A DNA stretch of 64,000 nucleotides. Origin: Candidatus Babeliales bacterium. Its GTDB lineage: Bacteria; Babelota; Babeliae; Babelales; Vermiphilaceae. Positions 1-64,000 of the stretch are shown here, piece after piece. Made by a program: the position numbers and the translations under genes. Numbering within the stretch: the stretch's first letter is position 1; each line of letters starts with the position of its first letter. The stretch spans positions 1 to 64,000 of the forward strand of contig CAVUQO010000003.1 in the NCBI GenBank assembly GCA_963743635.1. The letters run 5' to 3'. The notes beneath the pieces are model-generated. The model ran no database searches and was not told the origin of the DNA. It saw only the letters and a program-made list of their open reading frames with translations.

Positions 1-106
1 GTCACCATCACGTTTTTTGCCAGACTCTTGCTCCATCGCCCCCATGCGCCATGCAACGATTCCAATCGCCGAATACTGCAACTGCTATGATTTTATTTCT
101 CTCCAT
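1..106 (-). CDS. 5' end of a further BTB/Skp1-WD40 array paralog (runs off the window)
   Basis: Nearly identical to 2062-2162 (MERNKIIAVAV...WRMGAMEQESGKKRD). One extra base near 71 shifts the frame, probably a sequencing error. Confidence 0.8.
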
Positions 107-259
107 TTTTCCCCCTTTTAAGAACTGATGTGAATCCCTATCTCACATCTTGCATGATCTATTCTTGCAGAATTACCCATGCAAAAACAATGAAATAATG
201 ATACGGCCCCGGGAGTATACCTCTCCCGGGGCCATATTTCATTTTGTTCTAATATTATG
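107..259. repeat. WD40-array intergenic unit (terminator hairpin 205-233, putative promoter and RBS on - strand)
   Basis: ~150-bp spacer repeated between each array gene. Contains hairpin GGCCCCGGGAG-tatacct-CTCCCGGGGCC; AAGGGGG precedes the start on the - strand. Confidence 0.85.
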
Positions 260-2162
260 CTATTGCATTGTTTCTCGAATTAACTTTTGAAGTTCTGCTT
301 GATCTTCGCGCCGTAGCTTTTGCCATTGAATCATATTCAAAATATTGTTAATCCAATCCATTTTACTTATCTTCTGCTTTTTATCGCGAGCCCACAGTAA
401 TAGATGTTCAAATAACGCTGTATCAAAATCAGATATTCCTGGTAATGATTTTGGCAAAAGCCCCACTATTTTTGCCGTATCATCTCGAGATCCGGTCACT
501 ACCCTATTGCCATCTGCTGATATCGCTACTGAATTAACCGAATCAGTATGCGCAAACGTATACTGCTCAATCCATGCACTGCCATTCCATGCTACTATCT
601 TTGCCGAACCATCTTTAGATCCTGTCACCACCCTATTGCCATCTGCGGATATCGCTACTGATGCAACCGAATTATTATGCGCAATATTATATTGCTCAAC
701 CCATGCATTGCCATTCCATGCAACTATCTTTGCCGTTCTATCTAAAGATCCTGTCACCACCCTATTGCCATCTGCTGATATCGCTACTGAATCAACTATC
801 ATAGTATGCCGAATCGTATACTGCTCAATCCATGCATTGCCATTCCATGCAACTATCTTCGCCGTATAATCCCAAGATCCCGTCACCACTCTCGTACCAT
901 CTGCTGATATCGCTACTGAACTAACCGTATGATTATACGGAATCATATACTGCTCAATCCATGCATTGCCATTCCACGCAACTATCTTTGCCGTCATATC
1001 AATAGATCCCGTCACCACCCTATTGGCATCTGCTGCTATCGCTACTGATAAAACCCTCCCCTCATTATGACGAATCGTATATTGCTCAACCCACGCAGCC
1101 CCATTCCATGCAACTATCTTTGCTGTATCATCTTCAGATCCCGTCACTACCTTATTGCCATCTGCTGATATCGCTACTGACCTAACCATCCCACGATGCG
1201 CAATATTATATTGCTCAAGCCATGCATTGCCATTCCACGCAACTATCTTTGCCGTGTCATCCCAAGATCCCGTCACCACCGTATTGCCATCTGCTGATAT
1301 CGCTACTGAATCAACTATCATAGTATGCGAATAGTATACTGCTCAAGCCATGCATTGCCATTCCATACATTATCTTTGCCGTTTTATCAACAGATCCCGT
1401 CACTACCCTATTGCCATCTGCTGATATCGCTACTGACAAAACTATATCATCATGCTCAATCGTATACTGCTCAAGCCATATTCCTGATCTTGGCATATTT
1501 TCCGCAATCTGCTTTTTCAAATGAGGGAACAAATTAGTTATCAATGCCACATATTCCTGATCGCCTTGACTTAACAGTCTCATTGATTCATCTGACATGA
1601 TCATATCTGCTATCTGATGCGCATAGAGCTCTAGCAATGATGCTTGCTGTAAAAAATCGGCGGCTTGTAATTGCGCTATTAATACCTCTAATGCATCTCT
1701 ATCAAACGCAACTGCCGGCATAGTTTGCATTATTCTTCTTACTGCCTGTTGCTCCGTCTCATTTAGTTGCTGCTGAGCGCGCACTTGCTCCACCCAACCC
1801 AGGTCGTTCAGCAGCTCTTGAAAAAGGTCACTGCTTATTTCAGGTAAATTTACCGCCCTTTGTTGCTGTTCTCTAAACTCCGAACTCAGCATTGCATTAA
1901 AATAATCAAATAAACGCGCTTGATTGATAGGCACATCCAATACTTTGTCATAACTCAATATCACCCTAATCATTCCTACTGGAATATCTTCCTCGTGTGC
2001 ACCTTGAAGTCGCTGCCTCTTGGTGGACTGTGCACCGCCTATATTCTTGGACATCTCTCCAGCATCACGTTTTTTGCCAGACTCTTGCTCCATTGCCCCC
2101 ATGCGCCATGCAACGATTCCAATCGCCAATACCGCAACTGCTATGATTTTATTTCTCTCCAT
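260..2162 (-). CDS. Secreted BTB/Skp1-like + 8x WD40 repeat protein (split by apparent frameshifts near 1328 and 1370)
   Basis: ORFs 1311..2162 and 260..1321 join into one paralog of the next three genes. BTB-like LFDYFNAMLSSEFREQQQRAVNLPEISSDLFQELL. Two single-base losses relative to the repeat consensus. Confidence 0.85.
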
Positions 2163-2315
2163 TTTTTCCCCCTTTTAAGATCTGATGTGAATACCTATCT
2201 CACATCTTGCATCACTTATTCTTGCAGAATTGCCCATGCAAAAACAATGAAATAATGATACGGCCCCGGGGAAGTTTATCTCTCTCCCGAGGCCGTTATC
2301 ATTTTATTCTGACTA
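2163..2315. repeat. WD40-array intergenic unit copy
   Basis: Homologous to 107-259; hairpin 2261-2295. Confidence 0.85.
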
Positions 2316-4145
2316 CTACTGCCGCACTGCACGCTGCATTGTTTCTCGAATCATTTTCTGCAATTCTTTTTTCGCAATAGACTCCACATCTCGCCATTGG
2401 ATACTTCGCAGTATATCTCCTGCCCAACCTGCTTTAGATATTTTCTGCCCACTTCTTTTTGCCCACATCAATAGATGTTCAAATAAACAGGCATCAAAAT
2501 CAGATATCCCCGGCAATGATTTTGGCAAAAGTCCCACTATCTTCGCCCTATTATCCCAAGATCCCATCACCACTTTATTGCCATCTGCTGATATCGCTAC
2601 TGATAAAACCCAATCAGTATGCGCAAACGTATACTGCTCAATCCATGCACTGCCATTCCATGCTACTATCTTTGCCGAACCATCTTTAGATCCTGTCACC
2701 ACCCTATTGCCATCTGCTGATATCGCTACTGATGCAACCGAATTATTATGCGCAATATTATATTGCTCAACCCATGCATTGCCATTCCATGCAATTATCT
2801 TTGCCGTATTATCCCAAGATCCCGTCACTACCCTATTGCCATCTGCTGATATCGCTACTGATAAAACCCTCTCAGTATGCGGAATCGTATACTGCTCAAT
2901 CCATGCATTGCCATTCCATGCAAATATCTTTGCCGTATTATCCAAAGATCCCGTCACTACCCTATTACCATCTGCTGATATCGCTACTGATTTAACCGAC
3001 TCAGCACCATGCCGAATCGTATACTGCTCAACCCATGCAGCGCCATTCCATACAACTATCTTTGCCGTTTTATCAACAGATCCCGTCACTACCCTATTGC
3101 CATCTGCTGATATCGCTACTGATAAAACCGCTTTATTATGCGCAATCGTATACTGATCAACCCATGCGTTACCGTTCCATGCAACTATTTTTGCCATATT
3201 ATCATAAGATCCCATCACCACCCTATTGCCATCTGCTGATATCGCTACTGATAAAACCTCCCTATTATGCCGAATCGTATGCTGCTCAATCCATGCATTG
3301 CCATCCCATGCAACTATTTTTGCCGTACCATCCTCAGATCCGGTCACTACCGTATTGCCATCTGCGGATATCGCTACTGACGCAACCCAATTAGTATGCG
3401 CAATCGTATGCTGCTCAATCCATGCATTGCCATTCCATGCAATTATCTTTGCCGTATTATCTAAAGATCCCGTCACCACTTTATTGCCATCTGCCGATAT
3501 CGCTACTGATAAAACCTCCCTATTATGCCGAATCGTATACTGCTCAAGCCATATTCCTGCTCTTGGCATATTTTCCGCAATATGCTCTTTCAGATGAGGA
3601 AACAAATTAGTTATCAATGCGACATATTCCTGATCGCCTTGACTTAGCAGTTCCATCGATGCACGTGATATGATCATATCTGCTATCTGATGCGCATAGA
3701 GCTCTAGCAATGTCATCTGCCCTAAATAAACTGCCCCCTCAAATGCCTTTACTAGCTGCGATAACATCTGTCGATTAAAATCAACCCGAGGCATAGCGCT
3801 TACTATTCTTCTTGCTGCTTCCTGCTCACTCTCATTTTCATGCATTTGGCGCCGCACATCTTCCACCCATGGTAAATCCGCAATCAGATGCTGCAAGATT
3901 TCTTGCGTAACATTAGTTAAGGGAACCCCATTCCTAAACCCTTCCGGATCTTCAACGCTCTCAATCAGATCATTAAGTGTCCCAAAAAGCCTTGCCTGAT
4001 CGTAAGGTAGAGTAGTAACTCCATTGTCATCTTTTGTGATCAATTTGAGCACCTGCGCTTGCCCGCCCTGCTCCATCGCGCCCATGCGCCATGCAATAAT
4101 GCCAATCGCCAATACTGCAACTGCTATGATTTTATTTCTCTCCAT
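2316..4145 (-). CDS. Secreted Skp1/BTB-like + 8x WD40 repeat protein
   Basis: Signal peptide; Skp1-like LKLITKDD...LFGTLNDLIE...VPLTNVTQEILQHLI; eight 43-44 aa repeats H..V.SVAISADGN.VVTGS.D.TAKI.AW. Confidence 0.9.
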   Translation of the reverse strand: MERNKIIAVAVLAIGIIAWRMGAMEQGGQAQVLKLITKDDNGVTTLPYDQARLFGTLNDLIESVEDPEGFRNGVPLTNVTQEILQHLIADLPWVEDVRRQMHENESEQEAARRIVSAMPRVDFNRQMLSQLVKAFEGAVYLGQMTLLELYAHQIADMIISRASMELLSQGDQEYVALITNLFPHLKEHIAENMPRAGIWLEQYTIRHNREVLSVAISADGNKVVTGSLDNTAKIIAWNGNAWIEQHTIAHTNWVASVAISADGNTVVTGSEDGTAKIVAWDGNAWIEQHTIRHNREVLSVAISADGNRVVMGSYDNMAKIVAWNGNAWVDQYTIAHNKAVLSVAISADGNRVVTGSVDKTAKIVVWNGAAWVEQYTIRHGAESVKSVAISADGNRVVTGSLDNTAKIFAWNGNAWIEQYTIPHTERVLSVAISADGNRVVTGSWDNTAKIIAWNGNAWVEQYNIAHNNSVASVAISADGNRVVTGSKDGSAKIVAWNGSAWIEQYTFAHTDWVLSVAISADGNKVVMGSWDNRAKIVGLLPKSLPGISDFDACLFEHLLMWAKRSGQKISKAGWAGDILRSIQWRDVESIAKKELQKMIRETMQRAVRQ

Positions 4146-4297
4146 TTTTCCCCCTTTTAAAAACTGATATGAATCCCTATCTCACATCTTGCATGATCTA
4201 TTGTGGCAAAATTGATGATCTAAAAACAATGAAATAATGATACGGCCCCGGGGAAGTTTATCTCTCTCCCAAGGCCGTTATCATTTTATTCTGACTA
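4146..4297. repeat. WD40-array intergenic unit copy
   Basis: Homologous to 107-259 and 2163-2315. Confidence 0.85.
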
Positions 4298-6157
4298 CTA
4301 CTGCCGCACTGCACGCTGCATTGTTTCTCGAATCATTTTCTGCAATTCTTTTTTCGCAATAGACTCCACATCTCGCCATTGGATACTTCGCAGTATATCT
4401 CCTGCCCAGCCGGATTTAGATATTTTCTGCCCACTTCTTTTCGCCCACATCAATAGATGCTCAAATAAACAGGCATCAAAATCAGATATCCCTGGTAATG
4501 ATGTTGGGAGGCATCCAACTATCTTTGCCGTACGATCTTCAGATCCCGTCACCACCTTATTGCCATCTGCTGATATCGCTACTGACCAAACCCAATGATT
4601 ATGACGAATCGTATACTGCTCAACCCATGCGTTGCTATTCCACGCAACTATCTTTGCCGTATTATCCCAAGATCCCGTCACTACCCTATTGCCATCTGCT
4701 GATATCGCTACTGATTCAATCTCAGCACCATGCCGAATCGTATACTGCTCAAGCCATGCATTGCCATTCCATGCAACTATCTTTACCGTACCATCCTGAG
4801 ATCCCGTCACTACCCTATTGCCATCTGCTGATATCGCTACTGATACAACCCAATTATTATGACGAATCGCATACTGCTCAATCCATGCATTGCCATCCCA
4901 TGCAACTATCTTTGCCGTATTATCTAAAGATCCCGTCACCACCTTATTGCCATCTGCTGATATCGCTACTGATACAACCCCAGCAGTATGCGGAATCGTA
5001 TACTGCTCAATCCATGCATTGCCATTCCACACAACTATCTTTGCCGTACCATCCAAAGATCCCGTCACCACCCTATTGCCATCTGCTGATATCGCTACTG
5101 ATCTAACCTCCCTATTATGCCCAATCGTATGCTGCTCAATCCATGCATTGCCATCCCATGCAAATATCTTTGCCGTTCTATCTAAAGATCCCGTCACCAC
5201 CTTATTGCCATCTGCTGATATCGCTACTGAACTAACCCACTCAGTATGCCGAATCGTATACTGCTCAATCCATGCATTGCCATCCCATGCAACTATCTTT
5301 GCCGTTCTATCTAAAGATCCCGTCACCACCTTATTGCCATCTGCTGATATTGCTACTGAGTTAACCGGGCTATTATGCGCAATCACATGCTGCTCAATCC
5401 ATGCATTGCCATCCCATACCACTATCTTTGCCGTATGATCTAAAGATCCGGTCACCACCTTATTGCCACCTGCTGACAGCGCTACTGATTTAACTATCCC
5501 ATTATGCCGAATCGTATACTGCTCAAGCCATATTGCTGGTATGCTTTTCACAATATGCAACGCCAGTTCAAAAGGCAACTCATTCACTAAGGCAGCGACG
5601 CCGCGACCGTATTTCTTATCGACTTGACTCAACAAGCTCATTGATGCATCGGACATGATCATGCCTACTATCTGATGTGTATACAGTTCTATTAATGCCT
5701 TTTGTTGTAAAAAATCTGCTGCCTTTAATTTAACCGCCAATGCGCTTAATCTATCTCGATTGAATGCTACCGCCGGCATGGTTTTCGCCATTCTTTTTGC
5801 CGCTTGCTCTTCAGTCTCATTTTGCTGCCTATTAATCCGCACCTGCTGCGCCCACGGCAATTCCGCTAATAATGTTTTGAAGATACCCATTGAAATAGTA
5901 TTACTGAGCGGCAATCTATTTGCTTCAGCTGGATTCATCGCCTGCATATAACCACGCATATCGCTAAACATTTCAAAAAGCCGCAGCAGATCCCATGGAA
6001 CGTCAACGCTTTCCTCATTACCAGTGCTATTGATTTGATAAACCGTTATCATTTCTTGACCAGCCTGCGCTTGCCCGCCCTGCTCCATCGCCCCCACACG
6101 CCATGCAATAATGCCAATCGCCAGCACGGCAACTGCTATAATTTTATTTCTTTCCAC
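4298..6157 (-). CDS. Secreted Skp1/BTB-like + 8x WD40 repeat protein
   Basis: GTG start; same architecture; LKAADFLQQKALIELYTHQIV resembles the Skp1/BTB C-terminal helices. Confidence 0.9.
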   Translation of the reverse strand: MERNKIIAVAVLAIGIIAWRVGAMEQGGQAQAGQEMITVYQINSTGNEESVDVPWDLLRLFEMFSDMRGYMQAMNPAEANRLPLSNTISMGIFKTLLAELPWAQQVRINRQQNETEEQAAKRMAKTMPAVAFNRDRLSALAVKLKAADFLQQKALIELYTHQIVGMIMSDASMSLLSQVDKKYGRGVAALVNELPFELALHIVKSIPAIWLEQYTIRHNGIVKSVALSAGGNKVVTGSLDHTAKIVVWDGNAWIEQHVIAHNSPVNSVAISADGNKVVTGSLDRTAKIVAWDGNAWIEQYTIRHTEWVSSVAISADGNKVVTGSLDRTAKIFAWDGNAWIEQHTIGHNREVRSVAISADGNRVVTGSLDGTAKIVVWNGNAWIEQYTIPHTAGVVSVAISADGNKVVTGSLDNTAKIVAWDGNAWIEQYAIRHNNWVVSVAISADGNRVVTGSQDGTVKIVAWNGNAWLEQYTIRHGAEIESVAISADGNRVVTGSWDNTAKIVAWNSNAWVEQYTIRHNHWVWSVAISADGNKVVTGSEDRTAKIVGCLPTSLPGISDFDACLFEHLLMWAKRSGQKISKSGWAGDILRSIQWRDVESIAKKELQKMIRETMQRAVRQ

Positions 6158-6313
6158 TTTTCCCCCTTTTAAAAACTGATATGAATCCCTATCTCATACC
6201 TTACATGATCTATTGTGGCAAAATTGATGATCTAAAAACAATGAAATAATGATACGGCCCCGGGGAAGTTTATCTCTCTCCCGAGGCCGTTATCATTTTA
6301 TTCTAATATTATG
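6158..6313. repeat. WD40-array intergenic unit copy
   Basis: Homologous to the other spacers. A partial copy (promoter side only) lies at 8162-8250. Confidence 0.85.
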
Positions 6314-8161
6314 CTACTGCATTGTTTCTCGAATTAATTGTTTCAGCGTTTCTGCAGTATTTGTTTCTGCTTTTTCCCACAAAATATGGTTTCGCATATC
6401 TCCTGCCCATCCTCTATTAGATATTTTCTGCTCACTTCTCTTTGCCCACAGCAATAGATGTTCAAATAAACAGGCATCAAAATCAGATATCCCCGGTAAT
6501 GATTTTGGCAAAAGTCCCACTATTTTTGCCGTATTATCTCGAGATCCCGTCACCACCTTATTGCCATCTGCTGATATCGCTACTGAGTCAACGTAACCAT
6601 TATGCCGAATCGTATGCTGCTCAACCCATGCGTTGCCATCCCACGCAACTATTTTTGCCATATTATCATAAGATCCCGTCACCACTTTATTGCCATCTGC
6701 CGATATCGCTACTGAAAAAATCGAATTATTATGCGCAATCGTATGCTGCTCAATCCATGCATTGCCATCCCATGCAACTATCTTTGCCGTCCTATCCCAC
6801 GATCCCGTCACTACCCTATTGCCATCCGCTGATATTGCTACTGATCTAACCGAACTATTATGCTGAATCGTACGCTGCTCAACCCATGCATTACCATTCC
6901 ATACCACTATCTTTGCCGTATTATCTAAAGATCCCGTCACTACCCTATTGCCATCTGCTGATATCGCTACTGATAAAACCCAATTATTATGACGAATCAT
7001 ATACTGCTCAATCCATGCAGTACCATTCCATGCAACTATCTTTGCCGTATTATCTAAAGATCCCGTCACTATCCTATTGCCATCTGCTGATATCGCTACT
7101 GATCTAACCTCCCTATTATGCTGAATCGCATGCTGCTCAATCCATGCAGTACCATTCCATGCAACTATCCTTGCCGTATTATCCAAAGATCCCGTCACCA
7201 CCTTATTGCCATCTGCTGATATCGCTACTGACCAAACCCAGCCATTATGCGCAATCGGAGGCTGCTCAACCCATGCATTGCCATTCCATACCACTATCTT
7301 TGCCGTATTATCTAAAGATCCCGCCACTACCCTATTGCCATCTGCTGATATCGCTACCGAATTAACCACTTGAGTATGCGGAATCGTATGTTGCTCAACC
7401 CATGCATTGCCATTCCATGCAACTATCTTTGCCGTATTATCTCGAGATCCCGTCACCACCTTATTGCCATCTGCTGATATCGCTACTGAATTAACCCAAT
7501 GATTATGACCAATCGTATACTGCTCAAGCCATATTCCTGCTCTTGGCATACTTTTCAGAATATGCAACGCCAGTTCAGGAGGCAACTCATTCACTAAGGC
7601 AGCGACGTCGTGACCGTATTTCTTATCGACTTGACTCAACAATCTCATTGATGCCTCGGACATGATCATGCCTACTATCTGATGCGTATACAGTTCTATT
7701 AATGCCTGTTGTTGTAAAAAATCTGCTGCCTTTAATTTAACCGCCAATGCGCTTAATCTATCTCGATTGAATGCTACCGCCGGCATGGTTTTCGCTATTC
7801 TTTTTGCCGCTTGCTCTTCAGTCTCATTTTGCTGCTGGTTAATCCGCACCTGCTGCACCCACGGCAAGTCCGCTAATAATGTTTTGAAGATATCCATTGA
7901 AATACCAGCGAGCAGCAATCTATTTGCTTCAGATGGATTCATCGCCTGCACATAACCACGCATATCGCTAAACATTTCAAAAAGCCGCAGCAGATCCCAT
8001 GGAACGTCAACGCTTTCCTCATTACCAGTGCTATTGATTTGATAAACCGTTATCATTTCTTGACCAGCCTGCGCTTGCCCGCCCTGCTGCATCGCCCCCA
8101 TGCGCCATGCAATAATCCCAATCGCCAATGCCGCAACTGCTATAATTTTATTTCTTTCCAC
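6314..8161 (-). CDS. Secreted Skp1/BTB-like + 8x WD40 repeat protein
   Basis: ORF 6314..8191; start placed at GTG 8161 by alignment to the paralogs; 8 WD40 repeats. Confidence 0.9.
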   Translation of the reverse strand: MERNKIIAVAALAIGIIAWRMGAMQQGGQAQAGQEMITVYQINSTGNEESVDVPWDLLRLFEMFSDMRGYVQAMNPSEANRLLLAGISMDIFKTLLADLPWVQQVRINQQQNETEEQAAKRIAKTMPAVAFNRDRLSALAVKLKAADFLQQQALIELYTHQIVGMIMSEASMRLLSQVDKKYGHDVAALVNELPPELALHILKSMPRAGIWLEQYTIGHNHWVNSVAISADGNKVVTGSRDNTAKIVAWNGNAWVEQHTIPHTQVVNSVAISADGNRVVAGSLDNTAKIVVWNGNAWVEQPPIAHNGWVWSVAISADGNKVVTGSLDNTARIVAWNGTAWIEQHAIQHNREVRSVAISADGNRIVTGSLDNTAKIVAWNGTAWIEQYMIRHNNWVLSVAISADGNRVVTGSLDNTAKIVVWNGNAWVEQRTIQHNSSVRSVAISADGNRVVTGSWDRTAKIVAWDGNAWIEQHTIAHNNSIFSVAISADGNKVVTGSYDNMAKIVAWDGNAWVEQHTIRHNGYVDSVAISADGNKVVTGSRDNTAKIVGLLPKSLPGISDFDACLFEHLLLWAKRSEQKISNRGWAGDMRNHILWEKAETNTAETLKQLIRETMQ

Positions 8162-8424
8162 TTTTCCCCCCATTTTTATATCTGATATCAATTCCTATCT
8201 CATCCCTTACATGATCTATTGTGGCACAATTGATGATCTAAAAACAATGAAGAATCAAAAAAGCCCGACAAGCTCGATGTAAGCAACCCAACATTATTGG
8301 AATCTCAATTTTCAAAAATCTGATTATTAGGCTTACTTCTCTCCTTCGCCCCTCCTCCTTTGCTAAACCAAGGGTTAAAACTCGTGGTGGAAGCGCGGAG
8401 CGCAAGAAAAAATAACTCGATTAT

Positions 8425-8469
8425 AAAAAGGAAGAGGGTGGAGTATCAAAGTCCACCCTCTTCCTTTTT
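8425..8469. terminator. Intrinsic terminator (symmetric A/T tails)
   Basis: AAAAAGGAAGAGGGTGGA-loop-TCCACCCTCTTCCTTTTT just downstream of the 8478..9818 gene. Confidence 0.8.
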
Positions 8470-8477
8470 ATATTTAC

Positions 8478-9818
8478 TTATTTTATTTTTTTCATGACTT
8501 CTTTAACCAGACCATCTATCAATTTATCTGGATGACTAAAATCAACCTGAACATTGGTTAAATTTATCTTTTGACCAAAGACTGTCCCTTGAATAGAGAA
8601 TAGCGGTGATTTGCCGGATTCGATGTCTTGCGCTGAGGCCTCAAATTTTATCTCTCTAATATCAGCAAGTTCTTTGCTCAATGCAGCAACCCCTTTACCT
8701 GCCTCACCAAGTCCTTCTGCTCCCGCTTTTGATGCTTCAAGGACGCCCTGAGCAGTTCCTTTGGCTGCTTTTAATCCTGCATTCAATTCTGTTTCTAAAC
8801 CAGCCAACTTTGCGGCTTCTTGCGCAACCCGAGCGCATGCACCCACATCAAGTTTTTTACACTTCTTTTTGTCTCTATCTAGAGACGCTTTTTGTTTTTT
8901 AATTTTATTCTGCGTATCAGCTATTTGTTTATTGAGTGCTGTATCTGCTTTATGTTCTGACCCTGAAATAGCCTTGCCCGATTCTTTTTCAAATTTAGCA
9001 GCGGCATCTTTTAAAACTTTGGCAAATTGGGCTAATGCACTTTGTTTGAACTCTCCCGCTATGCGATCTCGTTCTGGATGCTGCATATCCATCATCTCTG
9101 CAAACTTGCACTCGAAAGATCCAATCGAAAGATCGCCATGAATGCCAAATGCAGTCGGCTCTCCGCCTATAAGGTTTACTTGCACTTCAAGGCCAACATC
9201 TTTGACAACAAAACCTTTGAAATCCAATGAACCTTCCAATGCCCCGGTTACAGCAGCAGTTGTACCTGAAATTGCCATTAAGGCTTTGAACATAATAGTA
9301 TTGGCAACGCCTGTATCACTTTTGGCTTTAAGGCCTTTTGGCACCTTCATAACAATGGTACCTCCAATACCAAATGATTTTGCCGAAGGCTTTATGTGAA
9401 TGGCAAGATCAGTCATTTTCGCCGCCCCAATTTTTATTGCCCCTTTTGCAATGCTGGCTTCAAACTCCATGTTGCTGATTGGTTTAGTCACTAAACCATG
9501 GATATTCACTTTATCAATACCGCTTGGCAAGATTTTTTTTATAACATTCAATGGAGCTTTATCGAATGATAAGACGCCCGAGGCATAGACTCCCTTTGAA
9601 TATGAAATAGAAGTAACAGGATCAACGTAAGGTTTATCGACTACATTTACCTGGACACCCTCAATAGAAAAGCTTGAAAGGAGTTTTTTAACTTCCTCTA
9701 CAGTAGCATTATCGGCTGGCTTGGCTTGAGGTGCAGCACTGTGCAACATGTTGTTACAACAGATGCTCGCAAGCGCTATGAATAGAACATTTGGTATAAT
9801 GCTCAGAAATTTTTTCAC
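8478..9818 (-). CDS. Secreted hypothetical protein (beta-rich N-half, coiled-coil C-half)
   Basis: 446-aa ORF with N-terminal signal peptide; AAGGAG upstream. Confidence 0.8.
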   Translation of the reverse strand: MKKFLSIIPNVLFIALASICCNNMLHSAAPQAKPADNATVEEVKKLLSSFSIEGVQVNVVDKPYVDPVTSISYSKGVYASGVLSFDKAPLNVIKKILPSGIDKVNIHGLVTKPISNMEFEASIAKGAIKIGAAKMTDLAIHIKPSAKSFGIGGTIVMKVPKGLKAKSDTGVANTIMFKALMAISGTTAAVTGALEGSLDFKGFVVKDVGLEVQVNLIGGEPTAFGIHGDLSIGSFECKFAEMMDMQHPERDRIAGEFKQSALAQFAKVLKDAAAKFEKESGKAISGSEHKADTALNKQIADTQNKIKKQKASLDRDKKKCKKLDVGACARVAQEAAKLAGLETELNAGLKAAKGTAQGVLEASKAGAEGLGEAGKGVAALSKELADIREIKFEASAQDIESGKSPLFSIQGTVFGQKINLTNVQVDFSHPDKLIDGLVKEVMKKIK

Positions 9819-9913
9819 GATTATATCTCCTTATCAATTACCAACCGCACCACCTTGGTACGTTTATAACTGATAAGGTATACAAATAGAAAGTCGTTTT
9901 ACAAGAATATGTC

Positions 9914-11163
9914 TTAGAAATCTACCGCAAGTATAAAGCCGACGGTTGTTGCCTGAATTGAACGTTGACCATTGAACGGCATTTTTCCAAATACAGTCAA
10001 ATATGGCTTACAGCGAACATCTGGTGAAATATGTTCCGCGAAATCGTAATTCAAACTAGCGATGATATTATGCATGGTATAGCTCTGCAACGATTCAGCC
10101 ATATTGGCGACAAGATTCGAATAACAGTTTCCAAAGAGAGATATTTCATCTTCCCCATGTCTTATAAACTGATAGTCAACTTTCAATGAAAGAGCGCGTA
10201 CTATTTTTATAAAATCGATATATAAGTTGAACTGTTGCGTAAGACCCCAGTCAATATGAGCCTCTGCTTTTTGCAAAAATAATAAATCAGTTTGAAAGCG
10301 ATTTGTTTTGATGCGTCGAAGGCGTGTATTATCAAAAAAGTGAGTGAGTTCAATATCAAAGCCTGCGCGTAATGCGTCAACCAACGTGACCCGCAGACCA
10401 CCCGCGAAAATCACACCTACAGAACCATCATTGCCGTATGGAATAGCAAGAATTTTATTTTCATCGCGCTTTAGGCCAGTCGGCAAACTCAGCGCAACCC
10501 GTCCATCAATATCAACATTTTTTAGTAATGGTTTTCCTTGAGGGAATGCTTTCATCCACTCGAGCATCAGTACCAAATCGCCAAGACCTGTGCGATCCCA
10601 TCCCAGAATATCAAGGCCGCAGCCAAGTTCTTTTACATTGCACACAAAATTGTCAGTCAATCGCTCTTTAACGATCAAATCTTGATCAGTGACATCAACC
10701 GTCAAATCACGCCAACAAACATCATGCAGCCCCATTTTATACATGGGTAAGTAAGCGGCCAAAGAAAGGTTGTAGGGGAAATTATAGCGAGCGCTAAAAC
10801 CAAGACCAAAATCATACTCAAACTTGCCTGATGCGCAGAAATGTCCTCGTGTGCCATTATCTAATTCGATCGGTATTCCTATTTTGCCCGCTTCTGAATC
10901 TGGGGAAAAACCAGCAAGCTCGCAATCGCATTTTGTTCAAACGTATAAATTTGAAGTGGATTGCTTGTCACTTTCTCTTCATCAAAAGCTTTAGTGTGAC
11001 CAACTCCTTTTTCAAAATACACACCAATTTGCAATGAATAGGGAATATTTCGGTAAATAGGTCTCCATGGCCAATTATGCGGCTTGATTGCGTTCATGCC
11101 ATAGGCAGATGAAACCGCACTCAACATAAAAAGCACTAATAGCTGACGTGTGTAGTGTATCAT
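9914..11163 (-). CDS. Putative outer-membrane beta-barrel/secreted protein, frameshifted near 10880-10930
   Basis: ORF 10879..11163 (signal peptide) and ORF 9914..10762 are collinear; C-terminus GFILAVDF resembles a beta-signal. Confidence 0.55.
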
Positions 11164-11192
11164 TGTAGTTATTTCCTTACTGCTGAATAATC

Positions 11193-14031
11193 TTATTCAT
11201 TGATTTTGATGCCAAAATCTCCGGCAACAAGCCAACTTCCAGATGTCGATGAACGAAGTATCGGACCAATCAATGTGGCATTGCCATTATCGAGCACAAT
11301 TGAAGACCCATTCCTAAAGCTCCGTGTTTTGACATAGGGAGAAATAGATAAATATTTACTAATACTTTGCAACGCAATCGCTCCGTCGGTCATGAACGTT
11401 GATCGATATCCCAGGATAGGTGATAAATGAACTATTAAAGCCCTCAATATCCCCATCTGGCAACGGCAAAATGGTTGTATCATCAATGGGAGTTGTGCTG
11501 ACATCTTTAACTGAAAACCTATTTATGCGTGCACGATTTGATCCGAGATAAGCACTCAATAATTGAACCATTCCGCCATTGTCGCGCGCAAAATCTACTG
11601 GATTACCGGTTGTGGAAGCTATGATAAATTGTTGCGGAGGCACCACGCCAGTTGGTACCGGAACGAGAGTCCAATATTTATTATCATCGGTAGTAACAGC
11701 AGAAATATCATTGCCATTCGATGTGCGGAATAAACCTTTTGATGTCGCAATTAATCCAAGCTTCCCTGAAACCGCCCATCAAGAATGGTATCATTTTTAT
11801 CAAATACTAAACTGAGTTGTGATGCAACGGTTGTTGCAGTGAATGTAGGCGCCGTTGAAAGATCAATGCGATCAATGCGTTTTGCGCTTACTACATATAA
11901 GAAATTGCCATCAACAATCAATCTGCGTACAAATGAATAATCGCCGAGTGTTTTAAATGCCATACCATTCGTAAGGCCGGCAAAGTTTGGTCCTAAACCG
12001 CTTGCAGTATTCCAGCCAGAACCATCGGGTGCAGTAAGTACTGCTAATCCGCGTGAACCACCTACAAATAAATAACCTTCCTGTATTGAATCCCTATTGC
12101 GAAGCGGTATTGTATTGACGCCGATTGCTGCAGTCACTACCGGTCCAACTGCATTGAGCGCGCCGCCCTGAATAGTAAGAGACAAACTTGATCCGGTAAT
12201 AGTTTCTGAGATAGTACCGTTTTCAAACGTCAATGGATCAGTGGTATAACCACTCGTGTGAGGGCATTGCTGATCTCCTTGCGTAGAACCAGTTTCTAAG
12301 AGCGTTACGCTGTTATTACCGCCCGCAATTAATAATGATATGCCATTAAGTCCTGGCGTATTGAATGGTAGATCAACCAATCCTTGTACCCCACCTTTAA
12401 TAAGTGTGTAAGTACTATTAATTTGCGTTGCTAAACTACCAAGACCTGGATCACTCCCAACGCCCCATGTGGTGCGATTGATCGTATTAATTGAAGTATA
12501 ACTATCGCCGGTAAAATAGGTAATATTTCCTGAATCAACGGAAAGTTCTACACGGAATACGGGTTCGGTGACGCCGCCGATGTGCTGCCATGGAGTCCAC
12601 GCTTTAATCACTCCGTTTTCATCAAAGAGGGCTTGGGAAATAAACATACCTGTTTTACATGCATTATAATATCCAGAAGCTTCGCTGACACTTACAATAA
12701 CCGCATCATTACTCACAATCATCGATTCAATAGTGCCTTGGAAAATGGCTCCACCACCCACTTGCACTGCAACGTCAGTTGAACGTGGCGTCTGAGAAGG
12801 CGTTGTTGCTGGCTGCGTAAAACGTCTACGCATAAAACGAGATGGCTCAAAGCCATCATAGAATGTATAGATCGGAGAACTTTTGCTCGCTAAAACCCCA
12901 TGAATAGTTTGATCTACTACGCTCCCAAATCGGTTACGAGCGTTAATAATTGGCAATGCATAGACCGTATTTGCAGTCTCTTCGGGGGTGCCATTACCGC
13001 CTTGAACGATAACATATGAAAGGCCTGTTGATGTTTCCATGTTTGCAACGAATTGAATTGAAAGAGGTATCGATGCGCCAAGGCCACCGATAATTTGATC
13101 GCCTGCATCATCAAATGCTGAAGCTGGAGCAAATGGATACAATGTTAGAACGCCATTGAAATGGTTCACATCTACAAGCATAAAGAGATAGAGCGCCATC
13201 ACTGTAATCGCTACCGCCAACAAGCTGGAACCCGACGTAACCACGCTGCACTGCAGCATTCCATTCCATAGCGAGATTATTGGTAATAGAAGTTACCGGA
13301 CTATTGATCTTGATCGCGCTGGAATTATAACTAAAAGGAGCGCCGCCAGTACCTTGCATTAACGTATACACTGTTTTTTTATACGCCGGCTTATCGCCCT
13401 CTGCGGGAAATTCTTGATCTCTTTGTTGAAAGCTGACAGTAGTAAAAGCGCTTCCTGATTCTCCGAAAATTCCCGTATAAGCTGGCGTTAATGCCACAAG
13501 TGCCGCCGACGGCATACCGCCTCGAAAACCAACGAGCCCAACGATTTTGTTTGTTACTTGCATATTTGAATCAAGCAAAGGATTGGATGCGTAAATACTC
13601 ACATGGCTAAAGTTTGCAAAATCTCTGAACAAATAAACTTGTGTTGGATTATCTTCAGGAACCACTAAAGGAGCCGTTCTTGCATCCGTTGTTCTCATTA
13701 AATCGAGCAGCGCGATCCCTTGGTTAAATAAAGGATTCGGCTGATCGGGCACGTTATTGAACATCACGGTTTCAGGAACCAATGGTTGAACTCGGGGTGC
13801 AGTGGGATGAAATCCACTCAATGCAAAAATGTTAGCGCCCGCTTGCCCTGCACCAATGAAAATAACATCATCAATGGGGTCTCGCACTATTTTATTTACG
13901 GGAAATGAGAACGTCGTACCATCGGGAGCATAGTCATCTCCCTTGATAACTTCCGCTGCATTAAGGGAAATTACCGTAATACAACATAATAAACTATGAA
14001 TAATTCGTATTCGGGCTGATAGCAATACCAT
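11193..14031 (-). CDS. Large secreted beta-rich hypothetical protein, broken by several frameshifts
   Basis: Consecutive same-strand ORFs 13111..14031 (signal peptide), 11751..13259, 11359..11646 and 11193..11504 with similar G/T/S-rich composition. Confidence 0.6.
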
Positions 14032-14236
14032 TACTCTGACGCCTTTACCAAAAGAAGATATCTACTTATATGCAACGTAATAGCTTAGGCAATTTTTTAA
14101 AAAGCACCACCAAAAAAATAAGCCCCTACGCTGTCCCTCCACTCCTGGAATAAAGAACTAATTTCCAAATGAATAAATTTGTGTTATATAAATAATAAAG
14201 TATTAAAGATTATCTTAATGGGACACGTGCTTTCTT

Positions 14237-15767
14237 ATGCACTGCACGAATATTTTCTGCGACAACTATTGGCGTTTCGGCTCACTTGGTTAAAGTTGAA
14301 GTTGATGTATCGTTTGGATTAGTTAATTTTTATATTGTTGGACTTCCTGATACTACGATAAAAGAAAGCAGCAAGCGCATTTCAACCGCACTCAAAAATA
14401 GTGGTGTTCGGCTTCCCTGTAAAAAAAATTACCGTCAATCTTGCTCCAGCCGACTTAAAAAAAGAAGGAACGCTTTTTGATTTACCCATTGCACTAGGCA
14501 TTTTGCTAGCTACTAAACATCTTGAAATTGATACACACATTCTGAAGAAACGCTTTTCTAGGAGAACTTTCTCTTGATGGCAGTATGACGCATTAAAGGC
14601 GCACTCGCTATTGCCTATGATGCCAAAAATTTGGCAAAAAAAGAATCATACTGCCAAAAGCGAATGCGCAAGAAGCTTCATTAATTAAAGAGATCGAAGT
14701 TATTGGCGTCGACATATTACTGAACTCATCGCGTATTTGCGCAATGAATGCCCAATCGCGCCAACACCAGTATGCACGATGTCATCGCACAAACAAAATA
14801 AATAGCGCGTACATCGATTTTGATCAAGTAAAAGGACAATTACAGGCAAAGCGAGCACTGCAAATTGCTGCAGCCGGCAGACATAATATTTTATTTATTG
14901 GTCCCCCAGGCTCGGGCAAAACAATGCTTGCAAAACGATTACCCACCATTATGCCTCCCATGACGTTTCGTGAAATACTAGAAACAAGTAAAATTTATTC
15001 GGTCAGTGGCAAATTGGGCAATAAACCGCTCATTACCGAACGTCCATTCCGAAATCCCCACCACACCATTTCTCAAGCAGGACTTGTTGGCGGTGGATCC
15101 TATCCACAACCGGGTGAAATCAGTTTGGCTCATCATGGCATTTTATTTCTTGATGAACTCACTGAATTCAAACGAAATACCCTTGAAGTATTACGCCAAC
15201 CACTTGAACAAAAAATAGTATCTATTTCACGCGTGCAACAATCGATAGAATTTCCTGCATCGTTCTTACTGGTCGCAGCATTCAATCCATGCCCATGCGG
15301 ATTTTTGGGTGATAAAAAACGAACTTGCTACTGCACGCAGCACAAATTAAGAAATATATTGAAAAACTTTCAGGGCCCCTTACTTGATCGTATTGATTTG
15401 CAAATCAATGTGCAATCAGTTGAGTATGATACCATTAAAGCACCACATTTTGATCCGAAAACTCTGAACAAATGTATGAACGGGTTAAACGGCCGTTGAG
15501 ATGCAATATAAACGACGCGCAAACTGGAATGCGTATCTCAACTCGGATCAGATCGATACATATTGCGTACTGACTCCTGGCAGCAGAAGCTGTTATCAAA
15601 AAAGCATTTGAAAAGCTCAACTTGAGCATGCGAGGGTATCATAAAATATTAAAAGTAGCCCGCACTATTGCAGATCTTGATGTCCACGAGATATCGATGT
15701 GCCTCATATTCAAGAAGCTATTATGTATCGATCACTTGATCAAACACTTGGAAAAAATCGCGTATGA
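14237..15767 (+). CDS. comM: YifB/ComM Mg-chelatase-like AAA+ ATPase (multiple frameshifts)
   Basis: [10 protein letters not shown]...[17 protein letters not shown] (shifted frame), [58 protein letters not shown]. Confidence 0.9.
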
Positions 15768-16169
15768 TTCTGGGCATTGGCATTGATTCAGTAGAAATAG
15801 CGCGCATTGACTCCATGGGCTACAGTTTCCTCACACGCAGCTTATGCGCATCTTTCACCCCGACGAAATAGCCTATTGCTTCCAATCACCCCTCAAAACT
15901 GCCGAACGGCTCGCGGCACGATTTGCAGCGCGAGAGGCCTGCTTTAAAGCCTTGGCTCCCCACTGCAATTCCCCCTTGCCATTTTTAACCTTATGCAAGG
16001 CTGTTTATATAAAGAACCAACCTTCGGGCGCCCCTCGAATTGCTTATTGACTGGGATTTTCTTGAGGATAAAGGCCACTTCAAACCTGAACACCCACTGA
16101 AGCGTCCACCTCTCATTGACCCATACCCATAGCCAGGCCACTGCCATAGTAATACTAGAATATCGATAA
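15764..16169 (+). CDS. acpS: Holo-ACP synthase (frameshifted)
   Basis: [15 protein letters not shown] at 15764; [24 protein letters not shown] near the end. Confidence 0.85.
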
Positions 16170-16230
16170 ACCCCACACCACTCGATTATCTTTTACCAGG
16201 TTAAATTCACTCTATATATAGGCATTTCGT

Positions 16231-16258
16231 TTGACAATCCCCTGAAAAAGGTTAGGCT
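16231..16258 (+). promoter_or_regulatory. Putative sigma70 promoter for tRNA-fMet
   Basis: TTGACA-16bp-TAGGCT about 60 bp upstream of the tRNA. Confidence 0.5.
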
Positions 16259-16320
16259 TAGAACTGAATTTACCATTCTCAAGTCATATTTCTTATGACT
16301 TTATCGATTAGATAATTTAT

Positions 16321-16397
<77 letters not shown>

Positions 16398-16550
16398 ATC
16401 CGCCGACGCGCAAGCGCTATGGCGTGACAGGTCCGCCTTCATAATCGCGCTCGCCACATGGCAGGACCAAAAAACTTTTCCCAAACACCCCAATCCGAAT
16501 ACGAACTGACGGGCAATAGTCACCTACTTTTTCTTGTACTAGAATGAAGC

Positions 16551-16576
16551 ATACAACGGGTTGAACCCCGTTGTAT
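16551..16576. terminator. Hairpin downstream of tRNA
   Basis: ATACAACGGG-ttgaac-CCCGTTGTAT. Confidence 0.5.
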
Positions 16577-16694
16577 CGCACAAAAATTAACTAGACCCAG
16601 GCTACGCTAATACTTCGACGTGTCCGAAGAAGCCCATAGGGCGAAGACGGAAGTTATAACCTCAGGAAGTGTTTTGCTTCGTCGGGATTCTCAT

Positions 16695-16740
16695 TCGCTT
16701 TCATCCACGCGCTGAAGCACGTGGTATTCCGCGAGATAAA
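16695..16740. mobile_element. Possible IS200/IS605-like end hairpin remnant
   Basis: TTCATCCACGCGCTGAAGCACGTGGTATTCCGCG resembles subterminal hairpins of this family; no transposase nearby. Confidence 0.3.
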
Positions 16741-16823
16741 AATAAAAAAAATTTTGCATATTCTGATCATTTATATACACTATTTCTAAACAGTATTAAT
16801 TTTAAATTAATTTTTTGGGGATT

Positions 16824-17204
16824 ATGAAACACGTATATACCGGGATTCGCATCTATATACTGATTTTCATCTTTTCTTCCTCATGTGACGCCTTACTTGA
16901 CATCACATCCTCAAAATGCCTATGAACAACTGCAAGAGCACCTAGGCTCAAAATTGTCTGGCAACTTAATCTTCACTAATGTATCAAACCGATATCATCA
17001 ACAAGCCCCTACGCAAAGGGGAACTCATTTGTGTTAACCAAGATAATAGTTTTGTATACGCCCTCGTGCATACCCCTTTTGATGATGGATCATGTATAGG
17101 TACTTACCAGCCTTACGCGAGGCGGATCTACTACTATGTACAAACAATATAAAATTGTGCGATTTTCACCACCACTCGTTCTTCAGGAACAGGAACTATC
17201 AATA
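16824..17204 (+). pseudogene. Frameshifted small secreted-protein gene
   Basis: MKHVYTGIRIYILIFIFSSSCDA leader after GGGG, followed by open stretches in shifting frames. Confidence 0.3.
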
Positions 17205-17308
17205 ATGGAGCAATTTTTGAACAAATAAAGATCTATTATCTAGTTATTGAAAACCAAACTTTTTATACTTATCACTATAAATCTATTGTATACCTACTTG
17301 GAGGTTTC

Positions 17309-18223
17309 ATGATTGCGTTAATTGTATTCTTGCAGGCATTGTTTGCAATAGTCTTTCCCCTGGGAAAGATGTCACTCGCCTATGCAGGACCATTTTTCTT
17401 AGTCGGCTTACGCATGATTATCGCAGGGGCAATCCTTCTTATTTATCAATTTTTCGCTGACCGCAAGCACTTTGTTTTTTATAAAAAAGATTTGATACCG
17501 CTTATATTGCTTTCTATTTTTAATATCTACATCACCAATTCGTTTGAATTTTGGGGACTACAATATCTCAATTCGGCAAAGGCTTGTTTTATCTACAACC
17601 TCACCCCATTCATTGATGCCCTCATCTCCTATTTCATGTTTAATGAGAAAATGACCACCAAAAAATTCATCGGGCTTTCAATAGGGTTTCTCGGATTTAT
17701 ACCTATTATTTATTTTCAGGGTGGTGGTGAAGTGGATCTACCGCATATTGGTTGGTTCTCTTACGCAGAAATTGCCGTTATCATTGCAGCAATTACGATG
17801 GCTGTGGGTTGGATAATTATGCGAACATTCTCACGCAATCCTCACTACTCAATTATTACCGTGAACGCACTCAGTATGGTGATTGGGGGATTGATGTCTT
17901 TGGGACATTCTGGATTGGTGGAATCTTGGAAACCTTCCCCTTATACCGCATTTATTCCTATGATGGCACTCACGCTTATTATCGCGTTTATCCAGAATAT
18001 CATTTGCTACAATTTGTATGCCTGGCTTCTGCGCCGTTATAGCTCGACACTGATATCATTCATTGGTTTCACTATGCCGTTATTTGGCGCTCTTTTTGCT
18101 TGGTTCATGCTTGGTGAAATAGTCACCTGGGATTTTTATTTTGCCGGCATTATCGTTTCAATCGGTCTGACCATGTACTATCAGGAAGAGCTTAGACTGG
18201 GTTACGTTGTGGATGTTGATTAG
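17309..18223 (+). CDS. DMT/EamA family transporter
   Basis: About 10 TM helices in two EamA-like halves; GGAGG RBS. Confidence 0.9.
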   Translation: MIALIVFLQALFAIVFPLGKMSLAYAGPFFLVGLRMIIAGAILLIYQFFADRKHFVFYKKDLIPLILLSIFNIYITNSFEFWGLQYLNSAKACFIYNLTPFIDALISYFMFNEKMTTKKFIGLSIGFLGFIPIIYFQGGGEVDLPHIGWFSYAEIAVIIAAITMAVGWIIMRTFSRNPHYSIITVNALSMVIGGLMSLGHSGLVESWKPSPYTAFIPMMALTLIIAFIQNIICYNLYAWLLRRYSSTLISFIGFTMPLFGALFAWFMLGEIVTWDFYFAGIIVSIGLTMYYQEELRLGYVVDVD

Positions 18224-18234
18224 GCATCGCGTTA

Positions 18235-18660
18235 TCAACGACCCTCATGCTCTTTTATAAAAGCATGCGCTTTTTTAAGGACCGCTCGCCCTGTATCAAA
18301 CGTCATCTTGCTATATGCCTCATTATAACGCAGCCACACATAATCTTTATGTTCATCAGAAAGAGTCACCTGTTCATCGTGCACGCGGCCTAGGAAAAAG
18401 AATACGGTTTTCTTGGCACGCTCTCCCGAACGATCAACAAATGTATACTCAATCGAATCTTCAAACCCCTCTTGCAAGGAAGTGTTTAACCCCGCCTCTT
18501 CATGTAATTCACGCAATGCCGCCTCTTCCTTTGTCTCACCAGGCTCAATTTTCCCCTTTGGAAAATCCCAATGCCCGACAATGTGATGCAAGAGTAAATA
18601 TTCGATAGCATTATTCTCAATGCGATAAATAACAACTCCCGCTGACATAATTTCATGCAT
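18235..18660 (-). CDS. NUDIX hydrolase (Ap4A hydrolase-like)
   Basis: Nudix box GKIEPGETKEEAALRELHEEAG; HWDFPKG; LSDEH. Confidence 0.9.
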   Translation of the reverse strand: MHEIMSAGVVIYRIENNAIEYLLLHHIVGHWDFPKGKIEPGETKEEAALRELHEEAGLNTSLQEGFEDSIEYTFVDRSGERAKKTVFFFLGRVHDEQVTLSDEHKDYVWLRYNEAYSKMTFDTGRAVLKKAHAFIKEHEGR

Positions 18661-18826
18661 ACTTGCATCCCTTCTTTAAATTACTGATTTTTATAAGTCT
18701 AGCGGAATATGGTAAAGCGTAAAACAATCTCATCTCGTTTTGGGAAACTGAAGTCAAGCACTGGTATTCAAGCTCAATACAAAAATTAAGCTAGTTTAAA
18801 ATAATCTCAGGCTCGCAGTTATCGAG

Positions 18827-18857
18827 ACAGCCCTGCCGGAAAAACAGGGCTGTTTTT
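18827..18857 (+). terminator. Intrinsic terminator-like hairpin with T-tract on + strand
   Basis: ACAGCCCTG-ccggaaaaa-CAGGGCTGT-TTTTT. Confidence 0.65.
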
Positions 18858-20500
18858 TAATCGAGAAAATAAATGTGTACGCCGAAATATCTGCGTGTGT
18901 ACCACATAATCAAAAAGAACATAAGGCACAGTGGCCCGACCCAAAGCCAGAACGCAAGGCCTTGCAATAATGAAGCGGAGAATGCAACCGCATAGTGTTC
19001 AATGAACCAGCCGAGCGCGGTATATGCCCCATAAAAAATGGTCCCTATGACTGCTAATTGCCCCGCATAGCGAGCGCAAAATCCTATAAAAGGCGCCAAA
19101 TGAATCTTAAAATGAAACAGATACCGCAAACAGATCACAAATAAAGTCGTTTGCAGCATCCATGAAAGAGATGTTGCCAATGCCAACCCGGTGCCTTGCA
19201 GAGCGCCCATAAGCAGACTATTCAAGATAATATTTGAAACTATCGTCAGTGCGGAAATGATTGCCGGGACCTTGGTATTATGCAGCGCATAGTAAATGTT
19301 TAATAAGATTTTATTAAATGATGCAAAGAAAAGTCCAACCAAAAATGCAATCAAGATCATAGATGCCTCATGAACTTGAAAGATCGTAAATTTCTTTGAA
19401 AGAAACAGTGTTATGAAAACCTTTTCAGCAAAGAAGCCCATCATAAGCGCAACCGGAATTGTTACCCATGCAATGAATTTTGCCGTTTCAAGCAAATAAA
19501 AACTGAGGCGACTCGGCGCATATGCTGATATCCGTGAAAAGTGAGGCAATAAAATGGTGGCAAAGGCGGTGGCAAATACACCCAGAGGAATTCCCATAAA
19601 TCGATTGGCATAATAAATGAGTGATACAGATCCTTCTGGTAAGTATGATGCAAAACTCGTATCGATGAAATTACCAATTTCCATCGCACTCATCGCTATC
19701 ATGACTGGGAAAAATTTCAAAAAAATCTGCCCGAAATAATGCCATGTTTTTGCGGTTATCTTTCCAAAATGGAATCCTAACGTGAGATACATATGAAGAT
19801 GCAGCACAAATTGCAAGAACGTAGCAAGCACAATCATATAAGAAAGAAATGGAGATGAAACCGGAATATCAAGCCATAAACCAATCACTAATCCTGCTAT
19901 AAAAACAATATTCACGAGCACCGGTGAAAATGCCGGAATGAAAAAATGATTAACCGCTTGCAAGGCGCTCGCGAGCAACCAGCTACTCGATATAAAAATA
20001 ATGATGCACATTAAAATGCGTAAAAAAGGAACTGCATACGCAACCTGCTCAAGCGGCTGCCCCAATCCCAACCATGCTGCAGGTAAATGAATTCCCATAA
20101 ATGATGAAGTCGCCTCGCCCGATTCATACCACCCGGGCGCAATCACGCGCATCACTAAATCAGCTTTCCACACCATCAAGAGGCATAAGATGCTCAAAAA
20201 TCCTTGTAAAACCAACATGGAAAGGGACATCACGCCATCAATCTCGCGTTTGTCATCGCGCTTTATCATATGCACAAATGTCGGAATGTAGGCCGCTGAC
20301 AGCGCACCCTCGGCAAAAATTTTGCGCAAAGAATTGGGAATCTTATATGCGGTTAAAAAAGCATCGGAAACAACGCCCGCACCCAAATATCGCACGGTAA
20401 GTACTTCGCGGGCAATACCAAAGGCGCGGCTCAACAATGTTGAGCTCCCGACCGCTGCCGTCTTTTGTAAGATCGATTTTTTATGAAGAGTTGAACTCAT
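18857..20500 (-). CDS. murJ: Lipid II flippase MurJ (MviN)
   Basis: LSRAFGIARE...DAFLTAYKIPNSLRKIFAEGALSAAYIP; YANRFMGIPLGVF; start placed at ATG 20500. Confidence 0.95.
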   Translation of the reverse strand: MSSTLHKKSILQKTAAVGSSTLLSRAFGIAREVLTVRYLGAGVVSDAFLTAYKIPNSLRKIFAEGALSAAYIPTFVHMIKRDDKREIDGVMSLSMLVLQGFLSILCLLMVWKADLVMRVIAPGWYESGEATSSFMGIHLPAAWLGLGQPLEQVAYAVPFLRILMCIIIFISSSWLLASALQAVNHFFIPAFSPVLVNIVFIAGLVIGLWLDIPVSSPFLSYMIVLATFLQFVLHLHMYLTLGFHFGKITAKTWHYFGQIFLKFFPVMIAMSAMEIGNFIDTSFASYLPEGSVSLIYYANRFMGIPLGVFATAFATILLPHFSRISAYAPSRLSFYLLETAKFIAWVTIPVALMMGFFAEKVFITLFLSKKFTIFQVHEASMILIAFLVGLFFASFNKILLNIYYALHNTKVPAIISALTIVSNIILNSLLMGALQGTGLALATSLSWMLQTTLFVICLRYLFHFKIHLAPFIGFCARYAGQLAVIGTIFYGAYTALGWFIEHYAVAFSASLLQGLAFWLWVGPLCLMFFLIMWYTRRYFGVHIYFLD

Positions 20501-20577
20501 GGAGATCTCCGTGTGGAAATTAAGTTTACTCCGCATCCTTCGCCACATTGTTCATTTTTAGCAAGCTAAAAAATGCC

Positions 20578-20770
20578 CAACACTCAGGACGAACGGAGAA
20601 GAAAGATTAAATTTATATGTACTAAATATTGTTATAAGGAAATATATAATAGATTTTATACCTATAGCTTGAAGCGCTTTCCCCCAAACATAAACCCTCT
20701 TCTCCGCTCGTCCTGATCCTGAGTTTAGCGAACAATGAATCGAAGATGAGGAACGTGGCGAAGGATACAG
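20578..20770. repeat. REP-like palindromic repeat modules
   Basis: CACTCAGGACGAACGGAG (20581) and CCGCTCGTCCTGATCCTGAG...GCGAAGGAT (20704-20766) match modules at 25308-25535 and 43408-43520. Confidence 0.75.
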
Positions 20771-20832
20771 AGTAAGATGAGGCACGTATTTAACAATTAG
20801 TTTCCAATCATTTTGAATTTGCGGGCAAACCC

Positions 20833-21510
20833 TCACACAGATAATCTGCCATCGTGCAAAGTATACACGGTATCCATTTTCTGCGCCACGTATGCATCAT
20901 GAGAACTCATAATGAGCCCCATGCCCCACTCGGCATGACATTCAAGTAAGAAGTCAACGATGCCCACGCCCGTTTTTTCGTCGAGATTCCCGGTCGGCTC
21001 ATCAGCGAGTAAAAAGAGCGGCTTATTACTCAATGCCCGTATAATTGCAATTCGTTGTTGTTGCCCGCCCGAAAGACTCGAAGGGCGCGCCTCACTTTTC
21101 TCCTGCAGCCCGACACGTTGCAATAATGAAGCGGCATGGGCATGGGCCCGCTCGTAGTCAATGCCCCCTACCAGTTGCGGCATCATAATATTTTCAATAA
21201 CCGATAGCTCCTTAATAAGGTAGGGTTGCTGGAAGACCAAACCCAACTGTTCATTCCGAACCATGATGAGTTGAGCATCAGACATATCTGCAAACGAAAC
21301 ATTATTGAGCGTTACCGTGCCCTTGGATGGGGCATCGAGCCCGGCAATAATATGCAATAAGGTGGATTTACCGGCGCCGGAAACTCCCGTAATCGCATAA
21401 GTGCCCCCCTGTTTAAAGCTCACATTCACGTCGCTCAACACAGCCTGCTCATTATCCCCTTGTTTAAACCATTTTGAAATATTATGCGCAACTAAGGTTC
21501 CATTTTTCAT
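20833..21510 (-). CDS. ABC transporter ATP-binding protein, LolD-like
   Basis: [39 protein letters not shown]; start placed at ATG 21510. Confidence 0.9.
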
Positions 21511-21801
21511 ATAAAAATCCTTTTTTAGATCTCGAAATATCAGAATCAGTATACCATGGTCGGTTATTATTCTAAACGCGGGGCCAAAATAAAAAAACAA
21601 ATTCATTTCATTTCTAATAGACCATGAACTTTTTAAATAGAGATCGTAATTCTCTTTTATCATAAGCAACTTTTTCCTCACTTGTGTCATAATGCTTGTC
21701 TTTATACAAATTTCTTACGTAGACTGGTTTCAAGGGAAAAAGGACACACCATGAGATGGTGCGCCCAGGGGAGATGTAGCAAAACAAAGGGGGGAAGTTA
21801 T

Positions 21802-24144
21802 ATGAAGACGCTTCTAAATAAAAATATTCAAGAGGGTATTCCTGAAATACTCCCGGTCATTCCGACAATGGACGTTGTAGTATTTCCTCAAATGCTTGTG
21901 CCGCTCCTGGTTCTTGATGAAAAAATCATTGAGGGGATCAACCAAACGCTCCAAGAATCAAAGTTTGTTTTGCTCTTAGCCGCAAAAAAACAGATCGATG
22001 ATCAAGGCGCGATAGGGACTAAAGATTTATATGAAACCGGAACCGTTGCTTCCATTATGCGTCTCATACGCATCCCAGAAGGCGGGGTTAAAATTCTCGT
22101 GCAAGGAATTAGCAAGGCCCGCGCAAAAGAACTCATGGCTGAAGAAAATAGTCTCCGCGCTCGTATTGAAAAAATAGAATCATATACTGAAGAGAATCCG
22201 GATGAAGTAACGGCTCAAATTAGAAACATTCGAGCTCTGACGGAAAAGATGGCAATTTCAGGCCAATCATTTAGCCCTGATTTCCATATTATCCTATCCA
22301 AGATGCAAGATCCTGAAAAAATCGCTGATTTCATTCTCTCTCATCTTAATTTAAACGTAGAAGAAGCCCAAAAGCTGCTTGAAAGCGAAAGTCTTTCAAT
22401 CTTTTTAAACGGCATCTACTGCCATCTGAGCAAAGAAATCGAAGTTGCAGATATTCAAGAAAAGATTCGTAACAATGCGCGCGAATCAATGAATAAAGCG
22501 CAAAAAGAATTCTACCTCAGAGAACAATTGCGCGCCATCAAACAAGAACTTGGTGAAGATGACGCCGAAGATATTGAGATGTTCTACAAAAAGCTAGAAA
22601 CACTCAAAGCTAATGACGAAATAAAAACGGAAGTAAAACGACAAATCAGTCGTCTTGAACGTACATCGCCCGACTCAATGGAAGCTGCAGTGTTGCGCAA
22701 TTATCTTGAATGGGTATTCGCATTACCATGGCAGAATGAAACCGTCGATAATCTTGATCTCGTTCATGCCAAGAAGATTCTTGATGAAGATCATTACGGA
22801 TTAAAAGATATTAAAGAACGCATCTTGGATTTCATTTCGATACGAACCCTTCGAAAAGATGGGTTTGCACCGATCTTGTGCCTCGTTGGTCCTCCAGGAG
22901 TGGGTAAAACGTCACTGGGTAAATCGATTGCTCAATCCTTAGGGCGTCAATATGTACGAATCTCACTCGGCGGCGTAAAAGATGAAGCAGAAATTCGAGG
23001 CCACCGCCGCACCTATGTTGGTGCAATGCCAGGCAGATTTATTCAAGCACTCCGAAAAGCGGAAACCTTAAATCCGGTCATCGTAATCGACGAACTTGAT
23101 AAGATTGGGGCAGATTTCCGTGGCGATCCATCAGCAGCGATGCTTGAAGTGCTCGACCCACAACAAAATAAAACATTCTACGATAACTATCTTGGGTTAC
23201 CATTCGATCTTTCTAAAGTGATGTTCATCGCAACTGCCAACTCGCTCGATACCATTTCTGATCCATTACGCGATCGTATGGAAATAATCGAGCTATCTGG
23301 TTACACCATGGAAGAAAAACTGAATATCGCAAAAAGACATTTGGTTAAAAAATCAATTGAAGAAGCAGGGCTTACGGAGCAACAACCAAAATTCAGCGAT
23401 GCAGTGCTCACCAGCCTTATACTCGATTACACTCGAGAATCAGGAGTGCGGCAACTTGAACGTCTGATTGGTAAGTTGTGCTCTAAAGCGGCGCGCGCGT
23501 TCGTAGAAACCCAAAAGAGTATAACCTTCACACCTAAAAATGTGGATACCTATCTCGGGCCACGCCGATTCTTGGAAGAAGAAGCGCATCATAACGATCA
23601 AGTTGGTATTACCAACGGATTGGCATGGACAATTTATGGCGGCGAAATGATCAAGATCGAAGCAATACTCATTCCTGGCAAAGGAAATTTGATTCTCACT
23701 GGCCAACTGGGCGATGTAATGAAAGAGTCAGCGCAGGCCGCGATGAGTTATGCACGCGCCCATGCCAAAGAGTTTCAAATTGATCAAGACATATTCACGA
23801 AAAATGATCTGCATATTCACGTACCGGCGGGCGCGGTTCCTAAAGATGGTCCATCTGCGGGAATTACCATGCTCACCTCAATTCTTTCAGCCTTGACACA
23901 GCGTCCAATTAATGCACAATACGCTATGACAGGTGAATTAAATTTACGTGGCGAAGTAATGCCAATCGGCGGCGCAAAAGAGAAAATCTTAGCAGCAAAA
24001 CGGAATAAAATTAAAACGGTTATTCTGCCTGCTAAAAACAAAAAAGATCTGGTTGGACTTGAAGATATCACCAAAGATATTGATGTTATTTGGGTTGATC
24101 ATGCCGACGAAGTATTACACCGCGTATTAATCGTGAAAGCTTAA
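21802..24144 (+). CDS. lon: ATP-dependent protease La
   Basis: LON N-domain, GPPGVGKTS, RGHRRTYVGAMPG, PKDGPSAG; GGGGGG RBS before ATG 21802. Confidence 0.97.
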   Translation: MKTLLNKNIQEGIPEILPVIPTMDVVVFPQMLVPLLVLDEKIIEGINQTLQESKFVLLLAAKKQIDDQGAIGTKDLYETGTVASIMRLIRIPEGGVKILVQGISKARAKELMAEENSLRARIEKIESYTEENPDEVTAQIRNIRALTEKMAISGQSFSPDFHIILSKMQDPEKIADFILSHLNLNVEEAQKLLESESLSIFLNGIYCHLSKEIEVADIQEKIRNNARESMNKAQKEFYLREQLRAIKQELGEDDAEDIEMFYKKLETLKANDEIKTEVKRQISRLERTSPDSMEAAVLRNYLEWVFALPWQNETVDNLDLVHAKKILDEDHYGLKDIKERILDFISIRTLRKDGFAPILCLVGPPGVGKTSLGKSIAQSLGRQYVRISLGGVKDEAEIRGHRRTYVGAMPGRFIQALRKAETLNPVIVIDELDKIGADFRGDPSAAMLEVLDPQQNKTFYDNYLGLPFDLSKVMFIATANSLDTISDPLRDRMEIIELSGYTMEEKLNIAKRHLVKKSIEEAGLTEQQPKFSDAVLTSLILDYTRESGVRQLERLIGKLCSKAARAFVETQKSITFTPKNVDTYLGPRRFLEEEAHHNDQVGITNGLAWTIYGGEMIKIEAILIPGKGNLILTGQLGDVMKESAQAAMSYARAHAKEFQIDQDIFTKNDLHIHVPAGAVPKDGPSAGITMLTSILSALTQRPINAQYAMTGELNLRGEVMPIGGAKEKILAAKRNKIKTVILPAKNKKDLVGLEDITKDIDVIWVDHADEVLHRVLIVKA

Positions 24145-24151
24145 CACAACC

Positions 24152-25246
24152 ATGAAGAAGGTTCTGACCCTTGGCGGCGCAACGCAAGATGTTTTCATAC
24201 AATATAACCCCCAAGAGTCGATCCGGCTTCATACCGCTTCACCAGGACATTGTTTTTTAATGATCGAAGAGGGTCAGAAAATTGAAGTTTCTGATCTTCT
24301 CTATCATACGGGCGGCGGCGCAACAAACGCCGCAGTTTCATTTCAGAAACTAGGATTCGATACGACTGCATTTTTCAAAATCAGTACAGATGCACCCGGC
24401 ACATTCATTCTTGATGAATTGAAAAAGTTTAATATTAAAACAGTGCCAGTAATATCTCACATTGGTCAAACAGGCACTGCATTTATTATTCCGTGCATAT
24501 CCGGCGATCGCATCATTTTTGTGCATCGTGGCATAAATATGAGCTTATCAGAGGATGAATTACCGCTCGACGCGATACGCGCAAACGATATCATTTACGT
24601 TACTTCGCTCACCGGCCCCGCATCAAACTTACTATTGCCCATCGTGCGCTATGCAAAAGAAAATCAAAAAAAAGTAGCCGCTAATCCGGGTACCGCGCAA
24701 ATTCGAGATAATCCGGAAATACTCAAAGCTTCACTCGCTTCGATCGACATTCTGATCATGAATGCAACCGAAGCTCATTATTGCCTTCGCTCACTCATGG
24801 GCAACGCTCAACCAAAATTTGAGACTGCGGCGCGTGATACAAAATTACCATACCTACTCCAAGGCCCCGCCATTATTCATGATCAACCATTTGATTTAAG
24901 AACTTATTTTAAAGAAATTCTCGCACACGGTCCGAAAACCGTCGTCGTCACCAATGGCGCCGATGGCGTTTATGCCGCGCACAACAATACCATTTATTAT
25001 CATCCAAGTATTCACACTCCAATCATCAGCACCCTCGGGGCAGGCGATGCCTTTGGCTCATGCTTTGTTGCCAGCCTGGAACAAGGCGCTTCCATTGAGA
25101 ATGCAATCCGCTATGGGGTGATCAACAGCTCTTCAGTAATCCAACATATCGGCGGCAAGGTTGGCTTATTGGATGCCGACTCGCTCAAGAAAAAGGCTGC
25201 TGATTTGGATCAGAATCTATTGCAACGTTTTGATTTAACTATCTAA
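24152..25246 (+). CDS. PfkB family carbohydrate kinase
   Basis: GGGATNAAV and C-terminal STLGAGDAFGS. Confidence 0.9.
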   Translation: MKKVLTLGGATQDVFIQYNPQESIRLHTASPGHCFLMIEEGQKIEVSDLLYHTGGGATNAAVSFQKLGFDTTAFFKISTDAPGTFILDELKKFNIKTVPVISHIGQTGTAFIIPCISGDRIIFVHRGINMSLSEDELPLDAIRANDIIYVTSLTGPASNLLLPIVRYAKENQKKVAANPGTAQIRDNPEILKASLASIDILIMNATEAHYCLRSLMGNAQPKFETAARDTKLPYLLQGPAIIHDQPFDLRTYFKEILAHGPKTVVVTNGADGVYAAHNNTIYYHPSIHTPIISTLGAGDAFGSCFVASLEQGASIENAIRYGVINSSSVIQHIGGKVGLLDADSLKKKAADLDQNLLQRFDLTI

Positions 25247-25790
25247 CACGAACTCGGTCTAAAGAGTTTATATTAAGTAATGTTTTCATTATAGAAATAA
25301 GTAAAAATCCCCTCCCCCGTTCGTCCCGAGTGTTGGTAATTTCCGAAGGAAATGACCAATGTGCGAGGGATTGTAATAAAATAATATTCCTTATAAATTT
25401 CGAATATAGCTAATGAAAATATGAATTATCTGATTTCAAATCCTTCGCACATTTTTCTCCTGCCCCTTCGATCCTTCGCTATACTCAGGTCTCAGGAGCA
25501 GGAATAAAAACACTCAGGACGAACGGAGTAGGAGGAAATTATACTTATTTATAAGGTAAAATCACCATTTAAAATTAGCTTCGCTTACATCGAGTTCGCG
25601 CTATTTAATCACCCTGGATTGCCACGTCCTCATACAACACCGCTTTGCAGCGGATGTCGTATTTCGTCCTCGCAAAGACGATCGAGAGATTGATGATCGA
25701 GAGATGACGATCGAGAGATTTTTAACTCGTCTGGCTCCCTACCTTAGCTCCGATCATGGTGAGCGAAGTCGAACCACGTCATTGGGACTA
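25245..25790. repeat. Composite palindromic repeat cluster (nested inverted modules plus 71-bp RPE-like element)
   Basis: CGAACTCGGTCTA...TACATCGAGTTCG bracket an inverted REP pair. 25613-25683 is identical to the reverse complement of 43597-43667. Confidence 0.85.
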
Positions 25791-25892
25791 TCTTATCAAC
25801 CTAAAGTTTAAATTTTGTTCACACAACCTAGTCTCTTACATTAAACAAAATTTCGCTCCACCGGGCTTCTCTTTACAAATAGAACGGCTTGA

Positions 25893-27380
<1,488 letters not shown>

Positions 27381-27381
<1 letters not shown>

Positions 27382-27626
27382 TGGAGTTAACCATCATGTG
27401 TCCCCTGAGTAAAAAAACGTATGAAATCAACTGGGTTGAAATTAATACGCCCAAGGGAAATTTCGTTATTCAACCAGGTCACGTTCCCATGATCATTTCT
27501 CTTTCTGCCAAAAAATCTCTTACCTTCGGTTTGAAAAACGGAAAACGAGAATCGATTGTGATTCAAGAAGGCATGATATCCATTAATCGCACACACGCCA
27601 CCGTTATTACTAGTCAGGAATTATGA
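27381..27626 (+). CDS. atpC: F1 ATP synthase epsilon subunit, N-terminal domain only
   Basis: TPKGNFVIQPGHVPMI motif; directly after atpD (TAATG overlap); 81 aa. Confidence 0.85.
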
Positions 27627-29233
27627 AAACAACACTCGGCACAATTGTCACCGGATCATTATCCGAAGGCTTTGTCATGCGCATTAATCCTGAAACCAAT
27701 CTTGAGGAAATTAAAACCGGCAAGTTCGTTTCAATTATTGGCGCGAAACATACTTTTTTCTCGCTCATCACCGATCTGACGTTGGAAGTTTCTCATCCAG
27801 ATATTTTCCTTTTTCCGCCAACACATAATGAGCCGCTCTTAGGCGCAATGCTCAAACAAAAAGATATTTACGCGACTGCAAATCTCAAATTAATGCTCAT
27901 GCTTAATCATGAGAAAAAACCAAGCCCGGTAAAAACGATTCCTCCCCATTTTTCAACGGTCTATGAAGCAACCAAACAAGACGTTGCGCTCATTTTTGGC
28001 GATGAAAATGATGCAAGCAATAACTTCTTTAATATCGGCAAACCGCTCGATATGAATACACCGGTGTGTCTCAATCTTGAGAAATTAACGGAACGCAGCA
28101 ATGGCATTTTTGGTAAAACAGGAACGGGCAAAACTTTCTTAACCCGCCTTGTGCTCGCTGGCCTCATCAAGAATGATAAAGCAGTAAATCTTATATTCGA
28201 TATGCATAGCGAGTATGGCTTACAAGCGCGTAAAGAAGGCAAAGATGCATCGTTTGTAAAAGGCCTCAAAACATTATTCCCTGATAAGGTTGCAATTTTT
28301 TCACTCGACCCTGCATCAACGCGTAGACGCGGCAGCAATCCTGACGTTGAACTGGTCATCAGCTATCAATCAATCAGCGTTGAAGATATTCTTCCGCTCG
28401 AGCAAGAACTCAATTTGCATTCAACGGCCCTTGAGGCGGCTCATCTCATTGCCGCAAAACACAAACAAGATTGGCTGTACGCGCTCTTGAATGCCGGCGA
28501 TGATCTGGAAGAGTTTGCAAAATCGCTCGGCGCACATCCCTCATCGATTGCAGCGCTCTATCGAAAACTGAAACGCATTGAACGGTATCCCTTCTTTAAA
28601 CCGACCGTTCCTGGTGGCGCGTATAAAGACAGCTCCGATATTGATCGCATGATGGAATATATCGATAAGGGAATTAGTATCGTCATTGAATTTGGCAATC
28701 ACAGCTCGACGTTTGTCTATTTGCTGATCGCCAACATTATTACTCGTAGAATTCACCATCAATACGTGGAAAAAACGGAACAATTTTTAGGCTCGCAACG
28801 TGCTGATCAAGAACCAAAAAAACTGATGATCACCATCGAAGAGGCACACAAATTCTTAAATCCGCAGGCAGCACGCCAAACTATTTTCGGCACCATCGCA
28901 CGTGAAATGAGAAAATATTATGTTTCATTACTCGTCGTCGATCAGCGCCCATCGGGAATCGATCCGGAAGTGCTTTCGCAGATCGGTACCAAAATTGTTG
29001 CGCAGCTCAATGATGAAAAAGATATTCAAGCTGCGCTCACGGGAATCAGTAATGCGAGCGGATTGCGTTCAATTCTTGCTTCGCTGGATAGTAAAAAGCA
29101 GGCTCTGCTTTTAGGCCACGCGCTCACTATGCCCGTTGTGATCGAAACACGATCCTATGATGAAGATTTCTATCGCGCTATGATGACCATTGAGAAAAAG
29201 CAGATCGATGAGCTTGTGAAGGAAATCTTCTAA
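27623..29233 (+). CDS. HerA-like (DUF87) ATPase with N-terminal HAS-barrel-like region
   Basis: GKTGTGKT, FDMHSEYG, IEEAHKF, IAREMRKY, DQRPS motifs; ATGA overlap with atpC. Confidence 0.88.
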   Translation: MKTTLGTIVTGSLSEGFVMRINPETNLEEIKTGKFVSIIGAKHTFFSLITDLTLEVSHPDIFLFPPTHNEPLLGAMLKQKDIYATANLKLMLMLNHEKKPSPVKTIPPHFSTVYEATKQDVALIFGDENDASNNFFNIGKPLDMNTPVCLNLEKLTERSNGIFGKTGTGKTFLTRLVLAGLIKNDKAVNLIFDMHSEYGLQARKEGKDASFVKGLKTLFPDKVAIFSLDPASTRRRGSNPDVELVISYQSISVEDILPLEQELNLHSTALEAAHLIAAKHKQDWLYALLNAGDDLEEFAKSLGAHPSSIAALYRKLKRIERYPFFKPTVPGGAYKDSSDIDRMMEYIDKGISIVIEFGNHSSTFVYLLIANIITRRIHHQYVEKTEQFLGSQRADQEPKKLMITIEEAHKFLNPQAARQTIFGTIAREMRKYYVSLLVVDQRPSGIDPEVLSQIGTKIVAQLNDEKDIQAALTGISNASGLRSILASLDSKKQALLLGHALTMPVVIETRSYDEDFYRAMMTIEKKQIDELVKEIF

Positions 29234-29327
29234 AATACCCTTACTTATTTTCAGTACTTAAAGTATTGACTCTTCTTTTCTGCTTATAATAATCTCATGT
29301 TATTGTAAATAAAAATGGGAGAGTGGT

Positions 29328-30482
29328 ATGAATCAATACCTAAAATCGATAATCATTTCACTTCTTTGTATCAACACCAGCATATTCACATACGTGAAAT
29401 GGCAAAAACCTAATCCACAATTACGTCTCGATCAAGTAAGTTTTCTTGGAGCTCACAATTCACTCATGGCTCGCGAAGATGGTTGGATATATGCACAACA
29501 ATTATGGACTGTGACAAAATTGCTTGATGCAGGGGTGCGTTCTTTAGAAATTGATCTTGCAACAATGCCGGATGATAAGGGCGGCGTTAAAAATAAATTG
29601 TTTGTATGCCATGGAACATGTAGCGCTGGAGGTCAAGTACAAAAAGCAGGAAAATTCGACACACTGATTGATAAAATGCCAATCTTTACCAATTGGCTCA
29701 AAAAAAATCCTGATGAAATTATTATACTACAGCTCGATATTGGGCGAGACAAAGCAATGAAGCCCAACCAATTCGATACTAACATTGATATGTTGCCACA
29801 AGACCAAAAAGATCTCATTTTGAAGCCTTCAGATTGGCTTCCTGAAGACCATGGCGGAGTCTGGCCAACCTTAGACTGGATGATTAAGAATAATAAGCGC
29901 ATTGTTATTTTTAATCTAAAGGATAATGATTCACCAAAATATACATATGATCACACGCACTATATCAATAGCAGTGGCAGCAGCCCAATGAAGGATAACT
30001 ACACTAAGCTTACGTCAAAATCACAAGCTGCAGATGATGCAAATAAAGGGAAAATACAACGCATGTTCCAATTGAATCAGACTAATTTCCTTTCAGAACA
30101 ATACGCCCTAGAAGGATATAATCTTTACAGAAAAGCTGACCTTGTAAAAAATAAAGCAAATAAAGCATTCACCGACCTCGGAAAAAAGCTCAATCTCACG
30201 AGTAAAAAAGCGGCTGAACAAGCAGATAAAGAGCTTAAACAAGCACAAGCTGAAGTGGATAAACTTTTGGAGAAAGTTCCAAAAAGTGATTATACCACGC
30301 TTGCTCGAATCGTTCAGGATTGCAAAGATGCTAACCTCTTGGGCGGCAAGAATCCAAACATATTACAAATCGACTGGATCGATCAATTCATCCCTACTGA
30401 TGGCTTGAAAATGATCAATCAATGGAATGATGAAGCAATGAAAAATCTCCCTGCCGCATCAAACAAAGATCGCGATCTATAA
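29328..30482 (+). CDS. Secreted PI-PLC-like phosphodiesterase
   Basis: Signal peptide; LGAHNS, LDAGVRSLEID, VCHG, WPTLDWMIKNNKRIVIF. Confidence 0.8.
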   Translation: MNQYLKSIIISLLCINTSIFTYVKWQKPNPQLRLDQVSFLGAHNSLMAREDGWIYAQQLWTVTKLLDAGVRSLEIDLATMPDDKGGVKNKLFVCHGTCSAGGQVQKAGKFDTLIDKMPIFTNWLKKNPDEIIILQLDIGRDKAMKPNQFDTNIDMLPQDQKDLILKPSDWLPEDHGGVWPTLDWMIKNNKRIVIFNLKDNDSPKYTYDHTHYINSSGSSPMKDNYTKLTSKSQAADDANKGKIQRMFQLNQTNFLSEQYALEGYNLYRKADLVKNKANKAFTDLGKKLNLTSKKAAEQADKELKQAQAEVDKLLEKVPKSDYTTLARIVQDCKDANLLGGKNPNILQIDWIDQFIPTDGLKMINQWNDEAMKNLPAASNKDRDL

Positions 30483-30495
30483 CCAAAGTTATGAA

Positions 30496-30520
30496 GGATG
30501 GGTCGAAATAGGACCCATCC
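30496..30520. terminator. Hairpin after PLC gene
   Basis: GGATGGGTC-gaaatag-GACCCATCC. Confidence 0.55.
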
Positions 30521-30605
30521 AAGCTTGCGTCTACACTCCGGTCATTTTGCCATTCTTGTATTATGGGTTATATTGAGAATAAGCACTTAATATTAAGGTA
30601 TTTAT

Positions 30606-31376
30606 ATGAATAAAGCGTTACAGCTTCTCCTCATTGCGATCGGCATCGGCGGACTCATGTTTTGGGTCTCCTGGCGCAAAAAACATTACTGCGTAGCAAT
30701 TGACGAATCCACCATTATCGTGGGCACCAATGCTGAATATCCGCCCTTCACCTTTAAAGATAACGGCGAAATAGTTGGCTTTGATATTGATATTGTGAAA
30801 GAAGTGGTAAAACGCCTCGATAAAAAGATGATCCTGCAAGATATGCCTTTTGGCATGCTTCTGCCTAAGATCCAATCCGGCGCTCTGCAAATCGCAGCCG
30901 CGGGCTTCACGCCATCTCCCGAACGTGAACGACAAGTATTTTTCACAAGACCATATCTGAGTCAAGATCCCTTGGTAATCATAACGCGCGCCGACCAACC
31001 AGCCTTATCATCCATTGCTGATCTGACCGGAAAAGAGGTTGTGGTTAACGATGGATTCACCGCAGATATTCATCTTTCGCAATTTCAAGGACCGATTATA
31101 AAGCGGCTACCAACCGTCGCCGAAGCATTTTTATGCCTCATCAGCAAACGAGCTGATGCCTTCGTTTCAGCACGTACCGCCGTTGAACCCTTCTTCAAAC
31201 AAGGTAATAATAGAAACAGTTTTAATATTGTGGTACTGCCAGACGTATTCGATTCATATGCACTTATGATTTCCCGCAAATATCCTGAACTCCTGGAAGA
31301 GGTGCAACGCGCCCTCGACGCCATGGAGCAGGATGGTACCATTGCCACCATCAAACAAAAATGGAATCTTTCATGA
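30606..31376 (+). CDS. Polar amino-acid ABC transporter substrate-binding protein
   Basis: VGTNAEYPPF, GFDIDI, SBP family 3 pattern. Confidence 0.92.
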   Translation: MNKALQLLLIAIGIGGLMFWVSWRKKHYCVAIDESTIIVGTNAEYPPFTFKDNGEIVGFDIDIVKEVVKRLDKKMILQDMPFGMLLPKIQSGALQIAAAGFTPSPERERQVFFTRPYLSQDPLVIITRADQPALSSIADLTGKEVVVNDGFTADIHLSQFQGPIIKRLPTVAEAFLCLISKRADAFVSARTAVEPFFKQGNNRNSFNIVVLPDVFDSYALMISRKYPELLEEVQRALDAMEQDGTIATIKQKWNLS

Positions 31377-32035
31377 TCAATTTTACGTTACTTTCAGATT
31401 ATTCAAGCGCATTCCTGCAAGGAACGATGCTCACACTCAAAATAGCAAGCTTTGGCTGCTTGATTGGCATCACCGGCGGAATCTTGCTCGGCATTATTCA
31501 AACCCAGATTAAAGGGCCACTTTCATGGCTTGTGACGCTCTATACCATTATTGTTCGCGGCACTCCCATGCTCATTCAAATTATGTTTATCTATTTCTTA
31601 CTTCCCGAATTAGGCTTCCGACTTTCTGATACATGGAGCGCAATCATCGCCGTTGGACTTAATAGCAGTGCCTACGTCAGCCAGATTATTCGATCAGGTA
31701 TTAACGCCGTGAGCGTCGGACAACGAGAAGCCGCGCACGTTTTAGGATTAAACCAAATACAAACGATACGTTTTATTGTTTTACCCCAGGCAATCCGCAC
31801 AGTACTTCCCGCGCTCGGCAATGAGCTCATTACACTCATAAAAGAAACCAGTTTGGCTTCCACTATTGGCGTTATGGAACTTTCAAAACAAGCACTTTTT
31901 GTACAAAGCAGAACCTATGACGTCATCGGCGTCTATGGTATTGTTGCAGTTATTTATCTCGTTATAACCTCTACACTCTCATTACTGGTGTATTTTCTTG
32001 AACAAAGGATGAATCGCAATGCTACGCGTTCATAA
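31373..32035 (+). CDS. Amino-acid ABC transporter permease
   Basis: RGTPMLIQ, SAYVSQIIRSGI, GQREAA, LIKETSLAS. Confidence 0.93.
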   Translation: MINFTLLSDYSSAFLQGTMLTLKIASFGCLIGITGGILLGIIQTQIKGPLSWLVTLYTIIVRGTPMLIQIMFIYFLLPELGFRLSDTWSAIIAVGLNSSAYVSQIIRSGINAVSVGQREAAHVLGLNQIQTIRFIVLPQAIRTVLPALGNELITLIKETSLASTIGVMELSKQALFVQSRTYDVIGVYGIVAVIYLVITSTLSLLVYFLEQRMNRNATRS

Positions 32036-32747
32036 TCTCAAAAAATTATTTGGCTCAAAACAGATTATTGCTGACATATCATTCACCGTCAATCACGGCG
32101 ATATTGCAATATTTTTGGGCAGCTCCGGAGTCGGTAAATCAACCTTGCTCCGTATATTCAATAATCTTGAATCGCTTGATGGCGGCACTATCACCCTTGA
32201 TGATAAACCGCTCGACATCAAACGCGTGAATCAAAACCATACCGTCGGCATGGTGTTTCAACACAGCAATCTCTTCGATCATTTAACAATTGAAGAAAAC
32301 ATCACGCTTGCATTGATACAGGTGATGAAACAATCACCAGCGCAAGCACGCACCATTGCCCACGCCTTGCTCGCAAAATACAATCTCCTAGACCAGGCTC
32401 AGAAATATCCTGCCCAGCTCTCTGGAGGGCAAAAACAACGCGTTGCAATCATTCGTACACTCGCGATGAAGCCAAAAATCATCTGCTTTGACGAACCGAC
32501 CTCTGCACTCGATCCATTACTCACTAATTATGTTGCGCAAAACATCCAGGAACTTGCGCGTGAAGGGTACATCATTTTAATCGCAACGCATGACACTGCA
32601 TTACTTGATAAACTTGATGCAACGATTTACCTCATGCAAGATGGCGCTATTATCGAAACAGCAGACACAAAACAGTTCAGCAAAACGCCTCACGCATACC
32701 CATTAATTCAGCAATTTGTATCGGGCGAAAAAAAGCAAAATTCATAA
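32019..32747 (+). CDS. Amino-acid ABC transporter ATP-binding protein
   Basis: GSSGVGKST, LSGGQKQRVAI, FDEPTSALDP. Confidence 0.93.
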   Translation: MLRVHNLKKLFGSKQIIADISFTVNHGDIAIFLGSSGVGKSTLLRIFNNLESLDGGTITLDDKPLDIKRVNQNHTVGMVFQHSNLFDHLTIEENITLALIQVMKQSPAQARTIAHALLAKYNLLDQAQKYPAQLSGGQKQRVAIIRTLAMKPKIICFDEPTSALDPLLTNYVAQNIQELAREGYIILIATHDTALLDKLDATIYLMQDGAIIETADTKQFSKTPHAYPLIQQFVSGEKKQNS

Positions 32748-32907
32748 GCAGACCCGCCTACGTTTATCCATGTCCTCAAATTTGGCAAACTGCGGCATGG
32801 TTTTATCGGTCTGCGAAACATGTTAGAAATGCTGGTTTCGCAAAACAAAATAAATGCTTATTTAAAAGGCCTATCTGCTCCTAAGAAAAAAACATAGGAA
32901 AAAAATC

Positions 32908-32936
32908 TTGACATAGCATAGACGGGCTGTTAGGAT
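32908..32936 (+). promoter_or_regulatory. Sigma70-like promoter
   Basis: TTGACA-17bp-TAGGAT. Confidence 0.7.
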
Positions 32937-32974
32937 TCGTTAGCAATATCAAAAAATTAAAAAAACGTCCCTAA

Positions 32975-33054
32975 ATGAACAATACTTTTATGTATTGTTC
33001 ACCCCCCTAACCCTTCAGCTTTTTTTCATAAAAAAGTTGAAGGGCTTTCTTTTT
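32975..33054 (+). promoter_or_regulatory. Putative leader peptide (MNNTFMYCSPP*) plus intrinsic terminator (attenuator-like)
   Basis: 11-codon ORF 32975-33010 immediately followed by CCCTTCAGCTTTTTT...AAAAAAGTTGAAGGG-CTTTCTTTT. Confidence 0.5.
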
Positions 33055-33129
33055 AGACCATTCGCTATTTTTCTACGAAAAATCCTCAGGGCGACCGGGG
33101 AAAGGTGATCAATGAAGAACCAAAAAAAA

Positions 33130-33232
33130 CTCTCGATCGTCTTTGCGAGGACGATCGAGAGTCTTACATTAAGTCCACATTGATTAAAAATTGTTAGTTT
33201 TTCAGGGTTCTCTAAATTTGGTTCATAGTACC
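33130..33232. repeat. Collapsed RPE-like hairpin plus shared 70-bp module
   Basis: CTCTCGATCGTC-tttgcgag-GACGATCGAGAG. 33165-33232 is a reverse-complement homolog of 43524-43590. Confidence 0.8.
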
Positions 33233-33837
33233 TAATCAAGATTCGAAATTAATTGCCATATGTGCGCCCTGCCATCACTAGATGCAGTCACCACTCTATT
33301 ACCATCCGGTGAGAATGATGCTGACGTAACATCTCGATCATCACCCTCCAAGGTATGCAATAATGCCCCACTATTTGCATCCCATATCTTTGCCGTTGCA
33401 TCTTTACATGCAGTCACCACTCTATTACCATCCGATGAGAATGATGCTGAATTAACCACAGTAGTATCCCACAATGTATGTACTAGCTTCCCATTATTTG
33501 CATTCCATATCTTTGCCCTTCCATCACTAGGTGCCGTCACTACTCTATTACCATCCGGCGAGAATGATGCTGACTTAACATTTCCATCATCACCCTCCAA
33601 GCTATGCAATAATCCCCCACTCTTTACATCCCATATTTTTGTCGTTCCATCTTTAGACGCAGTCACTACCCTATTACCATCCGATGAGAATGATACTGAA
33701 TTAATCACATTACTATGCCACAATGTATGCTGATCCTTCCATGCATTCTTTACAACTGGTCGCTGCATCGCCCCCATGCGCCACACAACAATGCCCATCA
33801 CAACTACCACTGCTGCTATAACATTTTTTCTTTCCAT
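33232..33837 (-). CDS. Secreted short WD40 repeat protein (4 repeats)
   Basis: Leader MERKNVIAAVVVVMGIVVWRMGAM similar to the array genes; repeats SASFSPDGNRVVTA.D..AKIWD. Confidence 0.88.
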   Translation of the reverse strand: MERKNVIAAVVVVMGIVVWRMGAMQRPVVKNAWKDQHTLWHSNVINSVSFSSDGNRVVTASKDGTTKIWDVKSGGLLHSLEGDDGNVKSASFSPDGNRVVTAPSDGRAKIWNANNGKLVHTLWDTTVVNSASFSSDGNRVVTACKDATAKIWDANSGALLHTLEGDDRDVTSASFSPDGNRVVTASSDGRAHIWQLISNLD

Positions 33838-33986
33838 GTTTCCATTCCCCTTTTAGGATTATCTTGCCCGAGACCCTTATCCCAGCCGGCATTTTAGATG
33901 AGTATGGCATACTCAATGGCATAAAAACAAGGGTTTATGACCCACAGCCCCGCCCATAGGGGCCTTAGATCAAGTTTCGCATCAGA

Positions 33987-34505
33987 TTACGAAGCTGCTA
34001 CGACGAGCGAAAGGGAAAAGAGATTATCGATGCCCCGCGTAATGCGTACATCACGGGGGAGTATATGATGCGGCGATACCGCAAGGTGATCAAAGAATGC
34101 CAAGCACTGATTATAAGTGCCCGCTGCCTGCACATATAACGCCTTGTCTTGCACAGAACAATTTTCTAATACCATGCCCGCATGATCGAGAGAACTAAGC
34201 ACTGTGTTGATTTGATCATCACTAGAAAGCGAAGATGATTGTGTTGATACTTCATCGCGCAAAGCAGCAATCGCTTCAACAATGTTTTCTGCTGATGCCG
34301 TGCGCGAAAGTGCTGCGTGTTGTTGCTCTAATGCATCGATACGATTCGTAAGCGGCCAATATATGTAATGAAACCATATGCAGGTGCATACCGTCATAAA
34401 AAAGAACGTTACCAAATAGCGTCGTGTTGGTGATAACGACATACTCATGCGGTATAACCAACTCGATCGTGGTGGCAAAATGAACACAGTTACTACTCTC
34501 CTCAC
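33987..34505 (-). CDS. PilO/GspM-like bitopic membrane protein
   Basis: TM helix, coiled coil, then VQAAGTYNQCLAFFDHL resembling the PilO G-Y-F motif; start uncertain. Confidence 0.5.
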   Translation of the reverse strand: MRRVVTVFILPPRSSWLYRMSMSLSPTRRYLVTFFFMTVCTCIWFHYIYWPLTNRIDALEQQHAALSRTASAENIVEAIAALRDEVSTQSSSLSSDDQINTVLSSLDHAGMVLENCSVQDKALYVQAAGTYNQCLAFFDHLAVSPHHILPRDVRITRGIDNLFSLSLVVAAS

Positions 34506-34572
34506 AACGGGTTATCCGTTGTTATTGTTTTAGTTATTTTATTCGCTTACACCATGCTGAAATATGAAGATA

Positions 34573-35760
34573 TTAAAATATTTGCTTTGTCCATTGCATA
34601 GGATCTACCGCAATATTATTGATGCGCATCTCCCAATGCAAGTGATAGCCGGTTGCATATCCTGTTTTGCCGATAGTTCCAATAGGATTGCCTTTGGCAA
34701 CTTTTTGCCCTACTTCAACTTTTGAGAAATCTTCAAGATGGTAAAAGAGAGAGAGAAGACCAAAACCATGATCGATCACAATGGTGTTACCAGCATCTGC
34801 ATAACGATCTTTCAATACAACAACCCCATCCTGCGGTGCCCATACAACGCTGCGTGGCGCGTTATAGACATCGAGTGCTTTGTGCATGTAACGCCCTTTT
34901 TCTTGGGTCGTGCGCACGGCGCCAAACTCACAGGTAATCTGCTGAATATCAATCGGCGCGCAGAATGCTCCGCGCCACAATTTTTCTCGTTGCGATTCTG
35001 CTGCTAACTGCGCCAACTTCATTTCACGTTCACTTGAATCAATGCCCACCTCATGTTCATGTTTCACTTTTTCTGGATCAAGTTTTAGGTTTTGTTTTTT
35101 GAAAGGAAAGGCAACAATCTGAAATCTATTATCAAGATTAAGTGTGTTACCCACGCGATCAGTTATCGCAACATTAAATAGATATTCATTAGGCGTTTCT
35201 TCACAAGGAACTGGTACGTAACATTCATAAATCAATGAATTTTTAGTCTCTGGGAAACATGGATACGATTTAGAAAGAATTTGCACTTGCGCATCTTTCA
35301 ATTCCTTATTCGCCTGGAATTGCACGTGTAACGTACGACCTTGAAAGACTTTGTGATCAGAATCCGCTTTTACAAATGCTGCCTGTAATGGCACGTTATC
35401 CACTACGAAGTTAATCTCTTGCGAAGCTTTATTTCTGTTAAACCTAGAATCTAAAAATTCGATCTTGAGTACATGGGATCCATTTGGCAATGGACGAGTC
35501 GGGATTGGGAAGAATTGCTCTTGCCTGCCCACACTTATTTTAAATAATGATTGATTATCTAATTTCACCGACAATTCACCCGATTTTGAAGAAAGAACCG
35601 CGCACTGCACGTCTCCGCAATAATGCCCTCCATTTTCCAATCCTGAAATCATCACAACCGGTACCGTTTTATCAAAGAAATAAAGATACACTTTGTATCC
35701 AATCCAAGCAGTAAAAGCAAGAATAAGGGTAAGGATCAAATAACGAATATAGCGAATCAT
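34573..35760 (-). CDS. M23 family metallopeptidase
   Basis: HKALD (HxxxD), GNTIVIDHG, YHL, TGYHLHWE (HxH). Confidence 0.93.
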   Translation of the reverse strand: MIRYIRYLILTLILAFTAWIGYKVYLYFFDKTVPVVMISGLENGGHYCGDVQCAVLSSKSGELSVKLDNQSLFKISVGRQEQFFPIPTRPLPNGSHVLKIEFLDSRFNRNKASQEINFVVDNVPLQAAFVKADSDHKVFQGRTLHVQFQANKELKDAQVQILSKSYPCFPETKNSLIYECYVPVPCEETPNEYLFNVAITDRVGNTLNLDNRFQIVAFPFKKQNLKLDPEKVKHEHEVGIDSSEREMKLAQLAAESQREKLWRGAFCAPIDIQQITCEFGAVRTTQEKGRYMHKALDVYNAPRSVVWAPQDGVVVLKDRYADAGNTIVIDHGFGLLSLFYHLEDFSKVEVGQKVAKGNPIGTIGKTGYATGYHLHWEMRINNIAVDPMQWTKQIF

Positions 35761-35959
35761 GGCAGGCCTTTATAAATGATAGAGAGATAAATACGTGAAT
35801 ACATATGATGCCCAATACTATACTGCTTTTTATCAAGAACGTAAATTGATCTCTGCGCTCTCAATTCGATTTTCACCCATTTCTTAAAATTAAAATCTTG
35901 CTCCCCTTCTTGCCCCTATGTTACGCTGCAGAAGAATCAATACTAAAAAGGAGTAATGT

Positions 35960-37156
35960 ATGAAGACCATGCAAAAAATAACCCTTCTGGTGCTCATAAA
36001 CCTGAGCCTCCACAATCAGCCGATATTTGCGATGAACCAGGAAAAGTTACAAGAGCTTAAGCAACAAGAACAAGAAAAGAGAAAAAGGGAAGCAGCAGAG
36101 GCTGCCACAGCCGCTTCTAAGGCTGAGCGAGAAACCGAAGCCTCCAGGCAACAAATTAAAGAAATGGAGCAGCTCCGAGAAAATATTGTCAAAAAAAAAG
36201 AACGTATTGCCAAAATGGAAGAAAAAGAAGCCGAATCTTCTGAATCCGAAGAAGAAGAAGAGAAACCAAGGAAACCGGCAATCCCTAAAGGAAAAGGGAA
36301 AGCCAAACAACCAATAAGAAAAGAAGAAAGTGAATCTGAATCCGAAGAAGAAGAAGAGAAACCAAGGAAACCGGCAACTCCTAAAGTAAAACAAGAAGGA
36401 GAGTCTTCGCGGGCTGGGGAGCTTAGAGGTAGACAACAAGAAATAGCGAGAGAAGTTCTTGAATTAATTACAACAATGCCAGAGTTTTGTGCACAAAAAA
36501 TACATGCTATTAAACAACATGAAAAAGGAAGTCCGGAATACGAAAGATTAGTAGCAAAATACCGACCACAAGAAAAAAAATTGAATGATAAATTAGCACG
36601 CCTACAAGCATCATATACAAAAGAATTAGTCGAAAACTTGCAGGATGATCCTACTGTTCAAAAAATTACCAACATTCTTAAAAAGGGCGTCTTTCTCATA
36701 GATTACGGGAAAGAAGAAGCCGTAAAAAAGATAGAGCCACTGATAGCAAGAGATGAAAAACAGAAACAAATGATCAGAAAGAAAATAGAGCAAGACATAG
36801 TAGCAGCTCAAAAAAATCCAGCACTCAAAGCTGAGGTTAAGAAGAAAAGGGAAATAATTAAAAAGGAAATACCCGGACTTTATATAAATGAAGCAGAAGC
36901 AGATGGGAAGCTACTATGGACCAAAGTAAAGGTGTTAAAAAAACAAGCGAAACTGGCAGAGACAGAGAGAGAGCGGAAAGCCATCGAAGATGAGATTGAC
37001 ATGCTCTATCGAATGTATCCCCATATTATTGTAGCGACTGAATTGATGGAGGAACGCAAGCTAAAGATTTACACAGAAATAGACATCTCCCGTTACGTTG
37101 ATGCAAAAATAGATGAACTTGTAGAAGAGTATAAGAAAAACAAGAAAAATCAGTAA
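35960..37156 (+). CDS. Secreted charged coiled-coil protein
   Basis: Leader MKTMQKITL...NQPIFAM; K/E-rich; internal 52-bp direct repeat (36239-36290, 36335-36386). Confidence 0.85.
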   Translation: MKTMQKITLLVLINLSLHNQPIFAMNQEKLQELKQQEQEKRKREAAEAATAASKAERETEASRQQIKEMEQLRENIVKKKERIAKMEEKEAESSESEEEEEKPRKPAIPKGKGKAKQPIRKEESESESEEEEEKPRKPATPKVKQEGESSRAGELRGRQQEIAREVLELITTMPEFCAQKIHAIKQHEKGSPEYERLVAKYRPQEKKLNDKLARLQASYTKELVENLQDDPTVQKITNILKKGVFLIDYGKEEAVKKIEPLIARDEKQKQMIRKKIEQDIVAAQKNPALKAEVKKKREIIKKEIPGLYINEAEADGKLLWTKVKVLKKQAKLAETERERKAIEDEIDMLYRMYPHIIVATELMEERKLKIYTEIDISRYVDAKIDELVEEYKKNKKNQ

Positions 37157-37327
37157 TCATACAATTTCCTCTTATATCACTATAATAAGGCGAACTCGAT
37201 CTAAGAAAAAAGGAGACGAACGGGAATAGAGAAAGACTTTTTTAACTATGTATGAATTAAGTATCGATCAGCCTAAATTGTTCAAAAAAAAGAAATCTTA
37301 TTAACTATATTGATAAAGGATATAGGT

Positions 37328-38836
37328 ATGAATACTCATCAATCTAAGGGCATTGTATTATTGCTCCTCATATTAATCGGCGCTCCCATGTATCTTCATG
37401 GTATCACTATAACCCCCGTAACAGGCTCTCCCTTTACGGACCTGCCAAACTACTTCGGCGCAGGACTTTGTTATTCCCCTAATGGCCAATGGCTTGCATG
37501 CGCTAATAGTGATGAACCTGGTAGTGTCTCCATTTATGCGGTTGCCTCAAATGGTGTAATAACGCAGATCACAGGATCACCCTTTGTAACGCATGGCCTT
37601 GAGCCAGACTGTGTTGCCTACTCACCTGATGGGCAGTTTTTGGTTGTGGGTAATTATTTGAGTAATAATTCTGGAGGTCTTCTAAGTACGATATCGCTCT
37701 TTTCTGTAAATCAAAGTACAGGCGCATTGACGCAACTTGATCCTAGTACAGGCTCGTCATCGCCTGCGACACTGGAAACGGCAGGCTATGATTTAGAAAC
37801 AATCTACTATTCGCCCAATGGCAAATTTATTGCTGCCGCACTTTCTAACAATACAAATTACGGGGAAGTTGGCATGTATACGGTAAATTCCAGCACCGGC
37901 GCATTAACACTTGCTGGAACATTCCCTACAACCCATCCCCTCGATGATGATGTTTCCGATGAAATTGCTTTTTCTCCCGATAGCAACTATATCGCGCAAG
38001 CAAATAGTGATGGCACAAATACGATAACTATTTTTACTGTTGATCAGAGTACCGGAGTATTAGGGCCAAATAATGAGGGGGTTTATGGCACTGATTATAC
38101 GGTGACAGAAGGAGCAGGTTTTTTTTCGGGCATAGCCTATTCACCCAATGGCAAACTACTCGTAGTAAGCGATACACATGATAATCTTTTTACCTTCACG
38201 CTGAATAACGGGGTACCCACCTATGCTGCAACGATCGCTCCAGCATCGTACATATCTGGGGACACCTCTGTTGTTTTCTCTCCTGATTCTCAGCTGATAG
38301 CATTAGCAAACGATCAGGATACTTATATTTATGTATTTAGCGTTACTGAAAACGGCGCTATGACGCAAGTGGCGCAGTTGAGTGCTATAGAGAACATAAC
38401 AGATGTAGTGTTTTCCCCAACTCTTAATGATCCAATATCCTTTCTTTCTGCTTGCGGATCTACAGCTTCCCCGAGCACTAGAGGACGATTCCCCCTTACC
38501 GGCGGCGCTATAGCAAGCTACATCGTGCCAGTTGCATCATCTTCACCATCTTCACCAACCAACGTGACCGCAACGCGCACGCGCAATATATTTCTCTTGC
38601 AAACTGATCTGATTAACTTGATCACCTGGGGTGCACCAACGAGTGGAAGTCCCGTTACTTATAACATCTATCGCGATCCGGCGCTCACGCAACTAATTGG
38701 CATTGTGCCTGCAACAAGCCCGCTTCAATTTTATGATCATGATCGCCAACCAAATGTTACCTATACCTATTACATCACCGCTGTTGATGGAAGTGGCAAC
38801 AATTCACTCCCAAGCATCGTGAGCATCGTAGGGTAA
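37328..38836 (+). CDS. Secreted beta-propeller (lactonase-like) protein with C-terminal FN3-like domain
   Basis: Repeated YSPNG/FSPDS blades, GSPF motifs, C-terminal YNIYR...YTYYITAVD. Confidence 0.85.
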   Translation: MNTHQSKGIVLLLLILIGAPMYLHGITITPVTGSPFTDLPNYFGAGLCYSPNGQWLACANSDEPGSVSIYAVASNGVITQITGSPFVTHGLEPDCVAYSPDGQFLVVGNYLSNNSGGLLSTISLFSVNQSTGALTQLDPSTGSSSPATLETAGYDLETIYYSPNGKFIAAALSNNTNYGEVGMYTVNSSTGALTLAGTFPTTHPLDDDVSDEIAFSPDSNYIAQANSDGTNTITIFTVDQSTGVLGPNNEGVYGTDYTVTEGAGFFSGIAYSPNGKLLVVSDTHDNLFTFTLNNGVPTYAATIAPASYISGDTSVVFSPDSQLIALANDQDTYIYVFSVTENGAMTQVAQLSAIENITDVVFSPTLNDPISFLSACGSTASPSTRGRFPLTGGAIASYIVPVASSSPSSPTNVTATRTRNIFLLQTDLINLITWGAPTSGSPVTYNIYRDPALTQLIGIVPATSPLQFYDHDRQPNVTYTYYITAVDGSGNNSLPSIVSIVG

Positions 38837-38857
38837 AGAGGTCACACCATATTCACC

Positions 38858-38945
38858 TGCCCAACCGAGGAGCAATTCCCTGGTTGGGCATAATTCTTGC
38901 TTCCTATTTTACGCCTATGTTACGCTCCAGAAAAATCTTATAAAC
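38858..38945 (+). repeat. Hairpin plus promoter unit of cassette-like array
   Basis: TGCCCAACCGAGGAGCAATTCCCTGGTTGGGCA-TAATTC then TTGCTT-18bp-TACGCT with extended -10 TG. Confidence 0.85.
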
Positions 38946-38967
38946 TATATTAATAAAGGATATAGGT

Positions 38968-40416
38968 ATGAATACTCATCAATCTAAGGGCATTGTATTA
39001 TTGCTCCTCATATTAATCGGCGCTCCCATGTATCTTCATGGTATCACTATAACCCCCGTAACGGGCTCTCCCTTTACAGGCCTGCCCAACAGCGAGCTCT
39101 CAGGGCTCTGTTATTCTCCCAATGGCAAATGGCTCGCATGCGCTAATTCTGGGCTTGGTCCTGGCACGGTCTCGATTTATGCGGTTGCCTTAAATGGTGT
39201 AATAACGCAGATCTACGAATCACCCTTTGCAACGAATGGCTATACTCCAACATGTGTTGCTTACTCACCTGATGGTAATTTTTTAGTTGCGGGTAATACT
39301 GAAGATTCTCCAAGCACGATATCGCTTTTTTCTGTAAATCAAAGTACAGGCGCGTTGACGCAACTTGATCCTACAGGCGGCTATCCATCGACTGACACAC
39401 TGGAAACGGAAGGCTATTTTTTAAAAATAATCTACTATTCGCCCAATGGCAAATTTATTGCTGCGGCACTTAATAGCTATGGATCCTACAGCGCAATTGG
39501 CATGTATACGGTAAATTCCAGCACCGGCGCATTAACACTTGCTGGAACATTCCCTACAAACCACTCTCTCGATAATGATGTTTCCGATGAAATTGCTTTT
39601 TCTCCCGATAGCAACTATATCGCGCAAGCAAATGATGATGACACAAATACGATAACTATTTTTACTGTTGATCAGAGTACCGGAGCATTAGGGCCAAAAA
39701 ATGGGGAGGTTTATGGCACTGATTATACGGTGACAGGAGGATCAGGTTATTTTTCGAGCATAGCCTATTCACCCAATGGCAAACTGCTCGTAGTAAGCGA
39801 TACAAATGATAATCTTTTTACCTTCACGCTGAATAATGGGGTACCCACCTATGCTGCAACGATCGCTCCAACATTGCCTGTGAGAGATGCAGAGACCTCT
39901 GTTGTTTTCTCTCCTGATTCTCAGCTGATAGCGCTAGCAAATGATCATGATACTTATATTTATGTATTTAGCGTTACTGAAACCGGCGCTATGGCTCAAG
40001 TGGCGCAGTTGAGTTCTCCAACTGAGATATCAGATTTAGTGTTTTCCCCAACTCTTAATGATCCAATATCCTTTCTTTCTGCTTGCCGCAATCTCACTAT
40101 AGCAAGCTACATCGTGCCAATTTCATCATCTTCACCAACCAACGTGACCGCAACGCGCACGCGCAATATATTTCTCTTGCAAACTGATCTGATTAACTTG
40201 ATCACCTGGGGTGCACCAACAAGTGGAAGTCCCGTTACTTATAACATCTATCGCGATCCGGCGCTCACGCAACTAATTGGCATTGTGCCTGCAACAAGCC
40301 CGCTTCAATTTTATGATCATGATCGTCAACCAAATGTTACCTATACCTATTACATCACCGCTGTTGATGGAAGTGGCAATGCTTCGCTCCCAAGCATAGT
40401 GAGCATCGTAGGGTAA
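38968..40416 (+). CDS. Secreted beta-propeller + FN3-like protein (tandem paralog of 37328..38836)
   Basis: Identical leader, near-identical C-terminal domain, divergent loops. Confidence 0.88.
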   Translation: MNTHQSKGIVLLLLILIGAPMYLHGITITPVTGSPFTGLPNSELSGLCYSPNGKWLACANSGLGPGTVSIYAVALNGVITQIYESPFATNGYTPTCVAYSPDGNFLVAGNTEDSPSTISLFSVNQSTGALTQLDPTGGYPSTDTLETEGYFLKIIYYSPNGKFIAAALNSYGSYSAIGMYTVNSSTGALTLAGTFPTNHSLDNDVSDEIAFSPDSNYIAQANDDDTNTITIFTVDQSTGALGPKNGEVYGTDYTVTGGSGYFSSIAYSPNGKLLVVSDTNDNLFTFTLNNGVPTYAATIAPTLPVRDAETSVVFSPDSQLIALANDHDTYIYVFSVTETGAMAQVAQLSSPTEISDLVFSPTLNDPISFLSACRNLTIASYIVPISSSSPTNVTATRTRNIFLLQTDLINLITWGAPTSGSPVTYNIYRDPALTQLIGIVPATSPLQFYDHDRQPNVTYTYYITAVDGSGNASLPSIVSIVG

Positions 40417-40437
40417 AGAGGTTACACCATATTCACC

Positions 40438-40525
40438 TGCCCAACCGAGGAGCAATTCCCTGGTTGGGCATAATTCTTGCTTCTCTTTTTACCCCTATGT
40501 TACGATCCAGAAAAATCTTATTACT
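40438..40525 (+). repeat. Hairpin plus promoter unit copy
   Basis: Same 33-bp hairpin; TTGCTT-18bp-TACGAT. Confidence 0.85.
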
Positions 40526-40539
40526 AAGGAAGCAATCGT

Positions 40540-42615
40540 ATGAAGATGATGCAAAAAATAACCCTTATGGCGCTCGTAGCTAGCCTCTACAATCAGCCGA
40601 TTTTTGCGATGAGCGAGGAAGCCTTAGAAGAATGGAAAAAAGCAGCAGGAGAAGCGAAAGCCGCAGCAGCCCAACAATTTCCCATTGCAAGCGCATCATC
40701 ATCGAGTAGTTCAACGAAGGAAAACATTCAACTATTGAGTAAGTTGGGCATTCGAAGGCTCATTATTATTTTTGATCCAGAGAATAATGAATGGTCAATA
40801 CAATGCTCTAATCCGCGAGCACTTCAAGGCACTCTCAAGCAGGCTTTAGTAGAGTGTAGCGCTCCCATAATAACGACTCCCTTCTTATATGAATATGCTA
40901 AAAAATGCGTATTCACTGACTCCACTATTAATCAACAATGGAAAAAATATAGAACTCGAGGCGACGATAAATACCTTGTTGTACTGATTCCAAATAGAGA
41001 GCCCTATAATGTATGGCTCAGCAATATTGATTCCTCGCCAAGGCCTCTAACGGAAAGCGAGCTCATGCTCGGCATAAAAATAAGGCAACTACAAGAGATG
41101 CCTAACAACTTTAATACGTCAGCCGTTAAAATGAACTTAAAAGAAGAACTCCAAAAAATCCTAATAACCTATAATGATTTAAAAAAAGCTGGATTGCCTG
41201 ATGACCATAGTAATATGTGGGACATTTACCTTACGGGGCACGGCAATCTAGAGAGTAAAAACAAAAGGGCTCCTCAGGAAGCCACTATAGCGAGCATTCC
41301 GATACCAAGTTTTAAACAATTTCTTAATTTTTTAAATTATGGCATCAGCACAAGAAGTTTTTATTACGACACATGTTTTGGAGGCGGTACACATTTAAAA
41401 GAGCCGTACCAATATGAAATAGAAAAGGATGCCAAGCATGCAAATGCTCAAGTGGAAAAAGAAGCACGCGACCAAAATCTTAAATTTTTGATAATTTCTG
41501 CAACTACATACGCAAAAACCACACAAGCGGACATCCAAACGGCACCTTCAGGGCAAACCATTGTCGCAACCATTAATTTTAATGCTTATTTCACAACACT
41601 GAATAATTACTTTCAGGACTCTAAGGAACACACCAAGGAAGAATTATCGAAAGCGATTAATTATCTCTCTACATGGGAGAAATCATTTGATCCCGCAAGA
41701 CCGGAATGGCTACAGCTTCCCGCAGTGCGTTTTCCCAATACCGAGAAATTTGTTAATCCTGACATGGATAAAATTTTTCAGTTAACTGATCGCGCCATAG
41801 AACATGCAATACAGCATGGCAAAAAAGAGCTCAAAATTCCCAAAGAAACTAAAATTATCTTACTCCAGTCGCACTATGTTCCGATAAAAATTACCATTGA
41901 AGGAGATAGTATGCCACTGTTACTACCGTCAACAAATACCGTCAATTCTTCATACTTTTTTAAGGAAATTGAGGCGCCAAACGTTTATTTATTTTCAGAA
42001 AATAAGGGCCTTGTGACTTTTTCAAAAATGATTGAAAACATCAAAGAACGATTTTATGAAACGGGTAGAGTAAAAAGGGCACTTAATATACCAGATGCTA
42101 AGGTTGTTTTTTTGGTTGCAACATTAATCTTAAAAAGGAATGATCAATCAAAGTCAACCCTCAAAGACTCATTGGTGAATCTATCAGGGTGGGGATTGCC
42201 TACAATAAAAATAACTACAGATAAAGCTGAAAATTTTGATTTTCGTACATTGCCACAACCCCCAGGGGAATACGATCCTAAATTTTTCCTCGAAGAAAAG
42301 AGTAGCGATGCATCGTTCATTAATTTAATAAATCGGGCAAAAAAAAGAGCCCTCATGGAACAATACTTAACATTCAAAGATAAGCCGGCGCTTCTTGATA
42401 CTTGGAAAAAAATAATTCCCCAAGCAGATCTCCAAACGTTTAATGATTATCAAAAACTGGTAGACAAAGCATTTTCATTCAAGGGTAATCAAGGCGCATT
42501 TGATGAATGGTTAAATGCCATGCCTCGTCCTAGTGGCGGATATACCTATAGTGATGAATATCACTTTATACGTGATTTCTTCAAAGATGACCATCCCGAA
42601 CTTCAAATTCCATAA
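40540..42615 (+). CDS. Secreted protein with putative caspase-like (clan CD) His/Cys dyad
   Basis: Leader shared with 35960 gene; WDIYLTGHG ... FYYDTCFGGG. Confidence 0.6.
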   Translation: MKMMQKITLMALVASLYNQPIFAMSEEALEEWKKAAGEAKAAAAQQFPIASASSSSSSTKENIQLLSKLGIRRLIIIFDPENNEWSIQCSNPRALQGTLKQALVECSAPIITTPFLYEYAKKCVFTDSTINQQWKKYRTRGDDKYLVVLIPNREPYNVWLSNIDSSPRPLTESELMLGIKIRQLQEMPNNFNTSAVKMNLKEELQKILITYNDLKKAGLPDDHSNMWDIYLTGHGNLESKNKRAPQEATIASIPIPSFKQFLNFLNYGISTRSFYYDTCFGGGTHLKEPYQYEIEKDAKHANAQVEKEARDQNLKFLIISATTYAKTTQADIQTAPSGQTIVATINFNAYFTTLNNYFQDSKEHTKEELSKAINYLSTWEKSFDPARPEWLQLPAVRFPNTEKFVNPDMDKIFQLTDRAIEHAIQHGKKELKIPKETKIILLQSHYVPIKITIEGDSMPLLLPSTNTVNSSYFFKEIEAPNVYLFSENKGLVTFSKMIENIKERFYETGRVKRALNIPDAKVVFLVATLILKRNDQSKSTLKDSLVNLSGWGLPTIKITTDKAENFDFRTLPQPPGEYDPKFFLEEKSSDASFINLINRAKKRALMEQYLTFKDKPALLDTWKKIIPQADLQTFNDYQKLVDKAFSFKGNQGAFDEWLNAMPRPSGGYTYSDEYHFIRDFFKDDHPELQIP

Positions 42616-42622
42616 ATACGCA

Positions 42623-42661
42623 TGCCCAACCGAGGAGCAATTCCCCGGTTGGGCATAATTC
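42623..42661. repeat. Third copy of the 33-bp hairpin
   Basis: TGCCCAACCGAGGAGCAATTCCCCGGTTGGGCATAATTC between convergent genes. Confidence 0.85.
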
Positions 42662-42668
42662 CAAAAAA

Positions 42669-43262
42669 TCATCCAAATAACTGTGTACATATTATATGCG
42701 TTGGAATACAGACAAGAAGCGGATAACCAATCAGCAATAGTATAAACCAGACCGTAACTGAGATTTTTTTCCAATGATACAGAGCGGGCATAAAAACCCA
42801 ATTGATATTCAACTCATGATCAGTGCACAAATACGTAGCAATAAATATAAGCCATACAAGCGGCACTGCGTAGAACAATGCGCGCGCATCATAACCCCAT
42901 AAGAGCGTTAACCAAAACCAGACAACCGGCATAATGACGTGAAAAAGCGAAAGCGATCTCAAAAATAGCGTATGCCGCGGCTGAAACATATAATGCGCAA
43001 GTCCAAACATACTTCTGCGGGTAACAAGCTCTACCAAGAAATCGATATTCCACGCCAGCTCTACTAATACAAATGCACAGATACACACGCTAATTATTAA
43101 TGGGGATTCAAACCAAACTGCAGCAAGCGTCAGAAACAAACCAATGTCTGACATCCATAAAAAATTCTGTGGGCCATAATATTTCCAGTACACCCATACC
43201 AAAACGGCAACAAAGAGGGTAAATATGCTCTTCATCAACAGGATTGCTTCCATCATTTTCAT
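42669..43262 (-). CDS. Integral membrane hypothetical protein
   Basis: About 6 TM helices; NFLWMSDI, LSLFH, NINWVF motifs. Confidence 0.8.
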   Translation of the reverse strand: MKMMEAILLMKSIFTLFVAVLVWVYWKYYGPQNFLWMSDIGLFLTLAAVWFESPLIISVCICAFVLVELAWNIDFLVELVTRRSMFGLAHYMFQPRHTLFLRSLSLFHVIMPVVWFWLTLLWGYDARALFYAVPLVWLIFIATYLCTDHELNINWVFMPALYHWKKISVTVWFILLLIGYPLLVCIPTHIICTQLFG

Positions 43263-43389
43263 ATTCCTTTATTTTTGGTCAGATAAGGATCTATTGCCAA
43301 CCTAGAACAATGAACCCCTCAGATGCCAGCAATTTGATGTCCATTGACTTTTTTTTCTGTGCCTCAGATATATACCTGCTCTAATTATT

Positions 43390-44233
43390 GCTTTATAAAT
43401 AAGTAAAATCCCCTCCCCCCGTTCATCCTGAGTGATTCTATCCTGATCCCGATCCTGAGCTTAGCGAAGGAATGAAGGATGAAGGAGAGAATTGTGCGAA
43501 GGATTTTAAATTAGATAATTCAGGTTCTGTGAACCACATTTAGAGAACCCTGAAAATCTAACAATTTTAATCAATGCGGACTAAATGTAGGTCACTGATC
43601 GTCTTTGCGAGGACGAAATACGACATCCGCTGCAAAGCGGTGTTGTATGAGGACGTGGCAATCCAGGGTAATTAAATAAAGAAGTCATTAGAAAAGTTAT
43701 TATGAAAACACCAGCAGTATATATCCTTAGTAATAGAAAAAATCGGGCACTCTATGCTGGGTGTTACCTTCGATTTGGTACGATCCTTCGCCCCATTCGC
43801 CTCTTCGCATTCTTTATCCGGATGAGCGGCTTTAGCGCCTCTAGTTCTGAGCTAGTCGAAGAATCAGGGTCAGGACTACGAACATAAAAATCATCTTATT
43901 GTAGGACTTTTTTATGACATATTCCTGGATTGCCACCTCCTTATACAACACCGCTTTACAGCGGATGTCGTATTTCGTCGTCGCAAAGACGATCGAGAGA
44001 TCTTTGGTTCTTCGTTAGGCTCCCGGCCTTCACTACCGTTCCCTACTACGCTAAAGCTTCGAAGGGCAGGCAGGACGATCAGAAAATGAATGCCTTTTTT
44101 ACACAAATTACCTAATGTCCCTATTGTACAATAAAAGATGTGGGTAAAGCATAGAACCTGACGAAGGATGCGAAGAGTCGAATGGGTGATGAAAAACATC
44201 ACTTAATATGAGCTCCCTAGACCGAGTTCGCGT
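43390..44233. repeat. Composite palindromic repeat cluster
   Basis: Modules shared with 20.6 kb, 25.2-25.8 kb, 33.1 kb and 37.2 kb; 71-bp inverted repeats at 43597-43667 and 43924-43994. Confidence 0.85.
43702..43920 (+). pseudogene. Small GIY-YIG nuclease remnant
   Basis: MKTPAVYILSNRKNRALYAG, then (after one extra G) VTFDLVR, a 93-bp palindromic insertion, then YEHKNHLIVG. Confidence 0.75.
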
Positions 44234-44360
44234 TCGAGTAACCGAGGGGGCCGATTGAGGAATTTGGCCATTTGCGCTATACTATAGATATGCCTGGAAA
44301 CAGGCCTCATCCCTGCAAAACCCTAAAAAACTGCTCCAAAAATCTAAAAAATGGTGAAAA

Positions 44361-45674
44361 ATGGCACACATTAAACCAGATCATTTACCTGCTTTGCCAG
44401 GTATATATACGTTTAAGGCTCCTGATGGAACCGTGCTTTACGTCGGTAAAGCCAATTCCATTAAAGACCGTGTGGGCTCCTATTTTCAAAATTATAAGAA
44501 AGATTGGAAAATCAGCGCCCTGCTCGATGAGCATGCCCGGGTGGATTTCATTCTAACCAAGAATGAGACTGAAGCCCTCCTTTTAGAAGCCAAGCTGATC
44601 CAAGAGCATAAGCCGAAATTTAACGTCCTTCTGAAGGAAGGCCAGCCATTTTTATACATTCTCTTTACCCAAGGCACCGGGAAGAATCCACTCCCTATCA
44701 TTAAGATCGTCCGGACCAAGAAAGAAAAAGGAACCTATTTTGGACCTTTTTTACAAAAAACCCAAGTCCGCAGCGTTCATCGGTTCTTGATCAAAACCTT
44801 CAAACTAACTCTCTGTAATAAGAAATTAGAAAACGGATGCCTCGATTATCATATTGGTCTCTGCGCGGGTAACTGCCGTTCAGATTTTAATGAGAGCGAT
44901 TATCGCTTTCGCATGACGCTCGCTCACAAAGTTTTACACAACGAACAAACAAGTTTTATCGCTCATATCAAAGAGGCGATTGCGGTGAGCAATGCGAACC
45001 TGGAATTTGAAAAATCAAAGTATTTGCATGAATATTTGGAGAGCGTCGATACAATCTTCGGGACTATTCGACTTCGTTTCTCTGAGGCCAAATTTGCAAC
45101 CGATATTTTTGCAGTGACTACCCCAACTGGCAATCTCGAAGAACAGCATGCTTCGATCGGTATTGAGATCCAAAAATTCCTTGGATTGCCCGCTCCTGTT
45201 TCGAGCATCGACTGCTTTGATATCTCCCATTTTCAGAGTCAGTCAATCGTCGGCTCCTGCGTCCGTTTTACCAACGGAATTCCCGCTAAAGATTTTTTTA
45301 GAAAATTTAATATCAAGACACTCAAGGTTCAGAACGATTATGCTGCTCTACAAGAGATTGTAGGCCGCCGCTATAAAGATCAAGAAATGATGCCCGACCT
45401 TATTCTCATTGATGGGGGTAAGGGACAACTGAGCGCAGTGCGCGCGATATTGCCAAACGCCCAGATTGTCAGCCTTGCAAAACGAGAAGAACGATTATAT
45501 TCCACGAACCATCCAGAAGGTGTTACTCTTGATGTTGAAACGCCAGTTGGTAAAATATTTATAGCACTCAGAGATTATGCACACCACTTTGCGATTAGCC
45601 ATCATCGCACGCGTCAACGAAAAAATATAGGAGCATCAAATGACCCCGGAACAATTCACGAACGCAAGTTATGA
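44361..45674 (+). CDS. uvrC: Excinuclease UvrC (short form)
   Basis: PGIY...YVGKA GIY-YIG; CFDISHFQ, NDYAAL, LILIDGGKGQL, SLAKREE, LRDYAHHFAI; no C-terminal HhH. Confidence 0.9.
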   Translation: MAHIKPDHLPALPGIYTFKAPDGTVLYVGKANSIKDRVGSYFQNYKKDWKISALLDEHARVDFILTKNETEALLLEAKLIQEHKPKFNVLLKEGQPFLYILFTQGTGKNPLPIIKIVRTKKEKGTYFGPFLQKTQVRSVHRFLIKTFKLTLCNKKLENGCLDYHIGLCAGNCRSDFNESDYRFRMTLAHKVLHNEQTSFIAHIKEAIAVSNANLEFEKSKYLHEYLESVDTIFGTIRLRFSEAKFATDIFAVTTPTGNLEEQHASIGIEIQKFLGLPAPVSSIDCFDISHFQSQSIVGSCVRFTNGIPAKDFFRKFNIKTLKVQNDYAALQEIVGRRYKDQEMMPDLILIDGGKGQLSAVRAILPNAQIVSLAKREERLYSTNHPEGVTLDVETPVGKIFIALRDYAHHFAISHHRTRQRKNIGASNDPGTIHERKL

Positions 45675-48198
45675 ACTCATTTCACGCAGTGCGCAGCTCG
45701 CGACGCAGCGCCATAACCCCGCACTACTTCCTCTTCATACGCTCATGGTTGGTCTTGATGATCAATTTTGTGCCAGTTATTTTACTGCACTCAATGTGCC
45801 GGTTACAGCCTTACGCTCACTGACCGAAGAAGAACTCAATAAACTTCCTACCGTTACGGGTGCACAGCTCGTCATGGATCTCAGCATGCAAACATTCATT
45901 GATAACTGCAAAAAAGAAGCTGATGCAATGGGCGATAAATATATCAGCCTTGAACACTTCTTGCTTCAATGGGCCGTAACGCCCGCATTACCCGAATCGA
46001 TAAAAACATTTTTGCGCAATCACACTTTTACTTATGATGCAGTAAGCGCCCTCATGCGCCAAATACGAAAAGGAAAAACCGTGAACGATAAAAATGCAGA
46101 AAACCAATACCAAGTATTGGAAAAATATTGCCAAAATATCACCGATCTCGCACGCCAAGGGAAATTAGATCCCGTCATTGGACGCCACGAAGAAATTCGA
46201 CGCGTGATTCAAATTTTATCCCGCCGCACCAAAAACAATCCAGTACTCATCGGCGAACCCGGCGTCGGTAAAACGGCAATCGTTGAGGGAATAGCACAAC
46301 GCATTATTAATAATGATGTTCCTGAGAGTCTTAAAAATAAACGTATCTATTCGCTCGATCTTGGCCTTCTTATTGCGGGCGCAAAATACCAAGGTGAATT
46401 TGAAGATCGCTTAAAAGGCGTACTCAAAGAAGTTGAAAGCGGCGAAGACAACATCATTTTATTCATCGACGAGCTGCACATGCTGGTTGGTGCGGGCGCA
46501 TCAGGCGGCGGCATGGATGCTTCCAATCTTTTAAAGCCGGCACTCGCGCGCGGCACACTGCACTGCATTGGCGCAACAACGCTCGCCGAATATAAAAAAT
46601 ATATCGAAAAAGATGCGGCGCTCGAACGCCGATTCCAGCCAGTACTCGTTCCTGAGCCATCGGTAGAAGATGCCATTTCAATCTTGCGCGGCCTTAAAGA
46701 GCGCTATGAAATGCATCATGGTATTCGCATTACCGATCAAGCACTCGTGAGTGCAGTTCGCTTAGCCGCCACCTACATACCTGATCGTTTTCTGCCCGAT
46801 AAAGCAATTGACTTGATCGACGAGGCAGCGGCAAAAGTAAAAATGTCGATCGATTCGCAACCAGAAGCAATTGATAAGCTCGATCGTAAGATGCGGCAGC
46901 TTGAGATTGAAAAAGTAGCGCTTACCAAAGAGAAGGATGAAGCAGCAAAAAGTCGCTTAGCCACTCTTGAAAAAGAACTCGCTGATATCAAAGAGCAACA
47001 TCAAAAGCTGCTCAATCAATGGCGCGCCGAAAAAGCTCCGCTTGAAAAGGTCAATAAACTCAAAGAAGAAATCGATCGCGCTACGTATGCATTCCAAGCA
47101 GCCGAACGAAACGGCGATTATGCAAAAGCGTCTGAAATCAAATATGGCAAATTGGCGCAGCTTGAAAAACAACTCGAAACTGAACAAGAAAAGCTCGCAA
47201 AAACCACAACCGGGTTGGTGAAGCAAGAAGTTGATGAGGATGATATTGCGGCCGTGGTTGCCCGATGGACAAAAATTCCGGTCGAAAAATTGAAAGCGAG
47301 CGAATCTGAAAAATTGCTCAGGATGGAAGAGATCCTCAAGAAACGTATCATTGGCCAGGATGAAGCAATCAAGACGGTGACGCACGCAATTCAGGTGCAC
47401 CGCGCGGGACTTACTTCACCCACTAAACCGATTGGTTCATTCCTATTTCTCGGGCCGACGGGCGTTGGTAAAACGGAAGTTGCTAAAACACTCGCCGACT
47501 TTTTATTCAATGATCCGCACAAAATGATTCGCATCGACATGTCTGAATACATGGAAAAACATGCCGTTGCACGCCTTATCGGCGCACCTCCGGGATACGT
47601 TGGCTATGAAGAGGGCGGACAACTCACTGAACAAGTTCGCCGCAATCCCTATAGTGTTATTCTGTTTGATGAAGTTGAAAAAGCGCATCCGGATGTTTTT
47701 AACATCTTTCTGCAAATCCTTGATGAAGGCAGATTGACCGATAGCCAAGGACGCACGGTATCATTCAAAAATTGCATCATCATCATGAGTTCCAATATCG
47801 GATCTGATATTATTCTCGCCGCAAAAGAAATCGCTGAGAGCGTCAAAAAAGAGGTCGAGAAAATACTCCATAAGAGTTTCCGCCCTGAATTTTTAAATCG
47901 TATCGATGCGATTGTATTCTTCAAACGGCTCAATGAGCAAGATATCGAAAAGATCGCACGCATTCATATTAAAGATCTTGAAAAACGCCTTGCGGAACAA
48001 CATATTACCGTTACCATCGATGATGCGGTTATTAAGGAAGTTGCGGAACAAGGGTACGTGGAAGAATTTGGCGCGCGTCCATTAAAGCGAACCGTCCATA
48101 ACCTCATTACCGTTCCGATTTCACAACACCTGCTGCAACACCCTGCAGTAAAGACGCTGCATGTTTCGGTGAAGAAGGGCGTGATTACAATCGAGTAA
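45640..48198 (+). CDS. clpB: Chaperone ClpB
   Basis: Two AAA+ modules ([16 protein letters not shown]) and coiled-coil M domain with KASEIKYG. Confidence 0.97.
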
Positions 48199-48201
48199 CG
48201 C

Positions 48202-48242
48202 ACGAACAGGCTCGAGTTTTTATCGAGCCCGTTCGTTTTTTT
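48202..48242 (+). terminator. Intrinsic terminator after clpB
   Basis: ACGAACAGGCTCGA-loop-TCGAGCCCGTTCGT-TTTTTT. Confidence 0.8.
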
Positions 48243-48393
48243 CGCACAAAAAATTCAGTTCCTTGCTTTTATGTCAAAAATATAAGTACCCTAGCCTTGC
48301 ATTCAGAGTTGGAGCAGGAGAGAAATTGTTGTTGACCCTGTATTAAATACCGATAGACTACCACTCGACTGAATAACTCTTTTCTAAGGAGAG

Positions 48394-49377
48394 ATGGTTA
48401 TGAAAATAATCCGCCATTCTCGAAAAATGTTCGTCTATTCACTTTCTCTTCTATTATCTGCGCAGCAGATTTGCTGCATGCAACCAGAACACCGCCCATT
48501 AAAGGTTGATGCGCGAAATCAAATAGCAATCGCAGATACCATAAAAAGCTTATCTACCACGAATGCCCGCCTCGATAAGATGCAAGTCTTTCTTGGATCT
48601 GTGATCAACAACACTGAGTTACGGAGGGCCGATCTAACAACAGCTGATTTTGAAAATATACCACTTGATGACATAACTATTAACGGTAAAAATCTAGAAC
48701 AAACCCAACAACTAATCATCACGATGCAAAAAGAGGTTGCACGTAATAATGCACGCAGATTTCCATCATGGGCGGCATACACTAATGCGCGCCAAAATGA
48801 AACGCGTTCAAAGACCTTAAGTACTGCCGTTGCAGGCTTTGTACTCAAAAAGATGCGCTTCGAGCCTGATCTGAGTATTATTACCGGCGGCGGACGAAGT
48901 CTCCCTGAAAATCCGCATGATCTTGATGCAGTCGACATCATTAACGCCTTAAGAATAGCGCTGGGGCCCGTCAAGGAGACCGCCATATTTCTTGGTAAAA
49001 CTATAGAAGACTACAAGAAAGAACTTGAAGCACAACATACATTTTTTATAGACACCCCATGTTGCTACACTCCTCTTGGTAGAAGCAGACAAGCTTTAAG
49101 CCATAAAATAGATTTGCGAGCTCTTGCGATTCCGCTTGTTTGTTTTGCTCAAAAACAAGAATTCTTGAAACAAACGAATGAAGCCTATCCACCTTCATAC
49201 CAAAATCCTGGCGCAGGCGTGGGAGCTTCAATCCCCGCACAACCATCGGATCCTAATCAGACACAACAACCTCCTACATATACAGAAAAGCCTTTTCCGG
49301 AAGCGCAATTTGCCAGTCCTTTTGTGGCAGGCAGTGCGAATACAGGCTCAATTAATAATAATGGAAACGGCAAGTAA
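48394..49377 (+). CDS. Secreted hypothetical protein with P/Q-rich tail
   Basis: AAGGAG RBS; leader ending ICC|MQ. Confidence 0.8.
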   Translation: MVMKIIRHSRKMFVYSLSLLLSAQQICCMQPEHRPLKVDARNQIAIADTIKSLSTTNARLDKMQVFLGSVINNTELRRADLTTADFENIPLDDITINGKNLEQTQQLIITMQKEVARNNARRFPSWAAYTNARQNETRSKTLSTAVAGFVLKKMRFEPDLSIITGGGRSLPENPHDLDAVDIINALRIALGPVKETAIFLGKTIEDYKKELEAQHTFFIDTPCCYTPLGRSRQALSHKIDLRALAIPLVCFAQKQEFLKQTNEAYPPSYQNPGAGVGASIPAQPSDPNQTQQPPTYTEKPFPEAQFASPFVAGSANTGSINNNGNGK

Positions 49378-49398
49378 CATTCTGCCGTTTTAAAACCA

Positions 49399-49433
49399 GG
49401 GGGCGGATTATATTTTCTCCATAGTCCGCCCCC
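49399..49433. terminator. Hairpin between convergent genes
   Basis: GGGGGCGGATTAT-loop-ATAGTCCGCCCCC. Confidence 0.7.
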
Positions 49434-49464
49434 GAGTTATTTTTATTGGATATCGTATTTAGGA

Positions 49465-49671
49465 TTACTCCTTCTTCGCTGGATAAGCCCACTCGCGCAA
49501 CAATCCAAACACGAGGTGCACAAACATGCCAAGAATAACAATAAAGAGGAGTGGATGCTCCCTACCCGCAAAATATAAGCTCACAACAGAATTTGGTCTT
49601 TTGTATATAAAAAGCCAAAGAATTGCCGCAACAAAATAAGGAATTATCCACAATACCGTTCTTCTATTCAT
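49465..49671 (-). CDS. Small membrane protein
   Basis: AAGGAG before ATG 49671; two hydrophobic helices. Confidence 0.6.
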   Translation of the reverse strand: MNRRTVLWIIPYFVAAILWLFIYKRPNSVVSLYFAGREHPLLFIVILGMFVHLVFGLLREWAYPAKKE

Positions 49672-49793
49672 TACATACTCCTTTAACGTTTTTATTAGGA
49701 AAATTATCGCCGATGACTTCACATACCACTTGATTGAATGTCTAGAAATTAGTAAGTATTAATCATCAAGACAGACTCATTAAGGAGAGTAAC

Positions 49794-51194
49794 ATGTTAT
49801 TCAAACAGAAGGCCAGTCTATATTGCCTATGCGCAGCATTATTGATGAGCAAGGGCATTCACAGCTCGGCACCAAATACGATAACAAGCGCAATAGGCAG
49901 TCCTAATTTCAATGCGCCCACGAGTATCGCAATCACGCCCGATGGAAGTACCGCATACGTTGTAAACTCAGGAACCACTAATCACGATCACGCCATCAGT
50001 ATCATCGATGTCAGCACCAATACCGTGACTGGTTATGTGCAAGATCCTAACAATTTATTAGATCATCCAACCTATATATCGATTATTCCTAATGGCAGCA
50101 TTGCGTACGTAATCAATGGGACCTATCCATCGAGCTCGGATTCACTGTGTTATATTGATCTTAATCCATCAGACACTACATACAACACGGTTATAGGAAC
50201 CGTTCCTCAAACTTATCCTTTTACTAATCTTACCGCCGTTGGATATACATTGGATAGCTCTACCGCGTATGTGGCAGATGCAGCCTCCCAGTATATAACA
50301 CTTGTTGCCACGCCAGCTGATCCCTATAACCAAATACATACCCGCATTTATGGTGCTAATATGGCAGTCTCGCCCGACGGATCAACACTGTATACCACCG
50401 ATGGTGTATCGAGCCTTGTCATTAATAGTACAGGCTCTTATCACGTACTTGCTACACTTTCTATTCCTGGCGCTGGCGCTATTGCATTTGGTGATAACAC
50501 CGACAAAGCATACATAGCATGCTCAACGGGGGTGGCAATTATAAATGTTCCAACTAACGCACTCGCAAGTCCATCAAGTGTTTCTGGTGCCTCGACTCCT
50601 CCCTCGTATATTGCATTCACGCCCGATGGCAGCACTGCATATTTAGTCTACGCCGAATATAACATGATCAGCGTTGTTGACGTTGCAACTGATACGGTGA
50701 TAGACACCTTAACGAATGACACCGCAACGCCACTAAATGCACCCTATGCAGTCGCGATCACACCAGGTGGCTCTAAAGGATATATTACAGATCAGGGCGC
50801 CACCGCCCCAGGCACAGTGAGTATTATGACGTATGTAAATCCATATGGTTACGATTATCCATACATTTATCCCATACCTCCAGACATGCCAACCCCGCTC
50901 CCGCCAAGCAAAATCAATGGATGCAAAACGCAAAATGTATTCTTCACGCAAACTGATTTTATAAACAATATTACGTGGACGGCTCCAACAGTAGGCACAA
51001 TTCCAGCCGCATATAGCATTTATCGCGATCCATATCTGACCGATTTAGTTGCCACCGTTCCTGCAAGCGGTGCACTCCAATATTACGATCACAACCGAAA
51101 TCCAAATGTTACGTACAGTTATTACATTGTTTCTGTTGATGCATTTGGTAATATGTCAGAACCAAACAGCGTAATGGTAGTAAATCTATGCTAG
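49794..51194 (+). CDS. Secreted YncE/YVTN-type beta-propeller with C-terminal FN3-like domain
   Basis: IAITPDGSTAYV...ISIIDVSTNTV repeats; C-terminal domain homologous to the 37328 and 38968 proteins. Confidence 0.88.
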   Translation: MLFKQKASLYCLCAALLMSKGIHSSAPNTITSAIGSPNFNAPTSIAITPDGSTAYVVNSGTTNHDHAISIIDVSTNTVTGYVQDPNNLLDHPTYISIIPNGSIAYVINGTYPSSSDSLCYIDLNPSDTTYNTVIGTVPQTYPFTNLTAVGYTLDSSTAYVADAASQYITLVATPADPYNQIHTRIYGANMAVSPDGSTLYTTDGVSSLVINSTGSYHVLATLSIPGAGAIAFGDNTDKAYIACSTGVAIINVPTNALASPSSVSGASTPPSYIAFTPDGSTAYLVYAEYNMISVVDVATDTVIDTLTNDTATPLNAPYAVAITPGGSKGYITDQGATAPGTVSIMTYVNPYGYDYPYIYPIPPDMPTPLPPSKINGCKTQNVFFTQTDFINNITWTAPTVGTIPAAYSIYRDPYLTDLVATVPASGALQYYDHNRNPNVTYSYYIVSVDAFGNMSEPNSVMVVNLC

Positions 51195-51242
51195 CTCTTA
51201 TGCATTAAAAATCGGATACCGATTCAACGAGTTCCTTTCTAA

Positions 51243-51284
51243 AAAAGCGCACGTGTAAGAACAATCCCTTACACGTGCGCTTTT
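51243..51284. terminator. Intrinsic terminator
   Basis: AAAAGCGCACGTGTAAG-loop-CTTACACGTGCGCTTTT. Confidence 0.8.
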
Positions 51285-51362
51285 ACTTTTACTCCCATAA
51301 AAAATAAGATATTCTTTCTTTCGATATTTAATAGAAACGTTAGTTCTAATCATGGGAGTATC

Positions 51363-51833
51363 ATGAAATTCATTCAATCTCTCATATTTATATCTGCTCT
51401 CATTCTAGTATCAGACACATTCCCCATGGGCTCATCGCGTCCTGAACGCGAACTGCAACGGCGATCAAGTAGGCGGTTCCTTTTTCAATTAAAAAGTCCA
51501 CGCATCGAAACGCCAACGCCGCTGCCATTTAATCAAGAAGACTTTAAAGATCATGAATCTTTTATAAAAACTGCATATACATCACTGCGAGAAGATCCTC
51601 AAGGAATCGTCACTGAGGCAAAAGCAAATCTGCTCCACGATTATCTCATAACAGTCGATCCTACTTCTCAAGCGCTCCTGCAAGATAAGATCAATTATAT
51701 TGAAGAGCGCATATGGAAACAGACCTCCGGTAATCGCTATAAAGAGTACAAAGAAACAAGTAACCTGCATGAGGCAGTATCGGCAATGATACGAAACACC
51801 AAACCTCCATCCCTTACTGCACACTGTAATTAA
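51363..51833 (+). CDS. Secreted hypothetical protein
   Basis: GGAG RBS; leader ending TFP|MG. Confidence 0.75.
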   Translation: MKFIQSLIFISALILVSDTFPMGSSRPERELQRRSSRRFLFQLKSPRIETPTPLPFNQEDFKDHESFIKTAYTSLREDPQGIVTEAKANLLHDYLITVDPTSQALLQDKINYIEERIWKQTSGNRYKEYKETSNLHEAVSAMIRNTKPPSLTAHCN

Positions 51834-51965
51834 CTTCAGTAATGCCTAACGTTCTTCTATAGACATCCCCTTGAAATAGATATCCCTTCCACTTACGGTA
51901 AAAATCGTATATCCTTTCCGATCGTATAAATCCATACAGATATTCAATCAAAAAGGATATTATCC

Positions 51966-53429
51966 ATGCAAACAATGAAATCACTTTCACTATTCTTACT
52001 GCTCGCCGCACCACATGCATGCGCAATGAACATGCAAGAGATAATAATCAGCAGCACCATTGATGATGTCAGAAATATTGTACATAAAGAAAAACCGGTT
52101 GAGGAAGCAAGGCTTTTGCTCGAGGTTGCCAGCAGTCACGGGAAAAAACCTCTTTACACGCACACCGCAATTCTAGCAGGCGAAATCAAGGCTTTGGATA
52201 TCTTCCTTAAAGCAGGCGCTCCCAAAGAACAAGATGCAAAAAAAAGAACCCCGCTCCACTGCGCGCTCGATAAAGATAACACTGAGGCAATTACAGTGCT
52301 TTTTCAATATCCAGAGATGCGAGAATACGATCTGACAAGCAAGGTCAAATCAAAAGAAATGCTTCGACACTATTGCCAAGAGGTGGAGAAAGTATCTCCA
52401 CGCGAGCAAAATCCCAGCACCTGGATAGCAATGACCACCGCAATTACGCCTCCATACATTGAAGATAAACACGGAAAGCTGCCCCCTTTCTCGATCCCTT
52501 CGCACATGCGTGAGATAACGCAAGAGTTTATTGATAAGGGTTATGTGTATATACCAATGTTTTCAGAAAAAGATTCCGCAAAATATGACGCACCCTATAT
52601 AAACTCACTCAGAATGCTCCTCGGTGCAAAGGAAGTCTCTTTACCAGAGGATCTACGTCTTAAGGCACAACAATGCGTAATCTCTCATCATATAAGGTTT
52701 GGCACCATATCTGAGCTGGTCTACATAAAACAAGAATTTAACGATCAAGCCAATAATCCTTTGATCTCGCCATTATTAAAACAGATTCAATATAAAATGG
52801 CCGATCATTATGCAGAGCAATATTTAGAGGCAAAATCAAACATGTCAAATACATATTACCGAAGTTGCAAAAACTGCATACTTCTTAGTCTCACCCCCGA
52901 TGTTCAAGAACATTTTAATCAAAACAATCTCCTGACCTGGCATCTTTATAGAAAAGCACTCTTAAATAATGATCGTGATGTAATCAACAAAATCAAACAA
53001 ATTACCTCTATTGCGGATAATCAAACTACGGAATGGAATAACGCATTGGCAATGTGTGGCGAACTAAACGCTGCCCCGCATGTCACGGATGAAATGCGTC
53101 TTTGTGCAGCGAAAATTACTGCTATTGCGGACTTAGACCCTGCTTTTTTCAGACGCTCCATGAATAGAAAAACCGCAAATTTGATTCATGATTTTGGAAT
53201 CCAAGGTGGTTTCGACGATTTAGCATCACGCGTATATGATTACGTTTCAGATGATCGCATTCCATTGCGCCAATGTAATCCATTCTATCAATATCGCAAA
53301 TGCAGAGACCCTCACTTAGCAACTTATATAGCATATCTCGATCAAGATGATGCGCCTGCTGCAAGCGCAAGCACGAATCCTAACACTTCCAACAATGTTA
53401 ACGCGACAGATGAGAAGAAAGATCAATAA
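51966..53429 (+). CDS. Secreted ankyrin-repeat-containing protein
   Basis: Leader ending ACA|MN; KRTPLHCALDKDNTEAITVLF ankyrin motif. Confidence 0.75.
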   Translation: MQTMKSLSLFLLLAAPHACAMNMQEIIISSTIDDVRNIVHKEKPVEEARLLLEVASSHGKKPLYTHTAILAGEIKALDIFLKAGAPKEQDAKKRTPLHCALDKDNTEAITVLFQYPEMREYDLTSKVKSKEMLRHYCQEVEKVSPREQNPSTWIAMTTAITPPYIEDKHGKLPPFSIPSHMREITQEFIDKGYVYIPMFSEKDSAKYDAPYINSLRMLLGAKEVSLPEDLRLKAQQCVISHHIRFGTISELVYIKQEFNDQANNPLISPLLKQIQYKMADHYAEQYLEAKSNMSNTYYRSCKNCILLSLTPDVQEHFNQNNLLTWHLYRKALLNNDRDVINKIKQITSIADNQTTEWNNALAMCGELNAAPHVTDEMRLCAAKITAIADLDPAFFRRSMNRKTANLIHDFGIQGGFDDLASRVYDYVSDDRIPLRQCNPFYQYRKCRDPHLATYIAYLDQDDAPAASASTNPNTSNNVNATDEKKDQ

Positions 53430-53448
53430 CGCATTTTAATCTTTAGTA

Positions 53449-53485
53449 AAACGGGGATGCGGTTTTTATGCCTACATCCCCGTTT
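53449..53485. terminator. Intrinsic terminator
   Basis: AAACGGGGATG-loop-CATCCCCGTTT. Confidence 0.7.
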
Positions 53486-53588
53486 ATATTTAAAAAAATC
53501 ACATACTCTTTCGCCGCGCTCCAAAATTATATAGACTTTCCGATCGTACCAATTAATGCATGGATATCTAACCAAAAAGGAAAAGTTT

Positions 53589-54794
53589 ATGAAATTGATG
53601 AAATCAGGTCTATTGATAACAAGCATCATACTATGCCAGCATCTTGTTGCGATGCAGCAAGCTTCTATGGAACCAGAAAATTATCCTCACAGAGCGACCG
53701 ATTCATTGGATGTACGCGCACTGAAAGCGTTGCAATCAAAAAAAGAAAAGGATGAACGAAGCATTCTCGCAGCAGCCCTCTTTGGAGAATATACATATTA
53801 TATGGCGGCAAAAAATGTGGCTTACACCCATAAAAATGCACCTCGCTCCAAGGATGCAGCTCGACGCAAAGACCTATATGATAGTTCAGTATCTGCTCAT
53901 GAAAGAAATCTCGAAAAAGACCGAGAAACTATACGTCACATAATTAAGCATAAAAAAATAAAGTTCGAGGGAACTACCCGCGATCTTGAACTCGCATTTT
54001 TCACCTATAACTCACTGTTTCGAGAGCCTTACGAAGATAAGGAGGAACTCTTGAAAGATTTGCAATCCGTCACTCATGACTTCCTTAATAACTCCAATGG
54101 ACCAACCGTTCTGCTTCGTTTAGCGCTCTATCTCCAAGACGAACAAAAGATCGTCAAATGGTGTATTGATCATGGAGCATCTGTTAATGGCATGATGAAA
54201 CCATTACCGGCAGGTATCCTCTCACCTTTCTACCAAAACGCGTATAATGAACGTATCGCTACTCATCCTCTGGAAGTAGTAATTAAGCTGGTCGATGAAA
54301 ATACTGATTACCCACAATCGCCTGTTTTAAAATATGCTGAAGAAATGTTTACTTTACTAAAAAATCGCGGCGCGACTATGAATAGCGCGCAATACGCAGC
54401 TATTTTGCGCGAATCAACGCCTGAAAGTAGACTCGCCGAGGCTTATCTTATTTTAACTCGTGATAAAAATCTAAAACTCGAACCAGAACTTGCCGACCTT
54501 GCATGCAGTGCGGCTAAAAGATGGAGACAAGACTGCTATAACCCAAAACGCACGGCACAAATGAACCAGAATTTATCAAATCATTACCAACAGATGGCCA
54601 ATATAGTTGAAGATATCGCATGGCAATACACGTCAGGCACTTACTATCCACTAAAAAAAGCAATGGCTGCGGTCAATAAATTTTTCCATCGTGAAGAGGC
54701 TCCTCAGGCAGCACCTTCAAATACGCAAAGGATAAATCCAAATCAGCCAATCAAAGGGATGGATAATCGACCTTTAATCGAAAACGAACAGTAA
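53589..54794 (+). CDS. Secreted hypothetical protein with degenerate ankyrin-like motif
   Basis: Start placed at MKLMKSG; leader ending LVA|MQ; IVKWCIDHGASVN. Confidence 0.7.
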   Translation: MKLMKSGLLITSIILCQHLVAMQQASMEPENYPHRATDSLDVRALKALQSKKEKDERSILAAALFGEYTYYMAAKNVAYTHKNAPRSKDAARRKDLYDSSVSAHERNLEKDRETIRHIIKHKKIKFEGTTRDLELAFFTYNSLFREPYEDKEELLKDLQSVTHDFLNNSNGPTVLLRLALYLQDEQKIVKWCIDHGASVNGMMKPLPAGILSPFYQNAYNERIATHPLEVVIKLVDENTDYPQSPVLKYAEEMFTLLKNRGATMNSAQYAAILRESTPESRLAEAYLILTRDKNLKLEPELADLACSAAKRWRQDCYNPKRTAQMNQNLSNHYQQMANIVEDIAWQYTSGTYYPLKKAMAAVNKFFHREEAPQAAPSNTQRINPNQPIKGMDNRPLIENEQ

Positions 54795-54852
54795 TAATAG
54801 CGCATCATTCAACATACTCCTGATGATTTATGATTAAAAAAAGAGACCACCG

Positions 54853-55617
54853 GTGAATCAAAAAACATACTTCATAGCAAACTGGAAAATGGCATGCGCT
54901 TTTAAAGGCGCATGCCATCTTGCCAAAACCTATCAAGAACAAGCACATACGCTCAATTTCGAGCGAAGCGAAATCATTATCTGCCCCTCATTTGACGCGC
55001 TTGCTTCGTGCGCGCAGATCATCGCCCAATCGCCGATTCAGCTCGCCGCTCAAACCGTATCGCCCTTTCCACTCGGCGCGCATACCGGGCAAGTAGCTGC
55101 GCAATCACTTTCAGAAATTGGCTGCAGTCACGCCATTATTGGGCACAGTGAACGGCGCCTAGAATGCCATGACACCAATGAACTCATTGCCAATCAGGCC
55201 AGAGAACTGATCGCGCACGGCATCACTCCTATTATATGTATCGGCGAAACTGAGGTGGAATTTAAGGCGGGTCTAGCAACTGCAGTATTTGAAATGCAGC
55301 TTGAGCCGGTGCTCGCGGTGATCCAAGCCGCCTCAAAATCGCTCATGCCAATAATTGCCTACGAACCTATATTTGCCATTGGTACCGGCATTATTCCTGA
55401 CCCTGGATATCTGAAAAAGATGTTTAGCTGGCTCGATGCCCACCTTAAAAACACCCTTCCAAACCAAGAATTTATCCTACTTTATGGGGGTAGCGTTTCG
55501 GATACAACCATCGATTCACTCAAGGGGATCAGCGAAATTCAAGGATTTTTAATCGGAAGTGCAAGTCTTGATTTTCAAAAGTTTCAGAAAATAGTATCCT
55601 TATGGTATACAAAGTAA
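54853..55617 (+). CDS. tpiA: Triosephosphate isomerase
   Basis: ANWKM, GHSERR, AYEPIFAIGTG, LYGGSV. Confidence 0.95.
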   Translation: MNQKTYFIANWKMACAFKGACHLAKTYQEQAHTLNFERSEIIICPSFDALASCAQIIAQSPIQLAAQTVSPFPLGAHTGQVAAQSLSEIGCSHAIIGHSERRLECHDTNELIANQARELIAHGITPIICIGETEVEFKAGLATAVFEMQLEPVLAVIQAASKSLMPIIAYEPIFAIGTGIIPDPGYLKKMFSWLDAHLKNTLPNQEFILLYGGSVSDTTIDSLKGISEIQGFLIGSASLDFQKFQKIVSLWYTK

Positions 55618-55647
55618 TATAGATTTACCAAATCAACGGAGCTCTCA

Positions 55648-56028
55648 ATGCTATTCGGTTTTTTACTCACCCTATTTGTCATCAACTGTTTCTTACTAAT
55701 CCTGCTTATTTTGATCCAACAAGGCAAAAGCAGCATGGGCCTTGGCGCTATGGGCGGCGGCACTCAAATGCTTTTCGGGGGATCAGGCGGCCAGGATATT
55801 TTTCAGAAAACAACCTGGATTCTTGGTGCAATTTTCATGTTTGGTTCGTTTGGCCTTGCGCTTCATAAGAATAGCGCCACTTCACGTTACCTTACTCCAA
55901 ACAGTTCCCGTTCTGTAACTCAACAACAAATCCCAATGCCACAAGCAGCACAAACTGCAGCACCAATGGAATACCCAGCACCTGCAGCGCAAGAAGCAGC
56001 TCCTGAAACAACAGAAGAAGCGGCTTAA
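55648..56028 (+). CDS. secG: Preprotein translocase subunit SecG
   Basis: LILIQQGKSSMGLG...FGGSG...KTTWILG; follows tpiA. Confidence 0.9.
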   Translation: MLFGFLLTLFVINCFLLILLILIQQGKSSMGLGAMGGGTQMLFGGSGGQDIFQKTTWILGAIFMFGSFGLALHKNSATSRYLTPNSSRSVTQQQIPMPQAAQTAAPMEYPAPAAQEAAPETTEEAA

Positions 56029-56054
56029 CAAAAAGCGCGTAAAAAGGGACGTGA

Positions 56055-56834
56055 GTGTTTATTGCGTTTATCAATTCCATCGGTCGATTTACGCTCAATG
56101 TCTGCGAAAACGTAGGCGCGTTCTGCCTCTTTTTTGCACAGATCTTAAAGACCCTCATAACTACACGACTCGATGTGCATAAAGTATTCGTGCAGATGGA
56201 ACGCATCGGCGTCGAATCACTCACCATCACTGTGCTCACCGGATCATTCACGGGCATGGTTCTCGCACTGCAAAGTTATATCGGTTTTCAACGCGTGGGC
56301 GGCGAACAATTTATCGGGTCTATCGTCGCACTGGGCATGATTCGTGAATTGGGCCCCGTACTGACCGGACTCATGGTAATGGGACGCGCAGGATCCGCAA
56401 TCACCGCCGAAATCGGCACCATGCGTATCACCGAACAAATCGATGCACTACGCACACTTCGTATTAATGTTTTTCAATATTTAATCGTGCCCCGCGTTTT
56501 AGGCGGCACCATTATTATGCCCTTCCTCACCGTATTTTCCATGATATGCGGTATCATTGGCGGCTATTTTGTTTGCGTGAGTGTATTAGGACTCAGCGCT
56601 GAAGATTATCTTAATAATATCAGACGGTACGTCGAAGTATCTGATATACGCGGCGGTCTTATCAAATCAGGTTTCTTTGGCTTAATTTTAACATGGGTTG
56701 GCACATATAAAGGATATTACACGTCGGGCGGCGCCCGCGGCGTTGGCCTTTCAACAACACAGTCTGTGGTGCTTGGTTCCATGATGATTTTGATTTCAAA
56801 CTATTTCCTCACCAAATTACTTGAACAGTTATAG
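56055..56834 (+). CDS. mlaE: MlaE family ABC permease
   Basis: RELGPVLTGL..GRAGSAITAEIGTMRITEQIDAL. Confidence 0.93.
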   Translation: MFIAFINSIGRFTLNVCENVGAFCLFFAQILKTLITTRLDVHKVFVQMERIGVESLTITVLTGSFTGMVLALQSYIGFQRVGGEQFIGSIVALGMIRELGPVLTGLMVMGRAGSAITAEIGTMRITEQIDALRTLRINVFQYLIVPRVLGGTIIMPFLTVFSMICGIIGGYFVCVSVLGLSAEDYLNNIRRYVEVSDIRGGLIKSGFFGLILTWVGTYKGYYTSGGARGVGLSTTQSVVLGSMMILISNYFLTKLLEQL

Positions 56835-56843
56835 AGGAAATAG

Positions 56844-57614
56844 ATGATACAAATTGTAGATTTAAAGAAAAAATTCGGAGATAAATTCGTCACCAATGGC
56901 GTCAATCTTGAAATTCCCGATGGGAAGATGACGGTTATCATTGGACGCTCAGGGGAAGGTAAATCGGTACTCCTGAAACAAGTGATTGGTCTTATCAAAC
57001 CAACATCAGGCAGCGTACTCTTTAATGGCGTTGATATTACCAAACTCTCGGGCAAAGAACTTGATGATGTACTCATAAATATCGGCTACGTATTCCAATT
57101 TGCAGCGCTCCTTGATTCACTCACCGTGTTTGAAAATGTTGGCATCACGCTACTTGAACACGGCATGTCGCACGACGCCGTATTGCCGCTGGTAAAAGAA
57201 AAACTGGCGCTCGTTAATCTTTCAGAAGATACACTTAATGTGTATCCATCGGAACTTTCAGGCGGTATGAGAAAGCGAGTGGGCTTGGCGCGCACGCTCA
57301 TCACTAATCCAAAAACGATTCTCTACGATGAACCTACAACGGGTCTCGATCCTATTACATCGCGCGTGATTCACGAACTGATGTACGATATGCAAAAGCG
57401 CCTGAAGCTCACTTCAGTTATCATTTCACACGATATTGAGATATTTAAGTACGCGGATTATATCGCACTGCTCCACGAGGGACAGATTAAATTCTTCGGA
57501 CCAGCCGCAACGATATGGGAATCCGATAATCCGTACATCTATCAATTTATCCGCGGCCTGCCTGAGGGACCGATCCAAACTGACCACTCGCTACACGCTA
57601 AAGATAAGTTTTAG
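56844..57614 (+). CDS. mlaF: MlaF family ABC ATPase
   Basis: GRSGEGKS, PSELSGGMRKRVGLAR, YDEPTTGLDP. Confidence 0.92.
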   Translation: MIQIVDLKKKFGDKFVTNGVNLEIPDGKMTVIIGRSGEGKSVLLKQVIGLIKPTSGSVLFNGVDITKLSGKELDDVLINIGYVFQFAALLDSLTVFENVGITLLEHGMSHDAVLPLVKEKLALVNLSEDTLNVYPSELSGGMRKRVGLARTLITNPKTILYDEPTTGLDPITSRVIHELMYDMQKRLKLTSVIISHDIEIFKYADYIALLHEGQIKFFGPAATIWESDNPYIYQFIRGLPEGPIQTDHSLHAKDKF

Positions 57615-57893
57615 CTCATTCGACTGAAATAATTGCTTGCCATTCTACTCCGCATCCTTCCATCTTCGCCCTGCAGTCGTCACATTTTTACAGGGATCCA
57701 CAGGGGCCCAACCTGCAAGCAAAGCCCGCCCCAGATGAATTTCGAGCATTTCGATATTCGGATACAAGCCCTGAATGCCACTTTCTTATCAAAAAAAGCC
57801 ACAAAGACCCCTAAACCATTGATTTTCAGACTACTTTTTCTCTATGCTAGTAATTGATAATAATATTGATCTTCATAAAAAAGGAGAAAAACT

Positions 57894-58373
57894 ATGAAGA
57901 CACTCAAAGTAATGGCTATTATTGCCCTTGCAGGTTACGGATCGTTAGCATCCGCAGGAGACATGCAATTGGAAGCTCTTAGAGCATTAAAAATGACTAA
58001 TCCACAGGTTTACGCTGCTCTTACTGATACTATATATAACACCGGCGAGGGGCAACAGGCGCAGTTATCCAGTTATTTATTCAATAGTCTTCCTTCCCAA
58101 ATCCGAAGGTCGCTTGGACTAATCACGCCCTATAATGGTAACTATCAACTCATAGGGCATGCTACAGACAGAATCAAATTTATATTACACAATAACCTTC
58201 TTAATATGGATGCAAACGATGCAGCCGCATTCTTAGAATTAAGGGAACTCGGACGAGACAATCCCGATGCTTTAGAGAGACTAATCTCTGATGCGTTTAA
58301 TGCCTCAAATTGCAATAGAGCTTGCCATATAGTGAGACAGTACGCGAGAAATGCCGGCATTTTACTTTACTAA
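57894..58373 (+). CDS. Secreted hypothetical protein
   Basis: AAGGAG RBS; signal peptide MKTLKVMAIIALAGYGSLASA. Confidence 0.75.
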   Translation: MKTLKVMAIIALAGYGSLASAGDMQLEALRALKMTNPQVYAALTDTIYNTGEGQQAQLSSYLFNSLPSQIRRSLGLITPYNGNYQLIGHATDRIKFILHNNLLNMDANDAAAFLELRELGRDNPDALERLISDAFNASNCNRACHIVRQYARNAGILLY

Positions 58374-58399
58374 TCTTTGCGTGCAATACAGCTTTAATT

Positions 58400-58432
58400 A
58401 AAAGAGGCGCCCTATAACTGGGTGCCTCTTTT
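58400..58432. terminator. Bidirectional intrinsic terminator
   Basis: AAAAGAGGCGCCC-loop-GGGTGCCTCTTTT between convergent genes. Confidence 0.8.
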
Positions 58433-58455
58433 TGTTTTAAATATATGGGCAATAA

Positions 58456-58926
58456 TTATAATTTTGCCTTAGGAAGATCAAGAATGATTAATCCTAAGGT
58501 TACCGGACAACCTTCTTTTTTATCGCCCTTCAATAGCTTCATATCGCTTAGATAGTGCAATTTCATGACGTTTTGCTCATTTACCGGAATTACTTTTTCA
58601 TCTATTTTTAAAGTTTCTGTAAGGCACTGCGTAGAATTATTCTCTCTAAAGAATTGCGCCCTTGATACATAGCCCTCAATAGTTGGATGCTTGTTTTTTA
58701 GTTTAAACAGCGAGAGCGCGACGGTATATTCATACTTGCTTTTTAGATCGCAACTGAACATAGGAAATGTTGTTTTCACTTCTTTGCCATTTGGAGAAAA
58801 TAAAACCACCTTTTTTTCTCCGTCGCCATCTCGCGTTAGCGATATTACGGCAGTGTATTCATCTTTGTTCTCCATTGCAAAGCCAGAAAGAGGTAACAAC
58901 AGCAATGTTGCCAATATACGTTTCAT
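58456..58926 (-). CDS. Secreted hypothetical protein
   Basis: Start placed at MKRILATLLLLPLSGFA|MENK. Confidence 0.7.
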   Translation of the reverse strand: MKRILATLLLLPLSGFAMENKDEYTAVISLTRDGDGEKKVVLFSPNGKEVKTTFPMFSCDLKSKYEYTVALSLFKLKNKHPTIEGYVSRAQFFRENNSTQCLTETLKIDEKVIPVNEQNVMKLHYLSDMKLLKGDKKEGCPVTLGLIILDLPKAKL

Positions 58927-59006
58927 AAGGATCCTTTCATCATTGTGAGAAGAAGATATTTGGATGGTCCCACATCCCATCCGTTTTTAATACGGGCAAG
59001 AGTATA

Positions 59007-59540
59007 TCAGAGTACATCTGGCTTGCTAAAATCCTTATATAGCATGCTTGGTTGTACGCCCTTATTATGCTGATATTTATTACTGTGATAGCGTACAAAA
59101 TCGCCTTCAATAGTGTGATAAAAAATTTGGCATACTTCGACGTTTGCATAGATCCGCACCGGTTGGATGCATGAAATTTCAAGCGTCCAATAACCGCTAA
59201 AGCCGACATCACCAAACCCTGCGGTAACGTGAATGAACATACCAAGACGACCAATTGAAGAACGGCCTTCGAGCATTGGAACGCAATTTTCGGTACGGGT
59301 ATGTTCTACGGTGCGGCCAAGATACAGCACGCCCGGCTCCAATAATAATCCTTCTTCAGGAATAACGATCTTTTTTGTTTTATGATTGCGTTTCATATCA
59401 AGTTCAGGTTCATCATACACTACCAATTCTTCATGAAGGCGCAGGTTATAACTGTTGGGCCCTAATTGAGATGGATTGAAGGGAGTAATGATAATGTCTT
59501 TATCTAAACGTCTTTGGATTTCTTTTCCTGATAAAATCAT
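59007..59540 (-). CDS. dcd: dCTP deaminase
   Basis: LEGRSSIGRLG, TAGFGDVGFSGYWTLEI. Confidence 0.93.
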   Translation of the reverse strand: MILSGKEIQRRLDKDIIITPFNPSQLGPNSYNLRLHEELVVYDEPELDMKRNHKTKKIVIPEEGLLLEPGVLYLGRTVEHTRTENCVPMLEGRSSIGRLGMFIHVTAGFGDVGFSGYWTLEISCIQPVRIYANVEVCQIFYHTIEGDFVRYHSNKYQHNKGVQPSMLYKDFSKPDVL

Positions 59541-59664
59541 ATTATTCCTTTATATCATTATATGCGCGTCATTTGTTGTAAGATTAACACATTATTGATA
59601 AAATTTATCCTATATTTACACTAATTGAAGAAATTAGATATAACGTCAGTGGTTACGCTAATCC

Positions 59665-60669
59665 ATGAAAGGTACCATCATGATAGAGACCCCCACACAC
59701 AATGCCCCCCTTGAAGCAATTCGTGAAGAAAGCGCTCGCTTTCAAGGGCTATACAAAGAAGTAAGCAAGGTCATTGTTGGCCAAGAAGAAATTGTTCGTT
59801 TTATCACCATTGCCATTTTATGTAATGGCCATATTCTTCTTGAGGGTGTTCCTGGCGTTGCAAAAACAAGTATGATCAAGGCGATCACGAAAGCACTCGG
59901 TCTTGCATTCAATCGCATTCAATTCACTCCCGATCTCTTGCCGGCTGACGTAATCGGAACACTGATATACAATCCTAAGACACATGAATTTGAAACAAAA
60001 AAAGGTCCAATTTTTGCAAATCTAATTCTTGCGGATGAAATCAACCGCGCTCCAGCAAAGGTGCAAGCAGCGCTTCTTGAAGCGATGCAAGAGCAGCAAG
60101 TAACTATCGGTTCTGAAACATTCAAACTCGATGAACCATTTTTGGTATTTGCAACACAAAATCCTCTTGAGCAAGAAGGTACCTATCGTTTGCCTGAGGC
60201 ACAGGTGGATCGATTTATGTTTAAATTATTGGTTGGGTATCCAAACATTAAAGATGAAGAGCAGATTATCAAAAAATCACTCACCACACATACGCTCTTT
60301 AATGTATTGACCAAGGAAGATATTCTCAACGCCCAACAACTCATTCAACAGATGTATGTTGATGACAAAATCAGCCAATATATCGTTAATATTGTATTCG
60401 CAACACGAAGCCCGATATCATACGGTTTGAAAGACTTAGCTCCTTTGATTCAGTATGGTGTTTCACCACGCGCAACCCTTGCACTGTATCACGCTGCACG
60501 CGCCTATGCATTTTTAAAACAGCGCAATTTTGTAACACCTGATGACGTCAAAGCAGTGTGTCCTGCAATTTTAAGACACCGTATTTTATTAACCTACCAA
60601 GCCGAGGCTGAAAACATTCAAACTGATTACATTATTCAAAAAATATTGAGTGCAGTTGAGGCGCCATAA
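59665..60669 (+). CDS. MoxR family AAA+ ATPase
   Basis: LEGVPGVAKT, RIQFTPDLLPAD, DEINRAPAKVQAALLEAM, ATQNPLEQEGTY. Confidence 0.95.
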   Translation: MKGTIMIETPTHNAPLEAIREESARFQGLYKEVSKVIVGQEEIVRFITIAILCNGHILLEGVPGVAKTSMIKAITKALGLAFNRIQFTPDLLPADVIGTLIYNPKTHEFETKKGPIFANLILADEINRAPAKVQAALLEAMQEQQVTIGSETFKLDEPFLVFATQNPLEQEGTYRLPEAQVDRFMFKLLVGYPNIKDEEQIIKKSLTTHTLFNVLTKEDILNAQQLIQQMYVDDKISQYIVNIVFATRSPISYGLKDLAPLIQYGVSPRATLALYHAARAYAFLKQRNFVTPDDVKAVCPAILRHRILLTYQAEAENIQTDYIIQKILSAVEAP

Positions 60670-60779
60670 ACATTGATAGAACTTTGTATATCTTGCATAC
60701 TATAACCAGGTCTTGGGCTTGACAAAATCAAGGCAAGGAGAGTATTGTGAAATAACAATGTAACATAAAGGAACTCTGA

Positions 60780-61920
60780 ATGAGACATCCTCTTTGGATT
60801 TTAAACAGCGCTCTCCTGTTGCTCCTTATTATTGCTGCAGGATTCACGTTTGTTGCTCAGGTTGAAGTTCCTGAACGAGAAAAAATTACGCCATCTGATG
60901 GCAAAAAAAACATACTCAAGCCTACAAAAAAAATCAATATCGCGGATATTTACACCAATGATCCCTTTGGCATAACTGTCGAAAAACCAAAAGAAGCTAC
61001 TCAGCCTCCCGCACCAATCGAACCGCCACCAGCCCCAGAACCAGCGCAAATACATATTCCGCCTCAACCGGAGCCTACCTTTAAAGATCCATTAAATATT
61101 ACCCTTAAAGGTATTATTATGGTCACGAATGATGATCGCAAAAATCGTGCCATAATTTCAGATAATACCACCAGCAAAGAATCGCTCTATAAAGTGGAAG
61201 ACGTTGTTGAAGATGCGCGTTTGATTAAAATATTAAATAATAAAGTGATATTCTTGCGCGCTAATGGACAACAAGAAGTGCTCTATTTACGTCATAAAGA
61301 TGCCGAGCTTGATCCAGTTTATACGCCACTCAGCAGTTGGAATGAGATTATTGAACAAGTAAATAACACAACATACCTTGTACATATGTATCTTTTCACT
61401 GATCGCGTTAAAAATCTTGCACAATGTATCGACTTACTTGATTTAATTACGGTATACCAAAAAGGTAAAAGTGTTGGATGCCGTGTTGGTCTCGTTGGTG
61501 AACATAGCCTTGGTAAAGCACTTGGCTTTGAAGCAGGCGATATTATCATGAGCGTCGATGGCATTCCTGCAACGGATACCGAACAGCGCCTGAAGATTTA
61601 CAAAAAAATTATAAGTTTGAAAGCAAAAGAATCATTTCGTTATCGCACTCAAGCGCGATGACCAAGATATGAATATCACATTTATACTCAGCGATACGAA
61701 AAAAGCAAAACCGCACCTAACGGCAGCTGAACAAGCACAAGCAGAATCAAAACCAGCGCCACCTCCATCTGAAGAAGTAACACAAGAACAATTAAAAAAC
61801 CTCGAAGAAAGACACACCTTCGCACCAACATTAAAAGATATTCGAGAACGAGAACGTCAAAATATGTTGGATAAAGGAAGAGCTCCACAAAAATCATCAC
61901 CTTCATCAATTACTGAGTAA
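60780..61920 (+). CDS. gspC: Type II secretion protein C-like with PDZ domain (frameshift near 61640)
   Basis: TM anchor, LKGII..RAII HR-like domain, GFEAGDIIMSVDG PDZ; upstream of the secretin; ORFs 60780..61661 and 61669..61920. Confidence 0.75.
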
Positions 61921-61924
61921 TACT

Positions 61925-64000
61925 ATGACAATACTTCATACACGTATTTTCCGAAGACTCATCATCATGCTCTGTGTGTGTACATGCATCCGGGCTGCGC
62001 TCAACTTTACTGATAATAAAACTATCGATAATGGGCAAGAAGTTGCTCAGCCAAATACTGCCAAGGCTCCCGCACCCGCACCACAATCGATTGCTACACA
62101 GGTGGATACGAGCGTTCGCATTGATACGCCGCCCAACCTCATTCCGGTCGATGATACGAAACTAACGCGCCCAGAAGTGCCGAGCGTATATCCAGCAGTG
62201 AACCGAAAATGCTGATGAGGATGAAACCATAGAATTTCACTTTGAAGATGCTGGCCTTGATGTGCTCGTCAATCAAATGGCATCGCTCTATAAAGTTACA
62301 TTCATCACTGATGATATGATCACCCCCCCAACTCCTGCTGATAAAAAACTGATCAAAGGTAACAAAATATCATTCAAAACTAATAAACCACTCACGCGCA
62401 AAGCGGCATGGAATATCTTTTTAACATTCCTAGAACTTGCTGGTTTCACACTTACTAAAGAATCAAAACCAAATATATATCGCGTGGTATCAATTTTTGA
62501 TAAAAAAATAGTAAATCTACCAACGTTCATCGGCACCAAGCCGAGTTGTTGCCCAAAAATGATCAAATGATTCGCTATGTTTATTTCTTGCAAAATGCAA
62601 GTTTGGCTACTATCGAGGAGATTATCAAGGCTCTCAAAAGCACTGCTGCCCCACAACATGTACTACTTACCGATTTTCAAGGATTTATTTTGACCGACAA
62701 GGCATATAACATTGTCAGCCTCATGCAGATCGTCACCGAACTTGATAGAGTGACTATGCCTCAATCAATGTCTGTTATGAAGTTGCGTCGTGCAAATGCA
62801 AAAGAGGTAAAAGACCTGTATGAACAACTCATAGGAAAAGAAAAACATGAAGGCGTTGCTTCACGCTTATTTCCTGCGCGCAAACAATCAACCGCTGTTT
62901 ATTTCCCTGAAAACTTACGCATCATCGCCGATGAACGAGCCAATGCTCTCATCTTGCTCGGTTCAGAAGATGCGATTAAAAAAATCGAAGAATTTGTAAC
63001 AAAGCATGTTGACGTTGATATTACCGCTCCTTATCCTCCTATTCGCGTGCATAAGCTCAAGTATGCGGATGCAGAAACCGTTGCTGGAATTATGAATGAC
63101 ATGTCTGGGTTTGGTAAAGATACTCCCGCAGGTATATATGGTGGCGTTCGTGGCGATGATAAATATATTAAGAAAATGAACTTCACTGCTGAACAAGGTT
63201 CAAATCGCCTGATCATCCAAGGGGATGAAGAAGACTATGTTATGGTCAAAGAAATACTCGCAAAATTGGATGAACCGCAACCGCAAGTTGCTATCGAAGT
63301 GCTCATTTTAGCAGTGTCGGTCGCTGAGTCTAAACAGCTTGGTGTACAGTTGCGTAGCAAAACGCCTGGCGGCGTTGATGGCCTCGTTGGACCTAACGTA
63401 AAATTCCAAACATCGGGCATGTATGGCACATCAGGGATACAAACATCCTCGGCTGGAGGCGGCGCTAATTTACTCCTTGGTAATCTTATTAATCTTGCAG
63501 TAGGCGCATCTCCTGGCAATACACTCGTATCACTCGGGCAAGATCTTTATGGAGTATGGGGCTTACTTCAAGCACTTCAATCCGTTACGAATACACAGGT
63601 AGTGGCAAATCCATTCTTGGTTGCTACTAATAAAACTCCGGCATCAGTCCAAATTGGTCAAACGCGCCGTGTCGTTGTCGCTAACGTTGTCGCTACTTCA
63701 TCTCAAGCTTCACAAGATGATAAGCCGGCAAATCTTATGGTTAAATTTACGCCGCAAATAAATTCTGACGGCATGATTAAAATGGATCTTGAAATTCAAG
63801 TAAACTCATTTGCTGATCCTACAGATTTTACGAGTGCAACTGTGAACGTTAAATATCTTAAAACGAGTACCATAGTTTCAAGTGGTGAAGTATTAGCACT
63901 TGGTGGATTGATTCAAAATACTGCTACTGAAAACAGAAGCCAAACCCCTGTTTTAGGAAATATTCCTATTCTTGGTTGGCTGTTTAAAAATAGGCAGGAC
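61925..64000 (+). CDS. gspD: Type II secretion secretin (frameshifts near 62200 and 62550; runs off window)
   Basis: Frame from 62567 reads IIADERANALI, LKYADAETVA, LDEPQPQVAIEVLI, TPQINSDG, LALGGLI, TPVLGNIPILGWLFK. Confidence 0.9.

Follow-up and report, generated by a model that had tools for sequence, protein, structure and literature searches.

Four tandem genes near the start of the window (the whole stretch of 64,000 nucleotides that was analysed) encode proteins in which a full-length Skp1 homolog continues, within a single polypeptide and behind a Sec-type leader, into an eight-bladed WD40 propeller and a three-helix tail, with no F-box detectable by Pfam. The bacterial genome, a 1.45-Mb member of the Dependentiae, carries at least 20 copies of this Skp1-WD40 family. 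Relatives of its Lon protease place the bacterium in this host-dependent phylum. It lives inside protists, and we think it somewhat better than an even bet that the genes encode Sec-exported, single-chain mimics of the substrate-receptor module of SCF ligases.

Organisation of the gene array

The four paralogs (A to D) are co-oriented on the minus strand (Table 1), and each comprises a Sec-type leader, an N-domain of 177-212 aa, eight WD40 blades of 43 aa and a tail of three helices. The N-domains of A and B are 89% identical, while the tails of B and C are 99% identical.

Table 1. Genes, protein parts and neighbouring signals of the array at 260-8161 of the window
Feature	Position	Strand	Remarks
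Promoter-like site	8420-8449	minus	upstream of gene A; TTGATA, 18 nt, TATAAT; 11/12 consensus matches
Gene A	6314-8161	minus	615 aa; GTG start chosen by homology
A, leader	8093-8161
A, Skp1-like N-domain	7523-8092		subtype I
A, eight blades	~6497-7522
A, helical tail	6317-6496
Gene B	4298-6157	minus	619 aa
B, leader	6089-6157
B, Skp1-like N-domain	5522-6088		subtype I
B, eight blades	~4496-5521
B, tail	4301-4495
Hairpin similar to that at 201-237	~4242-4279		downstream of gene B
Gene C	2316-4145	minus	609 aa
C, leader	4077-4145
C, Skp1-like N-domain	3552-4076		subtype II
C, eight-bladed propeller	2529-3551
C, three-helix tail	2319-2528
Gene D (broken)	260-2162	minus	two ORFs
D, first ORF	1311-2162		leader, 31-aa basic insertion, Skp1-like N-domain (subtype III), blade 1
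D, second ORF	260-1321		blades 2-8 and tail
Terminator-like hairpin	201-237	minus	downstream of gene D; G+C-rich, 15 pairs (10 G-C), then T-run

Gene D is split by a 1-nt deletion relative to the intact blades, near 1365-1370, so that probably not all copies in the array are functional. An intact near-twin exists (G000:C2:1852-3777), with 86% identity in the N-domain and 95% in the tail. At the frameshift site some Logan contigs (four DNA runs, 1250-2300) show insertions at 1368-1370; these are short unitigs with cross-mapping between paralogous blades, and the insertions may stem from intact paralogs. The frameshift may be genuine or an assembly error.

The promoter-like site upstream of gene A is to be read as a consensus match only: the region holds 19 such sites, whereas 24.8 would be expected from shuffled sequences. 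Eukaryotic contamination as the source of the array was rejected, because the same contig bears MurJ, Lon and secretin genes and the array genes themselves carry bacterial leaders.

The N-domain is a full-length Skp1 homolog

The N-domain is homologous to Skp1 along its full length. Its likeness to the Skp1/BTB superfamily is far beyond chance, as a profile of 20 paralogous N-domains retrieves Skp1 chains from the PDB sequences at E 2.4e-8 to 1e-3 (first 30 matches listed), and a comparison of the family with 28 canonical Skp1 proteins by hhalign gives 99.3% (E 3.8e-20, 150 columns). The best PDB alignment, at the lower of these E-values, pairs profile positions 11-136 with Skp1 residues 3-127. 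The hhalign alignment spans columns 6-157 of the 175 in canonical Skp1, but the C-terminal Skp1 domain of Pfam (PF01466) is absent from the matches of all 20 members (E <= 1). The N-domains fall into three subtypes with pairwise identities of 43-56%, all of them within one Skp1-like family.

No window gene reaches the Pfam gathering score for Skp1_POZ (PF03931, 21.9 bits) when searched as a single sequence: gene C comes nearest (16.4 bits, E 0.011), while A, B and D have no match to this profile at E <= 0.1, nor have A and B any to BTB at that threshold. The gathering score for BTB (PF00651, 20.5 bits) is likewise missed; gene D comes closest with 18.1 bits (E 0.0031), in a match confined to BTB profile positions 35-69. 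Across 20 genomic members, eight match Skp1_POZ at E <= 1, with one paralog (L106) passing at 29.5 bits, and three match BTB at E <= 1, the gene D score being the highest. When each protein was searched entire and as a single sequence, Pfam and NCBIfam yielded WD40-type matches only, plus one sub-threshold BTB match, and a word-indexed homolog search with the N-domain recovered the genome's own 5 paralogs only.

The earlier note had assigned the N-domains to Skp1/BTB from three short strings, all of which are present (the first in gene C, the other two in gene D). The Skp1 half of this assignment is upheld by profile, hhalign and fold comparisons. BTB proper is not supported; the Pfam comparison that the note suggested leaves the window genes below the gathering scores.

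As a fold search with the full-length model returned WD40 propellers only (the best matches including the eight-bladed ODA16), the N-domain of gene C (177 residues) was modelled alone, which gave a pLDDT of 92, a pTM of 0.87 and helices at residues 138-145, 149-156 and 160-169. Every Foldseek match listed to rank 49 comes from an entry that contains Skp1, Skp1-Fbw7 and Skp1-Cdc4 among them (best E 2.7e-4, TMt 0.56-0.69). Skp1 also occupies the top three places in a VIA-align search of 48,161 chains (Z 9.9, rmsd 3.5, 125 aligned; Z 9.9, rmsd 4.0, 116 aligned; Z 9.1, rmsd 4.4, 124 aligned), and BTB and BTB/3-box chains follow with Z 8.8 to 7, a likeness at the superfamily level only. The model thereby predicts the BTB/POZ fold expected in the earlier note, with Skp1 first and BTB domains next.

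Structures of the BTB-with-3-box type come close to Skp1 in their match to the whole model (SPOP, Z 8.8 vs 9.9, aligned over 6-177), subtype III gives sub-threshold matches to BTB rather than to Skp1_POZ, and the Asn of the AANYL stretch is replaced in 19 of the 20 members. These observations would suit adaptors for CUL3, CUL2 or CUL5, after the manner of BTB proteins and Elongin C, or proteins that bind a non-SCF partner of Skp1. We consider this very unlikely. At the sequence level Skp1 is a much nearer relative of the family than Elongin C, which the N-domain profile matches in the PDB only at E 0.03 or weaker, and none of the 55 PDB sequences listed at E <= 10 is a BTB chain; the hhalign match to canonical Skp1 points in the same direction.

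A propeller with a variable top face

The eight WD40 blades and helical tail described in the earlier note were recovered in all four genes. Pfam WD40 (PF00400) matches 8 repeats each in A, B and C (E 8.6e-59, 3.1e-57 and 6.6e-56) and 1 + 7 repeats across the two ORFs of gene D. As modelled by AlphaFold (pLDDT 91.9, pTM 0.84), mature C has 32 strands, forming 8 blades of 4, followed by three helices, and the pLDDT of the blades is mostly above 90.

Among 64 blades of 43 aa, high entropy is concentrated at positions 6, 8, 9, 10 and 12 (the D-A loop and the start of strand A) and at positions 28 and 30 (the B-C loop), which map to the top face of the propeller according to the strand map of the model. 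The bottom loops SADGN and WNGNAW are nearly invariant in the same set. dN/dS exceeds 1 at the variable blade codons, a result with some circularity in it, since variability was the criterion by which these sites had been picked.

The C-terminal tail and the missing F-box

Pfam detected no F-box in any of 20 N-domains with linker (E <= 1) or in any of 18 tails (E <= 10), and the profiles PF00646 and PF12937 found nothing genome-wide at E <= 0.01 in this genome, which is 85% complete. The tail has no relative in Pfam or among the PDB sequences, where the best match (E 2.5) is a designed protein.

When tail and N-domain were submitted as two chains, the tail was predicted to dock on N-domain residues 135-176 with an ipSAE of 0.71 (0.71-0.73 in three runs), against 0.02 for the best of 3 controls, although splitting one chain into two pieces is a case that tends to pass and, with custom alignments as input, the calibration is only rough. 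At least 90% of the contacts were common to the runs, and the partner pLDDT was 82. In this prediction the tail sits on the helices equivalent to H7/H8 of Skp1, where F-boxes bind; they would correspond to the two extra C-terminal helices through which Skp1 is described as holding the F-box (PMC1257465).

Cullin-contact residues and the proposed mechanism

The PxPN motif in strand B3 of Skp1 is reported to be involved in contact with Cul1 (Stogios et al. 2005, PMC1257465), the one published statement on Skp1-Cul1 contact residues that a paper search retrieved. Of the four window genes, B and C retain the motif as P-L-x-N, and A (LLLAG) and D (VNLPE) have lost it. Among the 20 members in the genome, Pro is found at column 53 in 14 and at column 55 in 4, and Asn at column 56 in 7, as compared with 33, 21 and 18 of 36 canonical matches. 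In the helix H5 stretch (canonical LAANYL) all 20 members retain the second Ala, the Tyr/Phe and the Leu, and one retains the Asn. The suggestion of the earlier note that different N-domains engage different cullins gains no direct support: the subtypes differ at PxPN, which fits either a changed specificity or a loss of cullin binding.

That PxPN is degraded in A, D and many paralogs also fits altered or non-canonical engagement, and would suit proteins that are decoys or inhibitors. The Skp1-like domain would then sequester a host cullin, or the propeller host proteins, with no productive transfer of ubiquitin, and host SCF activity or specific pathways would be blocked. The domain evidence is the same as for a ligase adaptor, and an F-box protein of Legionella binds Skp1 without forming an active ligase, according to a passage in a 2026 review (PMC13720258). 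We nevertheless regard a decoy function as unlikely, since a rigid Skp1-propeller geometry with a predicted F-box-like clasp is what a productive receptor needs, and a hypervariable top face over about 20 paralogs fits many targets better than the titration of one cullin.

In SCF ligases, the C-terminal helices of Skp1 clasp the F-box of a separate receptor protein. For the single-chain mimic that we favour, cleavage of the leader would leave a mature protein that opens with an entire Skp1 homolog, made up of a BTB/POZ core and two C-terminal helices, and that continues in the same chain into the propeller. The conserved tail would fold back on the H7/H8-equivalent helices, replacing the F-box and fixing the propeller rigidly. 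A host cullin, CUL1 being the likeliest, would be engaged by the BTB/POZ face, while the hypervariable top face would bind the host proteins to be ubiquitinated. A repertoire of specificities would arise as genes are duplicated, modules shuffled and blades diversified.

More tentatively, and with distinctly less than even confidence, we suggest that Dependentiae have made Skp1 into a secreted effector scaffold, a self-contained Skp1-propeller "degrader" with the tail in place of the F-box that needs only host cullin-Rbx1. The top face, varied over about 20 recombining paralogs, would amount to a programmable library of degraders of host proteins, and the junction A/M-[E/Q/D/N] following the leader, which would give the mature effectors an N-terminus of Met and an acidic or amide residue, would be a signature of proteins destined for the host cytosol if such an N-terminus passes for a native eukaryotic one.

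Leader and export

The leader of 23 aa consists of MERNK, 14 hydrophobic residues and R-M-G-A, after which the sequence continues M-E-Q. The leader is conserved, and its basic n-region, 14-residue hydrophobic core and c-region ending in Ala mark it by pattern as a putative Sec (SPase I) signal peptide, for which a hydrophobic h-region of 7-15 residues and a small residue at -1 are expected. The possibility that an internal Met after the leader is the true start was rejected as the main reading, because even divergent leaders still look like signal peptides and the upstream ATG is preceded by a Shine-Dalgarno-like AAGGGGGA. Of the features read in the earlier note, the signal peptide agrees with this pattern. 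The note's description of an adaptor and a receptor in one exported chain is a fair account of the architecture, given that a Skp1-like domain shares its chain with an eight-bladed propeller, that a Sec-type leader precedes both and that the bacterium lives inside protists.

The junction A/M[EQDN] recurs genome-wide: A/M occurs in 143 of 603 leader-like ORFs, and the A-M dipeptide is enriched 7.7-fold in their c-region. Under the N-degron rules, an N-terminus of Met followed by an acidic or amide residue resembles a native, stabilising eukaryotic one.

A Sec leader alone delivers a protein only to the periplasm. The genome encodes two secretins; a type II secretion system is reported as conserved in the phylum (PMC4776705) and many putative effectors of cultured Dependentiae carry Sec signal peptides (PMC6561590). 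In the reading favoured here, the array proteins would pass beyond the periplasm, across the outer membrane and any host membrane.

Were they instead retained in the periplasm or at the cell surface, or released outside the host cytosol, they could be binding proteins unrelated to ubiquitin, the propeller acting in adhesion or as a scaffold while the Skp1/POZ domain contributes only structure or oligomerisation. BTB/POZ folds do oligomerise, T1 domains being an example (PMC1257465), and the cullin-contact residues are only partly kept. Such a role is quite unlikely in our view. The alignment to Skp1 runs along the whole length, the putative F-box-binding helices included, and the invariant Ala, Tyr/Phe and Leu of H5 suggest a conserved partner surface. 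Skp1_POZ was found by Pfam in none of 14 control prokaryote genomes, while the family profile has relatives in 16 of 261 genomes of the Dependentiae, the phylum to which that search was confined. The phylum is moreover described as obligately intracellular (PMC4776705, PMC6561590), with Sec leaders on its putative effectors.

Comparison with known systems

Eukaryotic Skp1 (Skp1_POZ PF03931 plus Skp1 PF01466) resembles the N-domain along the whole domain and provides the best PDB sequence and fold matches; shared features are the N-terminal beta-strands, a variable acidic loop, a B3 strand of P-x-P-L type and A-A-x-Y/F-L in H5. It is a free-standing protein of 155-200 aa, whereas in the array proteins it follows a bacterial Sec leader and forms one covalent chain with a WD40 propeller, often with PxPN and the Asn of AANYL replaced and, in the window genes, below the Pfam gathering score. 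Its helices take an F-box in trans, while those of the array protein are predicted to be occupied in cis by its own tail.

Fbw7/Cdc4 and beta-TrCP with Skp1 offer an architectural likeness, an eight-bladed WD40 propeller placed beside a Skp1 fold by a helical clasp on the C-terminal helices of Skp1 (predicted in the array). They consist of two polypeptides with an F-box, the array protein of one with no F-box detectable. Unlike in the F-box/WD40 receptors, the clasping helices are C-terminal and follow the propeller; neither Pfam nor the PDB sequences hold a match to them.

Intracellular bacteria are known to hijack cullin-RING ligases through borrowed F-box domains, and Chlamydiae also carry BTB-box domains. 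Described F-box effectors include Legionella AnkB and LegU1, Agrobacterium VirF and Ralstonia GALA (PMC13720258), and amoeba-associated Chlamydiae have BTB-box, F-box and RING/U-box effector families (Domman et al. 2014, PMC4209131). As presented in these sources, such effectors resemble the array in combining eukaryote-like adaptor domains of cullin-RING ligases with repeats, in intracellular bacteria of protists, in tandem arrays and with birth-and-death evolution. They join an F-box or BTB-box to LRR, TPR or ankyrin repeats and are substrates of type III or type IV systems; the array differs in having Skp1 itself, the adaptor that F-box effectors must borrow, in the fusion to WD40, in the Sec leader and in the phylum. 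The section on CRL adaptors in the 2026 review (PMC13720258) names only F-box effectors, and BTB occurs there 0 times.

Giant viruses (Pandoravirus, Mimivirus and relatives) are other parasites of amoebae that encode Skp1 homologs, and their Skp1 proteins rank first when a viral library is searched with the N-domain fold (best, Pandoravirus japonicus Skp1, E 5.2e-4). Compared by description only, they are free-standing, none with a signal peptide. Some viral proteins named as WD40 or BTB/POZ match the N-domain weakly, the WD40-named ones with probability 0.38-0.87 and E ~0.1.

A bacterial Skp1 fused to its own substrate receptor would, if true, be a different solution, one that sidesteps host Skp1 and the competition of F-boxes and needs only the cullin-Rbx1 core. 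A rigid, compact Skp1-propeller with a variable face would also give the engineering of protein degraders an interesting template from nature.

Distribution of the family

The Dependentiae are a widespread phylum of which very few members have been cultured, and our reading would add to it a candidate effector family with a concrete mechanism. The literature retrieved mentions neither a bacterial Skp1 homolog nor a Skp1-WD40 fusion, and we met with no earlier description of such an architecture in it. Among the relatives consulted, three bear just the name "WD40 repeat protein" and the rest have none. The architecture recurs among the relatives: WD40 is present in 31 of 43 full-length relatives, and WD40-type propeller matches occur in 11 of 13 in a set that partly overlaps these 43.

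Gene array and genomic context

The Lon protease of the present genome (1,454,283 bp in three contigs, 85% complete) shares 62–75% identity with that of many MAGs labelled Dependentiae, Babeliales or TM6, which makes membership of this phylum almost certain. Protists are the hosts of its cultured members, which are described as obligately intracellular parasites (PMC4378268, PMC6561590, PMC4776705). The window, the initial 64 kb of contig C3, opens with the array that the earlier note had placed at 260-8161, and its existence is confirmed: the four co-oriented genes (A to D) possess 8, 8, 8 and 1 + 7 WD40 repeats according to Pfam, the last being distributed over the two halves of the apparently frameshifted gene D, where five bases are found between two conserved codons (near 1365-1370) that are separated by six in intact blades. 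A AAGGGGGA-type ribosome-binding site is located upstream of each of the four genes, and a G+C-rich hairpin with a T-run lies 3' of at least two of them. The GC skew of the region is strongly negative (-0.31 to -0.34).

Several plus-strand ORFs of 120–200 aa run antisense to the WD40 repeats and have repetitive translations; rather than being genes, these long ORFs most likely reflect the 129-nt periodicity of the repeats. The four ORFs adjoining the array (446, 282, 502 and 306 aa) match no Pfam family at E <= 0.001, and the N-terminus of the first is leader-like.

Coordinates of the features discussed (positions in the window unless a contig of the genome, G000, is named)
Feature	Position	Strand	Remark
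Gene A	6314-8161	minus	array gene
Gene B	4298-6157	minus	array gene
Gene C	2316-4145	minus	array gene
Gene D	260-2162	minus	array gene; two ORFs, 1311-2162 and 260-1321
Insertion in gene D	1994-2093		31 aa, directly after leader
Intact near-copy of gene D	G000:C2:1852-3777		carries the same insertion
Antisense ORFs	345-869, 2578-3156, 3226-3597, 4890-5438	plus	opposite WD40 repeats
ORFs adjoining the array	8478-14031		four ORFs
Ala-Met leaders (examples)	4077-4145, 6089-6157, 8093-8161, 33769-33837, 51966-52025		leader pattern
WD40 protein with array-type junction	33232-33837	minus	201 aa
L109	G000:C2:115078-115737		219 aa, non-WD40
Secretin gene 1	62546-64000		runs past 3' end of window
Secretin gene 2	G000:C3:68298-68780
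Contig starts adjoining arrays	1-260; G000:C2:1-3777
Broken copy	G000:C3:751807-753656
P0079	G000:C3:504704-508096		1102 aa

Identity of the N-terminal domain

The "Skp1/BTB signatures" previously noticed in the domain behind the leader (N-domain) proved to be real, and all approaches applied (profile search of PDB sequences, hhalign, Foldseek, VIA-align and a viral library) point to Skp1. When single sequences were compared to Pfam, only sub-threshold scores resulted for C (16.4 bits for Skp1_POZ) and D (18.1 bits for BTB), and the N-domains of A and B matched neither family. The assignment was settled by pooling 20 paralogous N-domains from the genome, which are 25–61% identical to that of C, into one profile. 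In a search of PDB sequences with this profile, Skp1 of human, plant, Dictyostelium and yeast origin fills the top 30 rows (E 2.4e-8 to 1.1e-3), while Elongin C ranks after Skp1 (E 0.03 or weaker) and BTB proteins are absent among the 55 sequences listed. An hhalign comparison with 28 canonical Skp1 proteins gave 99.3% probability (E 3.8e-20, 150 columns), the alignment extending to Skp1 column 157 of 175 and so taking in the C-terminal helices.

Structure comparison gave the same answer. With a model of the N-domain alone, built from 58 sequences (pLDDT 92, pTM 0.87), all rows among the best 49 listed by Foldseek are entries containing Skp1. VIA-align, which is independent of Foldseek, placed Skp1 at the top among 48,161 chains (Z 9.9, 9.9 and 9.1), with BTB and BTB/3-box domains ranking below (Z 8.8 and lower). 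Giant-virus Skp1 proteins rank top in the viral library. The N-domain is, precisely, a Skp1 domain.

Domain anatomy and the variable face of the propeller

The AlphaFold2 model of mature C (17 paralogs as input; pLDDT 91.9, pTM 0.84) consists of an alpha/beta N-domain (residues 9–167), 32 strands forming eight four-stranded blades (residues 176–516), and three C-terminal helices (residues 526–579). A Skp1 fold fused to an eight-bladed propeller, within a protein predicted to be exported, is strongly supported.

In the majority of copies, a blade has exactly 43 residues. When 64 blades of nine close paralogs are compared, entropy peaks at unit positions 6, 8, 9, 10, 12, 28 and 30, which according to the strand map of the model correspond to the D-A loop with the start of strand A and to the B-C loop, while the A-B loop (SADGN) and the C-D loop (WNGNAW) are near-invariant. 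The side of a WD40 propeller that carries the D-A and B-C loops, its top face, is the usual ligand-binding face. Over 56 blades, values of pN 0.587 and pS 0.428 were obtained for the seven variable codons, as compared to pN 0.092 and pS 0.154 for the remaining 36 codons, a suggestive contrast, although the sites were chosen for their variability, so that a ratio above 1 is not independent evidence.

Cullin-contact residues

The PxPN motif in strand B3 of Skp1 is described as involved in the interaction with Cul1 (Stogios et al. 2005, PMC1257465). We scored it in profile columns 53, 55 and 56, where P, P and N occur in 33, 21 and 18 of 36 canonical hits, in 48, 18 and 22 of 71 other leader-bearing relatives, and in 14, 4 and 7 of the 20 domains from the genome itself. 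Within the array, P-L-x-N is kept in B and C and lost in A (LLLAG) and D (VNLPE). In the helix H5 stretch, which is LAANYL in canonical Skp1, the second Ala, the Tyr/Phe and the Leu are retained in all 20 domains, the Asn in only one. Such mixed motif evidence would allow some paralogs to bind a cullin, and others to have altered their specificity or lost the interaction. Recruitment of a host cullin is a plausible candidate function, and the different N-domains might, as the earlier note proposed, engage different cullins.

A possible substitute for the F-box

F-box families gave no match in the 20 N-domains with linker at E <= 1, none in 18 tails at E <= 10, and none across the genome (85% complete). 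The tail, the three-helix segment of 60–70 residues after the propeller, is conserved between subfamilies, and no related sequence turned up in Pfam or in the PDB. When N-domain and tail were folded as two chains, with a separate alignment for each, the tail was predicted to sit on N-domain residues 135–176, the helices that align with the F-box-binding H7/H8 region of Skp1, together with the linker into the propeller. The ipSAE was 0.71 (0.71–0.73 in three runs) vs 0.02 for the best of three controls; at least 90% of the contacts were common to the runs, and the partner pLDDT was 82. In calibration, 116 of 157 solved complexes attained this mark, against 2 of 215 mismatched pairs. These counts apply only roughly here because our own alignments were used, and fragments taken from a single chain tend to score well in such predictions. 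As a prediction, the model supports docking of the tail on the H7/H8-like helices, and the tail may stand in for the missing F-box. The protein would then combine a Skp1 core, an F-box-like clasp in cis and a propeller that is held rigidly.

Relation to known effectors

The hijacking of cullin-RING ligases (CRL) by bacterial F-box effectors is well known (review PMC13720258), and amoeba-associated Chlamydiae are reported to have expanded F-box and BTB-box families (PMC4209131). In contrast to the latter, which pair these domains with LRR or TPR repeats, the array pairs Skp1 itself with WD40. Papers on Dependentiae name WD40, F-box, ankyrin and ubiquitin-related proteins, and in the text of three of them "Skp1" occurs solely in a title in the reference list of the Babela paper. 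Among the papers listed, and at abstract level, those on Skp1-like bacterial effectors concern eukaryotic or viral contexts only (supplementary tables could differ), as do those on Skp1_POZ and Skp1 homologs, with one item on a nematode secretome by title. We rate the array as an already known kind, a eukaryote-like CRL-adaptor effector; what appears to be new is the choice of Skp1 itself, its fusion, and the putative F-box surrogate in cis.

Leader and predicted export

The signal-peptide-like leader starts with basic residues, continues into a hydrophobic core of 14 residues and closes with an Ala, after which comes Met-Glu/Gln-Gln. A strict leader with Ala-Met and then E, Q, D or N is found in 93 ORFs genome-wide, and the Ala-Met junction is also present in relatives from other genomes. 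The c-regions of 603 leader-like ORFs show a 7.7-fold enrichment of A-M (138 of 874 A-X dipeptides vs 2.0% background). A-M is contained in 143 of these leaders, in 99 of which E, Q, D or N is next; the figures are rough, as the set includes non-genes and membrane proteins. An N-terminal Met followed by D, E, N or Q is typical of proteins native to eukaryotes, and under N-degron rules it is stabilising. The junction may mark effectors that are bound for the host cytosol.

Two secretin (GspD-like) genes scored 130.3 and 104.6 bits (cut-off 27.5). They fit the type II secretion components described as conserved in the phylum (PMC4776705), from which arrival in the host cytosol does not follow.

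L109, a non-WD40 protein whose gene lies immediately downstream of an array of three, also carries the array-type leader, which suggests that leaders have been shuffled among effector genes. It has a VLDVGAGDG-type motif, which we take to be a SAM-binding motif. A further protein in the window has a leader ending in WRMGA, then MQ and WD40 blades, with no Skp1-like domain.

Paralogs and mosaicism

At least 20 copies of leader plus Skp1-like domain occur at six or more places in the genome; broken ones include gene D, one elsewhere on C3, and one at the very start of C2. Skp1-WD40 arrays adjoin the starts of C2 and of C3, so a single larger array was probably interrupted by the assembly; joined, the two ends may form one array with at least six genes, which the assembler left unbridged. 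The array genes face the contig end on C3 and face away from it on C2.

The N-domains in the window fall into subtypes I (A and B, 89% identical), II (C) and III (D), with 43–56% identity between subtypes. The modules differ in their history: identity between B and C is 43% in the N-domain and 99% in the tail, between A and B 89% and 66%, which indicates that paralogs have recombined with one another. Gene D and its intact near-copy, both of subtype III, share an insertion in which about 15 residues separate two basic clusters (KKR ... KRQR), a pattern resembling a bipartite nuclear localisation signal.

Distribution and related architectures

Searched exhaustively with the profile, 1.84 billion representative proteins yielded 254 matches at E <= 1e-3, of which 63 reach E <= 1e-10. 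Of 164 locally matched proteins, 60 have at least 400 aa, the domain typically lying right behind the leader. Within the phylum, 16 of 261 genomes (this one counted) match at E <= 1e-5, scattered over 7 of 21 families, and three further genomes have tandem arrays.

An unrooted tree (FastTree, LG+gamma; 127 profile columns, 144 sequences) was restricted to matches spanning profile positions 20–125, leaving out rows identical to those from the genome. With classes assigned by our rule of thumb, one clade (support 0.975) unites all 20 sequences from the genome and 60 of the 71 other leader-bearing ones with 5 of 17 unclassified and 1 of 36 canonical-type Skp1 sequences. Among canonical Skp1 sequences, that of the amoebozoan Planoprotostelium fungivorum scores best, with canonical E-values too close to name a donor.

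WD40 repeats are present in 31 of 43 full-length relatives. Thirteen relatives, partially overlapping with these 43, were scanned singly: 11 gave matches to WD40-type propellers and one none, and one of the 13 appears to be a secreted protein with several Skp1_POZ domains. P0051, a metagenomic protein of 778 aa, has a leader and tandem Skp1_POZ domains (Pfam E 2.1e-31; five profile stretches) and no propeller, and is another way to deploy Skp1 folds. P0079, encoded in the genome itself, matches only profile positions 96–177 (helices H5 to linker), and this half-domain (residues 676–757) sits directly before a WD40 propeller, so that a helical clasp with propeller can occur without the POZ core.

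What the first reader, a model, noticed from the sequence alone, without database searches (positions are those of the whole stretch)
470..7540. WD40 blades are homogenised in DNA but hypervariable at six binding-face positions, with blade number fixed at 8
Seen: 32 repeats of 129 (sometimes 132) bp share an almost invariant frame (SVAISADGN.VVTGS.D.TAKI.AW.G.AW.EQ). Variation concentrates in H-x-x-x-V-x-S (NRE/L, TNW/A, NHW/W, NGY/D, TEW/S, RGM/R, etc.) and GS-x-D-x. All four complete genes have exactly 8 blades. Established: the equivalent positions form the propeller top face and are the positively selected sites in the concertedly evolving WD40 repeats of fungal HET-E/HNWD receptors. Inference: a recombination-driven, antibody-like binder repertoire, so effector substrate specificity can be re-rolled.
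Basis: partly seen in the sequence, partly recalled or inferred. Interest (0 to 1): 0.85.

Follow-up and report, generated by a model that had tools for sequence, protein, structure and literature searches.

The report
Skp1-like WD40 binders with variable faces
A small parasitic bacterium carries a family of exported proteins that join a copy of the eukaryotic ubiquitin-ligase adaptor Skp1 to an eight-bladed propeller whose blades are almost identical except on the surface that grips other proteins, which suggests a stock of interchangeable host-protein binders.

Summary
Four tandem minus-strand genes carry 32 WD40 units (30 of 129 bp, 2 of 132 bp). These lie in the two top-face loops, at or beside the known WD40 hotspots R1-2, R1 and D-1. 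They include the four codons under positive selection in fungal HET-E.

Across 72 units from 9 genes, nonsynonymous change at these codons exceeds frame synonymous change 4- to 15-fold. Frame DNA is equally alike within genes, between genes and between blade positions. The flanking domains of the same genes are synonymously saturated and mosaic. This indicates concerted evolution plus diversifying selection.

The array is not an NLR. Each protein is signal peptide, Skp1 homologue, 8-blade propeller and helical tail, and the tail is predicted to dock where F-boxes bind Skp1. The genome is Babeliales (Dependentiae). The most likely role is secreted SCF-receptor mimics.

"Antibody-like re-rolling" is not shown: I found no dedicated mechanism and no strain-level data. 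Gene 1's frameshifts are probably assembly errors, and two contig ends overlap. Hypervariable WD40 arrays are published, and this scan has noted them in at least 49 other genomes. The Skp1 fusion is the new element.

The parts
1..105 (-). 5' end (leader) of the next family gene, cut by the contig start. It is the same DNA as C2:1852-1951, the start of gene B.
   Evidence: The reverse complement of window 1-150 reads the family's leader. rc(C3:6-1954) equals C2:2-1951 at 99.59%.
260..2162 (-). Gene g1: leader, Skp1-like domain, 8 WD40 units and tail. Read as two ORFs (260-1321 and 1311-2162) because of two frameshifts near 1329 and 1370.
   Evidence: Duplicate assembly at C2:13-1698 with an open WD region. 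Extra base at 1370 in a metagenome contig.
464..1478 (-). WD40 array of g1: 8 units, one of 132 bp.
2316..4145 (-). Gene g2, 609 aa: leader, Skp1-like domain, 8-blade WD40 propeller and helical tail.
   Evidence: AlphaFold2 model with mean pLDDT 89.0 and pTM 0.78.
4068..4145 (-). g2 leader (residues 1-26): basic N-terminus, a 14-residue hydrophobic stretch, then the conserved ...W-R-M-G-A | M-E-Q junction. Read as a probable Sec signal peptide.
   Evidence: The motif occurs in 17 ORFs of the genome, all of this superfamily. Relatives carry A-x-A|M-type junctions at the same place. Low-confidence helix 4-21 in the model. Cleavage is inferred.
3552..4067 (-). g2 Skp1-homology domain (residues 27-198).
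   Evidence: Model pLDDT 90.3. Foldseek top hits are all Skp1/ASK1/Elongin C. VIA-align Z 11.3, rmsd 3.3, 128 residues aligned to SKP1, and all 50 rows shown are Skp1 chains. Profile against PDB sequences: SKP1 at E 2.1e-5.
2535..3551 (-). WD40 array of g2: 8 units, one of 132 bp.
2319..2534 (-). g2 C-terminal helical tail (72 aa), predicted to pack on the C-terminal helices of the Skp1-like domain.
   Evidence: Alignment A3. Complex prediction score 0.63 against a best control of 0.15. No Pfam or PDB sequence match.
4298..6157 (-). Gene g3, 619 aa, same architecture with N-domain type 2.
4517..5530 (-). WD40 array of g3: 8 units of 129 bp.
6314..8191 (-). Gene g4, same architecture. By homology the start is probably the GTG at 8161 rather than the TTG at 8191.
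6518..7531 (-). WD40 array of g4: 8 units of 129 bp.

Best explanation
The array is part of a lineage-restricted gene family of a Babeliales (Dependentiae) bacterium, a group of obligate parasites of protists. The family has at least 11 genes with 8-unit arrays at five or more loci; 9 of them share one repeat frame.

Each protein has four parts:
- a Sec-type signal peptide;
- a true homologue of Skp1, the adaptor that links F-box substrate receptors to cullin-1;
- a closed 8-bladed WD40 propeller;
- a roughly 70-residue helical tail that folds back onto the Skp1-like C-terminal helices, the site where F-boxes bind.

Proposed working: the proteins are exported and act in the host as self-contained SCF-receptor mimics, or at least as host-protein binders. 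The propeller top face is the target-binding surface.

Diversity arises in the germline. About 70 near-identical blades at several loci exchange sequence by gene conversion and in-register recombination, which keeps the frame homogeneous and shuffles N-domains, tails and loop motifs. Selection favours new residues at seven top-face positions per blade. Blade number stays at 8 because the propeller must close: the first strand of unit 1 completes blade 8, and the N- and C-terminal domains must meet.

Shown: the repeat anatomy, the site pattern, dN above dS, homogenisation relative to the flanks, mosaicism, Skp1 homology and the taxon.
Inferred: secretion, cullin binding, ubiquitination and the identity of the targets.
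For: Site pattern. In 72 units from 9 genes, columns 8, 10, 11, 12, 14, 30 and 32 have 2.0-3.7 bits of entropy. The next highest column has 1.7 bits. These 7 of 43 columns hold 60.7% of all pairwise nonsynonymous differences. 71 of the 72 units carry a distinct combination at the six loop positions 10, 11, 12, 14, 30 and 32.

Top face. DSSP on the model puts columns 9-12 in the d-to-a loop, column 14 at the start of strand a and columns 30-32 in the b-to-c turn. The two invariant loops (19-23 and 40-43) are the other two loops. V-R1-R2-V and D-1 in Wu 2012 correspond to columns 12, 14 and 30.

Selection.
- In the 59 unit pairs whose frames differ by at most 3% of bases, frame pS is 0.036 and hypervariable pN is 0.541, a ratio of 15. 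On average 5.47 of 7 hypervariable residues differ.
- Over all 2556 pairs the ratio is 4.1.
- A tree-based count gives dN over frame dS of 2.1-5.2 at all seven columns, all significant after Bonferroni correction.

Homogenisation.
- Mean frame distance is 0.089 within a gene, 0.092 between genes at the same blade number and 0.095 between genes at different blade numbers.
- The nearest neighbour of a unit lies in another gene at another blade number for 44 of 72 units.
- N-domains of the three types have dS 0.60-2.49, while the frame dS of any two units averages 0.155.

Mosaicism.
- g2 and g3 tails have dS 0.19 but their N-domains have dS 1.07. g3 and g4 N-domains have dS 0.07 but their tails have dS 0.72.
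- Of 10 unit pairs with an identical first-loop motif, 1 shares the second-loop motif and 1 cannot be scored.
- Other WD40 subfamilies in the genome are each homogenised to a different frame, with internal identity 0.70-0.81.

Skp1 homology.

Tail docking: score 0.63 against a best control of 0.15. That mark was reached by 116 of 157 solved complexes and 2 of 215 mismatched pairs. The runs agree in at least 94% of contacts and the partner pLDDT is at least 80. The interface covers N-domain residues 132-171 and tail residues 11-40.

Leader. In Chromulinavorax, 44% of CDS and 78% of ankyrin proteins carry signal peptides (Deeg 2019, passages read).

Taxon: the 5 of the 120 best Lon hits that carry an organism name are all Babeliales or Dependentiae.
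Against: - No evidence here for export, host localisation, cullin binding or any target.
- Pfam scores for Skp1_POZ (16.5 bits, cut-off 21.9) and BTB (18.3 bits, cut-off 20.5) are below threshold. PF01466 (the Skp1 C-terminal domain) was not listed.
- The tail has no F-box signature by Pfam or by profile search of PDB sequences.
- The complex prediction may pass through likeness to solved Skp1-F-box structures, and it used my own alignments.
- The dN/dS figures come from paralogous repeats that recombine. Frame dS is therefore not a clean clock for the hypervariable codons, and the parsimony tree is only approximate.
- Synonymous difference inside the hypervariable codons is itself high (pS 0.43-0.46). 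With that local denominator the pooled ratio is only 1.5-1.7.
- Column 2 (I/V/L) also passes the tree test, so homoplasy from recombination inflates counts.
- Strain-level variants of related proteins show only weak enrichment at hypervariable sites: 4 of 217 residues, against 5 of 1019 frame residues and 13 of 1247 outside the repeats.
- One full-length metagenomic relative has 7 contiguous units, so 8 is not absolute.
Confidence: 0.55

Rival explanations
1. Binder without ligase function. The proteins are exported, but the Skp1-like domain and tail only form a structural clamp or dimerisation module. The propellers act as surface or periplasmic adhesins or receptor-binding proteins, or as sequestering decoys for host proteins, with no link to cullins.
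For: - The N-terminal hydrophobic segment could be an uncleaved anchor.
- The tail occupies the F-box site in cis, so the domain may be closed to host partners.
- The Pfam Skp1 and BTB scores are below threshold.
- No ubiquitin-pathway gene was seen next to the array.
Against: - Homology covers Skp1 residues 1-142, including the BTB/POZ part that carries the cullin-binding surface in Skp1 (the cullin-surface role is recalled knowledge).
- A eukaryote-only adaptor fold in an intracellular parasite is most simply read as host mimicry.
- Viral BTB-propeller proteins of this design bind cullin-3 (vaccinia A55, PMC6484134, abstract seen in the listing).
Confidence: 0.25
2. No diversifying selection. 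The seven positions are merely unconstrained loop residues that drifted. The frame looks homogeneous because of strong protein and codon constraint or a very recent amplification.
For: - The frame motif is conserved even in relatives at 41-58% identity, so purifying selection on the frame is strong.
- With the local synonymous denominator the pooled ratio is only 1.5-1.7.
Against: - Neutral sites cannot diverge faster than synonymous sites of the same unit, yet hypervariable pN is 15 times frame pS in the closest pairs.
- Hypervariable pN does not depend on frame distance: 0.541, 0.549, 0.565 and 0.571 across the four distance bins.
- Recent amplification alone does not explain N-domains with dS above 1 attached to arrays with dS near 0.15.
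- The excess is specific to the known contact positions.
Confidence: 0.07
3. Intracellular immune-type sensor. The array is the sensor end of a bacterial NLR-like or HET-E-like conflict system that recognises invaders such as phages or rival symbionts.
For: - The blade design and selected positions are the same as in fungal HNWD receptors.
- Earlier scan notes describe such arrays on bacterial NACHT, KAP, TIR and caspase proteins (unchecked).
Against: - No NACHT, NB-ARC, KAP, TIR or caspase domain was reported by Pfam in the four proteins.
- The N-terminal domain is Skp1-like.
- A signal-peptide-like leader precedes it.
- The repeat number is fixed rather than variable.
Confidence: 0.05
4. Targeted hypermutation. 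A dedicated mutator, such as a diversity-generating retroelement, rewrites the loop codons.
For: Variation is very sharply confined to a few codons, and hypervariable codon identity is near random at 45.6%.
Against: - No RVT_1 (PF00078) match in the genome, which is 85% complete; the control search rang in 3 of 14 control genomes.
- There are 72 diversified units and no template-variable pair.
- Recurrent loop motifs in new combinations fit shuffling.
- WD40 is not a known DGR target fold (recalled).
Confidence: 0.03

Closest known systems
Fungal HNWD/NWD receptors (HET-E, HET-D, HET-R of Podospora anserina). Paoletti 2007 PMC1805685 and Chevanne 2010 PMC2873952, passages read.
   Same: - A multi-gene family whose WD40 units evolve in concert within and between loci.
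- Two pairs of codons flanking the conserved V and D are under positive selection. HET-E codons 7, 9, 25 and 27 match columns 12, 14, 30 and 32 here in spacing and in their conserved neighbours.
- Loop-pair shuffling creates new combinations.
   Different: - No NACHT NTPase and no HET or other death domain. Here the partner domains are a signal peptide, a Skp1 homologue and a docking tail.
- Three further variable positions (8, 10, 11).
- Repeat number is fixed at 8 (one closed propeller) rather than variable between alleles.
- Bacterial, with no RIP.
- Probable direction of use is attack on a host rather than self-defence.
Highly-Repetitive (HR) prokaryotic WD40 proteins (Hu et al. 2017, PMC5587647, passages read), including the Nostoc 'highly repetitive propeller' PDB 2YMU (hit).
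   Same: - Mean pairwise identity of the 8 units is 0.73-0.77 in 8 of 9 genes, around the paper's 0.7 cut-off.
- The frame is conserved and the predicted hotspot sites are diverse.
   Different: - The paper describes single proteins and reads the pattern as recent repeat duplication. Here the same frame is shared by 9 genes at several loci whose other domains are old (dS above 1), which points to ongoing exchange.
- The domain partners differ.
- My identity measure (mean of all pairs) is not exactly the paper's.
Skp1 and SCF WD40 receptors (Fbw7/Cdc4, beta-TrCP). Skp1 chains in PDB entries 9kbf, 5v4b, 1nex and others.
   Same: - The N-domain aligns to Skp1 residues 1-142 (Z 11.3; profile E 2.1e-5).
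- The WD40 top face acts as the substrate site.
- 8-bladed propellers occur in Fbw7/Cdc4 (recalled).
- The tail is predicted to sit on the Skp1 helices that bind F-boxes.
   Different: - The adaptor and the receptor are one polypeptide.
- The F-box-site partner follows the propeller instead of preceding it, and it has no F-box sequence signature.
- A signal peptide is present.
- Cullin binding is untested.
Viral BTB/POZ-propeller proteins: mimivirus 'BTB/POZ domain and WD-repeat protein' R739 and relatives (BFVD hits), and poxvirus BTB-Kelch A55, which binds Cul3 (PMC6484134, listing abstract only).
   Same: - A POZ-fold adaptor domain is fused to a beta-propeller in parasites of amoebae or animals.
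- The families are paralogous.
- Full-length structural alignment spans 533 columns to R739.
   Different: - Sequence identity is only 10-13%.
- The domain here is closest to Skp1, not to BTB.
- The blades here are homogenised and hypervariable.
- It is bacterial and carries a Sec leader.
F-box, U-box and BTB-box 'eukaryotic-like' effectors of amoeba-associated bacteria (Legionella AnkB; TM6 WD40 and F-box genes, Yeoh 2016 PMC4776705, one passage read).
   Same: An intracellular bacterium of protists encoding parts of the host ubiquitin-ligase machinery together with repeat-type binding domains.
   Different: - Those mimic the receptor (F-box) and borrow host Skp1. This family carries the Skp1 part itself.
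- In my literature search, none of the 12 papers listed out of 38 combined Skp1 with Dependentiae or TM6 as its topic, and the Chromulinavorax paper has 0 occurrences of 'Skp1'.

Membership tests
WD40 repeat / beta-propeller (Pfam PF00400) | Repeats score above the Pfam gathering threshold and fold as 4-stranded blades of a closed propeller. | tested here: met
   185-194 bits against a cut-off of 27, with 8 stretches in each intact protein. The model has 32 strands in 8 blades at pLDDT 89. Foldseek top hits are WD40 propellers, including 8-bladed ODA16 and Rsa4 (their blade number is recalled).
Highly-Repetitive WD40 proteins (Hu et al. 2017) | Internal repeat identity of at least 0.7, with diversity at predicted hotspot sites. 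| tested here: met
   Mean pairwise unit identity is 0.73-0.77 in 8 of 9 genes and 0.67 in gene F. My measure is the mean of all pairs, not the paper's exact rule. The variable columns include R1-2, R1 and D-1.
Fungal HNWD/NWD NLRs (HET-E type) | A central NACHT NTPase and an N-terminal effector (HET or other) domain. | tested here: not met
   Pfam lists no NACHT, NB-ARC or HET domain in any of the four proteins at E up to 0.01. The N-terminal domain is Skp1-like.
Fungal HNWD/NWD NLRs (HET-E type) | Concerted evolution of the WD units across paralogues, with positive selection at the two codon pairs flanking the conserved V and D. | tested here: met
   Positions compared with Paoletti 2007.
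Fungal HNWD/NWD NLRs (HET-E type) | Repeat number varies between alleles and paralogues. | tested here: not met
   All 11 family genes with arrays in the genome have 8 units. 9 of 11 full-length metagenomic relatives have 8 and 2 have 7. Allelic variation within the species could not be tested.
Skp1 family | Skp1 fold: a BTB/POZ core plus C-terminal helices. | tested here: met
   VIA-align Z 11.3, rmsd 3.3, 128 residues aligned, model 4-153 to SKP1 1-142, and all 50 rows shown are Skp1 chains. Foldseek E 3e-4 and up, TM 0.5-0.7.
Skp1 family | Sequence membership: Pfam Skp1_POZ PF03931 and Skp1 PF01466 above threshold. | tested here: inconclusive
   Skp1_POZ scores 16.5 bits against a cut-off of 21.9, and PF01466 is not listed. 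A profile of 11 N-domains does find SKP1 chains at E 2.1e-5 (27.8 bits), with about 30 Skp1 sequences ranked first and Elongin C after them.
Skp1 family | Binds the cullin-1 N-terminal domain and F-box proteins. | not testable with these tools
   No host protein was available. The only related result is the predicted docking of the protein's own tail on the F-box site.
F-box/WD40 SCF substrate receptors (Fbw7, Cdc4, beta-TrCP) | An F-box motif (PF00646/PF12937). | tested here: not met
   No F-box family is listed for the full proteins or for the tail at E up to 10. A profile of 9 tails finds no F-box protein among PDB sequences.
BTB-domain cullin-3 adaptors (BTB-Kelch, viral BTB-WD) | A BTB/POZ domain above the Pfam threshold, fused to a propeller. 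| tested here: inconclusive
   BTB scores 18.3 bits against a cut-off of 20.5, in g1 only. Full-length structural matches to mimivirus BTB/POZ-WD proteins at 10-13% identity. The best structural matches of the domain are Skp1, not BTB proteins.
Diversity-generating retroelement targets | A reverse transcriptase and a template repeat near the variable gene. | tested here: not met
   No PF00078 match in the genome, which is 85% complete. No template-like invariant copy was seen among the units.

The most novel reading that the evidence does not exclude
These are single-chain SCF substrate receptors made by a bacterium. A Skp1 homologue, a propeller and an F-box-like tail that plugs into its own Skp1 form a closed module. 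The module docks directly on host cullin-1 and marks host proteins for degradation. The family's roughly 70 exchangeable blades act as a germline library from which new target specificities are assembled by gene conversion. That would be a natural, evolvable 'degrader' tool-kit, convergent with fungal immune receptors in how it diversifies but used for attack.
Probability: 0.3. Interest if true: 0.8.

Novelty: new variant of a known kind. Interest (0 to 1): 0.6.

Why it matters
Hypervariable, homogenised WD40 arrays are so far known as sensors, in fungal and bacterial NLR-like proteins. This case puts the same diversification logic into what looks like an offensive, secreted family of an obligate parasite of protists, joined to a bacterial copy of Skp1.

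If the Skp1-like domain engages host cullin, this is a new way for a pathogen to hijack ubiquitination: bringing the adaptor and the receptor in one chain. It would also be a natural example of a modular binder library on a very stable scaffold. The idea is directly testable, because each paralogue offers a defined 8 x 7-residue surface to map against host targets.

The case also shows that inter-locus concerted evolution can operate in a 1.45-Mb reduced genome.

Tried and rejected
1. The search for related loci in genome contigs with g2. Only two unrelated WD40 loci at 24-29% identity came back, and the own genome is left out. No use.

2. Strain variation from reads. The look-up of sequencing runs listed 10 soil or peat DNA runs from 4 studies, and no RNA holder was listed. 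Read laying on X1, X2, X3 and X9 returned only Logan contigs, mostly unitigs of 100-350 bases across the repeats.
   - Most 'other letters' sit 31 bases from a contig end, that is at k-mer branch points, or in N-domains that have 95%-identical paralogues.
   - The three joints have short sides of 25-51 bases.
   - I do not read any of these as strain variants or rearrangements.
   - The one usable result is the inserted base behind 1370 in X1.

3. 90%-identity clusters of g2, g3 and g4. The exact sequences are not in the collection, and the own-genome paralogues are singletons.

4. F-box nature of the tail. No Pfam family and no F-box among PDB sequences.

5. Mapping variable sites on coordinates. 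Model files are not readable from the script box. The mapping therefore rests on DSSP strand and loop positions and on published hotspot rules.

6. N-domain in other genomes of the same GTDB family. 0 of 60 with a single-protein query, so not found in those searched. Metagenome proteins show that relatives exist.

7. Formal codon-model tests (FEL, MEME, GARD) and a PHI test were not run; no such program is on the script machine. I used Nei-Gojobori pair counts and a parsimony count instead.

8. Earlier scan notes looked up by sequence and by an eight-word query gave nothing.

9. Rows dropped before counts.
   - The eight g1 units were replaced by the eight units of the C2 copy of the same gene in all 72-unit analyses.
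   - Genes P12 and K and the distant clusters were left out of the 72 because their frames differ.
   - The part of the last unit after K-I-V, the broken stretch of g1 and the second half of unit H_b5 were masked.

Full report
**What is there.** The first 8.2 kb of the window hold four tandem genes on the minus strand: g1 (260-2162), g2 (2316-4145), g3 (4298-6157) and g4 (6314-8191). Tandem Repeats Finder reports a 129-bp array of 7.9 copies in each. Read in frame, the arrays give 32 units, 30 of 129 bp and 2 of 132 bp. Pfam WD40 matches 8 stretches per intact protein, E 7e-56 to 9e-59. The window is the start of contig C3 of a 1.45-Mb, 3-contig genome of 42% G+C.

**Assembly caveat.** The reverse complement of C3:6-1954 equals C2:2-1951 at 99.59% identity, with 3 mismatches and 5 gap openings over 1952 columns. 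The two contig starts therefore overlap, and g1 is the same gene as the one at C2:13-1698. The eight differences are listed.
- The window copy lacks a base near 1329 and near 1370, which causes its two frameshifts.
- The C2 copy has its own indels in the N-domain.
- A metagenome contig (X1) also has the extra base behind 1370.

So g1 is probably intact in nature. The true tandem array is g4-g3-g2-g1-B, with gene B at C2:1852-3777.

**Site pattern.** I number a 43-column unit from the W of W-L-E-Q.
No other column exceeds 1.51. Frame DNA is 91.6% identical on average and the six codons are 45.6% identical.
- A unit HMM run over the six-frame translation of the genome finds 152 units in 23 arrays. 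Twelve arrays belong to this family and each has 8 units; one is split by a frameshift.
- After merging g1 with its duplicate, nine genes share the same frame: g1-g4, B, D, E, F and H. That gives 72 units.
- In those 72 units the seven columns have 2.0-3.7 bits against at most 1.7 elsewhere. They hold 60.7% of all pairwise nonsynonymous differences. 71 distinct combinations occur at the six loop positions.

**Where the sites lie.** The AlphaFold2 model of g2 (pLDDT 89.0, pTM 0.78) is a closed 8-blade propeller. By its DSSP:
- columns 1-8 are strand d;
- columns 9-12 are the d-to-a loop;
- columns 13-18 are strand a;
- columns 19-23 are the a-to-b loop (the invariant S-A-D-G-N);
- columns 24-29 are strand b;
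- columns 30-32 are the b-to-c turn;
- columns 33-39 are strand c;
- columns 40-43 are the c-to-d loop (N-G-N-A).

All seven variable columns lie in or next to the d-to-a loop and the b-to-c turn. None lies in the other two loops. By the rule of Wu et al. 2012 (V/L/I-R1-R2-V/L/I, and the residue before the tetrad Asp), columns 12, 14 and 30 are R1-2, R1 and D-1, the top-face hotspots (PMC3419727, passages read). Paoletti et al. 2007 found HET-E codons 7, 9, 25 and 27 under positive selection, flanking purifying codons 8 and 26 (PMC1805685, passages read). The spacing and the conserved V and D match columns 12, 14, 30 and 32 here. Model coordinates were not readable, so this mapping is topological.

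**Selection.**
- Pooled Nei-Gojobori counts over 72 units give pN 0.574 at the six positions, and pS 0.140 and pN 0.079 in the frame.
- Among the 59 unit pairs whose frames differ by at most 3% of bases, frame pS is 0.036 and hypervariable pN is 0.541, a ratio of 15. On average 5.47 of the 7 residues differ.
- Hypervariable pN hardly changes with frame distance: 0.541, 0.549, 0.565 and 0.571 across the four bins.
- A parsimony count on a FastTree tree gives dN over frame dS of 2.1-5.2 at all seven columns, all significant after Bonferroni correction. Column 2 (I/V/L) also passes at 2.5.

Against this reading, synonymous difference inside the variable codons is itself high (pS 0.43-0.46), so the ratio with the local denominator is only 1.5-1.7. 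Recombination also violates the tree model. Unconstrained drift cannot make sites diverge faster than synonymous sites of the same unit. The pattern therefore needs diversifying selection or a decoupling of histories that selection maintains.

**Homogenisation and recombination.**
- Mean frame distance is 0.089 within a gene, 0.092 between genes at the same blade number and 0.095 between genes at different blade numbers.
- The nearest neighbour of a unit is in another gene at another blade number for 44 of 72 units, in the same gene for 17, and in another gene at the same blade number for 11.
- The N-terminal domains fall into three types with dS 0.60-2.49 between types and 0.05-0.37 within. 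The frame dS of any two units averages 0.155.
- Domains are mosaic. g2 and g3 share a tail (dS 0.19) but not an N-domain (1.07). g3 and g4 share an N-domain (0.07) but not a tail (0.72).
- Of 10 unit pairs with the same first-loop motif, only 1 has the same second-loop motif and 1 cannot be scored.
- Other WD40 subfamilies in the genome (gene K, and the clusters at C3:664-669 kb and 795-802 kb) are each homogenised to a different frame, with internal identity 0.70-0.81. K varies at the same columns.
- No reverse transcriptase was found.

**What the proteins are.** The stretch before the propeller (g2 residues 27-198) folds with pLDDT 90.3.
- The Foldseek hits listed (49 rows) are all Skp1/ASK1 or Elongin C chains.
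- VIA-align gives Z 11.3, rmsd 3.3 and 128 aligned residues against SKP1, model 4-153 to Skp1 1-142. All 50 rows shown are Skp1 chains.
- A profile of 11 own-genome N-domains finds SKP1 among PDB sequences at E 2.1e-5, including the conserved A-A-N-Y-L...L-L-D helix. About 30 Skp1 sequences rank first and Elongin C follows.
- The ESM Atlas feature search also points to Skp1 clusters, best score 0.90, which is a lead only.
- Pfam alone is below threshold: Skp1_POZ 16.5 of 21.9 bits and BTB 18.3 of 20.5 bits.

The 72-residue tail has no family. Folded together with the N-domain it scores 0.63 against a best control of 0.15. That mark was reached by 116 of 157 solved complexes and 2 of 215 mismatches. 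The runs agree in at least 94% of contacts and the partner pLDDT is at least 80. It contacts N-domain residues 132-171, which align with or directly follow the last Skp1 helices in the structural match; in Skp1 the C-terminal helices hold the F-box (recalled). The pass may reflect likeness to solved Skp1-F-box complexes. It shows that likeness and does not show binding.

The leader (a basic start, 14 hydrophobic residues, then ...W-R-M-G-A|M-E/Q) occurs in 17 ORFs of the genome, all of this superfamily. More distant relatives have A-x-A|M-type junctions at the same place, which fits a Sec signal peptide. Cleavage is inferred.

**Organism and spread.**
- The window's Lon protease has close relatives at 94-96% identity. 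The 5 rows that carry an organism name among the best 120 are all Candidatus Babeliales or Candidatus Dependentiae.
- Genomes of the same family measure 0.8-1.7 Mb.
- In Chromulinavorax, a cultured member, 44% of CDS and 78% of ankyrin proteins carry signal peptides and export is by Sec (PMC6561590, passages read).
- The Skp1-like domain was found at 16 places in the own genome and in 0 of 60 other genomes of the GTDB family with a single-protein query.
- A profile search of 1.84 billion representative proteins gives only 85 hits at E up to 1e-3 and 39 at E up to 1e-10. The weakest are ordinary 120-200-residue Skp1-like proteins.
- Full-length relatives at 41-58% identity exist in metagenomes. 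Of 11 full-length ones, 9 have 8 units and 2 have 7; one of the two is diverged, so a unit may have been missed.
- The run listing places near-identical DNA in soil and peat metagenomes of 4 studies. Contigs of the 4 runs laid, from 3 studies, match the locus.

**Why eight blades.** Unit 1 begins with strand d, and the last unit ends after strand c. The first strand therefore completes blade 8. The N-terminal Skp1-like domain and the C-terminal tail are predicted to meet. Any change in unit number would break both features. In-register exchange between arrays preserves 8. This step is inferred.

**Comparison with what is known.**
- Highly repetitive WD40 proteins that vary at hotspot sites are described for prokaryotes (Hu 2017, PMC5587647, passages read).
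- Concerted evolution with positive selection is described for fungal HNWD genes.
- This scan has 61 notes on 'WD40 hypervariable' in at least 49 genomes, on NACHT, KAP, TIR, caspase and giant-virus proteins (unchecked).
- BTB/POZ-WD proteins of mimiviruses match the full-length model at 10-13% identity.

The new elements are the fusion to a Skp1 homologue with a cis-docking tail and a signal peptide, and exchange of blades among at least nine genes at several loci in a reduced parasite genome. In my search, none of the 12 papers listed out of 38 combined Skp1 with Dependentiae or TM6 as its topic. Papers outside the library cannot be excluded.

**Verdict.** I class it as a new variant of a known kind. 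Function as a secreted SCF-receptor mimic is the best-supported mechanism but remains untested.

Noticed in passing
window 1-1954 and genome contig C2:2-1951: The starts of contigs C3 and C2 are the same 1.95 kb in opposite orientation: 99.59% identity, 3 mismatches and 5 gap openings. The assembly can probably be joined there, and one family gene is represented twice, each copy with its own indels.
   Followed up: yes
window 33232-33837 (minus strand): A 201-aa ORF carries the same leader motif directly followed by only four WD40 repeats, with no Skp1-like domain. Two copies of such a half-propeller would be needed to make an 8-blade ring.
   Followed up: partly
genome C2:381419-383224 (gene K, locus L012): A family member with the same leader, Skp1-like domain and tail, but whose 8 blades are homogenised to a different, canonical G-H...W-N frame (internal identity 0.75). 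It varies at the same columns (11, 12, 14, 30, 32).
   Followed up: partly
genome C3:664-669 kb and C3:795-802 kb: Two further tandem clusters of WD40 genes. The first carries the leader and the Skp1-like domain at 30-35% identity. Each cluster is internally homogenised to its own frame, identity 0.70-0.81.
   Followed up: partly
genome C2:109192-111060 (P0012, locus L010): The gene next to D and E has the same architecture and 8 units, but its blades have diverged (mean identity 0.50, insertions of 6-20 residues between HMM matches). It looks like a copy that has left the homogenised pool.
   Followed up: partly
genome C2:115078 onward (223-aa ORF): The family's leader, 72% identical over 29 residues, is followed by an unrelated sequence, directly downstream of gene E. 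It may be a leader cassette on another cargo, or a remnant.
   Followed up: no
window about 4146-4180 and 6158-6190, and the equivalent places upstream of the paralogues: The roughly 36 bases upstream of the start codons are conserved between paralogues: the in-frame reading D-R-D-S-Y-Q-F-L-K-G-G-K recurs in g2, g3, B, E and F. The duplicated or exchanged unit therefore includes the 5' leader region.
   Followed up: no
genome C3:751807-753656 (gene H, locus L011): A family member interrupted by a frameshift inside blade 5, in the middle of a contig. It is either a real pseudogene or a consensus error.
   Followed up: no
protein P0002 (1020 aa, metagenome): It looks like two adjacent family genes read through as one: 8 units plus a tail, then a second partial Skp1-like domain and 6 units.
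   Followed up: no
window 37310-40416 (plus strand): Two adjacent paralogous beta-propeller genes of 508 and 482 aa (Lactonase/WD40-like Pfam matches), unrelated in frame to the finding. The window otherwise holds housekeeping genes (MurJ, Lon, ClpB, UvrC, HerA-like).
   Followed up: no
proteins P0014, P0121 and P0128 (metagenome relatives, one 90% cluster): The variants differ by a two-residue insertion and one hypervariable residue at a blade boundary. The variant form matches the boundary of an earlier blade in the same protein, which looks like an intragenic conversion tract between strains.
   Followed up: partly

Follow-up and report, generated by a model that had tools for sequence, protein, structure and literature searches.

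A methionine at the predicted signal-peptide cleavage junction of accessory exported proteins in some Dependentiae

Why do so many hydrophobic leaders encoded at this locus end just before a methionine? The window, meaning the whole 64-kb stretch of DNA analysed here, belongs to the 1.45-Mb genome of a Dependentiae (TM6) bacterium, a parasite of protists, and a preliminary description had cited 13 of its genes as encoding signal peptides (SP) whose removal would leave a mature protein beginning with Met. The pattern is real in 11 of these examples (2162, 4145, 6157, 8161, 11163, 33837, 35960, 40540, 51966, 53589 and 58926), in which a hydrophobic core follows a positively charged start and an ATG comes directly after Ala or Gly at -1 (Table 1), whereas the two at 48394 and 51363 are doubtful, since our signal-peptide heuristic prefers other cleavage sites there. 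The positions under which the genes had been cited are correct as gene starts but are not those of the Met codons, which lie 17-28 codons further downstream. The preliminary description was right that the Met is missing from the FN3/lactonase propellers and from the 9818 and 14031 proteins, and the N-terminal sequence of the protein at 29328, earlier named PLC, likewise lacks a Met junction.

Table 1. Candidate Met junctions and type II secretion genes in the 64-kb window
Feature	Positions	Strand	Junction or match
WD40 paralogue, SP part MERNKIIAVAVLAIGIVAWRMGA	2094..2162	-	Met(+1) codon 2091-2093, then EQ; Pfam WD40
609-aa WD40 protein, SP part	4077..4145	-	Met(+1) codon 4074-4076, GA/MEQ
619-aa WD40 protein, SP part, GTG start	6089..6157	-	Met(+1) codon 6086-6088, GA/MEQ
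WD40 paralogue, SP part	8093..8161	-	Met(+1) codon 8090-8092, GA/MQQ
94-aa orphan, SP part	11098..11163	-	Met(+1) codon 11095-11097, AYG/MNA; no Pfam match
201-aa protein, MERNK-type leader, SP part	33769..33837	-	Met(+1) codon 33766-33768, GA/MQR
398-aa orphan, SP part	35960..36031	+	Met(+1) codon 36032-36034, IFA/MNQ; no Pfam match
691-aa orphan, SP part	40540..40608	+	Met(+1) codon 40609-40611, IFA/MSE
Doubtful case	48394..48477	+	ICC/MQP, Met 48478-48480; heuristic favours LSA/QQ, seven residues earlier
Doubtful case	51363..51425	+	TFP/MGS, Pro at -1, Met 51426-51428; heuristic favours LVS/DT
487-aa protein, weak ankyrin match, SP part	51966..52025	+	Met(+1) codon 52026-52028, ACA/MNM
401-aa orphan, SP part	53589..53651	+	Met(+1) codon 53652-53654, LVA/MQQ
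156-aa orphan, SP part	58876..58926	-	Met(+1) codon 58873-58875, GFA/MEN
gspC, type II secretion system	60780..61661	+	NCBIfam GspC_delta 6e-21, below family cut-off
gspD secretin, runs past window end	62546..64000	+	NCBIfam type_II_gspD 3.4e-63, below family cut-off

The window alone amounts to roughly six independent cases, because the five MERNK leaders belong to paralogues, and 35960/40540 (81% identity between the leader DNAs) and 51966/53589 are paralogous pairs. Four of the MERNK-type leaders (2162, 4145, 8161 and 33837) have an atypical Met at -3 (RMGA before the +1 Met), for which reason the heuristic placed their sites elsewhere or rejected them, while the leader at 6157 reads RVGA. 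The gene at 8161 starts with GTG at that position, with a G-rich ribosome-binding site immediately 5' of it.

We therefore turn to the whole genome, where our own gene caller and our own signal-peptide heuristic (used instead of SignalP; it includes a hydropathy window filter and no +1 term) gave 571 SP-like proteins. At these heuristically placed sites the +1 residue is Met in 122/571 proteins against a Met background of 2.24% (binomial p 4e-79), so that Met is the commonest +1 residue (21.4%). The roughly tenfold enrichment falls exactly at +1: in a scan of offsets from -8 to +10, Met stays between 1.9 and 6.3% at every other position where the heuristic permits it, and the excess is limited to the junction. 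The residue that follows is also restricted, being Asp, Glu, Asn or Gln in 91 of the 122 proteins (75%), as it is in 66/85 cases in relatives. Small residues that permit methionine aminopeptidase (MetAP) trimming (G/A/S/T/P/V/C) occupy +2 in 13/122 (11%) when +1 is Met against 32% when it is not, and L/I/F/Y/W do so in 7/122 against 18%. The genome-wide enrichment proposed in the preliminary description, at +1 and at +2 alike, is thus borne out. After merging all proteins that share similarity in the leader or in the mature part, 64 of 348 singletons, unique in both, still carry the Met (p 3e-38), and because these are fully unrelated, paralogy does not explain the pattern. Genes with a +1 Met also cluster, with 39 adjacent pairs against 25.7 expected. 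These counts support a Met bound to the predicted cleavage junction, and we consider it very probable that there is an "M-rule", that is, a selected Met at this junction which leaves a mature protein beginning Met-(Asp/Glu/Asn/Gln). Our literature search found no published description of a +1-Met rule.

The leaders themselves are, by prediction, ordinary Sec-type signal peptides with a canonical n-h-c build and a signal-peptidase-I (SPase I) site. By our heuristic, K/R precedes an uncharged hydrophobic core in the n-region of 112/122 leaders, and the SP length has a median of 21 (IQR 20-22). A/G/S at -1 and A/V/L/I/S/T at -3 are each found in 118/122, preferences that are partly imposed by the heuristic, which bars Met at both positions by construction. 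Genome G000 encodes LepB in two tandem genes (two Peptidase_S26 genes, C3:523052-525004), and SecG is encoded within the window at 55648-56028. A classical Sec signal peptide has the n-h-c build, small residues at -3 and -1 and about 20 residues, and in all of this, as in the presence of LepB, the M-rule leaders are alike; they differ in the commonest +1 residue, which in our E. coli control is Ala (16/75), Met being found in 1/75, a false-positive leader. Other kinds of leader fit poorly. The Tat motif RR.[FGAVML][LITMVF] occurs in the first 20 residues of 0/122. Lipoprotein sorting rules (the +2 Asp "Lol avoidance" and the Bacteroidetes lipoprotein export signal) act on a lipidated Cys at +1 after signal peptidase II; here +1 is Met, and even a loose lipobox is found in only 3/122, although in both cases the first mature residues may decide the final compartment. 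Type IV prepilins are cut after Gly, and the new N-terminal Phe or Met is N-methylated, with a hydrophobic stretch following the cut and Glu at +5. They show that Met can be the new N-terminal residue once a leader is removed, but in the M-rule proteins the hydrophobic core precedes the cut, the stretch from +2 to +16 is hydrophilic, with a mean hydropathy of -1.0, and Glu stands at +5 in 7/122.

The accessory exported proteome bears the mark, and periplasmic and outer-membrane housekeeping proteins almost never do. Met at +1 was found in 34/103 exported proteins without a Pfam match and in 15/33 eukaryote-like proteins or enzymes, together 49/136, against 1/23 envelope housekeeping proteins (Fisher p 0.0014), in agreement with the earlier expectation. 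Carriers include orphans and WD40, GNAT, NACHT, Sel1 and sulfotransferase proteins. The earlier suggestion of an effector tag holds in so far as the Met is enriched on accessory proteins, yet many effector-like proteins lack it: Ank proteins carry it in 0/2, Sel1 in 1/4 and GNAT in 5/11 cases, and the lactonase/fn3 propellers in 0/7.

In one diverged family the +1 Met is under purifying selection. Among 26 representatives of a secreted GNAT family, gathered by homology alone and at most 50% identical, Ala(-1) is kept in 25/26 and Met(+1) in 24/26 (rank 7th of 193 columns), a conservation that matches the catalytic core. Members differ in how many residues separate the Met from the fold, which ties the Met to the cleavage site rather than to the domain. 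Distant homologue pairs keep the Met in 2/13 cases, and among conserved envelope proteins 10/138 homologue pairs have a Met partner.

Some Dependentiae families have the M-rule and others lack it, so the "lineage-wide" tag of the preliminary description gives way to a patchy distribution. Seven rule-positive relatives (families f1, f2, f11 and f12) have a +1 Met in 85/350 SP-like proteins (individual relatives: G017 27/87, G009 16/66, G014 12/80, G028 18/59 and G057 8/32), against 3/183 in eight rule-negative ones (families f3, f4, f5, f6, f7, f10 and f13). The share of SP-like proteins is similar in the two groups; the rule-negative G058, for example, has 49 among 82 called genes, 0 of them with Met. 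A GspC homologue is present in 31/31 Dependentiae genomes searched, rule-negative families among them, and the type II secretion system (T2SS) by itself, once offered as an explanation, does not account for the pattern. LepB is single-copy in the rule-positive G017 and G028, and some family-f1 LepBs have an insertion that splits the Pfam match. No co-variation with the rule emerged for any of three candidates, namely LepB copy number, GspC and the secreted GNAT family. In an AtpD tree rule-positive families lie on both sides of the deepest split, which, together with the unchanged core machines, is in keeping with a determinant that is not part of the conserved bacterial machinery.

What, then, could the Met be for? 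The most trivial reading, already raised in the preliminary description, is that it is the true start codon, or an alternative start for a leaderless cytoplasmic isoform, the leader being untranslated or optional. An ATG is by definition a possible start, and one database homologue (P0006) begins exactly at the Met, probably through a gene-finder call. But a Shine-Dalgarno score of at least 4 precedes 5% of +1 Mets and 7% of internal Mets, against 84% of called starts (whose choice used the same score), the residue that follows does not resemble that of a second codon, and the leaders evolve like translated sequence, with 159/142/305 mismatches at codon positions 1/2/3; for these reasons the +1 Met is not a start codon. 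The leaders moreover have the full n-h-c architecture, the -1 Ala codon shows no bias at its wobble base and hence no nucleotide motif, and an alternative start has no reason to fall exactly at +1 of a cleavage site, so that we regard this reading as scarcely credible. A related one sees a historical joint, either a former start codon, in genes to which recombination added a promoter/5'UTR/SP cassette, or a functionless part of a mobile leader cassette. Such cassettes are indeed mobile: 5'UTR and SP DNA is shared by 158 gene pairs, 110 of them without detectable similarity in the mature part, and C2:554693 and C2:551922 are 98% identical up to the Met and 27% over the next 90 nt (C3:132966 and C3:130529, 85% against 32%). 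The poor retention of the Met in distant homologue pairs also fits. It is nonetheless distinctly improbable, given the singletons unique in leader and mature part that carry the Met, the D/E/N/Q that follows in 75% of cases (in non-exported genes the second codon specifies one of these in 21%, with K, I, A and S in front), and the exact +1 placement next to AxA in over 80 units unrelated to one another, which needs selection; nor would a neutral relic be likely to persist in 24/26 GNAT members while the linker changes length.

The cause might lie in processing itself, if the signal peptidase I found in these lineages works best in front of Met-polar and young, fast-evolving genes drift there while old ones keep inherited sites. 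The tight coupling of the rule to canonical -3/-1 residues and a narrow SP length, the tandem LepB genes of G000 and the insertion in some family-f1 LepBs agree with such an optimum. Conserved, abundant envelope proteins show no Met drift, however (1/23, and the 10/138 pairs above), two rule-positive genomes manage with a single LepB, and a strict D/E/N/Q at +2 is to our knowledge no determinant of SPase I cleavage, which makes this account improbable. Unlikely, though deserving more weight, is a bacterial sorting tag, by which a Met-(D/E/N/Q) terminus exposed by LepB would be read in the periplasm by the T2SS, another outer-membrane step or vesicle loading, parting exit cargo from residents. 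The motif is linear, strongly conserved and placed on a flexible N-terminal linker, it is found on accessory proteins and hardly on residents, and gspC and gspD are located in the window. On the other side, we know of no linear N-terminal T2SS signal, rule-negative families have GspC and export equally many SP proteins, no co-varying gene emerged among those three, and it is not obvious why small residues should be scarce at +2 in a compartment that has no MetAP. In favour of such a tag, a cell whose sole reported secretion system is the T2SS (PMC4378268) must tell cargo from residents.

The explanation that we tentatively prefer, while holding it short of probable, lies on the side of the host: the cleavage site would be written for host N-terminal rules. 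LepB would cleave first, and the proteins would then leave the cell, possibly by the T2SS, the only secretion system reported for the phylum (PMC4378268). They would act in the host cytoplasm, where the N-terminus would decide their fate. A Met-D/E/N/Q terminus would be left untrimmed by eukaryotic methionine aminopeptidase, would present neither an Arg/N-degron nor a Met-hydrophobic degron, and would fit the substrates of NatB, whose class is Met-Asp/Glu/Asn/Gln. At the sequence level such NatB-type termini are what we find (the 91/122 here and 66/85 in relatives), and the residues that permit trimming and L/I/F/Y/W are scarce after the Met. Carriers include enzymes needing cytosolic cofactors (GNAT, NACHT/AAA and sulfotransferase), and the core machines are alike in rule-positive and rule-negative lineages (GspC throughout; single LepB in G017 and G028). 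Several points weigh against the host-side account. Ala, Ser, Thr, Gly or Val at +1 would be equally stabilising in the Arg/N-degron pathway, so degron avoidance alone does not require Met. NatB is a co-translational, ribosome-bound enzyme, so that one would not by default expect an imported protein to be acetylated. Published accounts of the phylum give rule-negative Dependentiae a similar intracellular life; many effector-like proteins of the same genome lack the Met, and distant homologues seldom keep it. A bacterial receptor could equally well be what recognises the D/E/N/Q motif.

Two known systems come closest. In the Bacteroidetes Q-rule, according to PMC5837995 and PMC10653852, Gln stands at +1 of signal peptidase I substrates and is cyclised to pyroglutamate by glutaminyl cyclase. 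Both are lineage-specific preferences for a single residue at +1 of Sec/SPase I sites in many unrelated exported proteins, but here the residue is Met (Gln is found in just 21/571, 3.7%, so these are not Q-rule proteins), its share of SP proteins is roughly one fifth to one third where the Q-rule covers most, and the M-rule is limited to accessory proteins, avoids envelope housekeeping, is strict for D/E/N/Q at +2, has no known partner enzyme and is patchy within its phylum. The words "methionine", "TM6" and "Dependentiae" are absent from PMC5837995. PMC2518864 and PMC3755998 describe two bacterial toxins reaching the host cytosol whose potency is governed by the N-terminal residue. By analogy, a bacterially processed N-terminal residue may set behaviour in the eukaryotic cytosol in both settings, and the +2 set of the M-rule is the NatB set; the toxin cases described there are single proteins studied by mutation, whereas the M-rule is a proteome-wide rule of sequence. 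For the biology of these protist parasites, the Met would be a selected, lineage-specific mark on fast-evolving, host-directed proteins, one that ordinary bacteria lack.

Genes were called in G000, the genome that holds the window, with our own codon-usage gene caller (1467 genes), and signal peptides were recognised with a heuristic of our own whose score takes in hydropathy, charge and the identity of residues -1 and -3 only, without any +1 term. This yielded 571 signal-peptide-like proteins (39% of the called genes). Some of these are surely false positives: of 186 checked, 10 proved to be housekeeping proteins of the cytoplasm. The share is in line with the signal sequences on about 44% of genes in published Dependentiae genomes, as given in PMC6561590. 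We found Met directly after the predicted cleavage site, Met(+1), in 122/571 proteins (21.4%), whereas the overall Met share is 2.24% (binomial p 4e-79). The excess is limited to this position, the frequency elsewhere from -8 to +10 being 1.9%-6.3% where the heuristic permits Met (its construction bars Met at -1 and -3). D, E, N or Q occupies +2 in 91 of the 122, the corresponding shares being 28% for proteins with another +1 residue and 19% behind internal Mets, and both the small residues permissive for methionine aminopeptidase (MetAP; G, A, S, T, P, V, C; 13/122 vs 32%) and L/I/F/Y/W (7/122 vs 18%) are depleted there. The genome-wide Met excess and the +2 preference expected in the preliminary description are thus both seen with this heuristic. 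The same pipeline applied to E. coli K-12 (600 kb) gave Met(+1) in 1/75 proteins, that one a false-positive leader, with Ala as the commonest +1 residue (16/75). Grouping by similarity of the mature part reduced the 571 proteins to 440 families, with Met(+1) in 86/394 singletons, and in 64/348 once sharers of leader DNA were merged too. Met(+1) leaders vary little in length (median 21, IQR 20-22), and the genes that encode them tend to lie in clusters on the contigs, with 39 adjacent pairs vs 25.7 expected. Very probably, the Met reflects selection for a rule at the predicted signal-peptidase junction, one that marks accessory exported proteins in some of the Dependentiae.

Within the window, the positions first given for 13 examples proved to be gene starts and not Met positions, and translating from each does give a classical leader and then Met, as with MKRILATLLLLPLSGFA followed by MENK (58926) and MQTMKSLSLFLLLAAPHACA followed by MNMQ (51966). 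Eleven of the 13 are convincing; those at 48394 (Cys at -1) and 51363 (Pro at -1) are not. Four of the five MERNK leaders, a paralogous set of signal peptides, have an unusual Met at -3. Several of the cited cases being paralogous, the window itself holds only about six independent ones. Other features of the window and the genome are listed in the table; the WD40, YifB-type, UvrC and MetAP genes in it that look split or truncated are either pseudogenes or assembly indel errors.

Features of the window and of contigs C2 and C3 (C3 includes the window) observed alongside the Met(+1) rule
Feature	Location	Strand	Observation
Four tandem WD40-repeat genes	window 1-8000	-	GC skew strongly negative (-0.31 to -0.33); long plus-strand shadow ORFs are repeat artefacts
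WD40 gene	window 260-2162	-	looks split, two overlapping frames (260-1321, 1311-2162)
YifB-type ATPase	window 14286-15499	+	only profile positions 181-395 of 499 covered
Two tandem lactonase-type beta-propeller genes	window 37328-40416	+	identical leaders (MNTHQSKGIVLLLLILIGAPMYLHG...), no Met junction
DNA upstream of propeller gene 38968	window		95% identity over 94 nt to upstream of Met-class gene 40540
UvrC	window 44361-45674	+	best-matched stretch limited to positions 4-249 of the 574-position profile
gspC and gspD	window 60780-64000		at the window end
Second secretin gene	C3:66726-69347		874 aa, Pfam Secretin; about 3 kb beyond the window end
Secreted GNAT genes	C3:361500-367300		expansion here and elsewhere in G000; about 20 genes with signal peptides (22 HMM hits), many with Met(+1), eight of them in one tandem array
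Two tandem signal peptidase I (Peptidase_S26) genes	C3:523052-525004		332 and 312 aa; 1 to 2 copies among relatives
MetAP gene	C2:376334-376908		looks split over two frames

The Met is unevenly distributed among protein classes. Pfam was run on all 186 signal-peptide-like proteins of C3:1-464000, and the classes are our own grouping of Pfam names, with three MERNK paralogues placed by homology. Met(+1) was present in 1/23 envelope housekeeping proteins (secretin, TolC-like, BamD-like, OmpA, substrate-binding proteins, M48 and M16 peptidases and others, including thioredoxins, FKBP and Ig-like domains), in 34/103 proteins with no Pfam match and in 15/33 eukaryote-like or enzyme-type proteins, among them WD40 (3/3), GNAT (5/11), NACHT/AAA (1/1), sulfotransferase (1/1), Sel1 (1/4) and Ank (0/2). 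Housekeeping differs from the latter two classes combined (Fisher p 0.0014), in agreement with the contrast originally proposed between eukaryote-like and housekeeping exported proteins; likewise, the lactonase/fn3 propellers, said from the outset to be without the Met, have it in 0/7.

Conservation could be followed in the secreted GNAT family, for which a profile-free HMMER search with C3:363279 gave 27 representatives of at most 50% mutual identity. Of the 26 that were aligned, 25 have Ala(-1) and 24 have Met(+1), and the Met column ranks 7th among 193, on a par with the GNAT core. Since the linker between the Met and the first strand ranges in length from 1 to about 14 residues, it is the cut site, and not the fold, that the Met is tied to. 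One of the 26, the database homologue P0006, begins exactly at the junction Met; this is most simply a gene-finder truncation and suggests that gene finders sometimes strip such signal peptides. A word-index homologue search with one GNAT returned only the query itself, and for the 122 proteins as a whole, sampled regions of relatives gave 13 distant homologue pairs, too few and too distant to weigh, of which 2 have the Met in common.

G000 (1.45 Mb, three contigs, 42% G+C, estimated to be 85% complete), whose contig C3 begins with the 64 kb of the window, is, judged from its sequences, a member of the Dependentiae (TM6), since its ATP synthase beta subunit is closest to that of 'Candidatus Dependentiae bacterium Noda2021' (82% identity, next matches far lower) and the relatives found by genome search all belong to one order. 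The Dependentiae are a phylum of intracellular parasites of protists. In 40-200 kb sampled from each of 15 other Dependentiae genomes, where samples with fewer than 20 signal-peptide-like proteins are weak taken singly, the rule is clear (Met(+1) per signal-peptide-like proteins) in G017 (27/87), G009 (16/66) and G014 (12/80) of family f1, in G028 (f11, 18/59) and in G057 (f12, 8/32), with G029 (f12, 2/11) and G019 (f2, 2/15) in the same group, and there is no rule in G058 (0/49) and G023 (0/15) of f6, G030 (f13, 1/43), G021 (f4, 0/13), G022 (f5, 0/20), G020 (f3, 0/9), G024 (f7, 1/17) and G027 (f10, 1/17). Pooled, the clear-rule genomes have Met(+1) in 85/350 proteins, with D/E/N/Q at +2 in 66/85, against 3/183 in the no-rule genomes, so the rule is patchy by family and not lineage-wide as once supposed. 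An AtpD tree with two Firmicutes as the root (a single gene, moderate support) puts rule-positive f12 together with the rule-negative families f4 and f7 to one side of its deepest split (99/94); to the other side, rule-positive f1, f2 and f11 lie with rule-negative f5, f6 and f13, f6 being sister to f1 (86/83). Since positives occur on both sides of this split with negative families interleaved, the tree suggests an old trait lost several times or one gained repeatedly.

That the Met is simply the true start codon, a possibility raised in the preliminary description, is highly improbable. A Shine-Dalgarno score of at least 4 precedes 84% of the starts called for these genes, 5% of +1 Met codons and 7% of internal Mets, a partly circular comparison since start choice in the gene caller used the same score. 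The residue after the +1 Met is also unlike the second residue of leaderless genes, which is D/E/N/Q in 21% (K, I, A and S foremost) vs 75%, and the leaders are evidently translated, because mismatches among related ones are distributed 159/142/305 over codon positions 1/2/3. At the -1 Ala codon the wobble base shows no bias, which makes the signal a protein-level one and rules out a nucleotide-level motif such as a Kozak-like context. The reading of a historical joint, with the Met either the former start codon of genes that acquired a leader or a functionless piece of the leader cassette, draws on leader cassettes that, from sequence comparison, appear to move and that end at the Met. Promoter-proximal DNA (5'UTR) and signal peptide are shared by 158 gene pairs, 110 of them without detectable similarity in the mature part. 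In three pairs the DNA of 5'UTR and signal peptide is 81-98% identical and the 90 nt past the Met 27-32%, the random level: ungapped identity drops right past the Met from 98% to 27% (C2:554693 vs C2:551922) and from 85% to 32% (C3:132966 vs C3:130529), and window gene 2162 and C2:115078 likewise diverge after the Met. A joint of this kind accounts neither for the 64 singletons without relatives nor for the bias at +2 or the conservation among the secreted GNATs, and we regard it as quite unlikely.

The remaining explanations place the reason for the Met either in the bacterium or in the host. The closest published analogue is the Bacteroidetes Q-rule (PMC5837995), and no bacterial partner akin to its glutaminyl cyclase was found among three candidates (LepB copy number, GspC and the secreted GNAT family). 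Signal peptidase I (LepB) is found everywhere, its copy number unlinked to the rule (two tandem copies in G000, one in rule-positive G017 and G028), which rules out a dedicated second signal peptidase as a requirement. The type II secretion system (T2SS) was the sole secretion system found in published Dependentiae genomes, according to PMC4378268; its component GspC occurs in 31/31 Dependentiae genomes searched, and T2SS presence is therefore no discriminator. A periplasmic MetAP was rejected, the two M24 loci both being without a leader, and so was a 'bring-your-own N-acetyltransferase', which shows no link with the rule: at E<=1e-15, of the 31 genomes searched, G000 alone gave the secreted GNAT family, and its AlphaFold model (pLDDT 94.6) matches generic GNATs (tRNA-acetylating toxins, GCN5, NATs), all at TM of about 0.5. 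A sorting tag read by the bacterium itself seems rather doubtful, and a mere optimum for processing unlikely. We tentatively favour a host-side reason, because the +2 spectrum drops MetAP-permissive and Met-hydrophobic-degron residues, which would be irrelevant in the periplasm, because the carriers include enzymes requiring cytosolic cofactors, and because the conserved bacterial machines are alike in rule-positive and rule-negative lineages. It is conceivable, if on the doubtful side, that the export-signal cleavage site is written for the host, with Met-(D/E/N/Q) on the released effectors mimicking the one class of eukaryotic N-terminus that escapes trimming, is no degron and is NatB-compatible.

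If this host-directed reading is true, the rule would either be ancient and have been lost repeatedly or have been gained on several occasions, perhaps following host or intracellular niche, and promoter-plus-leader cassettes that are mobile and end at the Met would form a plug-in module by which whatever gene is captured becomes an effector ready for the host. A published description of the Met(+1) rule was not found in the accessible literature on Dependentiae/TM6 signal peptides, effectors and secretion or on the Q-rule. Among lineage-specific +1 rules for Sec substrates it would come second, after that of the Bacteroidetes, and it would be the first to mark a sub-proteome and not all substrates. 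Most exported proteins of Dependentiae have no recognisable domain, and the Met offers a cheap sequence handle on candidate host-directed ones. It is also a warning for annotation: a gene finder that chooses the internal ATG removes the signal peptide, and starts called in this way may add to low predicted-secretome counts in such genomes. Finally, a single-residue change could probe how a T2SS-only cell sorts effectors from periplasmic residents or, alternatively, how effectors survive host N-terminal quality control.
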